A DNA stretch of 64,000 nucleotides from Octopus bimaculoides (lineage: Eukaryota), in NCBI RefSeq assembly GCF_001194135.2, contig NC_068983.1, forward strand, positions 137,250,945 through 137,314,944. Reading direction: 5' to 3'. The notes under the pieces were generated by a model, which worked only from the letters and a program-made list of their open reading frames with translations, did not search any database and was not told where the DNA came from. Shown here piece by piece: positions 1 through 64,000 of this stretch. Positions within the stretch are counted from its first letter, which is position 1, and every line of letters begins with the position of its first letter. Both the position numbers and the translations under genes were made by a program.

Positions 1-1140
1 TATATATATATATATATATATATGCATACATACATGTGTGTGTGTGTGTGTGTGTGAAGGCATGTATAATGTAGATCAGCTGTTCTAATCCTTTTAGCAC
101 CACCGACCGGTTTAGTGCATGATAATTTTCTCACAGACCGGGGGATTGCGCATAGTAAAACACAATAAAGTGCATAATAAATAGCATAAATATTACATAT
201 ATGATACAGATACATGTATAACGCAAAAACACCTGAAGATTGTGAAAGTCAATAAAATAGAAATAAAATAAAATAAATTATTCATTCTGCGTGGCCCGAT
301 ACTGGTCTGCGACAGGTAGTTGAGGACTCCTGATGTAAATAATTCTAATTATATATTTGAAGGCCTTGGCTGTGAAAATTAAAGTGACGTGAAAACGTCC
401 TAATCTTTTAAGTAAACAAGAAATTAATACATACATACATACATATGTGTGTATGTGCGTTTAGTGGGGTGGGGTCATTATTCTAGCGGCTCTTATTCAT
501 TCATCTTTGGTAGGGCATAATATTAAGTACGATGTGTGTGAAGGTGAGAATAACTACACAAATATTTGTATATGTCCCTATATTTTATATTTTTATTACC
601 TCGAACATTTGCATTTATGTACGTACAACAATTATTTGAATACAGCATCGTTCAAAAGATAGGGAATGTGATAGTTTTAAGTCTTCATTGCATAAAATAA
701 TTTAGTTATTTATATGAAAAATTATTTACGGTCATTAAAGACAGAATAAAAAGAAAAAGTAGAACACCTTTTCAGAAAACTGATCAAAGAGTTCTGTGTA
801 GTGCCTAGGGCTGTTCTGTTTTGGAAGTCCAATATTCCAGCTTTTATAACATTCTATCAACGTTCCAGAACTTTCGGCCGGAGTATTTGATGGGGAAAAT
901 TGAAGAAATTTACATTGACGTATACTACTATTTAGCTATATACCAACCAAGTTTAAACGATCGGACCACGTTCCAGTAGGCATTAATGCCTTTTATAGCG
1001 ACACAGTTTGCCCGTTTTTATGTTCAGAGTTCAGATTCTGCCAAGTTGACTTTGCCTTTCATCCTTCGGGGTCAATGAAATAATTCCTATTTGAGNNNNN
1101 NNNNNNNNNNNNNNNNNNNNNNNNNNNNNNNNNNNNNNNN

Positions 1141-1620
1141 AAAGGATTAATATTGACACAAAAAATGCTGAACGTTTACTCCATCTCCTGGAAAATGCTG
1201 CTGCTAACAGAACTTTATGTGAATGAAAACAGGTGAAATCAAGACCATCAAACAGAAGCCCTCGAAAAATGTCAGCAAGTTTACTTACCTAGGCAGCAAT
1301 ATCGTGTCAACTGAAAAAGATATCAAATCTCGTGTTGCTAAGGCTTGGGCAGCTACAGACGGTCTTAGAACAATATGGAAGTCAACCCTACCAGATAAAT
1401 TGAAGAGACAGTTCTTCAGAGCAGGTGTTGAATATGTGCTTGTATATGGATCCCCGACTTGGACTCTCACCAAGAGACTCAGGTGCATGCTGGACGGTGC
1501 CTACACCAGAATGTTGTAGTGCTCAACATCTCTTGGGGGGAGCACCCAACAAAACAACGGTTATATGGGAATGTACCGACTTTCTCATCAAGCATCCAAG
1601 AGCGGAGATGGTGGAAATTC
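1141..1620 (+). mobile_element. RTE-clade LINE fragment (RT C-terminal/thumb region), degenerate
   Basis: ORF 1223-1519 reads KFTYLGSNI...DIKSRVAKAW...VLVYGSPTWTLTKRLRCMLDGAYTRML and continues after a stop/frameshift as VLNISWGEHPTKQRLYG. These are typical RTE C-terminal motifs. Confidence 0.85.
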
Positions 1621-2019
1621 ATCTACTTTTTGACGTGTCGTCAATATGGTATGTCGGTCTCGCCAAAACACAACAAACAGGAATGTACTTCTATTCGGTA
1701 CACTTTGTCTTTTAATATCATTTTTATACCCCATTGCTTCTACAGTCAATCGTTTAGTTCGCCAAAAGTATTTCTAGCAGCCTGTATACGGCAAGCCACC
1801 CTTGCGTCCTGATGTCTTCAGAAATATTACTGCTCAATTATGTAAGCTTTGCCGCACCTAAGAGCTAATTTGCAGTCATGATGGTCGGAGGTTCATATCC
1901 CAGTCCGCCAGGTTAAGGCTGATACAAGGCTTCATTGTTTTTACATTTATTGACCGACCTAAGGTTATTGTAGCACGTTCAAAATATTGAGCAATTTTCT
2001 AGGTATCTATCTGCTAGGA

Positions 2020-3330
2020 TAAGAGCTTCAAGAGCTGAGTCATCAGTAAAGTTCGTGGATACACATATCCCGGTACTTCCTTAAGGATATTTGCCTGGAT
2101 AATTTCAACAACCCACCATCCATTCTTCTGCGGACTTGTGAGTTCGCATGTTTTCACATACGGAACCCTGAAATAACATAAATAGCGTTGAAGCGAGTAC
2201 ATGACCCAAATTAATCTATGGGCGACCAGAAATAAAGCCGAGCTTTAACTCCCAAGAGAGATCGTGACGGACATACAATCATGGAACTGCTTGACTGTCC
2301 ACAAATTTGTCCGGGTATCTTTTTTTTTTTTTTGGAGCAGAGTCCATAAGTCCTCTGTTTCCTAACAGTCGAACGCATTCGTAAATTCGATGAATACATA
2401 AAGTGGAATTCACTGTTCTACAGCCTTCTGAATTTGTCACAAGGTGACATACTGGCATACTGCATACTGGCTTTCAGGAAGAATTTGATTGAATATTTTT
2501 TGCAGTAGCCTTGGCAATATTTTTGCTAGAATTTTCCCTGCGATAATTCCCTTAGTCCTGTCGATCACACTCCCTTTCGTAAATGGTATCTGTCCACCCT
2601 TGAACTGTCGCGGGAAGTTATTATATTGTCAATAGTCTTTGTAGAATTGGAGAAGTCTGTAGCGCAGTACTTCCTCCTCACCTAGATTTTCATGGGTAAA
2701 TTGTTTACACCAGGATCTTTACCTCGGTTTTTCTCTTAGATGGTATTTATGAGCTTCTCCATTTCCAGCGACAACTCCTAACGAAAGTTTTTAGAGTTTT
2801 GCAAGAAATTGTTGAATGTCGGTTCAATAATTCCCTGATATTTTCCTACCAAGTACTTCATGATATCACTTTTATTGGTGCAATGTGAACCATCTTTACT
2901 CTTCATTGATGCTTATCACCTCTTTCTAGACCGTAATCTCACTCAGACTAGTGAAAGATACTTCACATTCTGAAAATCAAGCAAGAGACTATATTTTATT
3001 CGCCTTCTGGTCCCACCATCGATCTTTCAACAGTTGAACTTTTTTTTGGAGCAAGGTATTCGCGTCTTTGAGTCAGCTAGTACCTCCTCCATTTAGAACA
3101 GCTAAGTGCTACTTTCGTCTTTCAGATAACAGCTGTTCCTTCTTCACATCATTTTCATCAAATTTGGGAAAGTCGACCGAGGCAACTGCTATCTCGTAGA
3201 CTGTCTCACGCAACTGCACCCAGCAAGCATCGACTTCTGCAGTGTCAACTGGTGCAGTATCAGGTAACAATTTTTTATTTGTTAATATCTTTTATTTGTT
3301 GCAAGTGTATGTCACACTTCAGGATTTTTT
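2020..3330 (-). mobile_element. RTE (BovB-like) LINE reverse-transcriptase relic
   Basis: Manual minus-strand translation gives RT-like blocks with many frameshifts: FDEND linker, IAGKILAKIL..RLL..ILPESQ, VFIEFTNAFD, VLASTLF and ELY.DDSAL. Confidence 0.75.
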
Positions 3331-3426
3331 GTTTGCAGACATCCGGTGTTTTCTGGCATAACTCTATCAACTTCCTTGCACTTCAGTCTCTCTCCCTCTT
3401 TCCCTTTGTCTCCTCTCACTCACTCA

Positions 3427-3498
<72 letters not shown>

Positions 3499-4153
3499 NN
3501 NNNNNNNNNNNNNNNNNNNNNNNNNNNNNNNNNNNNNNNNNNNNNNNNNNNNNNNNNNNNNNNNNNNNNNNNNNNNNNNNNNNNNNNNNNNNNNNNNNNN
3601 NNNNNNNNNNNNNNNNNNNNNNNNNNNNNNNNNNNNNNNNNNNNNNNNNNNNNNNNNNNNNNNNNNNNNNNNNNNNNNNNNNNNNNNNNNNNNNNNNNNN
3701 NNNNNNNNNNNNNNNNNNNNNNNNNNNNNNNNNNNNNNNNNNNNNNNNNNNNNNNNNNNNNNNNNNNNNNNNNNNNNNNNNNNNNNNNNNNNNNNNNNNN
3801 NNNNNNNNNNNNNNNNNNNNNNNNNNNNNNNNNNNNNNNNNNNNNNNNNNNNNNNNNNNNNNNNNNNNNNNNNNNNNNNNNNNNNNNNNNNNNNNNNNNN
3901 NNNNNNNNNNNNNNNNNNNNNNNNNNNNNNNNNNNNNNNNNNNNNNNNNNNNNNNNNNNNNNNNNNNNNNNNNNNNNNNNNNNNNNNNNNNNNNNNNNNN
4001 NNNNNNNNNNNNNNNNNNNNNNNNNNNNNNNNNNNNNNNNNNNNNNNNNNNNNNNNNNNNNNNNNNNNNNNNNNNNNNNNNNNNNNNNNNNNNNNNNNNN
4101 NNNNNNNNNNNNNNNNNNNNNNNNNNNNNNNNNNNNNNNNNNNNNNNNNNNNN

Positions 4154-4362
4154 NGAATTACAGGCACAACAGAAACAGGAAGTAAGAGTGAGAGAAAGTT
4201 GTGGTGAAAGAGTACAGCAGGGTTCGCCACCATCCCCTGCCGGAACCTTGTGGAGCTTTAAGTGTTTTCGCTCAATAAACACTCACAATGCCCGGTCTGG
4301 GAATCGAAACCGCGATCCTATAACCGCGAGTCCGCCGCCCTAACCACTGGGCCATTGCGCCT

Positions 4363-4366
<4 letters not shown>
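4154..4366 (-). mobile_element. tRNA-headed SINE (family C), 3' part lost in gap
   Basis: The reverse complement starts gtggaggcgcaatggcccagtggttagggcgg...ggtttcgattcccagacc (A- and B-box-like). It is about 90% similar to the copy at 5755. Confidence 0.85.
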
Positions 4367-4433
<67 letters not shown>

Positions 4434-4829
4434 ACTTCGAAATCACTGTCAACCTGTTCCTTGTAAATTTAAGTATAATGAAAATGTACTCTACTAAAAA
4501 GTATTGAATATTCCTTCACTTTAACGTTAAATTGTGCTCCATCATGGCCACAGCCTTAGGGCTGAAACGTATAATAGAAAAGAATATATTACTTGACATT
4601 TATATACACGCATGCATACGCATACGCACACATGCGTACATACACATATACACACATGCATACATATACATACTCTCACACACACGCACGCACATACACA
4701 CACATACGCACACACACACACACACATATATGCATATATCTATATATCATCATCATCATTTAACGTTCGCATGCGCGTGAGTGTGTGTATATGTATGCAT
4801 ATTTACATGCATGTAAGTAGATAGGTATG

Positions 4830-4911
<82 letters not shown>

Positions 4912-5117
4912 GAAAGAAAGAAAGAAAGAAAGAAAGAAACAAACAAAGAAAGAAATAAAGAGAGATTTTTTCAAAAATTTAGATTAAGAAAAGATTAGAC
5001 TAAGATTAAGAGAGTAGAACGGTACTAACCTTTAGGAAGAAATTTCACAAATTGTGTGTAGGCTTTAATAATGTGCAAGCGTTTTCAGTACTCAACGTTA
5101 TCAAGCACGTGTTATGG

Positions 5118-5151
<34 letters not shown>

Positions 5152-5754
5152 NNNNNNNNNNNNNNNNNNNNNNNNNNNNNNNNNNNNNNNNNNNNNNNNN
5201 NNNNNNNNNNNNNNNNNNNNNNNNNNNNNNNNNNNNNNNNNNNNNNNNNNNNNNNNNNNNNNNNNNNNNNNNNNNNNNNNNNNNNNNNNNNNNNNNNNNN
5301 NNNNNNNNNNNNNNNNNNNNNNNNNNNNNNNNNNNNNNNNNNNNNNNNNNNNNNNNNNNNNNNNNNNNNNNNNNNNNNNNNNNNNNNNNNNNNNNNNNNN
5401 NNNNNNNNNNNNNNNNNNNNNNNNNNNNNNNNNNNNNNNNNNNNNNNNNNNNNNNNNNNNNNNNNNNNNNNNNNNNNNNNNNNNNNNNNNNNNNNNNNNN
5501 NNNNNNNNNNNNNNNNNNNNNNNNNNNNNNNNNNNNNNNNNNNNNNNNNNNNNNNNNNNNNNNNNNNNNNNNNNNNNNNNNNNNNNNNNNNNNNNNNNNN
5601 NNNNNNNNNNNNNNNNNNNNNNNNNNNNNNNNNNNNNNNNNNNNNNNNNNNNNNNNNNNNNNNNNNATTAAGTTAATAATTACTTCTTTGTTTATTCAGA
5701 TAGTATATACACAGTCTCAGTAAAATTGTATTTATAATGGTAATATAATAATCA

Positions 5755-6110
5755 CAGAAGGCCCAATGGCGGTTATAGGATCGCGGTTTCGATTCCCAGA
5801 CCGGGCGTTGTGAGTGTTTATTGAGCGAAAACACATAAAAGCTCCATGAGGCTCCGGCAGGGGATGGTGGCGAACCCTGCTGTACTCTTCCACCACAACT
5901 TTCTCTCACTCTTATTTCCTGTTTCTGTTGTCCCTGTAATTCAAAGGGTCAGCCTTGTCACACTGTATCACGCTGAATATCCGCGAGAACTGCGTTAAGG
6001 GTACACGTGTCTGTGGAGTGCTCAGCCACTCGCACGTTAATTTCACGAGCAGGCTGTTCCGTTGATCGAATCAACTGGAACCCTCGACGTCGTGGTGCCA
6101 ACAACAATAA
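5755..6110 (+). mobile_element. tRNA-headed SINE (family C)
   Basis: Has the B-box ggtttcgattcc, a body matching 4154-4366 in the opposite orientation, a 3' module (cagccttgtcaca...gttgatc.aatcaactggaaccctc) shared with 56230-56522, and a caa/taa tail. Confidence 0.85.
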
Positions 6111-6329
6111 TAATCACAAGAATGGTCTTTAACAGATACATAATCCTATAAATTGAAAGTGGAGAAACAGTTAATTACATCGACTCTAGTTCTTTATTGC
6201 AAAAACACATTTGTAAATCAGTGGTATATTAGATCCAGTCGACATCCTTTACATCTGTTCCAATTCAAGACTTTCAGAAAATTAATTGATAAAATTAAAA
6301 ATTATTTGGAAGTCGAATCTCGTCAGAGG

Positions 6330-6945
6330 TAGTTTAAGATATACAAAATAGGTGTTCAATTCCTGTATGTTGAGTAAACGGCTGCAAACCGTTAACTGAT
6401 AAAATTTAAGCATAAAGAACATAGTATAAAACGTGGTATAGACCTTAGAAAGGGGAAGAAAGTAGTGTATATTGGAGTGTATACACATATCCCACCATAT
6501 ACTCAGAAGATTTCCTTGGATGCATGCCGCATCTGGGCTGCTGAGCAAGCTCTTCACCATGACTGAGCCACTGATGTTTTCGCTTAACATTATGGTAAAG
6601 TATCCATTTTTTAAACTCCAGTAATGACTCTATTCAAAAAAGGCATTTGCAATTCACGCCGAGACGAGATCGTAATGATGCACAGTAATCAATACGTTAT
6701 TTGTGATTATCTGCAGAGAAATCATGCGTGACCCATTTTCCAACCTTTGACACTTTACCAGGCCTTTTCAATTCACGATGAATGGTGGTATAACTCATAT
6801 TGAAGCCCTTGCTTAGTTCCCGAACTGTAACAGCAGATATGCTTCGACAGTGGCTTCCACCACATCAGAATCCAACCATCTTGAGCGCCCTTCGGATCTT
6901 TTCTGTATGGCTGCCAGCGTCAGTTTCTGTTCGAATTGATTTTAT
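6330..6945 (-). mobile_element. mariner (DD34D-type) transposase relic
   Basis: Minus translation: GRSRWLDSDVVEATVE...TVRELSKGFNMSYTTIHRELK...KWVTHDF (WVPHEL-like)...FLNRVITG..KW.LYHNVKRKHQWL...HPRK.LLSIWWD. Confidence 0.85.
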
Positions 6946-7899
6946 ATTCAGTGTAATGATACACTTTTATAGGTTAATGAATGCCATGAAAATCATTTTC
7001 GCTATAAATCAATAAATAAAAAGTTATTAGCTATTAAAGTTTGAAAATTTTGAGTAATTTTAGCCAATTGTAAGCCACAGACACATTCATGTCCGTTTCC
7101 ATAATAACAAGCGGAACGAGAGAACTCTTTTGTCTGCGAGAAAGCACGTGTTGACAAATATATTGAAACCACTTGTTGACACTGTGTTCTACAGTTTTAT
7201 CTGTCTGGAAATTTTACATATCTGTTGACAATTGAGCATGTGAATGTATGTGACGCAGGAGATATGAAAATTGTGATCGGTTCGAGAAATTGATTGAATG
7301 CATTTCTAATTTTCGTTCCCAAAATGTTTTTTTAATATTTAATTTGTAATGTGCTATTTTGTTTTTAGATAAATCTTTTAAGTTCGTGCTCTAAGTTTCT
7401 TATTTTGAGAAATATTTAATTTATAATGTGCTGTATTAAATGCATATTAAATGCTTAAAACTACAAAAGATATGCTGTTTACTCGTTTCTTTTTGTCATT
7501 GAGGTATGCTAAAAATAACACCTAAATAATGTTTTTAGATAAATCGTGTTATCGCATTAAATATATATTGAATGCTTAAAACTACAAAAAACGTGTTGTT
7601 TACTCATTTTCATCGTGTAGAATACAAATATTGACAACACGTGCTATTTTCAGGATGTTAACAAAATGTACAGTTATGCACAAGATGACAGCTTCCAAAT
7701 CCTGTTTCCTGACTGGTTGGAAAATGATCAAACTTTAAACATCTATAACTTTATTTTATTTATTTTATTTATTTATTTTTTTTTTGAAGTTTTAGTAAAA
7801 GTGAAATAACTCCAGCAGTTCAGCTTCGAAAACTAGATTAATCCGCCAAATTTTAAAATTTTCGATAAACTTTAATTTTTGAAATGCAGGCAGCCAAAC

Positions 7900-8125
7900 A
7901 GAAGAGATCTCGCTTTCTCTTGATTCATCCTGCAGGCTGTAGTTCCCATTTCTGAATCGTTAAAATAATCTTTTGCATATCCTTTCAGTCACTACACAAT
8001 CACCACAAGTGTTTTGGAGTGATTTTGCTGCTACTTTTGTACTATTCCCATTTTGAAATTCGTAAAGAATAACGTGATGAATATCTTCTTTGCTCGGAGT
8101 CAACACGTGGCCAATACAACTTCCA
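7900..8125 (-). mobile_element. second mariner transposase N-terminal HTH fragment
   Basis: Minus translation: SKEDIHHVILYEFQNGNSTKVAAKSLQNTCGDCVVTERICKRLF*RFRNGNYSLQDESR. Confidence 0.8.
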
Positions 8126-8589
8126 TTATTATAAAATTAGGAAAATCTGAAAGAAAATAATATATTAAGGATTTCGACGTATTTCAAATGGAATTGAGAA
8201 GTTTAACACCTTTAAATCTAACTAGATATTTACTTAAAACAAAATGGACAGAACTTTCGTTACAATCTGATACACACACACACACACACATCTACCGTAT
8301 ATCTTTGTTTCCGCACAAAAACGTGCTCAATGTACATAGGTACGTGTAGAGTCAGTTACAATTGTGTTACATACTTGTCTTGGTTCTCTACCACCCTCTT
8401 TCTCTGTATGTACACACGCACACACACAAATGTGGATGAGTCATTAACTATCCGCAATGTACTTACAATTGCTTTCTTATTAGCGGCAAAATTAGTTGGG
8501 TGTGTACCACTCCACGCAGACCACTATTCACTGCAATGCAGATTTGAACTTCAAAACGTCAAGTTGTATGGCAGATAATGACTTACCTT

Positions 8590-8639
<50 letters not shown>

Positions 8640-9599
8640 CGCGCGCGTGTGTGTAAAAACGTCCAAAGTTGGATAAGAGTGAGTTTACGAAACATTCTAA
8701 AATATATGTGCGACGTCAAACTATATTTTTCTTCTTTCAGCCTTTTAAAATTTAATCCCCCCCCTCTCTCTCTCTCTCTCTCACACACACATTTACTCAC
8801 TCACTCCGAAATAATAATGGAATAGAGAGAGACAGACATGAAGAGAGAAAGATAAAGGGAAAAAGAGAGAGAAAGGTAAAGGGAAAGAGGGAGTGAAATT
8901 GAGAGAAAGAGAAGGGGAGAAGATAATCGCATCAGAATGTTTACATATTTTATCATTATCTCCAGTGGCAGCCTTTTTAAAGCAGTCGCTAGATTTCGTA
9001 AATTTTTTTTATCAATTTCGTAAATTCCATTTGTGAAAGAAAACATATAAATTTTTATCTCGACCTTCCATCTTCCACTGATAAAACACACGCACGTGCG
9101 CATACACATACACACACACACACACTTACACATATACATACATACGTTTGTATGTACGAAGGACTCCTTTTAGCGATATCTAAACAACTATAGGTCCTCT
9201 TTTAAGATCTCAGAGAGGCACAGCGTTACATCTTTGGCCAGCTACGTATGAAAAAGAAGGTACGCCAAGCTCCTGGGACAACCTGGACAATTCTTCAATC
9301 GGAACAGAATATGCAAACTTTGCTTGGCCAGGAAGGTAAGGATACTAAAGAATTCGCTAGATCCAGGGGCCTTCTTAAACTCCAAAAGAGAGACGTATCG
9401 TCGGTACCCTCACTAGAGGAAATTCATGCTGGAGTCATTGAATTCCCGATTGTTGACTACCGAACGGGAATCGTGCATATACTGACCCTTTTCGGGCACA
9501 ATTGGAACCGGTGAAAGGAGATAGCTCCAACTCGCCCAAATGGAATGTCGCTTATTAGAACTTTGTTTCGAGAATTTCGTTCACAATATTTGACTGGCT

Positions 9600-10295
9600 A
9601 AAACTGTATTCCTTCTTCCAGTAGTAGAGAGGTCATGTGCCTCTGGCCAGTAGGTCTGACGAGTCACCTATATCGCTAAGAGCATAACAGGTGCGAAATC
9701 GAGAATGGAAAAAAATTTCGCAAGCACCTGACATACCGGAAAAAATGGTGTAGGTTGATGGTATAGGGAAAAAATAAGTGTCAATATGTGCATTTAAATG
9801 AGCCTTGTAATCGACACTCATGCGAAGAGATCAATCCTTTTTTTCTCAGCCATGCCACAAGTGAGGCACATCTGACTCCAGAGTAATCCGACGGTGTGAT
9901 AATACCCTTCATTTCCAGCCTCTTCAATTCTTCTTTAACTTCTTTTTCCAAATGTACTGGAACGCGTCTCGCTGAACTCATTACGCTATATCTCGCATCA
10001 GAGCAGTTAACTTGGGTCACAAAACCTTTAACCTCTGGGAACGCATTTATGTTCAAATTGAAACAAAACGAACTGTCTTTAATAATATCCTTTCCAATCA
10101 GTCCAAAAGAGTACGGACTGTTACCACAATGAATTTTCGTGACTCGTCGGTGTTGTTGAGATTAAATGTCACTCGGGTAGATCCAACAACCGTTAGATCT
10201 GAACCGTCAAAAGTGCTTAATCTATTCGATTGGAATACCTAACTGAAGCAAATGATAACGGGACAATCGAACGAGCTGCTCCAGTATCCACTTTC
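9600..10295 (-). mobile_element. Ty3/Gypsy pol relic (aspartic protease + start of RT)
   Basis: Protease motif MKVDTGAARSIVP at about 10260-10296 (minus). ORF-track peptides ARRVPVHLEKEVKEELKRLEMKGIITP and VDYKAHLNAHIDTYFFPIPSTYTIF are typical Gypsy RT start motifs. Confidence 0.85.
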
Positions 10296-11279
10296 ATATC
10301 TGTAAGGGATGACCGTGCGAACTCATAAAAGGAGATATGGTGACGAATGGAAAAACAGGACTCCTTTTATTTAAACGTGTCACACGGTCGAACATACAAA
10401 TGTATATATCAAAGATATACATGATGTTATGCTACGATAACATAGATGACCAGTAATGAAAGACCACAACCGTATTAGATGAATAACAGAGATATTTATT
10501 GTAGCGTTAAAGATGTATGTCTGTGTGAGAGTGTGAATGCGACATATAAGAACATAATCAAAGACAGGCCGTCATACAAAGAAAAATATGTATGTGTATG
10601 TGTATTATTACAGCAGATAGAAAGAGAGTCAATAACACGTGGACAATTATACCAGATCTTGGGTACANNNNNNNNNNNNNNNNNNNNNNNNNNNNNNNNN
10701 NNNNNNNNNNNNNNNNNNNNNNNNNNNNNNNNNNNNNNNNNNNNNNNNNNNNNNNNNNNNNNNNNNNNNNNNNNNNNNNNNNNNNNNNNNNNNNNNNNNN
10801 NNNNNNNNNNNNNNNNNNNNNNNNNNNNNNNNNNNNNNNNNNNNNNNNNNNNNNNNNNNNNNNNNNNNNNNNNNNNNNNNNNNNNNNNNNNNNNNNNNNN
10901 NNNNNNNNNNNNNNNNNNNNNNNNNNNNNNNNNNNNNNNNNNNNNNNNNNNNNNNNNNNNNNNNNNNNNNNNNNNNNNNNNNNNNNNNNNNNNNNNNNNN
11001 NNNNNNNNNNNNNNNNNNNNNNNNNNNNNNNNNNNNNNNNNNNNNNNNNNNNNNNNNNNNNNNNNNNNNNNNNNNNNNNNNNNNNNNNNNNNNNNNNNNN
11101 NNNNNNNNNNNNNNNNNNNNNNNNNNNNNNNNNNNNNNNNNNNNNNNNNNNNNNNNNNNNNNNNNNNNNNNNNNNNNNNNNNNNNNNNNNNNNNNNNNNN
11201 NNNNNNNNNNNNCCGAGACAAATTTGGCTGCCGAGTTAAAGCTATTTATAACAAATTATTGGCTCACCAAATGGTAGAA

Positions 11280-11490
11280 ATATACTCTATCACGTGACCT
11301 TATTAGGGGCCGTGATTGGTCAGTTTGCGTTCTGGCGGGAAAGGTTCGAAGAAGTTGCCGATTCGAATAATGATCAGTCACGTGATGGACAAGGAATGGG
11401 TTCTCTACTACGCTCGCATTTATTTATATTTAAATGAGAAGATTGTATGTAATGGCGATAGTAGTTTGTATCTAATGGCGGGAGGTAGTT
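11280..11490. promoter_or_regulatory. CpG-rich cluster of promoter-type motifs
   Basis: Two TCACGTGA, GATTGG (CCAAT), TGGCGGGAAA (E2F-like) and two AATGGCG (YY1-like) within about 200 bp. Motif match only. Confidence 0.35.
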
Positions 11491-11559
11491 TCACTACATA
11501 TCTATGTTTCTATTATTTATAAAGCACTTGCAAAAACCCATGTTATATGCACTCTCATT

Positions 11560-12500
11560 GTTGTTCACGTTTAGCAACAAACTGTCGATAGATCCAGTTT
11601 CGCTCGGAGATACATATATGTTGTCCACACAGCGATCATTTCTAGATCGGCAAAATCCACACTTACCACACTTATTACAATTTTTCTCATATGCTGGACA
11701 TGCACGAGCTTTGTGTATACGCCCAGTTTCGACATTTCACTACAACGTCACAACTGCTACTGGAGGTATTCTTGTTGACATTAAAGTTTGTTATTGTTTG
11801 TCAACTACTCACAAACAGCGTTTCCGATTCTAAGGTGGATGCGAGGGCACCTATTTTAATGTATTTCATTTTAGAATGACATCGTAACAGATCCAAAATT
11901 TTAAACTTTACCTCTGTCGACGATAATCCCGCGGGATTTTCTTTCAACCTATTCAAATGGCAGAAGGAAGCTTGAGAATTAATCCTAAGTAGGAAGTCGT
12001 TGATTGACTCATTTTCGAGTTACTTCAGTTCCAATAATATTAATCTGTACGCAATTAACAGTCTCTCCCTGGGCTTTATTAGTTGTTGCAACGCATTCAT
12101 TATTTGTTAGTATGTTGCATTCTGAAGGCTTACCGGAAAAAGAACGTCTTTTAACAACTTCATTATGGCTTCAACTCCACAAGTAGAAAAAAATGTTGAC
12201 TTCTCCTTGACATCTTCAACGTCATCGCATTCAATTTTTGCTTCGAACTGCATCAGCTAGACATTAGCTTATTCCAAGTTGTTTAAGTTTAAATGTTTTC
12301 CGGTTGTCATCCTCGATGCCATGTGTTGTGTTTCACTTTCATAGGACAAATGTTGAATGTTCATAACTGCAAATTACACAATTCACTTTTCGAGAACCAT
12401 GCTGTACCGTCCCTAGTAGCGTTCTCCTCGCGTGATTTCCATGTGGTTGCACGAGACTTCCTTTGAGAGTTCTATATACATATCAGGATACCAAATCAGC
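11560..12500 (-). mobile_element. Ty3/Gypsy gag relic of the same element
   Basis: Minus translation shows LENESINDFLLRINSQASFC and a degenerate double zinc knuckle (H.ARACPAYEKNCNKCGKCG.FCRS at about 11640-11730). Strand and order are correct relative to pol at 9600-10295. Confidence 0.7.
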
Positions 12501-12559
12501 AACTCAATGCAACTATCACAATATTCCTTCAGAAAGTATGTATTATTGTATTCGTGAGC

Positions 12560-13245
12560 GATAGTTATTTTTCCGTCGCAGACACCAGAAGTGGTCTCAA
12601 GAAATTATTAAATACCATCTCTTTTTATACGTTTATCATTCTTTTTTTAAAAATAACGCCTTATTGGTTTCTTGGTGCAGCAAGAAACAACAGAACTTTA
12701 TATTTACTTAGGAAGTGGTTGCAGCAGTGTAGCATAAAATACCTAAATTGTAACAAATCAAGAGAACTTGTGATGATTTAGAACAATTTGATATTCTACT
12801 TTATTTCCAAAGAGAATTGAAAGTTGATAAACTTCTAATTCACTTTGGAAATAAAAAAGTGAAGTCTGAAATTGTTTTAACACCAAGAGTATTCATGATT
12901 TTAAGCACTCATGGCATCTGCTACTTTTCCTTCGGTGTATGTTATCGAAGGTGAATTTACTGAATGTTTAATTTCAATCTCAACATTAAAAGTTACATTT
13001 TCTATATTTAATGATATCATCAGAATACGAAAATCTCTTGAGTTTCTATTTGCAACTTAATTAATGAATAGCATTAAATTATCAGAAACTGATCCAAGCA
13101 ATGAAAGCAACTACAAAAACATTAATGATGTTTACCTCGGAGGAAAGGCAACAGCACATTTACTTAATGAATCTTTTGATGATGAAATCAGTGTTAGATT
13201 TAAAACTGATTGTTTGAAATTCCTCGTAAAAATTTGTGTGTATGT
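12560..13245 (+). mobile_element. probable hAT-type transposase fragment
   Basis: ORF 13064 reads ETDPSNESNYKNINDVYLGGKATAHLL...RFKTDCLKFLVKIC, resembling the DP...IYLG...F...CL.F region of hAT-like transposases (from memory). Confidence 0.45.
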
Positions 13246-13376
13246 ATGAATAGGCAGATAGATATTATATAATGTAAGATATANNNNNNNNNNNNNNNNN
13301 NNNNNNNNNNNNNNNNNNNNNNNNNNNNNNNNNNNNNNNNNNNNNNNNNNNNNNNNNNNNNNNNNNNNNATATATA

Positions 13377-13446
<70 letters not shown>

Positions 13447-13474
13447 CATATATATACACACACACACATATATA

Positions 13475-13509
<35 letters not shown>

Positions 13510-13869
13510 AGAGAGAGATTATACAATGTAATTATATATATTATAATGTAACCTAGTCTGTGTGTCAGTGTGTGTATGTGTGTGCGCGTGTGTGTACACG
13601 TATGTAGTGTTGGTGTGTATACGTCTGTATGTATGTATGTATGTATGTATGTATGTATGTATGTATGTATGTACAAGTAAATAGACTCTAAAGAGACTGG
13701 TATCGGTCTGCGTCGGCAAAATTTGTATTGTATAGTGAAATCGACAAAAAGCGTGCAGCGAACTGTAGTATTTTTCGTGAAAACTCTGACGTTTCGGACA
13801 GAATCCTTCTTCATCTTCAGGGAAAAGTTGGCTGGAGTAAAATCAAAGACAGACAGCAGAATTGATTGC

Positions 13870-14135
13870 AGCTTACTCGTGTTTTGGTGATTGATCCGCA
13901 GCCATACTGAAACATAAACTTGAAGGGTTTAGTCGATCAGATTGACCCCAGTGCATAGTTTAAGCCTCGAAGTTCTTCACTCGACTTATTTTGCTGAACT
14001 ACAAAGTCACGGGGATGTTAGCAAACCAATACCGGTTGTCATGCGGTCAGAAGAAATGCAAATGCAAAGACGCATACACATACATCTATACGACGGACAC
14101 GTGGTTTGAAGGGAAATCTTTGACCACACAGCCAT
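13870..14135 (-). mobile_element. SINE family A (degenerate)
   Basis: Reverse complement matches the family-A 3' body (ggtgtgtttacgtccccataacttagcagttcg...gtgctccagcatggccgcagtc) seen at 21735-22095. Confidence 0.7.
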
Positions 14136-14687
14136 GCTTACGCCTATGCTTGCATCCATGAGTACTTATGTATATACATATGAATATGCATACATGTATA
14201 TATGCATATATGTACGCATGCATGTGTGTGTGATGGGGTGTATGTATACATGCATACGTGCATCCATCCATCCATCCATCCATCCATCCATCCATCCATC
14301 TATCCATTCATACATACATACGTTCATACACATACATACATACATACATACATACATACATACATACATACATACATACATGCATACATACATACGTATA
14401 TACCTGTAATTATTTGAGCACTGGGACATGTAACACACTGCCTGAAATACCAATCTTGAGAAATTAGGCTTCTCAAAACCAGAAAGGAGAAAGCTGATTC
14501 GAAGACTACAGATCCAATCCATCACTGGAAATGTAAAAATCTGTAAAACTTTCGGAAGTTTTTGTCATTTAAGCATATATGAGCTTGTCTAGACATGCAA
14601 CTATATGCATGAGAATTCATACATAAAAGAAAACGTACAAATCTGCACATATACATATATACATACATACATACATACATACATACG

Positions 14688-14728
<41 letters not shown>

Positions 14729-14849
14729 TATGTATGGTAGTCTCTTGAGTCCGAGAAAGATAGTTCTGCAATTTCTTGCTGAACTACCTGCACAGATGAT
14801 TTGTTTATAGCAATCTTTGTTTATAGCATGCTGTACATTAGCTCACTCC

Positions 14850-15005
14850 ATCAAATCAACATTACCTGTACAGGTGCACCGTGTGCCACGCGCCAGATGT
14901 CGAAGTGATTGCAGAGCAAAGTGAGATGATGTGCTTTGCACAAGACCACACCGGTCAGGATTTGAACCCACGATCTCGCGATCGTGAGTGCAACATTTAG
15001 ACCAT
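14850..15005 (-). mobile_element. tRNA/CORE-like SINE fragment
   Basis: Reverse complement has the B-box gggttcaaatcc followed by gtcttgtgcaaagcacatcatctcactttgctctg, similar to 44030-44320. Confidence 0.65.
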
Positions 15006-15280
15006 GCATACATACAAGCATACTTACAAACATACATGCATACGTACAAGAATACATAAGTACGTACGTACATACAAACACACATGCATACACACTCACA
15101 CATACATACATACATACATACATACATACATACATACATACATACAGACAGACAGACATACACACACACACACACAATAATGTAAAGGAAGTCTACGATG
15201 ATCGTTTTGAGGAATAGTCATCAGAATTTAGTTCAATGAAACGCGGTCGTTCGACCTGCTTGAAATAGAAGCTAAATCTT

Positions 15281-15379
15281 CCTCGAAGTAAGTCTTGGGT
15301 CCTCGAAGTAAGTCTTGGGTCCTCGAAGTAAGTCTTGGGTCCTCGAAGTAAGTCTTGGGTCCTCGAAGTAAGTCTTGGG
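15281..15379 (+). repeat. 20-bp minisatellite, 5 copies (cctcgaagtaagtcttgggt)
   Basis: Four perfect copies plus a fifth differing at its last base, with no spacers. Confidence 0.95.
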
Positions 15380-17310
15380 AAAGGAAAGAACAGTTTGAAT
15401 AATGTAGTCATATATGTTCACTTAAAAGATTGGATGACCATAGCTGAACTGGACTAGCTTTGATCACAACACTGCTCAGTCGGGGTTGTTGTGCAGGGAT
15501 TAAACAAGAGCAAAACTGATATCCCATTTTCACAGCGACCATTGTAACAATAATAACATTTCTGATTTAGATACGAGGCCAGCAATTTTGAAGGTGGGAG
15601 ATCAGTTGATACCATTGACTCCAATATTTGACTAGTGCTTTATTTTATCGACCCGGCAGAAGCGAATTGTAAAGTAGACTTTAGCTGGATTGAGCCGGGA
15701 CGAATACCACAAGTAATTTTTCCTGCTCTCTAATGATTTTCTCAGCTCACCATTATTAAAGCTAAAATAATAACAGCAATAGAAAGCAGCATCTTTGACG
15801 CCATCTCGAACAACAACAACAACAGCTAGTGCAGCAACAAGATCATTATCTCTTGAAAAGATATGTATAAATAAATGATTTCAGAATTTGCGCTGTGTGT
15901 TAACTCTGAAATTTGATCCTTTTCCTACCGAGGAGAAATGAATTAAAGAAAGATGAAAAAGAACACAGAAATAACAAAAACAATGATAATAAAAAGAAAA
16001 GACTTTGCGATAAATTGTCGGCCATTTCATCAATAATCGCAGTGACTAGTATGTATATAAAGCTGACGATGCAAAACATTGGTAATGGATACATTTGTCC
16101 TTTGAGAAGAATAAATTAAAAAAATAATGTCCACATGGAACCAAGCAGTTGTTTACTTAGAGACCTGATTTTGACTGTCGTAAATAGATATGTTTTAATT
16201 TTCAAGCACGATCACGCAGTGTTTACTCATTTCTTTGCAAAGACACATGTCCTTGGGTTTCTGGTTGAGTTGAAATTATATATAATGACTTTCATGGGCT
16301 TCTCTAGAATATTGGTGGAGTAAAATAAACATGAAATTCGTTTCGACTAGCAAATAATGTAGTAATTTATTTACTTAAATACAAATAAAGTTATGAGTGT
16401 TAAATTCTAGTCCAGATACATGAATATGAACATGATCTAACAGCAAACGAAGAGTAAACTATTCAAAACGTTGTTTTTTAGTACAGAAGGAGTAAAAAGA
16501 AAAACAAATTAACAGTCCGAGAAATCATTCCGTAGATAAGAATCCTCAATGTGTGACTTCAAAGGTGTTTTTTGTTTTTTCATTTCTTCAGGAAATTAGT
16601 GACACAAATAGAATAATTTCCCACTCCCACCCCAAGCAGCAAAGGCATGAGTAGTCTTATCCACGGCTTTACTGGAAGTAATTAACAACACGAATGAAAT
16701 GAATCTATACATGAAAATTACGTCGGTGTGGGTTCGGTTGAAAGCTGTGATCGCATGATGGTCGCATTATACTTTTGTTCACCTTGTAACCAACGGTATA
16801 TAACGATAAATATAGTATTAACTTTGTGGCGAGAAGTAAAACAATATGTAAGTATATATGCAGGGCCTCCGAGAGAAATTTTGCTATGTACGTCAAGATT
16901 GCTTTCGGTATTATCATCACTCTTCTCAAAATTCAAGGAGGCTGTGAGCATTTTCTATTTTCTTTTCTTTCTTTTTTTCAATTTTCTTATGGAGAGGCCT
17001 GTCACATATTCACGGGACTCGGGCTGATGTACCGGCTGAACCCGCCTTGTATAGGACGCGCGCGCGTATCTGTGTGGACTTGAAACGACATCACTATTAA
17101 TTATACCCATAATTTTATAATAATTTTATTCCGTCTTTTTTTTTGTATTTTGTTCCTTTTTTCTCTTCACGTGTGTGTGTGCGTGCGTGCGTGTGAGTGC
17201 CACGTGTGTGTGCGCATGAGTATGTTTATGCATGCGTATGTTTCAACCCTACAGATTTCGGGCTTTACGTTTCACTTTTTCAAGGGCAATTCGACTTTTC
17301 TCGAACTGCA

Positions 17311-17680
17311 GGTTACAGGTTATCATTCCCTTCTGTTAAATGTGAAACGTCCCCAGTTAACAATGATAATGTTCAAAGATTTAACTTTGTCTTTTTTGAC
17401 GACATGACCTTTTCATTTCATGTTGGTGCCATTTACCGTTACCGAGACCTAATTCTTCATTAAGTAATAGCATTAGAAACTTGAAATCATGACTCAAACT
17501 GATGATTACAGGTCATCATTCACTTCTGTTAAATATGAGATGTTCCCAATTAACAGATCTAATGTTCAAAGATTTAAGTTTGTCTTTTGTAATGACATGA
17601 CCTTTCTATTTTGTGTTGGTGCCTCTTACCGAGACCTAATTCTTCGTTAAGTAATGACTCCGGAAATATTAAATCAAGAC
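17311..17680 (+). repeat. diverged tandem duplication, two units of about 190 bp
   Basis: ttacaggt.atcatt..cttctgttaaat...aatgttcaaagatttaa.tttgtctttt...ttaccgagacctaattcttc.ttaagtaat occurs at about 17313 and again at about 17508. Confidence 0.9.
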
Positions 17681-17789
17681 GGATAATACAACCAACCCAT
17701 CGTATATATATATATATGTAGTTCATAAAGCAACTTTCCATATTAAGACAGTCCGCTTTTTCCAGTATTTCTGTGTTATGTATAAAAGA

Positions 17790-18322
17790 TTTACAACTGA
17801 TATTTAATGTTTTAAAGACGTCTGTTAAAATTTTTCGGACATCAATATAGCGTCCCTGTCTCAGACGAGTATAACAGGGATTTGCAAACTGTGATGCAAA
17901 TTTTCAAGATCCTCTCTGATCATATTCACTTTTGCAGTGTTCCAAACGCGATTGAAGCCCATTGAATTCTCAACTTAATCTCAGAATCTAGAGATTCATT
18001 ACTATAGACGGAGCTGTCGAGATATACAAAAATATTCAGTATGATCGTCTTGGCAATATAACTTGCAGAACTATGCACGGGACTTCCGCATGAGATTGAA
18101 CATGAAGAGTTGCGGACAATTGCGTAAGTAATTACGCAAGTGGTGACAACGAAACCGGTCTATGGTTAATCTTTATATCCTGCATCTTTGTCTTGCTCGC
18201 TTACGTTCTGGTGTTTGCTGAATTTTCTTGAGAACAATCTTTTCTTTGTGGTCAGACCATAGGTGGTCTACTTCTAGCAAAATGGATGTCCATTTAGTGG
18301 TCATCCCTTTTATATGTATGTA

Positions 18323-18382
<60 letters not shown>

Positions 18383-19010
18383 TTGTGTTTGTCTTTATAT
18401 CTGTTTCTCCTGCCACCGCTTGAACCGGTGTTGGTGTGTTCACATCCTCATAACTTTGAGGTTTGGCAGAAGAGACGGACAGAATAAGTACCAGGCTTTA
18501 AAAAATAAGTACTGGAGTCGATTCATTCGACTAAAATTTCTTCAAAGCGTGCCTCAGCATGGCCGCTGTCTAATGACTGAAACAGGTAAAAGATAAAGAT
18601 TAGAGTTATGTAAGCTTTCGATTTAGCTTTGAAACGATTCATTTTAAGAAGTTTCCCTGTTGTGCGATAGCCAAGATCATAGTCCTTAAATACATGAGCA
18701 ATTACGACAGCAAAGTGTATAGAGAACAAAGTTGGCGCAAATATACTCTTCTGCTTAACACGATTGTTCATAGCGATTGGTTCCAACAGAGCATCATTTG
18801 AGTTGAAGTAGGCTTGTGTATCAGTTCGTAGTTGGGCAAACACCAACACATTTAGGTGGGTAGCCTAACTTTCCCAAGATCTTCCATAATGCATTTCGAT
18901 TCTCTGTATCAAAGGCCTTCGTGAAATCTACAAACACTTGAAAAAAAGAGGAGTATGTTCTATACACTTCTTTTGCCGCTATGTAACGTTTAAAGATCAT
19001 ATGCATAGAG
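17790..19010 (-). mobile_element. RTE LINE RT fragments interrupted by a family-A SINE (18380-18600)
   Basis: FVDFTKAFDTENRNALWKILGKLGYPPK and VKQKSIFAPTLFSIHF (ORF track). FVYLDSSVYSNESLDSEIKLRIQWASIAFG..LLYSSET at about 17850-18050. Confidence 0.75.
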
Positions 19011-19208
19011 CCTTTTCTAGATCTGATTCTGCATTCAATTTCTGGGGCAACGATGGAACATACGTGTGTTTGTAAGGATTCAATAAACGTCTCGCGAATA
19101 TCTAACTTACAAGTAAGGCAATATCACGATCCTATTTCTAAGTTTTCCCAAATACTGTACATATTAATGTGGACCCTATTTTCACGTCTTCTGATCCATT
19201 TGGAACTG

Positions 19209-19425
19209 CGATGGGGTTGCTGAAAAGTTCCTGACCTTAAGAATATTGCGAAAGGCCTGGTTGGGGGCCCAACTTTCCGAGTCTTTTACATGGCTTAGAA
19301 AAACTGAAGGACTGCTGCAATAAGTGTGTGAATCTGAGAGCGGAATATGTTGAATAAAATCATAATTAACTGATCCTCCTGTATTTCCTTTTACCTAAAA
19401 CCAGAAACTTTTCAGCACTCCATCG
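19209..19425. mobile_element. mariner-like MITE
   Basis: Imperfect TIRs cgatggggttgctgaaaagttcctg / ccagaaacttttcagcactccatcg, followed by TA on the right. Confidence 0.75.
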
Positions 19426-20051
19426 TATACTTCCGAAAAACAAATTCTGTGACATATTCTAATTCAAAATCATCTAGTTTGATTATTTCCATGCTAGTTG
19501 AAAGTATCTTGCAATACATGTCATTAAGTTCTATGCCCCATTTTTTTATGCTTCGTTTAACAATTCAATGAATATATTCAATTTTGCAAAGATCGTCGAT
19601 ATTAGGATTGTGTCGTTTGGCTTTCTAATATCTATGTAGAGGACTCCAGCAAATACCAGGCTTTTATCGAAGTTTTTCAGTTCTTTCATAACACGTCAGG
19701 AAGATGTCGGAAAGGCAGACTCACTCGTATTCGAACCAATCTATCGGTTAACTATTCACGAACATAGCACTTACGATAGTGTTGTATAACGCGTCTCTGA
19801 TTTGCACTATCTTCAGGAGTACAGTTATTTCTGTTATTACCTTTTATAAGACCTTTTCCTAAATAGCATCGAAGGCAGCTTTAAAGTCGACGAAGTTGAG
19901 GTGTAAGGGCATTTTGTGTCCTTTTTTACTCTCTTTTCTATGTCTCTCTGACCGTACCTCTATTAACTGTATAAGTATAAAACCAAAATTAACTCTCCCC
20001 GTCGTTTCGTTTTTATCCGCTCAGAGTGAGCAGAGTACGTGTGTGTGTGTG

Positions 20052-20094
<43 letters not shown>

Positions 20095-20130
20095 GTGGCG
20101 TATGCGAGTTCTGAATACCATGTGAAGAAT

Positions 20131-20227
20131 TTATAAATAAATTCCCCACCACTCATATTTTGGCAGTCATGTGTATGGTTTATATACATGACTGCCAAAA
20201 TATGAGTGGTAGGGAATTTATTTATAA
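20131..20227. repeat. near-perfect 42-bp-arm hairpin (inverted repeat)
   Basis: ttataaataaattccccaccactcatattttggcagtcatgt ... acatgactgccaaaatatgagtggtagggaatttatttataa, with one mismatch and a loop of about 13 nt. Confidence 0.95.
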
Positions 20228-20497
20228 CCTCCATTTTTTTAAATCAGTTTTATTCATAATGTATTTTCTTCTCTCAAATTGTTTAGTGCTAGAAAATATT
20301 TCACAAAAACAATGTCAGTTAAAAGTCTTTAGAGAGTCTTGTAAGAAAGAGAAATAAGAATTGTATGATGCTAAATTTTATACATTGTTCAGGTTATTCT
20401 ACATTCGNNNNNNNNNNNNNNNNNNNNNNNNNNNNNNNNNNNNNNNNNNNNNNNNNNNNNNNNNNNNNNNNNNNNNNNNNNNNNNNNNNNNNNNNNN

Positions 20498-20570
<73 letters not shown>

Positions 20571-21734
20571 CACTCTCTTAAATGTGCATCTCAGATCTGC
20601 CAGCTTGTCTTCTCCACTTCATTTCACTCTTGCATATGCATTCTTACCTACTCTCCTGCTTAACGGGAGAAAATAAAATTTTCAGTATCTTTTTTTGAGT
20701 GACGAGATCGGAACATATGAAGGAACGGATGACTCCAACCAAGAAATCAACATTTTATCCATTTAATAATTGTAGTGCGTATGTTTCTGTATGTGTATGC
20801 ATCGTTGTTGTTGATATTTTCAGCAATGGAAGCTTGAAAGCTTGCAAATAAGGAGCTTTAACTGCAGAACGAAACCATAGAATATTTTCAAGCAACAGGT
20901 TGATACTCTTATCAACAGAAACACAATAATCAAAGCAATTTTCAACACGTCTCGAAAATTGTGAGTTCATATTTAACTTCAGGTAATAATTGTGCTTTGA
21001 GTAAAATACTTTCTCATCTGATTTAACCCTTTGAAAACTGATTGCTAGGGAAGGAAAAAACAAGGTAACACAACAATGTATTCATCCATAGACATGAAAC
21101 GTTAGAGTTATATAGAACTAGCAACCGTATCTGACCTGACCTGGGGTTATTAGAACAGTACATGCAGTAAAATAATTACAGTCAAATAAATTCATTATAA
21201 ATTTGGATAAATTGCCTTTAGAAAATGTTGGCACTCTTCAGCTAGTCCGGGAATATTATTCCACTAAGAATTGTTGCAATTCAAAAGATGGTTCAAGCTG
21301 TTTCATAAAAATAGCAAAAAATAAATCTAAGTTAAAATATTACTTCCATTTTCACAAGGAAAACATGCTTTTCTTTCTTTTTTCTTTTCTTTTTTTTCCA
21401 TTTTTTTTAAAAGAAAAACTGTACTAATTTACATAATTACTTTAAATTAGTTTTTCTCTTAATCAGTAAATTTTTCCAGTATCTATTGCAGTACTTGGCG
21501 TTATACAATATTCTTGGTTTTTGTCAGAAGCTAAAATGAAATTTCAGAAATTATTACGTTATGACTGCTTACTTAAAAAAAAAGATCTATCCCTATTTAA
21601 AATTTCATTTAGCTAGTTGCCCTGAGCTATGGTCTACGACTTAGAACATGCATACATACATACATACATACATACATTTTTATTGTGTGCGGTTTATGTT
21701 TTTCCACTGCGATGAAATAAGAATATATCTGTGG

Positions 21735-22095
21735 GTGTGTTGTAAGTGGCTTGCTTACCAACCACATGGCTCCGGAGTCAGTCCCACTGCGTGTCACTCC
21801 GAGCAAGTGTCTTCTACTATAGTCTCGGGCCGACCAAAGCCTTGTGAGTGGATTTGGTTGACGGAAACTGAAAGAAGCCTGCCATATGTGTATGAGTGCT
21901 TTTCCCTCCACCCACCATCGCTTGACAATTGATGCTGGTGTGTTTACGTCCCCATAACTTAGCAGTTCGACAAAAGAAACCGATAGAATAAGTACTAGGC
22001 TTACAAAGAATGAGCCCTGGGGTCGATTTGTTCGACTAAAGGCGGTGCTCCAGCATGGCCGCAGTCAAATGACTGAAACAGATAAAAAAGTAAAA
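21735..22095 (+). mobile_element. SINE family A, near full length (tRNA/CORE-like head). Other copies: 18380-18600 +, 23005-23330 +, 33820-34130 +, 38865-39245 -, 63720-63900 -
   Basis: Shared body gcaagtgtcttctactatag..ggccgaccaaagccttgtgagtggatttggt.gacggaaactgaaagaagcc-[microsatellite]-...ccagcatggccgcagtcaaatgactgaaaca. Confidence 0.9.
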
Positions 22096-23740
22096 GAGTT
22101 GGGATTACGAAACTGCAACGCAGCCTCAGCTTGTTGAGAACTAACCACTTACACATCACCAACTGCAGAAAGGGGTAAAACAATACGAGTGTTGTTTGTT
22201 TTTTTATATATCCAACTATCTTCAACAGACGATAAGAACGGCCAAGGTACACCGATTTGTTGCTACCCAGTTTTCTGTCTGCACCATCCACCGGAAGCAG
22301 CATTAACTTATCAGATACTGCTCGTCAGAAAGATTTTCCCCGGAGAATGTAAGTTCCAAAATGTTATAAACTTGAAACTGTAAGTAACGATTCCTGAGAC
22401 TGCCTGAGTGCTGATGCTTAATCCTGTACATTACCTTTCCCTCAAGTTGGTGATTAGTATTCCTTTGCAGCTAATACAGGGCTATGAAAACAGACCATCA
22501 GAGAAACAGAAAGATGAGCAAAGTTGGCGGAAATGGTTGAGTGTTATTCTAAGTTCTTATCACTCTGAAGTTGACTTTACATTTCATTACTCTCACCATC
22601 ATCATCATCATCATCATCTGTCGGCCACAATTTTCACTCACGTCGAGCGCAATGTAAGACGTGTCACACATCATCTTCTGTTATTCGTATCTCAAAGTCC
22701 ATCGGCAGTCACAACATCACTGTCTTCTCCTTTCAGAATTTTGGCCATAGTTTTGGAATGAGAGTTGATAAAATAGTAACAAAAATATACTCGTGTTAAT
22801 TGAATCTGGTCTACTCACTGACAAAAGTTAATTTCTCACATTTTCGCAAAGCGATTCACGCGGTACAAAAAAATATCGTTTGAAACGAATCCAGGACATT
22901 GAGCTGATAAGAAGGTGGTAAAAAAAAAAAGAAACGACGCCCTAGGGTCTATGAAATATTTTGAAATTAGATAATAAGATAAGCTGTAACCAAATAACTA
23001 AATCAAAGCCGACGTGGCTGAGCAGTGAGAAGTTTGCTTCCTCATCAGATGGTTTCGTGAGCAGTCCCAGTGGGAACCGACCAAAGCCTTTAGAGTGCAT
23101 TTGGTTGACGGAAACTGAAAGAAGCCCGTCGTTTATATATGTGTGTGTGTGTGCGCGCGCGCGCATGTATATGTGTATCTTTGTGTTTGTGTTTGTCCCC
23201 TACCACCGCTTGATAACCAGTGTTGGTTTGTTTGCAGTTCGGCAAAAGGGCACAATAGAACTGGTACCAAACAAATCAAATACTGCGATCGATTTGTTCG
23301 ATAATCCCAGCATGGCCGCAGAAACATAAGTCTGATCACACTGACTGATCGATCTTAAGCAGTTTCTCTCTCTGGGACCTCAGCTCCTTGATGGGGTCGC
23401 AGTAACATTCGGCGTGTCTTAAGTGTTTTAAACTTGGTCGAAACTATCCTTCTCCAGGTTTAAACACGGTTAATTTCTTCCTGAGATGAAGTAGTGTGTG
23501 TGTGTGTGTATGAGAGAGAGAGAGAGAGAGAGAGGCAGAAGAAAGGCGGAAAGGAGAGAGAGAGAAGACGAACCGGTCCCAATAATTGACTGGTATTTGT
23601 TTATCGACTTCAAAAGGATGAAAGGCATATTTTACATATGTGGGATCTGAACTCAGGACCAATACCATAAAACATTCTATCCGATGTTCTAACGATTCTG
23701 CCAATCGACCGCTACAAAACAATGATACGCAACATTAGCT

Positions 23741-24291
23741 GGATCTATTTTAAAACGGGGGCGCCAGTTTTCATTTATGTTTTATGTAGTGTTTTTGGTA
23801 CCGAAAGACTTTCAAACTTCGTATACTTATCTATTTTGTGTTATAGAACAGAAAAATATTTTTGTATTCGAATTTATTTCATGTAAAAAATTTGTCTTAT
23901 TTCGATAATTTCTACTAATCACTGACGTCTATTCAGTTGAAAACAGTTAGCGCTGTAACGGTGTATATCGTATTAATCCCCGTTAGTTCTGACATTTCCG
24001 ATTAACTAAACTGTTAACCCTAACCCTAANNNNNNNNNNGTCACAGGGAATAACATTTTTATGACCGCCCAGCACTTAATGTATTCGGCTGAATGGACGT
24101 CAGTGATTGGTTGAAATTACAGAAATACGACAACTTTAACATGGAATAACTTACGAATTCCTTTTTTTTGTCAAGAAGACTAAGAGTAAAAGATATTTTA
24201 TATGACACATTCTACCAGTGTCTCAAGTTTCAAAGTGTTTCGTTAGTGTTTCGTTAAGAAAATACTGGCGCCCCCGTTTTAAAATAGATCC
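23741..24291. mobile_element. MITE with perfect 28-bp TIRs and 8-bp TSD (Merlin-like or hAT-like), telomeric-repeat core
   Basis: TIR GGATCTATTTTAAAACGGGGGCGCCAGT at both ends. TSD CATTAGCT at 23733-23740 and 24292-24299. Central taaccctaaccctaa next to a small gap. Confidence 0.9.
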
Positions 24292-24738
24292 CATTAGCTG
24301 AGTCTTCCCTATTACCAGTTATGTAATATATAAAACAATACAAATTCATTTACAGATTCCTCCTCTTCCTCCTCCCCTTTTAGTCTCCATCATTCTTATT
24401 TCCTTTCCGTCATCATTTCCCTCTGCCACCATTTCCTTTCATTGCAATATCTTTTCCACCGAACTGCATGAATTATTGAACACAAACGTTAGCACGCAGA
24501 ATCGTTTGTACTCCGGACAAACGACTTGTTGGCATTTCTTCCAGTTTTACATTTTGAGTTCAAATTCCGCTGAGGAACTGAACTTTGTCTTTTTTTCTTC
24601 TGAGGTCGATAAAATAAGTACGAGTCGAGCACTGGTGTCGATATAATCGACTCGTCCTTTTCACGATAATTTCAGGCCCTTGTACTTATAGTAGAAAGCA
24701 TTATTGAATACCACACCACACACACACACACACACACA

Positions 24739-24779
<41 letters not shown>

Positions 24780-24989
24780 ACTCACTCTCTCTTTTTTCTT
24801 TCTTTCATATACACATATACGTGTGCGCGCACGCACACACACACACACGCACACACTAACATTCTCTTGTTTGTAAGTTGTCACACTGTCACACGTATCA
24901 TGGCTTCCAGTGGAGATTACTCACAAAATAATACCTATTTATAACAGGATGTCCCTTATTGAACCATCTGGTTCAACATTGTTGCTCCT

Positions 24990-25690
24990 TTAAACCTCTG
25001 AAGCATAAAATTGGTGTCAAGAGATGTCATGGTCGACAATGGAGAGAACAACATTGAAATATTCATAAAAAATATCCGAAGAAATAACGAGATTAATTTG
25101 ACACTCTGCTGACAAATTGTACAGTAATTCAAATACAATAGAGAAAACGAAAGAAGTTTTTTGATGAGTTATGAAAGCCGTTCAGAGGATTCTGATGCAT
25201 GAAACTCCCTTATTTTGGAGGGGTTCTCCGCCCCGATTGACGATTCCTTCAAGTAGAAGCTTAACAAGATTTGAAACTGGAAAGAACACTTCTCATACTT
25301 TTTTGTTGATCTGGAAATAGTTGTCTACACCGGAAAGTCTTTTGACCACAAAGTGCATGTCCTCTGCACAAACGTAAAATGCCCATGCAACTACCAAAAT
25401 ACTTTCAAATGAATTGACCGACATGAAAATTATAACATACTGTTGTAAGTTTGGGGAACTACTATTTAAACCCATGGATTTACTCAACGAAGTATACCGT
25501 TACAAACTGGAAAACATTACTCCAAATGTTTGTGTAAGGTTCTGAATTTTTTTTTCGCGATGCCTGCCATGGCAGCCTTAGCAAAATGCTTGTTCATCGA
25601 ACATTTTGCGAAAACTACAAATTGAAGTTGCAGATTTCAGATACACAAAACCTTTAGCGCAAGAAAGTATGCTAAATACTTCTGACAAAG
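24990..25690 (+). mobile_element. hAT transposase C-terminal relic
   Basis: RKRKKFFDE motif (about 25141), SL..RFE, and LENITPNVCV...MPA...AQER resembling the hAT dimerisation domain. Heavily frameshifted. Confidence 0.55.
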
Positions 25691-26034
25691 CTAAAACCCA
25701 GTTCGGTATTGTGTGATCTTTGGTAATAAATAAATAGTTAAAATTATGCTGCACTTGGTTCTGATAACTGGTGAACGGGAGTTCGAAAACAACCTTCTTC
25801 TAGGGATAAATCTTTCTGTCCACGGTTCTGAAGAACCATACATGTTATTTATCATACGACTACAACATAATGTTCATGGGAACGAAATTTTTAAAAATGT
25901 CAGGTATTATTTTTACGCTCAACTTATAAAGAGGGTAGGAAACAACATTACAAAATAGGAGAGACAGACAGAATGAAAGCTAGTGGATGAGATAACTGCT
26001 TGTCAGCTGAATCAGTAGAAAATCTGTGAAGACC

Positions 26035-26066
<32 letters not shown>

Positions 26067-26469
26067 CCAATCTGCCAACTAAATTGAATGCTTATCTTGA
26101 AGATTTTGATAGATTTCGTTAATTTCATGGCGGTGATTTAGCAGAATCAGTAGAATGTCAGATTAAATGCCTTAAAATATTGTGTTTCGTTCCTCTACTT
26201 TCTAACTTCACATTCTTTTGTTTCGCCAACGTAAATTTTTTCAAGAAAATTTAAGAGGCCTTGTCATCGATACTACACAGCACCAACGACAGAATAAAAT
26301 TGATTGATCTTTTAGTTAATAATACTATTCTGGACAACTGAATCGTTGGTTTGTAGTAATGAGTTCATTATTCAGGACGAGAGTAGTTTCTCAAGCGTTT
26401 TATATTACTACCAATCAGAAATAAGCATATTCCGTAAATGTAACTGCTACTTTTTCCGCTTTATTTTTA

Positions 26470-27335
26470 TTTATTTATTTATTATTATTATTGTTGTTGT
26501 TGTTGTTGTTGTTGCCTTTGCACAGCTTCTAACGCTGGAGATGTATTACAGTGTCAGCTGTTCACTACCAGTGAACTAAGGTAACACCTCTTATTGTTCG
26601 AACACCTTCCGGAGTATTCGAGCGGTTCCAAGCAGTGCTGTTTTCTGCGAGTGCTCCACCCTTACTGCAGCCCCTATTTGTTCCATGTACTTCTCGAGAT
26701 TTTTGCTCACTGTTCCCAGGGCTCCGACAATTATTAGTACTACTGCTACCTTTTTCATCGACCACAACTACTTAACTTCCCAAGCTAACCTGTCATATCT
26801 CTCGACTTTTCTTTCTTCTTTATCGCACACCTTGTTGTCAGCTGGGCATGCTATATCTATGATCCAGCATAGTTTGTTTTCTTTCTCAATTAAGACTATG
26901 TCCGGCTTCCTATTCTCTATCTCATGGTCGCACTGAATCCTAAAATCTTTGCATTTCCATTTTCGACGATGCCTTCATGTTTGTGGTCGTACCAATTTTT
27001 TGGCTCTGTCAAGTTCATACTTGTTGCAAAGTGTCTTATGGACAAGCCTGGCTAAATTGTTGTGGCATCTCTTATATTCCTTCTGGGCTAGTGGCGTACA
27101 TTGGCTGGTAATATGCCATACGGTTTCACCGTTTTATCTACAGATTCTGCACTTATCACTTTCTGCTGTGTTGTCTATTCTGTATTTTATCTAGTTGGTT
27201 CTTAGTGATGGCTCTTGGGCAACACAGATTAGAGCCTCCGTTTCCGGTTTTAAATCACTTTTAGTCATCCACAGCCATCTTTTTTCTCTGTCTGTCTTAT
27301 CTTCAACATCCCTATGAAATTGACCAAGTCTAAGA
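26470..27335 (-). mobile_element. Dong/R4-clade non-LTR retrotransposon 3' end (CCHC finger + restriction-like endonuclease)
   Basis: Minus translation: GQFHRD...LKPETEALICVAQE...KYRID...CRICR..ETVWHITSQCTPLAQKEYKRCHNN...RKPDIVLIEK...IIDIACP...QKTALLGTARILRKVFEQ*. The 3' tail runs into (CAA)n(TAA)n. Confidence 0.9.
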
Positions 27336-28599
27336 ATTTCAATTTCTCTCTGGTTAACGAGATATCAAAAGCAAAACATGACAGTGGTGTGCCTTTGTGT
27401 ACGGTGACTCTCAACTTATCAAAGAGTGCCCCATGCACTATGGATGTCAATGATAGGTCGTTTATATATTTGTAACGGAAATAGTATTCGTTGTAGTTCT
27501 GGGTCACCAATTTAACGGTTTGTGTCACCAATGTAACGGCAATGCAGTGGGTTGGTGATAGAATGATGTTGTAAGGGACAAGAAATTGAGTTAGTGAAAG
27601 TTATAGAGTCGATGGACGTTGTGTCTCAGAGTTGGCAGGTTGTAACCTTCTTTCTCCTTATGGCCGTTTGATCTCAAGTGGCTGCCTGCTTGTGGTCATG
27701 ACTCTAGTTGGTCTCTGTTCACTAACTGATTTTGCCTTACCAAATTCTAGTATTTATAACTATCCAAAACCAGCTAGAAGGATAGATATATTGTTGAGAA
27801 CAATAGATTTCGTTAGGGGTCTGTTGTCACTATTCTAGCTTTTGGTGGCCTAGAAGAGGTTAGAAGGGTCAAGTGGCAAAGATATTATTCTGCTTAGCGA
27901 TGGCATCTGGCAAGTGTAACTCGTGTCACTCACAGAAAAACTATTGTTTTACCGTGAGAAAAGTGCTGTTGAACTGTTAAGTGAAATTTGACTATCGAGA
28001 ATCGAATCCACGCTATGCCTGCATGAAACCACTACATATTTATCTGCTCAGCTTCATTGTTGTGTCAAAAATACATTATGACTCTATGAATGGGAGTTCG
28101 TATATTAGCTCCATAAAATTTCATTGCAAATTTCAAAGACACTACTTCAGAAACATTTTTATACTGATGATACTAATTCTAAAGCACAAAAGGATTATGA
28201 CCTGCACTTGTTGTGTAAACCACAATGGTTTGTATATAATGAGCTTGAAATGATGAACTGTTGTCTGATTCTGCAGGAAAACTGTATCTTTCTTTGACGA
28301 AAGCTTCACCAACCAAATTCTGATATTTAGTTTTCTTCAGTTGGTGAGAAATGTCGAGTCTGCTCTCCCAGAGCAGATGAATAATTTTGCGCTCCAAGAT
28401 AGTAAGTTTATCCAGATCAACTTGGGTGTGTCAGTATTATGTTTGTGAAGTCGCCAGGAGAGATCGATTTACCTGCATCAACAGTCATGTTCTGAAACAA
28501 AAGTTTCTTATTTAACCGTGAAGTCTGAGACAATTTTTAACGAAGAAATAGGTCGTTCATTATGTTCTACACAGCATCAGAAAGGAGAATGAAGAAAAA

Positions 28600-29800
28600 T
28601 TACTCCAACTTGAGTCTGGCGGTATGTTATCAAAGCTAAGGTCATTCGATGATACCCTCCCTAATTTTGTAGAGCATTATACAATCAAAATCCAATTGAG
28701 AAGTGAACTGAAAATCGTGGACTCCAGTTTCCCAGAAAGCTAATTTAGGCTTGGCTAAAATTTACAAAGTCTTTACTTTTACAATGGAAACAGCAAAAAG
28801 TTGCAAAAAGTTAATACTAAACTGCACACAACGTGAACTCGAAGTATTCTTACGTAAAATCCAAAACTGGTTCAGAAAAACTAGTCTAATGTTAGTTCTT
28901 AATACACTCTGAACGAACCAGACTTAAAACCTACGGCAGTCTACATAAAAACAGAAGCAAAATGGAGCTAATTCTTCTTATAGTGTCCCTTAAGAATTAG
29001 TAGCAGCATTAATTCAAGAAAGCAAGGGCTAATGAAGATATCACTTCTTCGACATCAACACAGGTGTCTCGCAGAGTGATATATTTGCACCATTCTTGCT
29101 TATCGTCCACTTAGTAAACGTCCTTCGAACTTTATTTGGCAAAATTTAAGAATTCTACTTTATTCAAATAAAATCCACCCCTCGTCAACATCCCACAATA
29201 ATAGTAGACGAAGACTGTATTGATGGTATCGTTCTCTTTACAAGCATCATCTCCGAATCCATAACTCTTTTAATGACCCCGAGAAAGCGGCAGAAGATAT
29301 TGCCTGTATGTCAATAGCTCCAAGGCTTAATGCATTTGTTAATCAAGAGGGCTTAATAAGCACAATCAAACAAAACTCTTTAAAATCCGTAGACTCCTCT
29401 ATCTTAGGAAGCAACACCACATCCAGAGAAAAAGTTTAAAAATCGTCTTGCAAAAGCATAGCTATGCTTGATGGCTACAATGTGTTCCGGAAGTCATCAT
29501 TCTCAGATCTTAAAACAATTTTCTTCCGCTACTGTGGACACTTACCAAATAACTGGTAACAAGGCTTGATGGTGCATACACCTGTATATTACAGGCCGTT
29601 CTGAATATCTCGTGGAAAAAGAGTCTGACTCCCCACTTCCTAAAAAAATCTGTACAGCAGCCTTCTTGTAGTCACTGATATCATTAGAGAGAGGCTTGTG
29701 CGTTTTGCATGGCATTGCTAGAGGACTAAGGATGCCTGCATTAACTATACATTCCATGAACATCCAGCATGGATTTAGACGACTCAGTCGTTCTGCAAAA
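28600..29800 (+). mobile_element. RTE-clade LINE RT relic, same type as 1141-1620
   Basis: FDINTGVSQSDIFAPFLLI, RLDGAYTCILQAVLNISWKK and IRERLVRFAWHC motifs, with many indels. Confidence 0.75.
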
Positions 29801-32800
29801 GTCTTCATCGATTGACTCTACTGACCTACCGAACGCTTATTGGTGTCGTGATCGAGTTGGGCCAATTCGACCAAGATTAGATAACTTTTTAAAATAAAAA
29901 AAAGTTAACGGATGAATACTCGAAATACAAATGGTTTTGAAGACATGGCTAAAAAAAGATTAGTTAAGTGGAGGCTAACATCAGACTTACCAAGTCCCAC
30001 GACTTTGATGTGAGTCGCATGATTTTACTCATAATCTCATGCCCTCGCTTTTTTACAAGCAATTTCGCACGCTTTCTCCAAAGACAAATCCCGCCAAAAG
30101 TTTATAACGTCTAAAAACCCGAGGTCCATTTTTAGCCTACTCATAGACCACTCTGCATGCGGCAGCATCATCTCCAGTTCGCATCATCCTACAGTTGACT
30201 CTGTGGTTCTGTTCTTAACTTGGCCTCTAGCTTTGAGTTATATTTATTATATACATTTGTTCTTTCTTATCACACACACACACATTAAAATCCTTAAGGG
30301 TACATTCTGTTTACTGTAGATATAACATGACATAGAATCCCAATTACGCTCACACTAAAACCTGCTCTGCTAGGAAATTTGATGGTGTCTCACTACTTTT
30401 TCGAACTCTAGGTTCGAATTCTCACGACTTTTGGTTTTTGAGGGTCGCTAGGTCTGTAATATACTCACTTTAGTGAGTCAAAATGAATTGTTAATCATGT
30501 ACTCGCAATGAGGAGGAAAATGATTAAGATAATTAATGATAATTATTGCCAAAGGGGGCAAATTAGTAAACTCCGGAATTTTAAGTGGTTAAAGAATAAA
30601 TGGAGTAATGGAGATTGAATGTGAGTTTTAGTAAAGACACTGACAACTCTAGACATGTTTTGATCTTATTAGTCCTCCCTGGCGAAGAAAAGTCTCGAAC
30701 GCATCTGTTAGACCTTGTGCAATTTAAATAAAAAGCATTGGAAAATTTCCAAGGGATGCGTTCTCCATAAAGAATATATGGTTAGGTGCAACATAATTTG
30801 GGATAATCTCGTTTTGTTAAGATATTTCAGAGTAATCAAAATGAAATTCAAAGAGCATTCCGAAATTGCAACTTAAGCTTTGAAATATATTCATGTATCA
30901 TAAATAAATAAATAAGTTATAGATGAGCCGATATCTTGTTTTATTTTGCTTTTGACCATGAGCGTCAGACAATGTATTTTTGTATTTAGATTCACCCTTT
31001 TTCATCAAGGTTGACGTGGCCTTATTTAATATACTGCAGTCGATTTGGATGCTTACACCAACAGGAGTTACTTATACAGTGCGTTTTTATTTATACGGAA
31101 GTATGGAAATAAAAAAAAAAAAGGATTTATTTTTACAAACTCGCGGTCCACTTGTTTATCACGAGCTAAAAACGATTACTAAAATACATTCAAATATGTC
31201 ATATATGATAAACTAAATATTTGACGGTAAAATAAATTATTCGTAATTCAAGCAAGCAAAAGTAACCCAATTCATTTGTCTCTTCTGAGAGGATCTTAGA
31301 GGAAGCGCAACAAAATAGACTACCCAAGAGGCAAAGCGGACTACTATCACTTTTACACTCGTCAGTCTACTTGACCAGAGAATCAGCCGTAAATTAATCT
31401 TCACTTCAGAAAAAAAATCAGTTTATGAAGAGACTGTTACATTAAGGAAAACACATGTCTAATGACGAGGATTTAGTTGCCAATGTGAGTATGATTTATG
31501 AAATGTAAGACAATTAAAGATATGTCTCAATCAATGAAAAAAAGTATGACGGACCATTCGTGTTTTTTTTTTATTTATTATATGTTACTTCTTTGTTTTC
31601 GTTCTAAATCATAACTTCGTGAGATTTTGCGTAGTTAACGTCGCCAATTATCGTTTGAACGATATTTCACTCCATCCTATTTTTCTGTATGAAAATTTTA
31701 GCATACATAACACATTTGTTCATAAAATCTATCACATGGACTACTCAGACAAAAAGATCTATGAACGAATGTACAGATCCGATTACACAAGTAGTACAAT
31801 TTATAGTCTGCAAAATAACAACGAATGACATTTTAAAAATTACTTTCTTTATATTTTAGTGTCAATAATCAGCCTAGCGTTGTTTTCAATTTCCATGATT
31901 AAAGTATAAGAAGGCCGCGCGCGCACACAGAAACTCTGCATGGTGTCTTATATAAATAAACATATAGACATACATGTGTGTATGTATATATGTATTCACG
32001 TATGTGTGTATGTGTCATTACTGATTCTTGTTTCTGTTCCCTATAGAGCCAGGATCCAATGCGTGGTCCTAAGGCTGTCAAAGGATCTGTTGTTACTATT
32101 TGTTATTATTTTTTAAAAAAGCCACTTTAACGATTGGTTTCATCCAGGGGTAGAGATTTCATAGAGTATGAAAGATGATATCAGAATATAATATTGTATT
32201 TTATTCATAATACATCCGCTCTATTAACCAATATATCACTGCCTGTATCTTTTGACTGGTTTTAGAAATCGTGTGTGTGTGTAGGAAGGCAGGCAAAATT
32301 GTACTTCAATGACATAAAAGTAAAAACAGTGCATCATTTATAAGCGTGTATTTATTATTTCCCATTGATTCCAGCTCTTAGCGTTTTGAGTTAAAATTCC
32401 GATGAGATCAACTTTGCTTTTCATCCTAAGGTTTCGAAGTTGATAAAATAAAATACCATTCAAGCACTGGATTAATGTAATCGACTTTACCCCTTCCATC
32501 AAAACTGTTGGTCTTGTACCTAAATTAAGAAGAATTGCTACTTCTCTTCGATGAGATTATTGACGTTTTTCTTCATATTCGTAGTGTGTTGTTTGCAGAC
32601 TTGTTTGTCTCCCACTTTTTAGTGAAATATCAAAATCAATATTTATTTAATGAGATCAGATAATGGATATCAAACATTGATATATTTCCTGAAGGCTTTA
32701 CCTTAACCAAACTGAGTAAACAGTGTGTGTGTGTGTGCGTGCGTATAATCACGAATGTTTACAATTTTTTAAATACATATTTTAATAAAAAAAAAAAAAA

Positions 32801-34139
32801 GAGAAAGAAATAGTCTCAAACGAATATGACAACCTGTGCATGGAGCTACATAATGTTTGAGTGTGTTGAAGTAAAACTTTGTCGAATGCAATTGTTTCGT
32901 TTTAAATAGCTTTCCTGGCGAAAATGTTGTCTAATTTGTAGGCGTATAAATAGTCCTAATCTAAGATCTGATATAATTGTTAAATTATTGAGTGTTCCAT
33001 ACCATATAGATAGTTTGCTGACAGTACAAATAACGTAAGTTTTGATAAAATACGCTCGCGAGACACATTAAGCTGGATGGAAATGCTAGATCATTTCAGA
33101 ATGAATGTTGTCAAAAATGCTTGATTGGTATTTGCCCGTTTCTTTGCGTTGTTTTGATGTTGATAACATAAAATTCCAGTTATTTGGTGCGAACGATTCA
33201 AGCAACTAATTTTCCACTCAACAACAAAATTGGCCTTTTGCCAAACAAAAATATAGTTTTATATGTCACAGGGAAATAATTTAGTTTATAAAATTATTAT
33301 TTTGAGTAAAGTTAAGCTCCTAGTGAGCTAGACCCCATGATGTTAATCATTTCAATTTCATTTATTTTGGTAATGCAATTGAGAAACTCAGGGACATCAC
33401 ACAATAGCATGTTGTGGGTCTGAACTTGAAATAAAATATGTGGGAAACAAACTTCTTAACACACAACCTCTTTTTACTTCTATTTTGTTTAATAATATTG
33501 ATTCAGATTTTGGCACAAGGCAGCAATTTCGAAGGCGGGGGTAAGTCGATTACATTGACACCAGTGCTCAACTGGTACTTATTTTATCGACCCCGAAAGG
33601 ATGAAAGGCAAAGTCGACCTCGGCAGAATCTTTTTTACTGTAAATCTCTAAGTAATTCAAGTGCTTTGGAATAACTTAAAACAGAAGTTGACCACAGACT
33701 ATTTGGATGACTTGCAGAAAGAAGTTCTATTAGAATTGAAATGTTTGACTGGATAAAGTGCTATGAATGCACATATACTCAGAAACAGAGGGTGCAAGGG
33801 GACCAAGCGCACCTGATAAAATAGTGTCTTGTGCTATAGCCAAAGGCCGACCAATGCATTGTGAGTGGATTTGGTAGACGGAAACTGAAAGAAGGTCATC
33901 GTTTATATATCTACACACAAATACACATATATTCACGGGACCTGGGCCGATGTACCAGCAGAACCCGCTTCGTATAGGTCGTATGTGTGTGTGTTTGTGT
34001 GCGTGCATGCATGCATATGTCATCTCCACCGCTTGGTAACCAGTGAAGATTTGTTTTATGTCTCCGTGACTTAGTGGTTCGGTAAAAGAGAACGACAGGT
34101 TTTAAACAATGACTGAAACAAGTAAAGGATAATCGATAA

Positions 34140-35410
34140 CATGATAATAAAAATAATTCCCTGATGCACCACCAGGCAGTGACTCTGGTGGCTTCTGATC
34201 ATAACTGATTGGAAGTGTTATCACATGTTTTTGTCTTGGTATAAAAGATGGGCCACAGGAAATATTCTGCTCAATACCACAAATTTGATTGTTGGTGACT
34301 TGGCCTTAAACGGTTGAGCATGTCACTTACTGGCTGACAATGCGTGTATCTCTGATCACGAGGAGTAATGGAGGAGCATCATAGCCATGTGTTGAAAGGC
34401 ATTCTTTGGGGTTTGAATAATCCACCCCTGGAAACATGGGTGTTTCATTCATGAACATTATTCAGGGACCTCTTGAGCAGGATGGGCTACTCGACCTTCA
34501 CTCGCCACACCGAGCTAAACCTAATGATTAAGCGGGTCCTGGGTCGGATTAATATCCCCTGTTCTGGAGCCGTCGGGGTTATCCAGAAGTGATGGAAAGA
34601 GACCAGATAATCTTACCCTCTGTCCCTGGGTTAGAGGAAGGTACCTCATTTGAGATGAAACAGTCTGCGACTCCTTTGCTTCCTCCCACATCCTGGATGC
34701 AGCAGTTAATGGGAGGGTCACTGCTTCCGTAGCCGAACGGAAGAAAACCCTGAAGTATCGGGACTTGATAGTGAACTATTTCTTCCAACCTGTGGCATTG
34801 AAGATGTTCGGAGGGCTGGGCCACTAACCGCGAAGTTCTTGTCACCAGGGTGTCAAGTGATACCCGTAAGGACGCTTGGCTTTCCCAACATCCTTAGCCT
34901 CACCAACGCCCGTAGTAATGCTGGCTGGCTTGCTTCAGTAGGTTTCGTTAAACCTTGTGGTGTGCGACGAGTTGCTGTAATAAAAACAAATTCCCCACTA
35001 ATAGTTTTGCTGTTTTAACAGAAAGATTTGGAAGAGTTAAATGAAAGTTCTCCGGTAATTTTCTTTCATGTAAATAAATATCTATGTTAATTTTAAAATT
35101 TGCCAGTAAAATCTTATAAAATGACAATGTTCTAAAGCATGCACATGTTTATATGTTATATATGAAAATATAAATTCGATTTACATTAGATCAAAAAAAA
35201 AAAAAGAAAATTCTAACTGGGCCCCGGTTGTAAGGTCATGCGCTGTTTATCTTGATATGAGATCACCATGTTGCACACATATGGTTGTGATGCATGTGCA
35301 TGGTGTACCCTTAACAGACGGGTAGTCATGATGAATATATTGGGCTTCGTATATTTGTATTCCAGTGTCAGTTTGATGGCATGCTTTACTTTCTCAATCA
35401 ATAATGATAG
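34140..35410 (+). mobile_element. dispersed repeat family E with (AAT)n tail, split by the CRE insertion. Uninterrupted copy at 39440-39720, inverted partial copy at 41510-41645
   Basis: The junction t.gacct|gaagaaa.ttctaact is contiguous at about 39580 but separated by about 700 bp at 34497/35206. Confidence 0.8.
34498..35205 (+). mobile_element. CRE-clade non-LTR retrotransposon, 5'-truncated, with 3' UTR and poly(A)
   Basis: Translation across frameshifts: [54 protein letters not shown]...AERKKTLKYRDL..YFFQPVA (REL endonuclease PD..D motif). AATAAA signals and an A13 tail at 35193-35205. Confidence 0.85.
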
Positions 35411-35583
35411 TACGAAAAAGTTCATAATTCCGTAGAGTGGAAAGATAACAAAGCTATAGGGGGTTCCGATGAGGTTGTTATCCACCCCTGATTGGAACTC
35501 TCCCGTTTGACATGTACGCATGCTCAGTGACTTGCTTTAACTTCCGCAGACTAACGACTCACATACTGTACTGACCGGTTAAT

Positions 35584-35850
35584 ATGTCTCCGAACAAATC
35601 ACGCAAATACTGCTGTATATGCAGCCACTATAGAGGGAAGAATGTAGACGGCAAAGTTATTTCACTACATAGATACCCTGCAAACGTAGCTATTCGTCGT
35701 ATTTGGCTTCAGAGATCGAAACTTGTGAGGAAAGACTTTGTTTACACTGCAAATAGCCAAATGTGTTCCCAGCATTTCGTCACTTTTAATGGACCATCGA
35801 AAGATCACCCCTTGCCATCCATTTTTCCAAACAAAGTATTTAAAATATCA
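35584..35850 (+). CDS. THAP zinc-finger exon (first coding exon of the ISL2EU-like transposase), phase-0 donor
   Basis: MSPNKSRKYCCIC...LHRYP...RIW...MCSQHF...PLPSIF (C2CH with P/W/F and an AVPTIF-like box). 89 codons followed by TCA|GTAAGT. Confidence 0.85.
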
Positions 35851-36661
35851 GTAAGTGCATGATCATATACGCAGTTAGTAGATGAGTGNNNNNNNNNNNN
35901 NNNNNNNNNNNNNNNNNNNNNNNNNNNNNNNNNNNNNNNNNNNNNNNNNNNNNNNNNNNNNNNNNNNNNNNNNNNNNNNNNNNNNNNNNNNNNNNNNNNN
36001 NNNNNNNNNNNNNNNNNNNNNNNNNNNNNNNNNNNNNNNNNNNNNNNNNNNNNNNNNNNNNNNNNNNNNNNNNNNNNNNNNNNNNNNNNNNNNNNNNNNN
36101 NNNNNNNNNNNNNNNNNNNNNNNNNNNNNNNNNNNNNNNNNNNNNNNNNNNNNNNNNNNNNNNNNNNNNNNNNNNNNNNNNNNNNNNNNNNNNNNNNNNN
36201 NNNNNNNNNNNNNNNNNNNNNNNNNNNNNNNNNNNNNNNNNNNNNNNNNNNNNNNNNNNNNNNNNNNNNNNNNNNNNNNNNNNNNNNNNNNNNNNNNNNN
36301 NNNNNNNNNNNNNNNNNNNNNNNNNNNNNNNNNNNNNNNNNNNNNNNNNNNNNNNNNNNNNNNNNNNNNNNNNNNNNNNNNNNNNNNNNNNNNNNNNNNN
36401 NNNNNNNNNNNNNNNNNNNNNNNNNNNNNNNNNNNNNNNNNNNNNNNNNNNNNNNNNNNNNNNNNNNNNNNNNNNNNNNNNNNNNNNNNNNNNNNNNNNN
36501 NNNNNNNNNNNNNNNNNNNNNNNNNNNNNNNNNNNNNNNNNNNNNNNNNNNNNNNNNNNNNNNNNNNNNNNNNNNNNNNNNNNNNNNNNNNNNNNNNNNN
36601 NNNNNNNNNNNNNNNNNNNNNNNNNNNNNNNNNNNNNNNNNNNNNNNNNNNNNNNNNNNNN

Positions 36662-36710
<49 letters not shown>

Positions 36711-36881
36711 TTGTTTGATTAAATAATAAATTTACAGCATTGAATCTAATATTCCTCTAATTATTAGACTTTATAGTGTGACTGTCCCTACCTCTTCTAC
36801 ACCTCATCATGCTCATGGCCAAATCAGTGAATGGTTGCTGAAAGCTATGCCCACGTAAAGCCGTATTTAACTTATTTGCAG

Positions 36882-37710
36882 AATATACAAGTGAATGGAT
36901 GTCCAGAAGATATTGAGACCAAGGAAGTTGAAGATGTGAATGTTACAGAACAGCTTGTAAGTCCTACCATGTCTATGTTGAACTATTCTTTAATGTTTCA
37001 TGATTACTGTGGTCCAGTTAATCCTGAATCAGTCTCAGCATTTACACACAAGTCAGTGCAGACTGTACAGGAAATTGGTACCAAGGAAATAGGAATACAA
37101 TGTGATCCTGCCAATAAACCTATTTCTACAAATAGCAGTACTCAGACGTTGGAAAGTAAGATGGTGGATTGTGAAACGCAAGCAAAAATACCTGTGCTTA
37201 CATATGAAGATGTGCAAATGATAATCAGAAGCTTCTCTTTTACACGAGAATACCAAATTCTATGACTTTTGATTGTCTTTTTGATGAAATTAAAGATGAT
37301 GCAGCAAGTGAAACTGCCAGACATGGTGCATCTACAGAGCAAAGGAGACCCAGACAGTTTCGATTAATTGATGAATTTTTTCTTGTACTTATGAGATTGC
37401 GACTTGGGCTGCTATTAGAGGATTTAGCATATCGCTTTTGCATTAGCACAACTACATGTGGCATAATATTTAATAAGTGGATTGATTACTTAGATGTCCA
37501 GTTATCATTTCTGGTAATGTGGCCATCAAGAAAAGCAGTGAATGACCATATGCCACCATCATTCCGTGCAAAGTATCCAACTTGTCGAGTTATAGTTGAT
37601 TGTACAGAAATACAAACTGAGACTCCTTCTTCTCTGCAAAGCAAATCATTGATGTACAGTGATTATAAATCACATATGACATGGAAGGGCTTAATAGGTA
37701 TCAGTCCAGC
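36882..37710 (+). pseudogene. transposase exon 2, frameshifted at about 37215 and truncated before the 2nd and 3rd catalytic residues
   Basis: Acceptor cttatttgcag|AAT is phase 0, compatible with exon 1. FHDYC motif. A 1-nt frameshift separates YEDVQ from DNQKLLFYTRIPNSMTFDCLF. The frame is fused to CRE sequence after GISPA. Confidence 0.8.
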
Positions 37711-37711
37711 A

Positions 37712-38358
37712 AAGTTCTTGTCAACGTTGGCAGCTCGCCTCACCAGGGTGTCAAGTGATACCCGTAAGGACGCTTGGCTTTCCCAACATCCTTAGCCTCA
37801 CCATCGCCCGTAGTAATGCTGGCTGGCTTGCTTCAGTAGGTTTCGTTAAACCTTGTGGTGTGCGACGAGTTGCTGTAATAAAAACAAATTCCCCACTAAT
37901 AGTTTCAATGCTGTTTTAACAGAAAGATTTGGAAGAGTTAAATGAAAGTTCTCCTGTAATTTTCTTTCATGTAAATAAATATCTATGTTAATTTTAAAAT
38001 TTGCCAGTAAAATCTTATAAAATGACAATGTTCTAAAGCATGCACATGTTTATATGTTATATATGAAAATATAAATTCGATTTACATTAGATCAAAAAAA
38101 AAGAAGAAAATTCTAACTGGGCCCTGGTTGTAAGGTCATGCGCTGTTTATCTTGATATGAGATCACCATGTTGCGCACATATGGTTGTGATGCATGTGCA
38201 TGGTGTACCCTTATCAGGTGGGTAGTCATGATGGATATATTGGGCTTCGTATATTTGTATTCCAGTGTCAGTTTGATGGCATGCTTTACTTTCTCACTCA
38301 ATAATGATAGTACGAAAACGTTCATAATTCTGTAGAGTGGAAAGATAACAAAGCTATA
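37712..38358 (+). repeat. direct duplicate of 34833-35458 (CRE 3' end + poly(A) + family E 3' half)
   Basis: About 630 bp, high identity with scattered substitutions. Copy 1 has a 19-nt deletion between tca repeats. Confidence 0.95.
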
Positions 38359-39068
38359 CATTGAAGTGATGCTACTGAAAGTGAAATGTAAAGTTCCAAA
38401 ACCTATCAAAGGTAATACAAGTAATATACACAATGTAGATACGCTTATACACAATTCACAAAAACAGGAAAATCAGGTCCCCAGATATTATTGAAAAGGC
38501 CGATCATTAATTTTTAAAAACATTATTGTTGTAATAATTTATGAGATATTAAAATGTGTTTAACAATATTATATACACAATCACATTGACACAAAATTCA
38601 TTTACATATATTTGAGGCGATCTTGTACTTTTCAGCCATCGTTATTTCTAAGATAGAAAACAAATTTTTTCTGTTCGTTGTTATACGAGGATTTTAGATT
38701 AGATTTTTTTTTTTCTCCTACTTTTAGACCCAATTTCATTCAACATGGGATTAAATATCTGAAAAGTACTTTGAAAGTTATTTTGTAAACTTAACAGCGT
38801 TAGTAAAGTTATCTCCCCTGCAATCTTATTTGGGTAATAAATGTCAAAAGATACTTATTCTTCTATTCTTTTACTTGTTTCAGTCATTTGACTGTGGCCA
38901 TACCGGGGCACTACCATCAAGGGTTTTTGCCGAACAAATCGACTCCAAGACTTATTTTTAAGCCTTGTACTTATTCTATCGGTCTACTTTGCTGAACTGC
39001 TAAGTTTCGGGGACGTAGACATAATCATGCGAACACCAGTTGTCAAGTGGTGCTAGAGGGACAAAGAT

Positions 39069-39116
<48 letters not shown>

Positions 39117-39874
39117 GACAGACTTCTTACAGTTTCAAGGCTTTGGTCGGCCTGAGGCTGTAGTAGAAGATACTTGCACAGGGTGCCACGCAGTGGGACT
39201 GAATGCAGTACCATGTGGTTGGAAAGGAAGCTTTTTGCTTCACAGCCTCAAGCTTTCATATTAATTAGTTGACTTCACATAATTTATCATTGAAATTAAC
39301 CACTAATAGTCTGTCACATCTTTTCCTGTAAGCAAAAGTAATAGGAACATCTTGAGATTTGAATTTTGTATGACCATCAGTTTAGTTAAAAAGGCCCACA
39401 AAAAAAGTCTCTCATAAACTGTTCAAACTGTTGGAAATAGCAGTGTTGAGTGGAATTCTTTGGAGTTTGAATAATTCACCTCTGGAATGAAACATGGATG
39501 TTTCATTCATCATCATTAAACAGCCCTTATTCAGAGACCTTTTGAGCAGGATAAACTACTTGACCTGAAGAAATTTCTAACTGTACAAGATCGTGTGCTG
39601 TTTATCTTGATATGAGACCACCTTGTTGCACACATTCGGTTGTGATGCCTGGTGTACCCTTCCTTATCAGACAGGTAGTCATGATGAGTATATTGGGCTT
39701 CATATATTTATACCTCAGCATCACTTTCACAAATGTTGCTGAGGTCAACTTTGCCTTTCGTCTTTTCGGGGTCGATAAAATAAGTACCAGTAGAACACTG
39801 GAGTTAATGTAATCAACTTATCCCCTACCTTCAAAATTGCTACTAAAATTTGAAATCATTATTACCTCCTTAGT

Positions 39875-40217
39875 GAACAATACCTCTGCCTTAGCGAAGG
39901 CAGAGGTTTTGTTTGTTTGTCTGTGGACTAGGTATCTCAAGAACCACTGGATGGATTCGGTTGAAACTTTCAGGGATGTTTGGCCTCACGACTGGCATGA
40001 AATGATTAGATTTTGGGATCGATCTAGTACTGGACAAGGATTCTGGATTATTTTTCCATTTGTTTTTGCTTAATTTTTGAGAGCAGTTGGGTTCATTTTT
40101 AGTATTCTCATTTGTGAGAGCAGTTGAGTTTATTTCAGATATTCTCATTTTTAAAATCATCTCTGGCTAATCGTTGGTGTTGCCTTGGCAGAGGTTTGTG
40201 CTCTCTGATCGCTCGTT
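39875..40217 (+). mobile_element. Helentron-associated non-autonomous element (HINE/DINE-1-like)
   Basis: 5' subTIR/palindrome tacctctgcc-ttagcgaa-ggcagagg, 3' subTIR ccttggcagaggt, then a short terminal stem-loop (gtgctctctgatcgc) and TT. Confidence 0.7.
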
Positions 40218-40439
40218 ATCACTATTATTATTATTAGGCATGGAAGTACCAACAGCTGAACCTTCCCAAGATGCATGCAGAGAGATGAAACTGTCTATCA
40301 TGCAATCATTCAGTATACATGCATTAGAGACTTGTGGCACTGTGCTGAGCAGTTGCTGTCTCGTGTAAGATGAATCCAGCTGTTCATCAAGTGTATAGTG
40401 AAGATCAATGCACCACCTTCCTTTAGCAGAGATGGAAGG

Positions 40440-40755
40440 TAGGTACATGGCTCAGTGGTTAAAGTGTCAGGCTCACAATCATGAGGTAGTGAGTTTGATT
40501 CCTAGTCCAGGCTGTGTTGTGTTTTTGAGCAAGGTACTTTATTTCATATTGCTCAGCTGTAGAAATGTCACTGGTGCCAAACTGTATCAGACTTTGCCTT
40601 TCTCTTGGATAATATTGGTGGTGTGAAGAGGGGAGGCTGTTATGCATGGGTGACTGCTGGTCTTCTATAAACAACTTTGCCCAGACTTGAGTCTTGGAGG
40701 GGAACTTTCCAGGTGCAAACTCATGGTCATTCATGACTGAAGGAGTCTTTACCCT
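40440..40755 (+). mobile_element. tRNA/CORE-type SINE
   Basis: A-box tggctcagtggtt, B-box gagtttgattcc, and CORE-like gtttttgagcaaggtacttta. CpG-decayed. Confidence 0.75.
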
Positions 40756-41284
40756 TCTAGCTGAGGAAAAAGAGGCTGTGTGGTGGACCCATCTGAAAAG
40801 TTTGAAGACAAGCACTTTCCTATCTGGTCAAGCTTTAATCAATTTCTCCAAATATCATTGAAGAGGAAGGTGCTGCCATCTAGTGTGTTTATCAAAAGGT
40901 GGACAAGAGTGGTAAGACTGGTGAGACTGAATGCATCTACAGTGAGTATGCTTTTAAGTAGGAGAAAAGAAACTGGAAGCGGGCACTCTCCATGCCTTGG
41001 AGATGGCAGAGTAATCTGGGTCTTTTGCATGACGTTTTCTGAATTACCCTACATGGACTGCCCTGGTCTTGGGGATTCTATTTATTTATTTCTCTAATTT
41101 CTATTTATATAGCCTTTGTTATAGCCTTTAATCTTGCAGTGTCTACCTTTGATGAATGCAAACTCCACCTGTTTTTGTGTGTTGTATCTTGTCCTTTAAT
41201 TTGTCCTCCATGTCTTGGGCCTTTGTGGCCTATAAAAGAAATTATTATTATTATCATTATTATTATTATTATTATTACTACAAG

Positions 41285-43946
41285 GCAGGGTGCTGGCAGA
41301 ATCATTACTGTACTGAACAAAATGCTTAATGGCATTTCATCCAGCTTTATGTTCTGATACCACTGATGTTGACTTTGCCTTTCATCCTTTCAGAGTCAAT
41401 AAATTAAGTACCAGTCAAGCATCAAGACCGACGTGATCAACTAATCCTCTCCTCTAACGTTTCAGCCCTTGTGCCTATAGTAGAAAGGATTATATTGTTA
41501 TCATTATTATTATTGAGTGAAAGAGCAACGTATGCCATCAAAGTGACACTGGGATACAAATACATGAAACCCAATATACCCATCATGACTACTTGTCTAA
41601 TAAGAGTACACTAGGCACATGCATCACAACCATTTGTGCATGATATGATTATTATTATTATTCAATAAATTAAGTACCAGTGAAACACTGGGATCGATTA
41701 AATAGACTAGTCCCCCTCACCCAAAATTTCAAGCCTTGTGCCTACAGTAGAAAGGGTTGTTGTTGTTGTTGTTGTTGCAGACATCACACAGTATCCAATA
41801 TTGTGATATTGTAGATTGAAGATATTGTGTGTACTGGGGATCTGTACTGTCTGTCAAGTCACAAGAACTTCAGACAGACAGTACTTTACGCAGTATGTTC
41901 TAAGTAAAGCTGATTTTTTGCAAAACACCAAGATTGTAGGGTATTTTTTAAGTGTCCAGACGTTTCTTCAGGTTGGGTGGTATTGAACCCAATGCTCTGA
42001 TGACAACAGGAACAACCTTTACATTTGACTCTTACAGCTGCCACATCTTGGTGATCTCAATTTTCAGGTCTCCATATTTGTTGACATTTTCTCTTTTTTT
42101 CATGATAATATGCTGATCTGGCATGAGTTGGCAGAATCATTAGCATACTGGGCAAAATGCTTAGCGTCATTTCATCCATCTTTATATTTTGAGTTCAAAT
42201 TCTGCCTAAGTGGATTTTACCTTCCATCCTGTCAGAGTTAATAAAATAAATAGCGTCTACCATTCTAATAATTTTATCAATCTACTGGTCTTAATAATAC
42301 TACCAACAACAACAATGATAATAATAATGGTTTCACATTTTGGCACAAAGTCAGCAAGTACTGCCTTCCTGAGCTAAAAATTGTGGTAGAGGCCTCAGTC
42401 TCAGGACCACTTATGTCCAGAAACTGAGGTTAGGGGTAAGCAAGGGCATGCTCCCCATAGAAAATCCAGCTCCAAAAAAGCCTCATGATAGCAAAGGAGA
42501 AAGGGCACCAGCCAGTCCAAAGGTTGGGGTGGGCTGCACTTGCCTACTTCGGTTGCTATGGCATTGAGGTAGATCCAGCCACCCCCATTAACAGGGACAA
42601 AACCTGGATTTAAAACACTGGATGATGATGATGGATGTCCAGACGTTTTTTGAGGTTGGGTGGCATTAAACCCAGTGTTCTGATGATAACAAGAACAACC
42701 TTTACATTTGACTTTCACAGCTGCCACATCTTGGTGATCTCAATTTTCAGGTCTCCATATTTGCAAAAAATCAGCTTTACTTGGAACATACTGCATACTG
42801 TGTAAAGTATTGTCTGTCTGAGGTCCTTGTGTCTCGACAGACAGTACTTGCCGACCTTGTACCAAAATGTGAAACCATTATTATTATTATCATTGTTGTT
42901 GTTGGTAGTGTTATTAAGGCCAATAGATTGATAAAATTAGTAGAATGGTAGACAAAATACTATTATATTTTGTTGCATGTATCCCTTTACATTGTTAGTC
43001 CAAAGAGGCTTTGGTAACAAAATTTTAAGAAAATTGATGGTGGTTCTGTATATTTGTACATATTATTATTTTTTATTTTTTTGTTACAGAGGCAATCAAT
43101 ACTTGACTCAAAATCTGGTCACTTAGATAATATAATTCATAGTATAAAGACTCTACTAATGTGCTGAAATATCTAAAAATCAAATGAAATATTTTTAAAA
43201 TAACTATTATGATTTATCAGTTAAAACAATTATGCAATTGCTTATTATTTTCAGATGGTGAGGAATTATTGCAGAAAAACACAACAGGGTTCATGGCACA
43301 AAGAAAATCTTCAAGGAGCTATTATGGCTGTCTTGAAAGGAGAGCTGGGTTACATGAAAGCTTCTAAACTATTTAGCATTCCAAAAACAACATTAATCCG
43401 TTATGTAAAGAAACATAAGAACTTGATGATGGTAAGTGTTAAAGTTTATTTATTTTAGCAATTACAAGGAAAAAATTCCGTTTTCTACCGAGAAGTGGCT
43501 TTGTTTTATTGACAAGTCAAATATTGTTGATACATTTGAGTCAGGTATCAGAAATGCTTAGCAACAAAATGTTTAAAGCACTTCTTCCAGCTTTACATTC
43601 TAACTTCAAATACTGCCAAAGTGAACTTTGCTTTTGTCCTTTCAGAGTTGATAAAATGAGTACCATATGAGCACTAGAGCCAATGTAATGACCTATCTTC
43701 CTCCCAAAGGATTATTGTCATTGAAGGTAATAGACTGACAGAATCACTGGAACATCAGATAGAATATTTATAACTGTATTTATTCCAGCTTTCTTCAGGT
43801 TGCATTCAAGTCCCAACAAGATCAACTTTACCTTTCGTGTTTTCAAGATTGGTAAAATAAATATGTTAACTACTGAGTTGGACTGGGTATAAGCTAAGCT
43901 CCCTTCTCCAATTCAAAATCACCCATATTGTGCTTAAATTAGAAAC

Positions 43947-44003
<57 letters not shown>

Positions 44004-45900
44004 CATCATCATTACTATTAAATCATGACCTCATGATTGTGTTGTACTCACAATCGCAAGATTATGGTTTCAATACCTAGACCAAATGGTGCATTGTGTT
44101 CTTGAGCAAAACACTTCATCTCATTGCTCTGTGATAACTTTGACACCTGACATATGGTACGCCATGCACCTCTTCAGGCAGTGTCAATTTAATGGAAGGT
44201 GTGAGCTAAGGTACAGCACATACATTTGCTCGTTATAAACAACCCATTTGTGCAGGTCATTTGGCAAAAGCTGAACATTCATACATCATATTCAACGGCA
44301 GAGTCTGTCATTATTACTATTACTATTATTGACCCTGGTAACAATCAAGTACTGGAGTCAACTTGTTCCCCCCACTCAAAAACTGCTAGCTCTGTGCCAA
44401 AATTTAAAACCATTATTATTATTATATTCAAATTCCACCGGGGTCAACTTTGCCTTTCATCCTCTTGGGGTCAATATAATATGTACCAGTTAAACTCTGG
44501 AGTTGATGTAATTAACTTAACCCTTCCCCATAATTGCTGGCCTTGTGCCAAAATTTGAAACCATTATTATTATTATTATAAGGCAGTGAGCTGGCAGAAT
44601 CGTTAGCACACCGGGCAAAATGTTTAGCAGCATTTCATCCATCTTTACACTCTCAATTCAAATTCCACCAAGGTTGACTTTGCTTTTCATCCTTTTGGGG
44701 TCAATAAATTAAGTACCAGTCAAGTACTGAGGTTAATGTAATCGACTAGTCTCCTCCTCCAAAATTCCAGGCCTTGTGCCTTTTGTAAAAAGGTTGATTA
44801 TTATTATTATTATTATTACTATCATGATAATTAAGTGTTAGATAGCTGGACAAAACAATTTTGTTCACCTCTACATTATGAGTTCAAATTCCACTGGGAT
44901 CAACTTTAACTTTCATCCATTCAGGGTTGATAAAATAAGTACCAGCTGAGCACTGGGGTCAATGTCATGGACTAAACCCTCCTCTTAAAATTGCTGGCCT
45001 TGTGCCAAAATTTAAAACAATCATTATTAGGAGCAAGAGATTTATAAAATAGTGGACAAAATACCTTACTATATTTTGTAATATCCCTTTAGATTCTTAG
45101 TTCAAATCACTTTGTGCTCATCTTTCATGCTTCCAGGGTAGATTGAATGAATACCAGTGTATCAACTGTTTCTTTAGAAAAAAATTAATGGCTTTGTGTC
45201 TATATTAGAAACAATTGATATCACTGAGGTGGAGAAGGAAGTACTGCTGCCTAGTAAATTTGTTAAAAGAGTAACAGAAATGACCTCAGTGAATAGGCCT
45301 ACTTTTAGCATGTGCCTGTAAGCTGGAAATGATAGATGTGATAGGAGGAGAACTTTACATTTCATCCTTCCAGGATAAAATAAAGTATATTCAAGTATAC
45401 TGGGATCAATTTAATTGACTAACCCCTTTCCATGAATTTCTGGTCTCCTGTCTGAGTTAGAAATGATTACTAAGAACAGTAAAATTGATAAACCATTGAA
45501 CAGAATGTTTTGTGATATTTAGTTACACTTTTCACATTCTGAGTTCAAACTCAGCTTGGGGCAACTTTATCTTTCCAGGACTGATACAATAAATACTAAT
45601 CAAGTATTAGGGTTGGTTTAATTGATGTCTATGTAACATATTATTATAGTGGAGGCGTCAAGCTGGTAGAATTGTTAGCACACTGGACGAAATGCTTGGT
45701 GGTATTTTACCCGTCGTTATGTTTTGAGTTCAAATTCTGCCAAGGTCAACTTTGCCTTTCATCCTTTTGGGGGTCAATGTAATTCCCCAAAATTTCAGAC
45801 CTTGTGCCTTTAATAGAAAGGATTATCATAGTAGAATTACAGTCCAAATCCAGCTGAAGTCACATTTGTTTTCCATCCTTCTGAGTTTGATAAAATATTT
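41285..45900 (+). mobile_element. cluster of about 10 co-oriented family-B SINE copies (200-220 bp, (ATT)n tails)
   Basis: Repeated aaggc.gtgagctggcagaat..ttagca...gagttcaaatt..gaggt..actttgcctttcatcct...aagtaccagt...ccttgtgcc...attattatt, for example at 41290, 42115, 43540, 44580, 44870 and 45655. Confidence 0.9.
43255..43431 (+). CDS. pipsqueak-type HTH exon (59 codons, ATG at exon start, phase-0 donor)
   Basis: ttattttcag|ATG...ATG|GTAAGT. Peptide MVRNYCRKTQQGSWHKENLQGAIMAVLKGELGYMKASKLFSIPKTTLIRYVKK is typical of the HTH_psq N-terminus of pogo-like transposases. Intact amid decayed SINEs. Confidence 0.85.
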
Positions 45901-46949
45901 TTTTTTGTAGTTTTAGCTCAGAGCTGTGGCCATGCTGGTTCTCTTACTCTTCTCATTCACTCCTAGAACCTCTGTCTCCCTCATTCCTACCCACCTTGTA
46001 CCTTCAAAGTCCACTCTGACACTATCTCCAATTTCCAGCTTCACATCATCCCCAACCGCTTTTCTAAAACATGAGTGATCATATAGCTACTCTTCAGCAA
46101 GAAACCTGTTCAGCTCCAGCCCTTTTCCCTCATATTTTATTCCTCTCTATTCTTTATTCTCCTAACAAAGTTCCTCCTTCTCACTCAAGGTTTGTAGTCT
46201 TGCAAGCTGCATGGTAACTTCACTAGTGCTCATTGAAAAAAAGCATCTAGTACACACAGTGAAGTGGTTTTATGAAGAGGCAGCTGTAGAAACCATGCTA
46301 AAGCTGACACTGGAGCATGATGCAGTCCTTGACTCATCAGATCCTGTCAAACTGTTCGGCCTATGCCAGCATGGAACATGGACATTAAAATGATGATGAC
46401 ATATTTGTGTGTGTGTGTGTGTTTCATTATCACCATCATCAACCTTTAATGCCTGTTTACCATGCTGGCAGGGGTTGGATGGTTTGACCAGAAAGCTGCA
46501 CCAGGTTCCAGTCTGATTTAGTTTGGTTTCTATGGTTGGATGCCCTTCCTAATGCCAACCACTTTACAGTGTGTGCTGAGTGCTTTTACATGGTACTGGC
46601 ACTGGAACAGGACTCTTGCAAGCTGGTCTTCTTCACCAAGAGATGCAGCCTTAACACTTCTGCTGTGGAGTACGGGATTTCTTCAGTATAGCAAGGTGCT
46701 AGGTCTTTTGTTATCTCATCTGAATGGTTCAGCATTCTGAGGTTGTTAATTCAAAGGCCAAGAGTTTTGTGCATTAGCACTTATCAAACTTATCATCACC
46801 AAACCTATGTATATATATATGTGAGGATCAGCTGAAAAGTTCATAAGATTCAGCACCATAAAGCAATGTTGTCAAGACCACTGACTTCTTTACATTGACT
46901 GTTCCAAAGCCTATGATAAAGCTTACCAAAAGCAGAGTTAGCCTTCCTG

Positions 46950-47950
46950 ATTCTGGACTCAATTTCTTTATCCATCTTCGCATCATTGGATACAATGGAA
47001 CCAAGAACAGTTTTTAATGTTTTCCCATCAACATATACAATGGAGGCAACAGTGGGAAGATGGTCAAGAATGAGCTGATGGACAAGATCAGTTTTTTTTT
47101 TATGCTGATGGTCAGATCAAAAGCCTTCGATGCACATGAAAAGTTGTTTAAAATCCATTGCATGTCCTCAAGAGTGCAAGCTACAAGTGCACAATCATCT
47201 GCAAAGAGCAAATCTTGAACTATTTGTACCAAAATCATAGTTTTTGCTTTGAAGTGCTGTTGGTTGAACAAGCCACCACCAGTTCTGTACTCAAACTTTA
47301 CTCCTTTTTTAACACCTACGAACATTGTTTCCAACATGATGGAGAAATACAAAGCAAATAAGAGTAGTGCAAGAACACAGCCTTGTTTCATCCCATTTGA
47401 GACTGTGACTGAATCAGACACTTACCTGCTAGATCTAACAGAAGCCATCATCCCTTAATGGAAAGAAATGATGACATTGAGCATTATTTCAAGAACACCT
47501 AGCTTTCTAAGGACAACCAAAAGAACATCCCTAGATATAGTGTCAAAAGCTTTAGTTAGATCTACAAAAGTAACAAAAACGTCTTGGTTGTGCTCACAAA
47601 CCTTTTCCTGCAGCTGCCTTAGGCTAAAAATCATATCTACTGTGCCTCTACCAGCCCAAAATCCACACTGAGATTCAGGCAACACTAAGCTGGCAAGGAC
47701 ATCATTTAGTCTGTGTAAGATAAAGCCTTCCAAGGATCTTCCCGGCAACACACAAAAGGGAGATACCTCTATGGTTGTCACATTTGTTGTCTTTATCCAT
47801 ATAAAGATGGACAATAGAAGTGTCTTTAAACTCCTGTGGGACTGATCTTGATTCCCAGATTAAGAAGAGTTTATGTAACTTGTTCTGCAGGTGACTGCTA
47901 CCATATTTATATATCTCAGCTGATATGCCATTATTCCCAGACAATGCACA
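46950..47950 (-). mobile_element. RTE (BovB-like) LINE RT relic
   Basis: NHRGISLLCVAGKIL, LPESQCGFWAGRGTVDMIFSLRQLQEK...FVDLTKAFDT, GMKQGCVLALLLF and LLFADDCAL. Confidence 0.92.
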
Positions 47951-48039
47951 CTCTCTCCATCAAAAGAGCATTTACCTGTACTTGTGTACAGTGTGTCACG
48001 TGTCAGATGTTAAATCGATTGTAGATTTGAAAGAAATGA

Positions 48040-48578
48040 AGCTGGATGTGTAATGTCAGTGTACATGCACAACAGTGTCTTGAGAGAAAAGTTGGGCATA
48101 AGAGGCATCAGATGTGGTGTGCAAGAGAGACGACTGCACTGGTATTGTCATGTGATGTGTACAGATGAGGACAGCTGTGTGAAAATGTGCCAAACTCTAA
48201 CAGTGAAGGGAGCGTGTGGAAGAGGTAGACCCAGGAAGACATGGGACGAGGTGGTGAAGCATGACCATTGGGCCTCACAGAGGCAATGACAAGTGACCAA
48301 AACTTTTGGCGATATGTTGTCATTGAGGAGACCATCAAGCCAAGTGAAATCATAAGTGTGGCCAATGCCAGTGTCGCATAACTGGTACCCATGCTGGTGG
48401 CACATAAAAAGTACCCACTACACACTTGGAGCGGTTGGCGTTAGAAAGGGCATCCAGCCACAGAAATCATGCCAAATCAGACTGGAACCTGGTGCAGCTC
48501 CCCAGCTTACCAGTTTTCAGTCAAACCACCCAAGCCATGCCAGCATGGAAAACGGACGTTAAATGAAGATGATGATAT
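48040..48578 (+). mobile_element. RTE LINE 3' end with 3' UTR and (GAT)n tail. Solo tails of this family at 46400-46620, 55690-56175, 58250-58500 and 63955-64000 (all minus)
   Basis: LREKLGIRGIRCGVQERRLHWYCHV...GRGRPRKTWDEVVKHD, then ggttggcgttag.aagggcatccagc...ccatgccagcatggaaaacggacgttaaa-(gat)n. Confidence 0.85.
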
Positions 48579-48579
48579 A

Positions 48580-50277
48580 TCTTAATATATAAAGCTGAAG
48601 TTGTGTGTCTGTGTGAAGCCTTTTTGAAAGTTTATAGAAATCCACATTTTCCACTTTTTCGTAAAAATTTTTACATCAATGGAATTTTATTGAACTTTCC
48701 AGTGCAGTAATTAGATTTTTTAAATTCCGTTTACTTTGTGTGATTTAAGGGAGATTTGGCTGTTGTTTCTAGCAACTTTTATATTTCTTCCCTTCTACCT
48801 GTACACACAATCATTGACTACAATATAACTCATGTTCATCAATGTTTGGTAAATATACCACGATTTTCAANNNNNNNNNNNNNNNNNNNNNNNNNNNNNN
48901 NNNNNNNNNNNNNNNNNNNNNNNNNNNNNNNNNNNNNNNNNNNNNNNNNNNNNNNNNNNNNNNNNNNNNNNNNNNNNNNNNNNNNNNNNNNNNNNNNNNN
49001 NNNNNNNNNNNNNNNNNNNNNNNNNNNNNNNNNNNNNNNNNNNNNNNNNNNNNNNNNNNNNNNNNNNNNNNNNNNNNNNNNNNNNNNNNNNNNNNNNNNN
49101 NNNNNNNNNNNNNNNNNNNNNNNNNNNNNNNNNNNNNNNNNNNNNNNNNNNNNNNNNNNNNNNNNNNNNNNNNNNNNNNNNNNNNNNNNNNNNNNNNNNN
49201 NNNNNNNNNNNNNNNNNNNNNNNNNNNNNNNNNNNNTTTGGTAAATATACCACGATTTTCATTAGGGTGTTAGTGTTAGGGTTTATGTATCACTCTCTCC
49301 CCCCCTCTTTTACTCTTACTCTCTAAATTATATGTTGAGCGCATAATTACTGCACTGGAAAGTTCACATCGAAAAAATTCCATTGATGTAAACATTTTTA
49401 AATTCCGTTTACTTTGTGTGATTTAAGGGAGATTTGGCTGTTGTTTCTAGCAACTTTTATATTTCTTCCCTTCTACCTGTACACACAATCATTGACTACA
49501 ATATAACTCATGTTCATCAATGTTTGGTAAATATACCACGATTTTCAATAGGGTGTTAGGGTTAGGGTTTAAGGTTAGGATTAGGGTTAGTGTTACGGTT
49601 TTAGGGTTAGGGTTAGGATTTTAAGGTTACGGTTAGGGTTTAGGGTTAGTGTTAGGTTTAGGGTTTTAGGGTTAGGGTTGGGTAATCGTGCGGGTGTTAA
49701 TCTGAAAAATTACAGAAATGTGAAAATTACCGACCCTGCCATCTATTATAACTTTGTTGTTCTATTTAATGTATACATAGATTATGCCTCCAAACAAGAG
49801 AGTTTGCTGGGGAAAGAAAGCAACCAGTTTAAAATGACAGCAACAGACTGCAGCAATTCACCACATTCCAGAAGCTACTTTGAACATAATGCAAAGTGGT
49901 GCATCAACATATTCTACCTAATCTGATAGAATTATGGCAAAACTGTGTAGCAACAGATCGCCAGCAATTGCTTCATCAGAAATTGCCATCCTACCTCCTG
50001 CTAAAAGAGATTACCCTGCTATATATAATCAGGGCAGCGCAAAAAGTTTGTTTTGCACAAGCATTTCTACAGCCAATTAGACGGATGAAATTTACGTACG
50101 CTTAATAATGTTACGCAAAACAGCCTTCAGACTTTCCCTATTAATTTTATCGTCTTTTGAATTATGAACATATTTACATCATAAGGGTTTTTTCTTTTTA
50201 GTTGATTTTCACCTAGCAAGACTTATCGTAGATGGTGTAATAAGTCACACCCGGACAAGGTCGGGTTATACTGCTAG
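48580..50277 (+). mobile_element. non-autonomous Helitron (about 1.7 kb)
   Basis: A|TCTTAATATATAAAG 5' end. 3' hairpin acccggacaaggtcgggt 7 nt before CTAG|T. No TSD. Contains an internal duplication (about 48640-48870 vs 49330-49550). Confidence 0.8.
49548..49685 (+). repeat. degenerate interstitial (TTAGGG)n tract inside the Helitron
   Basis: About 20 TTAGGG-like units with variants (ttaggat, ttagtg, ttacgg, tttaggg). Confidence 0.9.
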
Positions 50278-50478
50278 TATTTATATATATTAACGTAAAT
50301 CCTAAAGATGCATACACACACACATATATACATACATTCGTTAGAATTAGATATCGGATAAACCGGTCGAAATCTGAATTAAGCGAGAGACTGACAATGT
50401 TGATTTACACCGCCATTTCACTATTAATGTTTCTCCTTGCAATTTCCTTTCGCATTTCTGGGATTAGATATCTTTCAG

Positions 50479-50980
50479 CCTCGTGATATACACGATGGCT
50501 TCAAGGGAAAGTAAGAAGCCAAGGAAAAAGCATGCTACTCTATCTGTGATCCAGAAACTGGAACTTATAAAGAAGTTAGAGGCTGGTGCTTCGGTGAGGA
50601 GTATTTGTACTCAGTATGGTATCAAAAAACAAACAGTTTCAGGCATACGCAAGGCTAAGGACAAACTTACTACATTTTCTTTGAAATATAATGTTGCTGC
50701 AAATTCTAAACTATCTGTTGGTGCAAGGAAGCGTATGAGAGTTGCAAAAGATTCAAATCTTGAGGAAGCTGTGACGAAGTGGTTTATCCATCAACGATCT
50801 TGTGGTAATAACGTCCGTGGTGTGGAAATCCAAAGTGCTGCTGTCAAGTTAGCTAGGGACATGGGCGTCGACAATTTTGTAGCTAGTGATGGGTGGTTAT
50901 GGCGATTTAGAAATCGCCATGGAATGTGTAAAAAAATTACCACTGGAGAAGCAGGTAGCCCATCAACCGGGGAACTTACG
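50479..50980 (+). CDS. CENP-B/Tigger (pogo) double-HTH exon. ATG at 50495, 162 codons, phase-0 donor
   Basis: tatctttcag| acceptor. RKKHATLSVIQKLELIKKLEAG..IKKQTVSGIRK (CENP-B_N), then LEEAVTKWFIHQRSCG..VRGVEIQSAA..FVASDGWLWRFRNRHGM (HTH_Tnp_Tc5). Ends ACG|GTATGA. No DDE domain follows. Confidence 0.85.
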
Positions 50981-51204
50981 GTATGAACTTTTTATTTAAT
51001 TTTATGTATTAACGTTAAATAATTTTAAAAGCAGAATTTATACTTGCATAGTTATATATTCTTACAGTATGTACTCAAATTTTGCATATACTTCCAATAT
51101 CATGTACGTATACAATATTAAATTCTACCATCGGTTAATTCGGACATTTGACTAAAACGGACATCCCCCCCCCCCCATTAGTTTGCTTCAATGAGGAGGA
51201 ACTG
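50981..51204 (+). mobile_element. 3' end of an internally deleted Tigger/pogo element
   Basis: ggttaattcggac...aaacggaca-(c)n-cattag...ACTG followed by TA resembles a Tigger right end. The catalytic region is absent. Confidence 0.55.
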
Positions 51205-51300
51205 TATATACAAGACACCCTTCAACTTTTAATATATGTTTATTTTTTTCATTCATTCAAAGCTGTTTATTCATTTTGTTGCTACTCAGCATTTCTCATT

Positions 51301-51400
51301 TGCATGCGTTCGTTCAGATGAGACATTTAGGGTTCGGTTTAGAAGTATCAGTGTTCGTTTCTTAAAGGGGTATGTTGTTAAGACTGAATGAACGCATGCA
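51301..51400. repeat. small foldback: 17-bp arms around a ttagggtt-containing core
   Basis: tgcatgcgttcgttcag / ctgaatgaacgcatgca (16 of 17 positions match). Confidence 0.8.
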
Positions 51401-51489
51401 CGCGGAAACTCGGAGTAGCCTTAGAGTGAATCATCAGTTTGGAATGTCAAAATATAGGTTAATACATACACGTACACGAATTTGATGCT

Positions 51490-51545
51490 ATTTCTCTGTC
51501 GCCATATTTCAGTCGATGAAATAAATTTCCGGCGCCATTTTTTGG
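51490..51545 (+). promoter_or_regulatory. candidate promoter with two YY1-type motifs upstream of the FLYWCH exon
   Basis: CGCCATATT at 51500-51508 and CGCCATTTT at 51533-51541 in a CpG-retaining segment. A similar CCGCCATTT lies at 50410, before the CENP-B exon. Confidence 0.5.
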
Positions 51546-51757
51546 ATTAAGTCGTCATAATTTTACACTCTGTAACTGTATTCACGACTTGCACAGAAAG
51601 AACGGAATTTTTTTCAAATAGGAGACGATTGATTTCAGTATAATGTATTCATTTTATTTACAAATTTAAAATTTACTCTTAATTTCAAACTGTCATTTTA
51701 AAGATTCGGTTACTTCGTTTGGTTACAAGCGGCCTAGGAAATAAACAGGGTTTCCAG

Positions 51758-52163
51758 AATGGAGCAAAACCCATATAACGGTATATGGATTCCTGTAACA
51801 GACGGTCACGACAAAGTGATGTACGAAGGATATATTTTCAATTATGAAAAAATGAGTAAAACAGATGAAGACACACGCTTTTACTCATGTTACAGAAAAA
51901 AATCGTTGCGTTGTAAAGCAAGGTTGCACATCTGTAACAACACAATAACAAAATTGCACAAGACTCACAACCACACTGAAGATTCGGCGAACATTGAGAA
52001 AAGTAGTAAGTTTAGAGCGGAAGGAGAGATGATACGAGCGATGGAATCACATGCAACAAGATTATCTGTCGCGAATAACAGTCACATTTCAACAATATCT
52101 GTCCCAGAAATACTGGCTATCACAAATTCTCCTGGATGTATAAGACAAAGAAACACGAACAAA
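51758..52163 (+). CDS. FLYWCH zinc-finger exon (MULE-type). ATG at 51759, 135 codons, phase-0 donor
   Basis: KVMYEGYIFNYEK...RFYSCYRKKSLRCKARLHICNNTITKLHKTHNH, followed by a MULE-like linker. Ends AAA|GTAAGT. Confidence 0.85.
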
Positions 52164-53429
52164 GTAAGTATATTCACGTGTGTATGTGAAAGCGTTTGTT
52201 TACATGTGTTTAGAGAATGAATCTCGTCAACTGAATAACTCGATTTAAATCTGGCGGCCCATAATTCATCAATTACTTTTTTTCTCGACACCGATTTCGT
52301 GGACATAAATTCTGTTTCAAAAGATTTTGAAAAATATTACGAAGAAATTATTGTTCGCGCATCTCCGTATTGTAACTTGTGACAGTTATTTTTGTCAAGT
52401 ATTGATAGACTGCTCTCGATTAAAAGTACACGTAAAAACGATCTTACTGCTGACTGTCTGCTAATAGCGGGAACGGTGTAGGATACGGAAGTTGCTTTCA
52501 AATATTCTAATTAGTAGTTGACAATAAGCAGTGAATAGTTCTTTTCATGCATTTTAACCTAGAACACTTGCGCTATCGACATTCATTATTCTATTACATT
52601 AATTGTGCGATATAGGTACCTTAAAAAGAAGAAAGATGTGAAAAATAAAAAGAAACTGATAACATGCTACTAGTCACTGGGAATAAATCGAACTGTTATG
52701 AAAACTGCGCTTATTTCGATATTAACACCTTAAGGGCCGGCGAAAAAAGTAACTGAAAGTAGTTGTTCAGTCCCAAGTCGTCTTTGATTGAATAGGTCTG
52801 TAACCAATATTTTTCCACTCGCCACCACCGTATCTTTTTATGAGTATGTAAGCTAAGCTATGCAATCTAATACGTTTTCTTTGTTAAGACTGTAGGATGA
52901 TTTAAGAGAGATTTGGTTGTTATTCCTAGCAGTTCGGGCAACTGCAGAGAGCCCCTCGCGCTAACAAAACTCAGGACAATCGAACGAGTACAGGATTAAA
53001 TCAAGAGCTCCTCAAGTTTGACATGTTTGGTATGATAGTAAACAAAGACCCGACGAGAAAGTTTTTATGGTTACTAGACTAGCTAGGAGGCGCAACCACA
53101 TCCCCCTCATTAAACCCCAATTCTACTATTTTAAACGAAGGACAGATAACATGGTTCTAGATACATTAAATGTGAATAAAATACGGGATGGTCGTAGCTG
53201 GAACGTTTTTGATCATAGATCTGTTCGAATAACAACAAAGACGTGGAAAAAGTTTAGACAGTTTTACTTCTCAAAGATTCGCTGCATGAATTGACTATTT
53301 ATCCATGTGCGTAATAATATAAATAATAAAAAAATGTATTTAATCTCCCCCTCTCTCTTTCATACACACACACAAATAAATTCTACATATTTTGTCTTCT
53401 ATTGGCGGTGCTTTTAAGTTAGACATAGC

Positions 53430-53734
53430 CTGAGCCTAAACTCGCCCAAACCGAAGACACTGGGTGTTTTGGGTCTCATACAACACACATCCTCATCCAG
53501 GCAACCCAACCGAGGTTGATCAAGCCCAGCCCTATATCCAAGCGACCTCCTACTGACCCCACCGATCAGTGACCAGTTGTTCTTGATAGCTCTTCTGTTC
53601 ATTCCTGTAATTATTAAATGCATAGAATTCCATAGGTATCCTTGACTGCCAACCACCACTGGCAAACACCCCAATATTGCGGCAGTCCTCCACTGTGTAC
53701 TTGGTTCTCATCAGTTCTTGCGCCTTCCCCATTC
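53430..53734 (-). mobile_element. HERO/NeSL-like RLE non-LTR retrotransposon 3' fragment
   Basis: Minus: KAQELMRTKY..DCRNIG..LPVVVGSQGY..., then the 3' UTR gcttgatcaacctcggttgggttgcctggatgagg...agacccaaaacacccagtg, resembling HERO 3' UTRs (from memory). Confidence 0.65.
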
Positions 53735-53742
53735 GTCTATAC

Positions 53743-54167
53743 CAGGGGTCAGATGACTGAGAGAATGACGAGAGCGAGCCGCATAACCATTTTCTTTAAT
53801 ACAATACATTGAATACACAACAAATAAAGACAACCAACATGTTTATTTACCAAAAAGTTATCAAAGAAGGTGACGTTAGCAATAAGATAGTTTTATCACA
53901 CCCAGTGCGCACATATCCGAATCTCACAAACTAAGCAGCAAAAAAGGTTAATGAGATTTGTGAAAATGGTGTTTAGCTTTTAAGATATCAATATTTGCTT
54001 TGGAATTGTTGCATCCAACCAAGAGAATTGCTTTCAAATGTTCATCAGTCAACCTCGTTCGATGTGCTGACTTCACATACTTCATTTTTGAAAATGTTTG
54101 CTCACAGGCATAAGTTGTTCCAAACACGGATGAACTGACCTCGCAGGCCGTAGTTTGGTGACCCCTG
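53743..54167 (-). mobile_element. internally deleted hAT (SPIN/Buster-like) element with 8-bp TSD
   Basis: Ends CAGGGGTC / GACCCCTG. TSD GTCTATAC at 53735-53742 and 54168-54175. Minus peptide SVFGTTYACEQTFSKMKYVKSAHRTRLTDEHL. Confidence 0.9.
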
Positions 54168-56229
54168 GTCTATACTGTTGTCTTTACTTCTGTTAAAGAA
54201 TTTGGACAAATTCCGTAGAATAGTCTCAGATTTTTTGGCATTTATTTGATTGATTAAGCGTGAATTTTTAAAACTTGATCTCTACTTGTTCAATATGCTT
54301 TTTTAATAAAAAGAGGGCTTTTCCGATATATCTACAGAAGTGTAGCCCCCCCCCCCACTTTGTTTCCTCATAACTTCCTGAAAAATGGAAATTTCTAATG
54401 AAATTTTCAACAAATACTTTTCAGGTGCTCTAGATTCCGATTATATCGGAATTTGTTGTGAAAATGTTTTTCAGAGAAGATGAGAGGAGTTTTGATAAGT
54501 CAATAATCTTGATTTTGTTTCCTCATAACTTTCAGAAAAATAGGTATATTTTTAGCAAAATTGTCTACAAATACCTATCAGATGGTGTAGGTTATGATTG
54601 TCTGGGAATTTAATTGATGACTGCATACAGATACATTCTGATTCACATCAAGTAATTTTTTCAAGATTTTAAGTTTCATTTCATAGATATGTGGTGTGTG
54701 TATGTATTGCGTGCCCATAAAATTTTTCTTTTGTTCTTTTCTTTTTTTTTTTTGGTCTCAAACTGCCGATACAATCATAATCTATGCCACCTGACAGGTA
54801 CTCGTAGAAAATTTCACAAAAGAATAGGGAATGGGTCAAAATGAAGTGTTTTTTAGACAAAATATATTTTTTTACAAATGTTCACTACCTCACAAAAGCT
54901 ATATCAGTAAAGCAAATGGTCTTCCCTAAATGCACTATAGCATAATCTGATCACTATTTCAGATAATTATTGCCATTCTCTTTGAGCATATATATAAAAG
55001 ACTAATTTGGCTGGGGCAAAATGAGTAGGCCAAGATGATAAATTTGCCACTTCAGTTCTCAAAAAAAAAAAAAACAGACTCATACACATCACTATCCATC
55101 CCTAGACATCAGAAATGCGAAAATTAAATATCTAGGTCAAATGAAAGAAGATCAGGGGGAAATGGCACAAGATACGAAATTAACAAAACTTGACTAAATA
55201 TTAAAAAAAAAAACTCTTCAGAAAATATTATCTATATCTTCTTCACGATCTGCTGGAGTGTCTTTTACCCCGTTTTAGACATCATATTTTGAAACTTGAA
55301 AAAAACCAAACTGGACATTAGTGTGAGGAAAAATTGATTTGGAATCCAACAGAGAAAAGAATATTGATTGTTAAACACCAAAAATTACAGTTAGGTCAAA
55401 GTTGAGGAAATATTTCTTGTAAAAAGAGGACTTGCCACCTGATTATGTTTCAGTCTCTCTCAACTTCAACAACTATGCTGACCAATTTTTACTCCTAAAG
55501 ATGATGCAATATTTGCAATGTAATGATTTCTAATAGGTTAGGAGAAAATAACAAGAAATCAGAAGTTACTCATTTTACCCTGGTGCTAATTTTTTCTAAC
55601 AGTTATGAAGAAACAAAGTCAATGGGAGGAGCACACATGTAGGTGTGTGGGTCTTCCAATTTTTTCTCTTTTTTTTTTTAGTATGACACATTCAAGATAT
55701 CATCATCATTTAACGTCCATTGTACATGCTGGCATGGGTTGGATGGTCTGACTGGGCTGGCATGCTGAAAGGCTGCACCAGGCTCCAGTCTGATTTGGCA
55801 TGGATTTCTATGGCTGAATGCCCTTCCTAATGCCAACCACTCCATGAGTGTAATGGGTGCTTTTACGTACCACCAGCACAGATGTATGTCATCATCATCA
55901 TCGTTTAACATCTGCTTTCCATGCTAGCATGGGTTGGACGATTTGACTGAAGACCGGTAAACCAGGAGGCGACACCAGGCTCCAGTCTGATTTGGCAAAG
56001 TTTCTACAGCTGGATGCCCTTCCTAACACCAACCACTCCGAGAGTGTAGTGGGTGTTTTTATGTGCCACCGGCACGAAGGCCAGTCAGGAGGTACTGGCA
56101 ACGGCCACGCTCGAAATGGTGTATTTTACGTGCCACCTGCACAGAAGCCAGTCCAGCGGTACTGGCAACGAACTCGTGCCAGATATATATATATTTATGT
56201 ATTTATACATATATATCTAAAACGAACTC

Positions 56230-56522
56230 CATCAGTTACGATGATGAGGGTTCCAGTTGATCCAATCAACAGAATAGCCTGCTCATGAAACTGATGTGCA
56301 AGTGGCTGAGCATGCCACAAACATATGTACCCTTGATGTAGTTTTCAGAGAATGTCACAAGGCTGGCCCTTTGAAATAGGGTACTACTCATTTTTGCCAG
56401 CTGAGTGGACTGCAGCAATGTGAAATAGTGTCATGCTCAAGGACACAATCTGTTGCTCGGATTTGAACTCACAACCTTACAATCATGAGCTTAATACCCT
56501 AACCACTAAGCCACATGCCTTC
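56230..56522 (-). mobile_element. tRNA-CORE SINE sharing its 3' module with family C
   Basis: Reverse complement: tggcttagtggttaggg..gagttcaaatcc..gtgtccttgagca..gcagtccactcagctg, then the same 3' tail as 5945-6090. Confidence 0.8.
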
Positions 56523-56554
56523 ACTGTATGTATGTATATATGCATACATACGTA

Positions 56555-57811
56555 GAGGGTGCAGTGAATAAATTGCCGTCTAAATTATGCAAAAATGAAA
56601 ATAACACATCTCATTTTAACAGATATATTTACCAAAACTGCATATCTTGAAATACTAAACAGTAAATTTATTCAATAAAATCGCCATTGGCTTCAACCAC
56701 GGCCTCCAGACGACTTTAGAATTTCCTGCAACTCTTCTAGACAGTCTCTTTGTTTAAGTTGGTGAATGCTGCCATATTCATCTTTAATGTTACAAGGAGT
56801 TTTGTTGGTCTCTCACTCAACTGCATCCCACACATAATAATCAAAGGGGTTGCAGTCTGGGGAGTTAGGTGGCCAGATGTTAGGGGTAATGTGGTCACAG
56901 AAATTATCTGATGGTCATTACTGGGTTCTCCTGCTTGTGTGGCATGGTGCAGAGTCCTGTTGCCAGATATAGGGTCTTCTAGCAGCCACCCCCTTGGCCA
57001 AGGGCAGCACTACCTCCTCCAGGCACTTGATGTAGGCTTCCATGTTGAGTCTGAGGCCGTTTGGGAAGATGAATGGAGGCATAACATCACCAACACTAGT
57101 GATCACTTCAAACACCATGATGTTGACTGGATGTTTGATTTTTATCACTCTTGGTACATGTTTTGGGGACACAGCAAGCCAATGGTTGTTCAGTGTGTGC
57201 ACTATCTGATCCTAGCAGAAATTTTTCTCGTCTGAGAAAAATGAAAGCATGTTCAGTTGGAGGGGATGCTTGAGTTTGTTCAAAAGCTTCTTAGTGCAAT
57301 CGTTCCTTTTGTTCTTGATGGCTTGGGGAAAAAATTGGCCCTTTCTCATCTTGTATGAGGAATATCAACTGTCTTTATGCACTACATGCCTGATAAGAAA
57401 CTCAGACACTCCTGTTTCCCTGCCGATAAACTTGATTGAGATGCAGGAATTGTTGTCAATCTTGGCTTGGATCTCACCAACAAATTTAGTTCTTTTCTTA
57501 TCAGAATGATCCGAGTGAGTTTTCTGAGCTGCCATACCTTCGTAATCACCATTGGGCTCATCCAACTCTTTCCAAATCCTCTTCACTGTTGTCAGAGTGA
57601 CACCCAAACACTCTCAAATGTTCATAGAGCTTCTCGCATGAATGCTAAGCAGTACAGTATGTAGTTTCCAAATTTCTGGCAGAGTGAACTGCATCATGGT
57701 GCTGTTTTTCTCACAGACGGTGCCCAGCTCACCCTACAAAACAGTGTAGTTAAGAAACCAATGCATATGTGCGAAATTAAAAATATAAGATGGCAACAAT
57801 TTACCCATTAC

Positions 57812-57817
<6 letters not shown>
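56555..57817 (-). mobile_element. maT-type Tc1/mariner (DD37D), full length but decayed
   Basis: FSDEK...QQDSAPCH-...-WPPNSPDCNPFDYYVW, with 37 residues counted between the 2nd and 3rd D. Imperfect TIRs flanked by TA. In-frame stops present. Confidence 0.9.
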
Positions 57818-57850
<33 letters not shown>

Positions 57851-58676
57851 CAAATAAAAGGGTAAAGGATTAACAATTTATTAATAAATTAATAATTAAT
57901 AATTTTTACCAAGCACTTTAGCTGTTATTTCTGAACTTCGGTATGTGGTGAAGCAACTGTTGCTGATCCCTTAATTATGTTTATATATGTGTGTATATAT
58001 GTATATATGTATATATATATATATATATATATAGGTGTGATAAGAGGCTTCCTTTACAATCACTTGGTTCCAGGTTCAGCCTTATGAGTGGATTGTAGAA
58101 GTGAGAGTGCAGTTACATAATTTGGAAAGACATCTATGTGCACTGAGTTGGGAACAAATCAATGAAGGCACAAATATTAGGATGCATGTGTAGCTGGATG
58201 TGGGCTCTGCATGCACCAATGTAAGAACACTGATTCACCATCATCATCGTTGTTGTCGTTTAACATCCGCTTTCCATGCTGGCATGGTTGAACGGTTTGA
58301 CTGAGAACTGGCAAGCTCCAATCTGGTTTGGCAAGGTTTCTACTGCTGGATGCCCTTCCTAACGCCAACCACTCCGAGAGTGTAGTGGGTGCTTTTACGT
58401 GCCACCGGCATGGGAGCCAGTCAGGCGGCACTGGCATCGCCCATGCTTGAATGGTGCTTTTATGTGCCAGTCAGGCTGCACTGGCATCAGCCACACTCAA
58501 ATGGTAGCAAAGATTAAGTAATTAGTCTAAAACATGTAGCAAAAACAATGTTTTCTTCAGACAACACTTAAGCAGGAGACAGAAACACATGACCATGCAT
58601 ACACAAACTCATACGCATAGACACTGAAGCATGCACATATGCACACACATGCAACAAGATCTCAAGCAGACAGATG

Positions 58677-58769
58677 CGGCGAAGGTAAAGAATACGTACA
58701 CCCGGTGGTTAGGTTTAGGGTTTTTGTTACGCCGAAAACCGGTTGTGTACGTATTCTTTACCTCCGCCG
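58677..58769. repeat. mini foldback element with telomere-like core
   Basis: cggcgaaggtaaagaatacgtacac..ccggt / accggttgtgtacgtattctttacctccgccg around ggttaggtttagggttt. Confidence 0.9.
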
Positions 58770-59179
58770 ACAAATGCTGCCTCCGTAACAAACTAAGTCA
58801 AAAGTTAATGAAAAAGTTTCAAGTAGCAACGAAGAAACTTTGACAAACGAAAACAAAACAAATGACTTACTGTTTAGCCAAATTAAACAAACAATCAATT
58901 AGTTGGATATTTAACCAACTGACGAATTATAAAGAAGTGGAATTAAACCAGTGTGTGTGTGTTAATAATATTGGCATAAGGACTCTCCCTATATACAGCC
59001 CTTGTATTCTTTCGTTTTATAACGAAATGAAAGTGGAAAATTATCGTAAGCAATCGTCCTTAAAAAATTCAGATTTGTTTTAAACGGGAAAGAGGTTTCA
59101 GGATTTTTTAAGAATTCTTTTTTTAAAAAAATGTTGAAAACAGAATCCGAAGAAATTTTTGATTAAAAAAATGGTGGGG

Positions 59180-59620
59180 AGGGAAAGTGTGCTTTGCCTG
59201 TTCAAAACGCCCGCCTGGTCATTGCCGATTAGTGTCAGTATTTCCACTTTCATTTTCTGATTATAAAACGAAATATCACAGCTATTTGAAATCCCTCCGA
59301 GGTCGAACTTCGCCTTCCTCGTCTCTCAAAATGTATGTGACCTTGTCGCTGTATGAGAAAAAAATATCATTATACTGTTGCCATGACGTCAGTTTAATTC
59401 GTCACAGAACCACAAGAAGGAGGTAGTTCACCATAGTGATATCATAAGTTAGACACTCGAAAATTGTTCATCGGGAATCCCGAAGCCTCGGAAGCGTAAG
59501 TAAAGGGAGATAACTGTATTGTTGCTACGGAATGATTGTTATCACATGGTAACACTCATCAGGTGGCAGCACAGGTTACCAAAACAAAAAGAAGAAAATG
59601 GCAGGCGATTTGTAAAATGT
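59180..59620 (+). promoter_or_regulatory. CpG-retaining candidate promoter / non-coding first exon for the THAP cassette
   Basis: GTTGCCATGACGTCA (X-box half plus CRE, 59377-59391), gttatcacatggtaac (X-box-like), AAAATGGC (59595) and a candidate donor GAAGC|GTAAGT at 59495/59496. Confidence 0.5.
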
Positions 59621-59998
59621 TATCGTTAAACTGAATGAAATTATGAAAAATGTAATAAATGAAGATGATTTCTTACTCAATAAAAACAAGGTAGATCATT
59701 TATTTTTGTCATAGTTTATCCTTAAAAAGCTATTGAAAATTAGTAAAGAAGTTTCTGCTGTTGTCACATTTCTATCAGTTTTCATTAGATGAAAAACTGC
59801 TATTTGTCAGTGACATGTGTTTGTTAGGAAAAGTATGAGGGAGATAGAGAATGAGTAACCTGTTATGCATCGTTACACGTAATGTAGGTTGACTTGAAAC
59901 GAAATGAATTGGTTAGCAACGCCTTTTTATTTTTTATATTTACTTTCACACTAATAGAAAACGGACTACATACACAAAATACTGTTCCTTCGTATTTT

Positions 59999-60088
<90 letters not shown>

Positions 60089-60413
60089 ACTCTTAGGCGC
60101 GCAATCTCATGGTCCCCGCTTTTCTTCTTATACATCCTCATATTCTCTCACACCAACACAATTTCCATCAGACGCCTACACAGACAAATATTATCTCTCA
60201 CTACCTCTCTCATTTATTCACATACATACGTCAATGTTAAATCTGGATGGTATCGCTAGAAAATATCCATGCTGATAGAAAAGTGAAAATGTTCTACGAG
60301 AATTTGATTTTTTTTATTTTCCGGAGAGTAAAATAGCTAATAAAAGTGAACACCCAGTGAATAAATAATAAATGACACAGGCTGGAACTTTGCCTTCTTT
60401 TCTGTTTATGTAG

Positions 60414-60941
60414 GTGGCAATTTTCACTGAAATATTTTTGAAAAAAGATAGTTTTGGATCTATCGTGAAGATAAGCAGATCGATCGAAATAATGCCCCAA
60501 CATTGCGTGGTTAGATTTTGTGATACCATTCAGTCTTCGAGTGCAGGATCCGGTACCAGTTTACATCGCTTTCCGAAGGATCCCGTTTTAAGGTCCAAAT
60601 GGATCAATTTCGTTCAGACTGGGCGTAAAAACTGGGCACCATGTGTTTCATCTGCCATATGTTCTCTTCATTTCACCAGCGATGATTCTCTAGGGGTTTT
60701 AATGAAGAAATTCGGATGCCGCACACGCGTGTTCTTGAAGCCAGGAGCGATACCCACAATACAGTGCCCTAAAATGACATTGCAAACTTTTCAAAATTCA
60801 CCCACCACACAATATGTTTTGAGCACAGAAAAGCCTACAGAGCAATGGCAGGATTTAGTAAGTCGTAAAGCGAAAAACGATAATATAGTCCTGCCCGGCA
60901 GAAATCCATTAGATCCAAAATTATTTGAAGGAAATTCTCTG
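60414..60941 (+). CDS. THAP zinc-finger exon. ATG at 60492, 150 codons, phase-0 donor
   Basis: ccttcttttctgtttatgtag| acceptor. MPQHCVVRFC...LHRFPKDPVLRSKWINFV...ICSLHF...LKPGAIPTI (complete C2CH THAP). Ends CTG|GTAAGT. No transposase or TIR nearby. Confidence 0.9.
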
Positions 60942-61859
60942 GTAAGTGGTTACCGTTGTTAATATTAGCGTTTATATTTAAGACGACAGGCAAGGACTAG
61001 GTTGGCCTGTATTTAATTACGTCATAGAGAGTTCAAATTTGCTGGGATCAACTTTGTCATTAATCCCTTTTGAGTTGTTAGAATATGTGTCGGTTCCAGC
61101 TACTGAGATTTGTTCAATCGAACCTTCTCTTCGCCTACACAAATTAATATTTCATAAGTATTTTGTACTTTCGAAATATTAATTTCGTAACTCAAGACAG
61201 ACAATCGAAATGAGCTGACTAAATATTGGTCTATATACAGTAAAGTTTTCAGATTGATCCCTAAGTTCTGAATTGTTCTGCCAAAATGTTTTATCTTTAT
61301 TTGTCACATTTTGATAAAAATAAGTATCAATATTTCTCTCTCCCATAATAATGGGACCTTCTTCAGAATAAATCAATATATTATAGCTTCTTTAATTTAT
61401 ACGTAAGGGACTGGCTTAGCCTTTTCATCATTCTTATTCTATTGGTCCTAGAAAGTGACCACATACCAGTAATTTCTGTTAAGTATATCTTTCTAATTTG
61501 TGAGTTTTATCAATATAAGAAATCCTTATCCTTAGGATTGGGATATTTTACATCAATATAACAAAAATGATTTATTATATTAATTATTTGAAATGGCAAA
61601 ATCAATAGAGCATTAACAAAATGCATTGTGATATTTGAAATGGCTCTTTACATTCAGGGTTCAAATCCTGCTCAAGTTAACTTGCATTCATTCTTCCAAG
61701 GTAAACAAAAAGAAAAATCAAATACTGAAGTTGATACAGTTGACCATTTCTTCCTTTTCACCAAATTTCTAGCCTTTTAGCAAATGCAAGTAATCATTGC
61801 AGAGCATTAGAAGAAATGTTGTGCAGTATTCCTTTCTGAGTTCATATCCCATCAAAGGT

Positions 61860-63710
61860 AACTTTATCTTTCATCTCTCCAGAACAATCAAATAAAGTAC
61901 CAGTCAAGTACTTAGGGTCAATGTAATTGAGTGACTCCCTCCCCTCAAAAATTGCTGACCTTGTGCCTTAATTAGAAACCATTATTATTGGTAAAAATGG
62001 TTAGAGTGAATGACCCTTCTCTAAGTATGTGCCTGGAGAACAGGAGAGACAGCTCATACCTTTGGTGGTCAGAGTAATCTTGTATCTGTGGGGGTTACTT
62101 GATTGGCCCTAGTTGGAATTTTTCCTGTATCAGGAGGACTCCACTTTTCACACATACCTTGTAAACATTTCACTGTCTTTTCCATTTATTTCTCCTCATC
62201 CTTTATGCAAATCCCCACACAAATTGTTGTCTGTTCTTGTAATGTCTCCCTCATCTATGCTCCTGTGGTTAATAAAAGATATTATTATTAGTAAGGCAGT
62301 GAGCTGCCAGAATTGTTAACACAGACAAAATACTTAGTGGCACTTCACCCCTCTCTACATTCTGAGTTCAAATTCTGCCAAGGTCGACTTTCCTTTTCAT
62401 CCAATCAGGATCAATGAGCACTGGGGTCAATATAATCAACTAGCCTCCTCCCCCAAATTTCAGGCCTTGTGCCAATAGTAGAAACGATTATTATTATTAT
62501 TAATGTGACAGCATCATGACATGCTGAAAAAATGCTTTGCAGCATTTTTACTGGCTCTTTACATCCTCAGTTCAAATCCTGCTACGCTCAACTTTGCCTT
62601 TCTTCCTTTCAGGGTTGTTAAAATAAAATTCAAGTAATGGGGTCAATTAACTTGCCCACTCCTATCAAAATTGCTGGCCTTATGCCAAAATTAGAAAACA
62701 TTTTTGTTTGTATTGTTGTTGCTTTGATTTAGATAAGCTATTCCAAGTCTCATTATTCCAAGTCACATACTTACAATTAAGATACTTGTAAAAGTTTTTT
62801 GTAATATTTTCAGGTCAACTGTTTTTCTTTGGGTGTGAGTTGTAGCCATGAGAACATTACTATTATTGTTATTATTATTATTATTATTATTATTAAGGCG
62901 GTGAGTTGGCAGCATCATTAGCACACTGAACGAAATGCTTTGTGGTATTTCACCCATTGCTCTATTCTGAGTTCAAAATCTACTGAGGTCGACTTTGCTT
63001 TTCATCTTTTCCGAGTGAATAAAATAAGTACCAGTTGAACACTGGGTCAATGTAATCGACTCATCCCCTCCCCCAAACTGCTGCCCTTGTGGCAAAATTT
63101 TAAACCATTATTATTATTATAATTAAGGTTGCAAGCTGGCAGAATCGTTAGCACACTATGAAATGCTTAGTGTTATTTCACCCATCGCTATGTTCTGAGT
63201 TCAAATTCTGCCAAGGTTGACTTTGCCTTTCATCCTTTTCAGGGTTGATGTAATCAACTGGTCCCCTCCCCACAATTTCAGGCCTTGTGCCTATATTAAA
63301 AAAGGTTATTATTATCAATCATTATTAAAGTGGCAAGCTTACAGGATTGTTAGCATGCTGGACGAAATACTACATGGTATTTTGCCTATTGCTCTGTTCT
63401 CAGTTCAAATTCAGCCCAGGTCGACTTTGTCTTTCATCCTTTCAGTGTTGATAAAATAAGTACTTGTTGAACATTAGAGTCGATGTAATCAACTTATCCC
63501 CTACCCCAAAATTGCTGCCCTTGTGGCAAAATTTGAAACCGTTATTATTAAGGTAGTGAGCTGGCAGAATCGTTAGCATGCCAGACAAAACGCTCATTGA
63601 TATTTAGTTCAAATTCCACATTGGGGTCAATGTAATCGACTAGTCCCCTCCTCACAAATTTCAGCCCTTGTGCCTTTAGTAGAAAGGACTGTTATTATTA
63701 TTAATGGTTG
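61860..63710 (+). mobile_element. head-to-tail array of about 8 family-B SINEs separated by (ATT)n
   Basis: Units start at about 62290, 62520, 62895, 63125, 63330 and 63555, each directly after the previous unit's attattatt tail. Confidence 0.9.
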
Positions 63711-63922
63711 CTAATTTAGGCATGTACTCTACTTGTTTCAGTCATTTGACTGTGGCCATGCTGGAGCACTGCCTTTAGTCGAGCAAATCGACCCCAGGAC
63801 TTATTCTTTGTAAGTCGAGTACTTATTCTGTCGGTCTCTTTTGCCAAACCGCTAAGTTACGGGGATGTAAACATACCAGCATTGGTTGTCAAGCGATGTT
63901 AGGGGGACAAACACAAGCATAT

Positions 63923-63956
<34 letters not shown>

Positions 63957-64000
63957 CATCATCATCGTTTAACGTCCGCTTTCCATGCTAGCATGGGTTG

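What the first reader, a model, noticed from the sequence alone, without database searches (positions are those of the whole stretch)
35584..60941. Candidate variable-first-exon array: interchangeable transposon-derived DNA-binding domains (THAP, psq-HTH, CENP-B HTH, FLYWCH, THAP) for one gene
Seen: five intact plus-strand frames of four unrelated DNA-binding folds sit among otherwise stop-ridden TE relics. Each has an ATG at or near its start (35584, 43255, 50495, 51759, 60492). Each ends at a consensus donor exactly on a codon boundary (TCA|GTAAGT 35850, ATG|GTAAGT 43431, ACG|GTATGA 50980, AAA|GTAAGT 52163, CTG|GTAAGT 60941). The best acceptors are phase 0, 2, 2 and 0, so the four downstream exons cannot all chain in frame and do not fit a common 5' exon. 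Known: these folds are N-terminal DNA-binding domains of P/ISL2EU, pogo and MULE transposases. mod(mdg4) and lola swap 3' DNA-binding exons, whereas protocadherin and UGT1A clusters swap first exons. Inference: one host gene has collected transposase DNA-binding modules as alternative promoter plus first-exon cassettes spliced to a shared C-terminal effector, giving a combinatorial TF/chromatin-targeting system. The constant exons are not in the window and probably lie downstream of 64 kb.
Basis: partly seen in the sequence, partly recalled or inferred. Interest (0 to 1): 0.93.

Follow-up and report, generated by a model that had tools for sequence, protein, structure and literature searches.

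The report
Octopus BTB gene with swappable DNA-binding exons
The window holds the 5' end of one Octopus bimaculoides gene (LOC106877732) whose annotated isoforms each put a different transposon-derived DNA-binding domain in front of the same BTB domain, so one gene seems to make a family of regulators by collecting pieces of jumping genes.

Summary
All five plus-strand ORFs, their ATGs, their phase-0 donors and their Pfam domains are present, and neither gap touches an exon.

The window is O. bimaculoides scaffold KQ422521, minus strand. RefSeq isoforms of one gene, LOC106877732, printed in the supplement of PMC10027918, match the window exons at 100%:
- XP_014782194: THAP(35584) + 27-codon transposon exon (36876-36956) + psq(43255) + constant part.
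- XP_014782201: a 10-codon exon (31455) + psq + constant part.
- XP_014782195: CENP-B/Tc5 exon, spliced at ACG|GTATGA, + constant part.

All three join the same constant sequence (LKTQNQINEEY...BTB), which lies outside the window. In O. vulgaris, a BTB gene's coding range starts exactly at the FLYWCH ATG.

- psq is an internal cassette, not a first exon.
- THAP(35584) belongs to a young, decaying ISL2EU/Harbinger-like transposon copy that is absent at the O. vulgaris orthologous site.
- The CENP-B exon is broken in a more distant octopus.
- THAP(60492) is strongly conserved with a conserved phase-0 donor, but its splice partner was not seen.

All splice links come from computed gene models; I saw no reads. 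No paper found describes the array.

The parts
31356..31484 (+). Most upstream exon seen. It holds 99 nt of 5'UTR plus MSNDEDLVAN (CDS 31455-31484), with donor AAT|GTGAGT in phase 0. It is the first exon of the psq-BTB isoform XP_014782201.
   Evidence: The cDNA printed for the Psq2 row matches 31356-31484 at 100%. The O. vulgaris orthologue is at L006:10001.
34820..35458 (.). Copy 1 of a roughly 638-bp host segment that flanks the transposon on both sides. O. vulgaris has this segment only once.
   Evidence: Direct repeats D14, D15 and D17 have a period of about 2900 and 96-99% identity. L006 14405-15042 aligns to both copies.
35459..37708 (+). Young, decaying copy of an ISL2EU/PIF-Harbinger-like DNA transposon (THAP + HTH_Tnp_4 + DDE_Tnp_4). 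It carries a 1-bp frameshift near 37215 and is cut off at about residue 381 of about 507. It is absent from the orthologous O. vulgaris site.
   Evidence: It is colinear with the 507-aa mollusc protein P0004: aa 1-89 and 213-381 at 72% identity, aa 119-220 at 29%. Pfam finds HTH_Tnp_4 and DDE_Tnp_4 positions 1-45 of 158. The frameshift shows against the L005 copy. A paralogous copy in L005 is 94-97% identical.
35548..35850 (+). THAP cassette: the transposon's own first exon (CDS 35584-35850, 89 codons, donor TCA|GTAAGT in phase 0). It is the first exon of isoform XP_014782194.
   Evidence: The cDNA and protein of XP_014782194 are 100% identical.
35889..36661 (.). Assembly gap inside the intron of the transposon gene.
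36876..36956 (+). A 27-codon cassette (NIQVNGCPEDIETKEVEDVNVTEQL), made from the start of the transposon's second exon. The acceptor is TTTGCAG|AAT. The donor CTT|GTAAGT lies inside the transposase ORF. The exon is phase 0-0.
   Evidence: It is present in XP_014782194. The cDNA printed in the Psq2 row joins 31484 directly to AATATACAAGT.
37709..38358 (.). Copy 2 of the flanking host segment.
43255..43431 (+). psq helix-turn-helix cassette of 59 codons. It is an internal exon with acceptor TTATTTTCAG|ATG and donor ATG|GTAAGT, phase 0-0.
   Evidence: It is in XP_014782194 and XP_014782201. It shows 1.7% substitutions against O. vulgaris, compared with 5.6% in non-exon sequence (p=0.009).
48871..49236 (.). 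Assembly gap in the intron between psq and the CENP-B exon, flanked by exact duplicates.
50495..50980 (+). CENP-B_N + HTH_Tnp_Tc5 cassette of 162 codons, with donor ACG|GTATGA in phase 0. It is the first coding exon of XP_014782195.1. An in-frame acceptor TAG|ATA at 50467/50468 is used by the O. vulgaris model CAI9720180.1, which instead joins psq to this exon and stops at TGA 50984-50986.
   Evidence: A 26-bp deletion and premature stop occur in the more distant species L002.
51340..51610 (+). Conserved non-coding block upstream of the FLYWCH exon; a candidate promoter.
   Evidence: At least 99% identical to O. vulgaris. The stretch 51520-51579 is 96% identical to L002, where the background is about 80-90%.
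51759..52163 (+). FLYWCH cassette of 135 codons, with donor AAA|GTAAGT in phase 0. In O. vulgaris it is the orthologue of the start of the coding range of a BTB-domain gene.
   Evidence: dN/dS against L002 is 0.146 (p=1.4e-6). There are 9 differences in 405 nt against O. vulgaris (p=7e-4).
60143..60440 (+). Conserved non-coding block upstream of the second THAP exon; a candidate promoter or 5'UTR.
   Evidence: 90-96% identical to L003, the second contig of the L002 species.
60492..60941 (+). Second THAP cassette of 150 codons, with donor CTG|GTAAGT in phase 0. A second phase-0 GTAAGT follows codon 122 (exon end 60857). It is a conserved first coding exon whose downstream partner was not seen.
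   Evidence: The THAP domain shows 0 non-synonymous against 9 synonymous changes versus L002 (p=1e-6), while the tail has omega 0.82. The ATG is conserved, but the upstream frame is broken by an 8-bp deletion in L002. A phase-0 GTAAG donor sits at the ORF end in four species despite tails of 150 to 194 codons.

Best explanation
The window is the 5' half of Octopus bimaculoides gene LOC106877732 (scaffold KQ422521, minus strand). This is a BTB-domain gene with a long 5' region that holds a series of cassettes.

Each cassette encodes a DNA-binding domain that came from a DNA transposon: THAP, psq, CENP-B/Tc5, FLYWCH and a second THAP. Each ends in a phase-0 donor. Transcripts that start at different cassettes are spliced to one phase-0 acceptor in front of a constant region (LKTQNQINEEY...BTB...), which lies beyond the 3' end of the window. 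Some transcripts pick up the internal cassettes 36876-36956 and psq on the way.

The products share a BTB oligomerisation and effector domain and differ in their DNA-binding head.

Shown by sequence and gene models:
- The exons, their phases and their domains.
- Identity with four RefSeq isoforms of one gene.
- Purifying selection on FLYWCH, THAP(60492) and psq.
- Presence or absence of cassettes between species.

Inferred:
- The array grows when a DNA transposon lands in sense orientation in the 5' region. Its own start codon, DNA-binding exon and first-intron donor are then spliced to the host acceptor. THAP(35584) is such a recent arrival. It is still attached to its decaying transposase, and the RefSeq mRNA starts inside the element.
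- Cassettes are also lost. The CENP-B exon is broken in a more distant octopus.
- The isoforms bind different targets, possibly the terminal repeats of the donor transposon families, and may pair through BTB.
For: 1. Exons, donors and domains are real.
2. The supplement of PMC10027918 prints XP_014782194 (THAP + NIQVNG..EQL + psq + LKTQNQ...), XP_014782195.1 (MASRESK...GELT + LKTQNQ...), XP_014782201 (MSNDEDLVAN + psq + LKTQNQ...) and XP_014782223 (another psq exon + HFVGGNGPTRDHP...). All are assigned to LOC106877732 on KQ422521.
3. tblastn shows that the variable parts of the first three are 100% identical to window 35584-35850, 43255-43431 and 50495-50980. The 36876-36956 cassette is covered by an alignment that overruns its donor by one codon (89% over 28 residues). 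The constant part is absent from the window. The variable psq exon of XP_014782223 is not in the window.
4. The coordinates printed in the paper map linearly onto the window.
5. The cDNA 5' ends map to 31356 and 35548. The second lies inside the transposon.
6. All seven donors or cassettes are phase 0.
7. In O. vulgaris (colinear at about 90-94% identity), a BTB gene's coding range starts at the FLYWCH ATG.
8. Selection: FLYWCH omega 0.146; THAP(60492) domain 0 non-synonymous against 9 synonymous; psq and FLYWCH evolve 2.5-3 times slower than non-exon sequence.
9. Turnover: the transposon with THAP(35584) is absent in O. vulgaris, and the CENP-B exon has a 26-bp deletion in L002.
10. The same transposon family gave a THAP-BTB fusion at a neighbouring paralogue, LOC106877737 (P0080). 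The paper lists further octopus THAP-BTB and CENPB-BTB genes.
Against: - Every splice link rests on computed models (NCBI Gnomon, CNAG EVM/PASA), read second-hand from a paper's supplement or from gene ranges. I saw no junction reads, no Iso-Seq and no transcription start data.
- The O. vulgaris annotation cuts the locus differently. It has a 241-aa gene, exon 1 + psq + CENP-B exon, ending at the TGA inside GTATGA, and a separate BTB gene.
- The Pfam record for the longest O. vulgaris BTB product (868 aa) lists only BTB, not FLYWCH. The FLYWCH link there may therefore belong to a shorter isoform or to a very short first exon.
- No model containing THAP(60492) was found.
- No spliced transcript-derived protein for any cassette turned up in the protein searches.
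- THAP(35584) is too young to test for selection, and its use may be transcriptional noise.
- CENP-B exon constraint is marginal (p=0.044; omega 0.42, not significant).
Confidence: 0.8

Rival explanations
1. There are several independent genes, as in the O. vulgaris EVM annotation. One is a small Tigger-derived gene (exon 1 + psq + CENP-B/Tc5, 241 aa) that ends at the TGA in GTATGA. A second is a separate FLYWCH-BTB gene. THAP(60492) is a third gene, nested in that gene's first intron.
For: - CAI9720180.1 (P0125) chains exon 1, psq and the CENP-B exon in frame through acceptor TAG|ATA and stops at TGA.
- The same chain is open in the window (protein 3).
- No model with THAP(60492) was found.
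- The THAP(60492) orthologue in a distant species has no FLYWCH within 10 kb upstream and no BTB within 10 kb downstream.
Against: - RefSeq isoforms of a single O. bimaculoides gene splice psq (43431) and the CENP-B exon (50980) directly to the same BTB constant region.
- The O. vulgaris 241-aa model has no UTRs (its range runs from ATG to stop), which suggests little transcript support.
- The two readings are not exclusive. psq-to-CENP-B could be one more isoform.
Confidence: 0.1
2. This is non-functional chimeric transcription. Transposon relics in the 5' region of a BTB gene fire their own promoters and are spliced by accident into the host gene. The isoforms would be annotation of noise.
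For: - The THAP(35584) element is young, species-specific and decaying.
- The RefSeq mRNA starts inside it.
- The CENP-B exon is lost in one lineage and only weakly constrained.
- No assembled spliced products were found in the protein collection.
Against: - There is strong purifying selection on FLYWCH and on the THAP(60492) domain, and reduced divergence of psq and FLYWCH.
- The psq and 172-codon CENP-B frames are intact in two species.
- A phase-0 donor is conserved in four species for THAP(60492), even though the tail changes length.
- The same DBD-BTB architecture recurs in paralogues.
Confidence: 0.08
3. This is a mod(mdg4)/lola-type arrangement. The ORFs would be alternative 3' terminal exons that read through the apparent donors to the nearby stops, joined to shared 5' exons upstream.
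For: - Stops follow each donor within 2 to 19 codons.
- psq has a perfect upstream acceptor, and the CENP-B and THAP(60492) frames are preceded by TAG that could serve as a phase-0 acceptor.
- The O. vulgaris model ends at the TGA after the CENP-B exon.
Against: - The BTB part lies downstream, not upstream, and is joined at exactly these donors in the RefSeq isoforms.
- The frame upstream of the THAP(60492) ATG is not conserved (8-bp deletion).
- The TAG in front of FLYWCH is not conserved in L002.
- No BTB exon lies anywhere in the window.
Confidence: 0.02

Closest known systems
Drosophila lola and mod(mdg4) (BTB genes with many alternative DNA-binding exons). Comparison from my own knowledge.
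   Same: One BTB gene makes many isoforms that share the BTB domain and differ in the DNA-binding domain. FLYWCH is one of the swapped domains in mod(mdg4) and also here. BTB pairing could give combinatorial complexes.
   Different: - The polarity is reversed. Here the variable exons are 5', with their own ATGs, and the BTB part is 3'. In the fly genes the BTB is the constant 5' part and the variable exons are 3' terminal.
- Here the variable exons are of four unrelated transposase-derived folds, not one duplicated type.
- No sign of trans-splicing was looked for or seen.
Clustered protocadherin and UGT1A variable-first-exon loci. Comparison from my own knowledge.
   Same: A row of alternative 5' exons, each with its own start codon and probably its own promoter, is spliced to shared constant exons.
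   Different: - In those loci the variable exons are tandem duplicates of one another. Here they are independent captures of unrelated transposon domains.
- Here some cassettes are used in series (THAP + 27-codon exon + psq), so use is not strictly one variable exon per transcript.
Host-transposase fusion genes formed by transposase capture (Cosby et al., bioRxiv 10.1101/2020.05.07.082677).
   Same: A transposase DNA-binding exon, with its own splice donor, is spliced to host exons that encode an effector domain, and the catalytic domain is left out. The THAP(35584) element looks like the first step of that process.
   Different: The cases described there are, to my knowledge, one transposase per host gene. 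Here one host gene carries at least five cassettes in 30 kb, and more lie outside the window (XP_014782223).
Octopus THAP-BTB and CENPB-BTB proteins listed by Mukherjee and Moroz 2023 (PMC10027918).
   Same: These are the very same proteins. The isoforms of LOC106877732 appear in that paper's Table 1 as 'CENPB BTB', 'BTB THAP PSQ' and 'HTH-PSQ BTB'.
   Different: That paper counts them as separate transposon-derived transcription factors and treats BTB as a transposon component. It does not describe them as isoforms of a variable-first-exon array.

Membership tests
Variable-first-exon gene (protocadherin/UGT1A type) | Several alternative 5' exons, each with its own start codon and a donor of the same phase. 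| tested here: met
   There are ATG-initiated exons at 31455, 35584, 50495, 51759 and 60492, all with phase-0 donors.
Variable-first-exon gene (protocadherin/UGT1A type) | All variable exons splice to one shared acceptor of constant exons. | tested here: inconclusive
   Met in RefSeq models for the 31455/psq, THAP(35584)/psq and CENP-B routes, all of which lead to LKTQNQINEEY. Supported indirectly for FLYWCH. Not seen for THAP(60492). No reads were examined.
Variable-first-exon gene (protocadherin/UGT1A type) | Each variable exon has its own promoter and transcription start. | not testable with these tools
   There are only hints: cDNA 5' ends at 31356 and 35548, and conserved blocks upstream of FLYWCH and THAP(60492). 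CAGE or 5'RACE is needed.
Variable-first-exon gene (protocadherin/UGT1A type) | One variable exon per transcript (mutually exclusive use). | tested here: not met
   XP_014782194 strings THAP, the 27-codon exon and psq together. psq is an internal cassette.
Host-transposase fusion gene | The domain is derived from a transposase. | tested here: met
   Pfam finds THAP, HTH_psq, CENP-B_N, HTH_Tnp_Tc5 and FLYWCH. THAP(35584) is colinear with full-length THAP-HTH_Tnp_4-DDE_Tnp_4 proteins.
Host-transposase fusion gene | The domain is fused in one reading frame to a host domain, without the catalytic domain. | tested here: met
   The RefSeq isoforms join the cassettes to a BTB-containing constant part, and the DDE part is spliced out. 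BTB is confirmed by Pfam in the paralogue P0080.
Host-transposase fusion gene | The captured domain is under purifying selection. | tested here: inconclusive
   Met for FLYWCH (omega 0.146), the THAP(60492) domain (omega 0) and psq (low divergence). Marginal for CENP-B. Untestable for THAP(35584), which has no orthologue.
lola / mod(mdg4)-type BTB locus | Constant BTB exons at the 5' end and alternative DNA-binding exons at the 3' end. | tested here: not met
   There is no BTB in the window or upstream. The BTB part follows the cassettes in all isoforms.
lola / mod(mdg4)-type BTB locus | One BTB gene with many isoforms that differ only in the DNA-binding domain. | tested here: met
   Four isoforms of LOC106877732 with different heads are printed. 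The accession span 782194-782223 suggests more, but that is an inference.
ISL2EU / PIF-Harbinger-like DNA transposon (element 35459-37708) | Transposase with THAP, HTH_Tnp_4 and DDE_Tnp_4 in that order. | tested here: met
   The copy is incomplete: it has a frameshift near 37215 and is cut at residue about 381.
ISL2EU / PIF-Harbinger-like DNA transposon (element 35459-37708) | Terminal inverted repeats and a short target-site duplication. | not tested
   The 3' end is missing, so there is nothing to pair. The element is instead flanked by a 638-bp duplicated host segment, which is unexplained.
ISL2EU / PIF-Harbinger-like DNA transposon (element 35459-37708) | Mobile: multiple copies, and insertion present or absent between species. 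| tested here: met
   A second copy in L005 is 94-97% identical. The orthologous site in O. vulgaris is empty.

The most novel reading that the evidence does not exclude
LOC106877732 may be a landing pad that keeps capturing the DNA-binding exon of each new DNA transposon that invades the genome. It may have some 30 isoforms and further THAP, FLYWCH and psq cassettes beyond the window. Each isoform would then bring the BTB effector to the terminal repeats of the transposon family that donated its head. That would be a self-updating transposon-surveillance or rewiring system, analogous in logic to KRAB zinc-finger clusters but built by alternative first exons.
Probability: 0.15. Interest if true: 0.9.

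Novelty: new variant of a known kind. Interest (0 to 1): 0.7.

Why it matters
The locus would be a cephalopod counterpart of lola and mod(mdg4), built the other way round and from jumping-gene parts. One gene gains new DNA-binding specificities by exonising transposons.

The locus shows stages of that process side by side:
- a fresh capture, THAP(35584), still attached to its dying transposase and missing in O. vulgaris;
- settled cassettes under selection (FLYWCH, THAP 60492, psq);
- a cassette lost in another lineage (CENP-B).

That makes the birth and death of transcription-factor isoforms by transposase capture directly testable in one locus.

It also changes how published counts of 'transposon-derived transcription factors' in octopus should be read, because several of them are isoforms of one gene.

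Tried and rejected
1. Until I favoured 'several independent units': a young transposon, a three-exon Tigger-derived gene, a FLYWCH-BTB gene and a nested THAP gene. That view rested on the O. vulgaris annotation. The RefSeq isoforms printed in PMC10027918 overturned it.

2. The three homologous-protein searches never returned the 100%-identical RefSeq isoforms or the O. vulgaris 868-aa BTB protein. Absence of hits there is not evidence of absence.

3. The search of protein representatives with FLYWCH gave only the orthologous ORF and distant FLYWCH proteins (at most 43% identity). It gave no BTB fusion.

4. Attempts to reach the constant exons all failed:
- tblastn of P0080 and of the printed constant sequence against the window and L001-L006 found only paralogues in L005;
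- exact look-up of the CENP-B ORF found nothing;
- tblastx of the sequence downstream of THAP(60492) between species found nothing.

5. I tested whether FLYWCH could chain in frame into THAP(60492) through acceptor TAG|GTG at 60414. It is in frame in the window, but an 8-bp deletion in L002 breaks the frame. I rejected it as a conserved coding junction.

7. An ORF at 4612-4812 with a GTAAGT end is microsatellite junk.

8. One mismatch count (6/404 for FLYWCH) was wrong. The direct count is 9/405.

Full report
**1. Observation**

All five plus-strand frames exist as described.

| Frame | Codons | Ends at |
|---|---|---|
| 35584-35850 | 89 | TCA\|GTAAGT |
| 43255-43431 | 59 | ATG\|GTAAGT |
| 50495-50980 | 162 | ACG\|GTATGA |
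| 51759-52163 | 135 | AAA\|GTAAGT |
| 60492-60941 | 150 | CTG\|GTAAGT |

- Each frame starts with ATG, and a stop follows each donor within 2 to 19 codons.
- Pfam confirms THAP, HTH_psq, CENP-B_N plus HTH_Tnp_Tc5, FLYWCH and THAP, with E-values from 3e-7 to 4e-17.
- A whole-window scan for ATG-ORFs of at least 55 codons ending in an in-frame GT[AG]AGT finds only the four GTAAGT cassettes and a microsatellite artefact on the + strand, and one case on the - strand. The pattern is not chance.

**2. Gaps**

- Gap 35889-36661 sits in an intron. A RefSeq cDNA string matches 35548-35850 and then continues in the exon that starts at 36876, at 100% identity. The two flanks therefore belong together, and no frame crosses the gap. 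The paralogous copy in L005 has a gap at the same spot.
- Gap 48871-49236 sits in the intron between psq and the CENP-B exon. It is flanked by an exact 154-nt duplicate. No exon is affected.

**3. Species and synteny**

- The window is colinear over 26111-59983 with Octopus vulgaris OX597816.1 (L006), at about 90-94% identity. Non-exon substitution divergence is 5.6%.
- A more distant octopus (Logan contigs L002 and L003, about 82% identity) covers 50800-61989.
- Coordinates printed in PMC10027918 for O. bimaculoides scaffold KQ422521 (minus strand) map linearly onto the window. The printed proteins are 100% identical to the window exons. The window is therefore O. bimaculoides KQ422521, roughly 471955-535954 reversed.

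**4. The decisive evidence**

Table 1 of PMC10027918 prints four RefSeq proteins, all assigned to one gene, LOC106877732:

| Isoform | Composition |
|---|---|
| XP_014782194 ('BTB THAP PSQ') | THAP(35584-35850) + NIQVNGCPEDIETKEVEDVNVTEQL (36876-36956) + psq(43255-43431) + LKTQNQINEEYDVGD... |
| XP_014782201 ('HTH-PSQ BTB') | MSNDEDLVAN (31455-31484) + psq + the same LKTQNQ... |
| XP_014782195.1 ('CENPB BTB') | MASRESK...GELT (50495-50980) + the same LKTQNQ... |
| XP_014782223 | a different psq exon (MVQSYVRKTDNGKW..., not in the window) + the constant part from HFVGGNGPTRDHP |

- The constant part runs into a BTB domain (...LCDAGIGNGSSTVMVHKVVLSAVCPKLL...). It is about 50-77% identical to the BTB exons of paralogues in L005.
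- The constant part is not in the window, nor in L005 or L006.
- The accession span 782194 to 782223 suggests up to about 30 isoforms.
- The paper's matrices carry names such as Ob_Thap2 to Ob_Thap13, Ob_Flywch and Ob_Flywch2, of the same non-numeric style as the LOC106877732 isoforms.
- Both of the last two points are inference, not shown.

**5. FLYWCH**

- In O. vulgaris, the coding range of a BTB-domain gene (longest product 868 aa) begins exactly at the orthologous ATG (L006:25111). It runs on beyond the 9.2 kb of sequence held downstream, which contains no BTB exon.
- The Pfam record of the 868-aa product lists only BTB. The FLYWCH start may therefore belong to a shorter isoform; I could not fetch the protein.
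- The exon is under purifying selection. dN/dS is 0.146 against L002 (15.5 synonymous and 10.5 non-synonymous changes; p=1.4e-6). There are 9 differences in 405 nt against O. vulgaris, where 5.6% is expected (p=7e-4).
- A block at 51340-51610 is at least 99% conserved with O. vulgaris, and its core is 96% conserved with L002. It is a candidate promoter.

**6. THAP(60492)**

- The THAP domain has 0 non-synonymous and 9 synonymous changes against L002 (p=1e-6). The tail evolves almost neutrally, with omega 0.82.
- The ATG is conserved in four species. The frame upstream of it is not, because L002 has an 8-bp deletion there. It is therefore a first coding exon.
- In all four species the ORF ends at a phase-0 GTAAG donor, although the tail is 150, 150, 176 or 194 codons long. 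This argues for a conserved splice into a phase-0 acceptor.
- The exon is low-copy, with three clusters in the protein collection.
- Its partner exons were not seen. There are none within 3 kb in the window or within 10 kb in L001.
- It lies between the FLYWCH exon and the constant exons, on the same strand, and has the same build as the annotated cassettes. I put about 0.6 on its being another cassette of the same gene.

**7. THAP(35584) is a recent capture**

- It is the first exon of a transposon copy (35459-37708). The copy is colinear with 507-aa mollusc THAP + HTH_Tnp_4 + DDE_Tnp_4 proteins up to residue 381.
- The copy has a 1-bp frameshift near 37215 relative to its paralogue.
- The whole element is missing from the orthologous O. 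vulgaris site. The host segment that flanks it on both sides in the window (34820-35458 and 37709-38358) occurs there once.
- The RefSeq mRNA begins at 35548, inside the element.
- A 94-97% identical copy sits in front of a neighbouring BTB paralogue, LOC106877737. It is annotated there as a THAP-BTB fusion (P0080 = XP_014782226). That mRNA also starts within about 10 nt of the element's 5' end.
- This is what the first step of transposase capture should look like (bioRxiv 10.1101/2020.05.07.082677).

**8. psq and the CENP-B exon**

- psq is an internal cassette with a perfect acceptor (TTATTTTCAG|ATG). Its flanks are nearly invariant. It diverges at 1.7% against the 5.6% background (p=0.009).
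- The CENP-B exon is intact in O. bimaculoides and O. vulgaris (3.9% divergence, p=0.044; omega 0.42, not significant).
- In L002 the CENP-B exon carries a 26-bp deletion that removes the WLWRFRNRH helix and gives a premature stop. That is a cassette loss.
- The O. vulgaris annotation models the same exons differently. CAI9720180.1 (P0125, 241 aa) is exon 1 + psq + CENP-B exon, joined through acceptor TAG|ATA at 50468 and ending at the TGA in GTATGA.
- That annotation pipeline combined Iso-Seq, RNA-seq, protein alignments and ab initio predictions (PMC10700109). This particular model has no UTRs.
- The model may be a further isoform or a mis-joined model.

**9. How it most likely works**

- Shown: a set of transposase-derived DNA-binding exons sits in the 5' region of one BTB gene, all with phase-0 donors. 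Gene models join them to a single constant acceptor.
- Inferred: alternative start sites and cassette choice give proteins with different DNA-binding heads on the same BTB body.
- Inferred: BTB mediates pairing and recruitment of partners, so isoforms could act combinatorially.
- Inferred: new heads arrive by sense-oriented transposon insertion, because these transposase genes already have an intron directly after the DNA-binding exon (the THAP exon boundary is the same in the mollusc models).
- Inferred: heads are lost by decay.
- Whether the heads target their donor transposon families is open.

**10. Comparison and novelty**

- The locus works like lola and mod(mdg4), but with reversed polarity. 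It is laid out like protocadherin and UGT1A variable-first-exon loci, but with unrelated cassettes rather than duplicates. It arises like host-transposase fusions, but many times in one gene.
- It fails the strict definitions of the first two families (see the membership test).
- The isoforms themselves have been public in RefSeq since the first O. bimaculoides annotation. PMC10027918 lists them, but as separate factors and with BTB read as a transposon part.
- Searches of the library found no paper that names the locus or describes the array.
- I rate it a new variant of a known kind.

**11. Limits**

- I saw no reads.
- The RefSeq sequences were read from a truncated supplement.
- The constant exons, the isoform count, and the FLYWCH and THAP(60492) links in O. 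bimaculoides remain to be checked in the NCBI record and in RNA data.

Noticed in passing
window 34820-35458 and 37709-38358: The transposon fragment is flanked by a directly duplicated 638-bp host segment (96-99% identical) that O. vulgaris has only once. This is far too long for a target-site duplication. It may be a real duplication, or two haplotypes (with and without the insertion) joined by the assembler. In the second case the truncation of the transposase at 37708 would be an artefact.
   Followed up: partly
window 48717-48870 / 49395-49548, around gap 48871-49236: An exact 154-nt duplicate and a 25-nt repeat flank the gap. Window 48591-50278 has no counterpart in O. vulgaris at megablast level. 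This is probably an unresolved local repeat.
   Followed up: partly
constant region of LOC106877732 (outside the window) versus THAP exon 35584-35850 / L005 10184-10234: The constant part reads ...CYSFLHFVGGNGPTRDHPDPLPVRP. This resembles the C-terminal end of the THAP exon (CSQHFVTFNGPSKDHPLPSIFP), with 65% identity over 17 residues and E=0.015. The constant region may itself begin with the fossil of an older THAP capture.
   Followed up: no
L005 (O. bimaculoides CM046603.1 137532192-137560788): At least three BTB paralogues lie in tandem (products of 577, 711 and 547 aa). The 711-aa gene (LOC106877737) has gained THAP exons from the same transposon family. The 547-aa gene starts at the exon homologous to MPPKLSALS..., which looks like the ancestral first exon. 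The paper also lists LOC106877745 as HTH-CENPB-BTB.
   Followed up: partly
protein searches: The protein homology tool did not return the RefSeq isoforms, which are 100% identical to the query exons. It also did not return the O. vulgaris 868-aa BTB protein whose range starts at the FLYWCH ATG. Negative results from that tool cannot be read as absence for this locus.
   Followed up: yes
window 60857/60858: A second consensus donor (TTA|GTAAGT, phase 0) follows codon 122 of the THAP(60492) exon and is conserved in L002. It would give a shorter linker.
   Followed up: no
window 52164-52300: The first 130 nt or so of the intron after the FLYWCH donor are as conserved as the exon itself (96% against L002, at least 99% against O. 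vulgaris). The read-through ORF ends at the same stop in all three species (153 aa). This could be a splicing control element or a retained-intron FLYWCH-only product.
   Followed up: no
window 47014-47944 (-), 56918-57607 (-), 43600-46000 and 61800-63700: Other repeats lie in the introns. There is a LINE reverse-transcriptase fragment (RVT_1). There is a mariner/Tc1-like relic (motif ...QQDSAPCHTS...) with no Pfam hit. There are dense clusters of a SINE-like repeat of about 230 bp. Several are absent from O. vulgaris.
   Followed up: partly
window 31484 to 36876: The cDNA printed in the Psq2 row of the paper joins exon 1 (…GTTGCCAAT) directly to AATATACAAGT, the transposon-derived 27-codon exon. 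The protein printed in the same row lacks that exon. At least one further isoform (exon 1 + 27-codon exon + psq) is therefore implied.
   Followed up: partly
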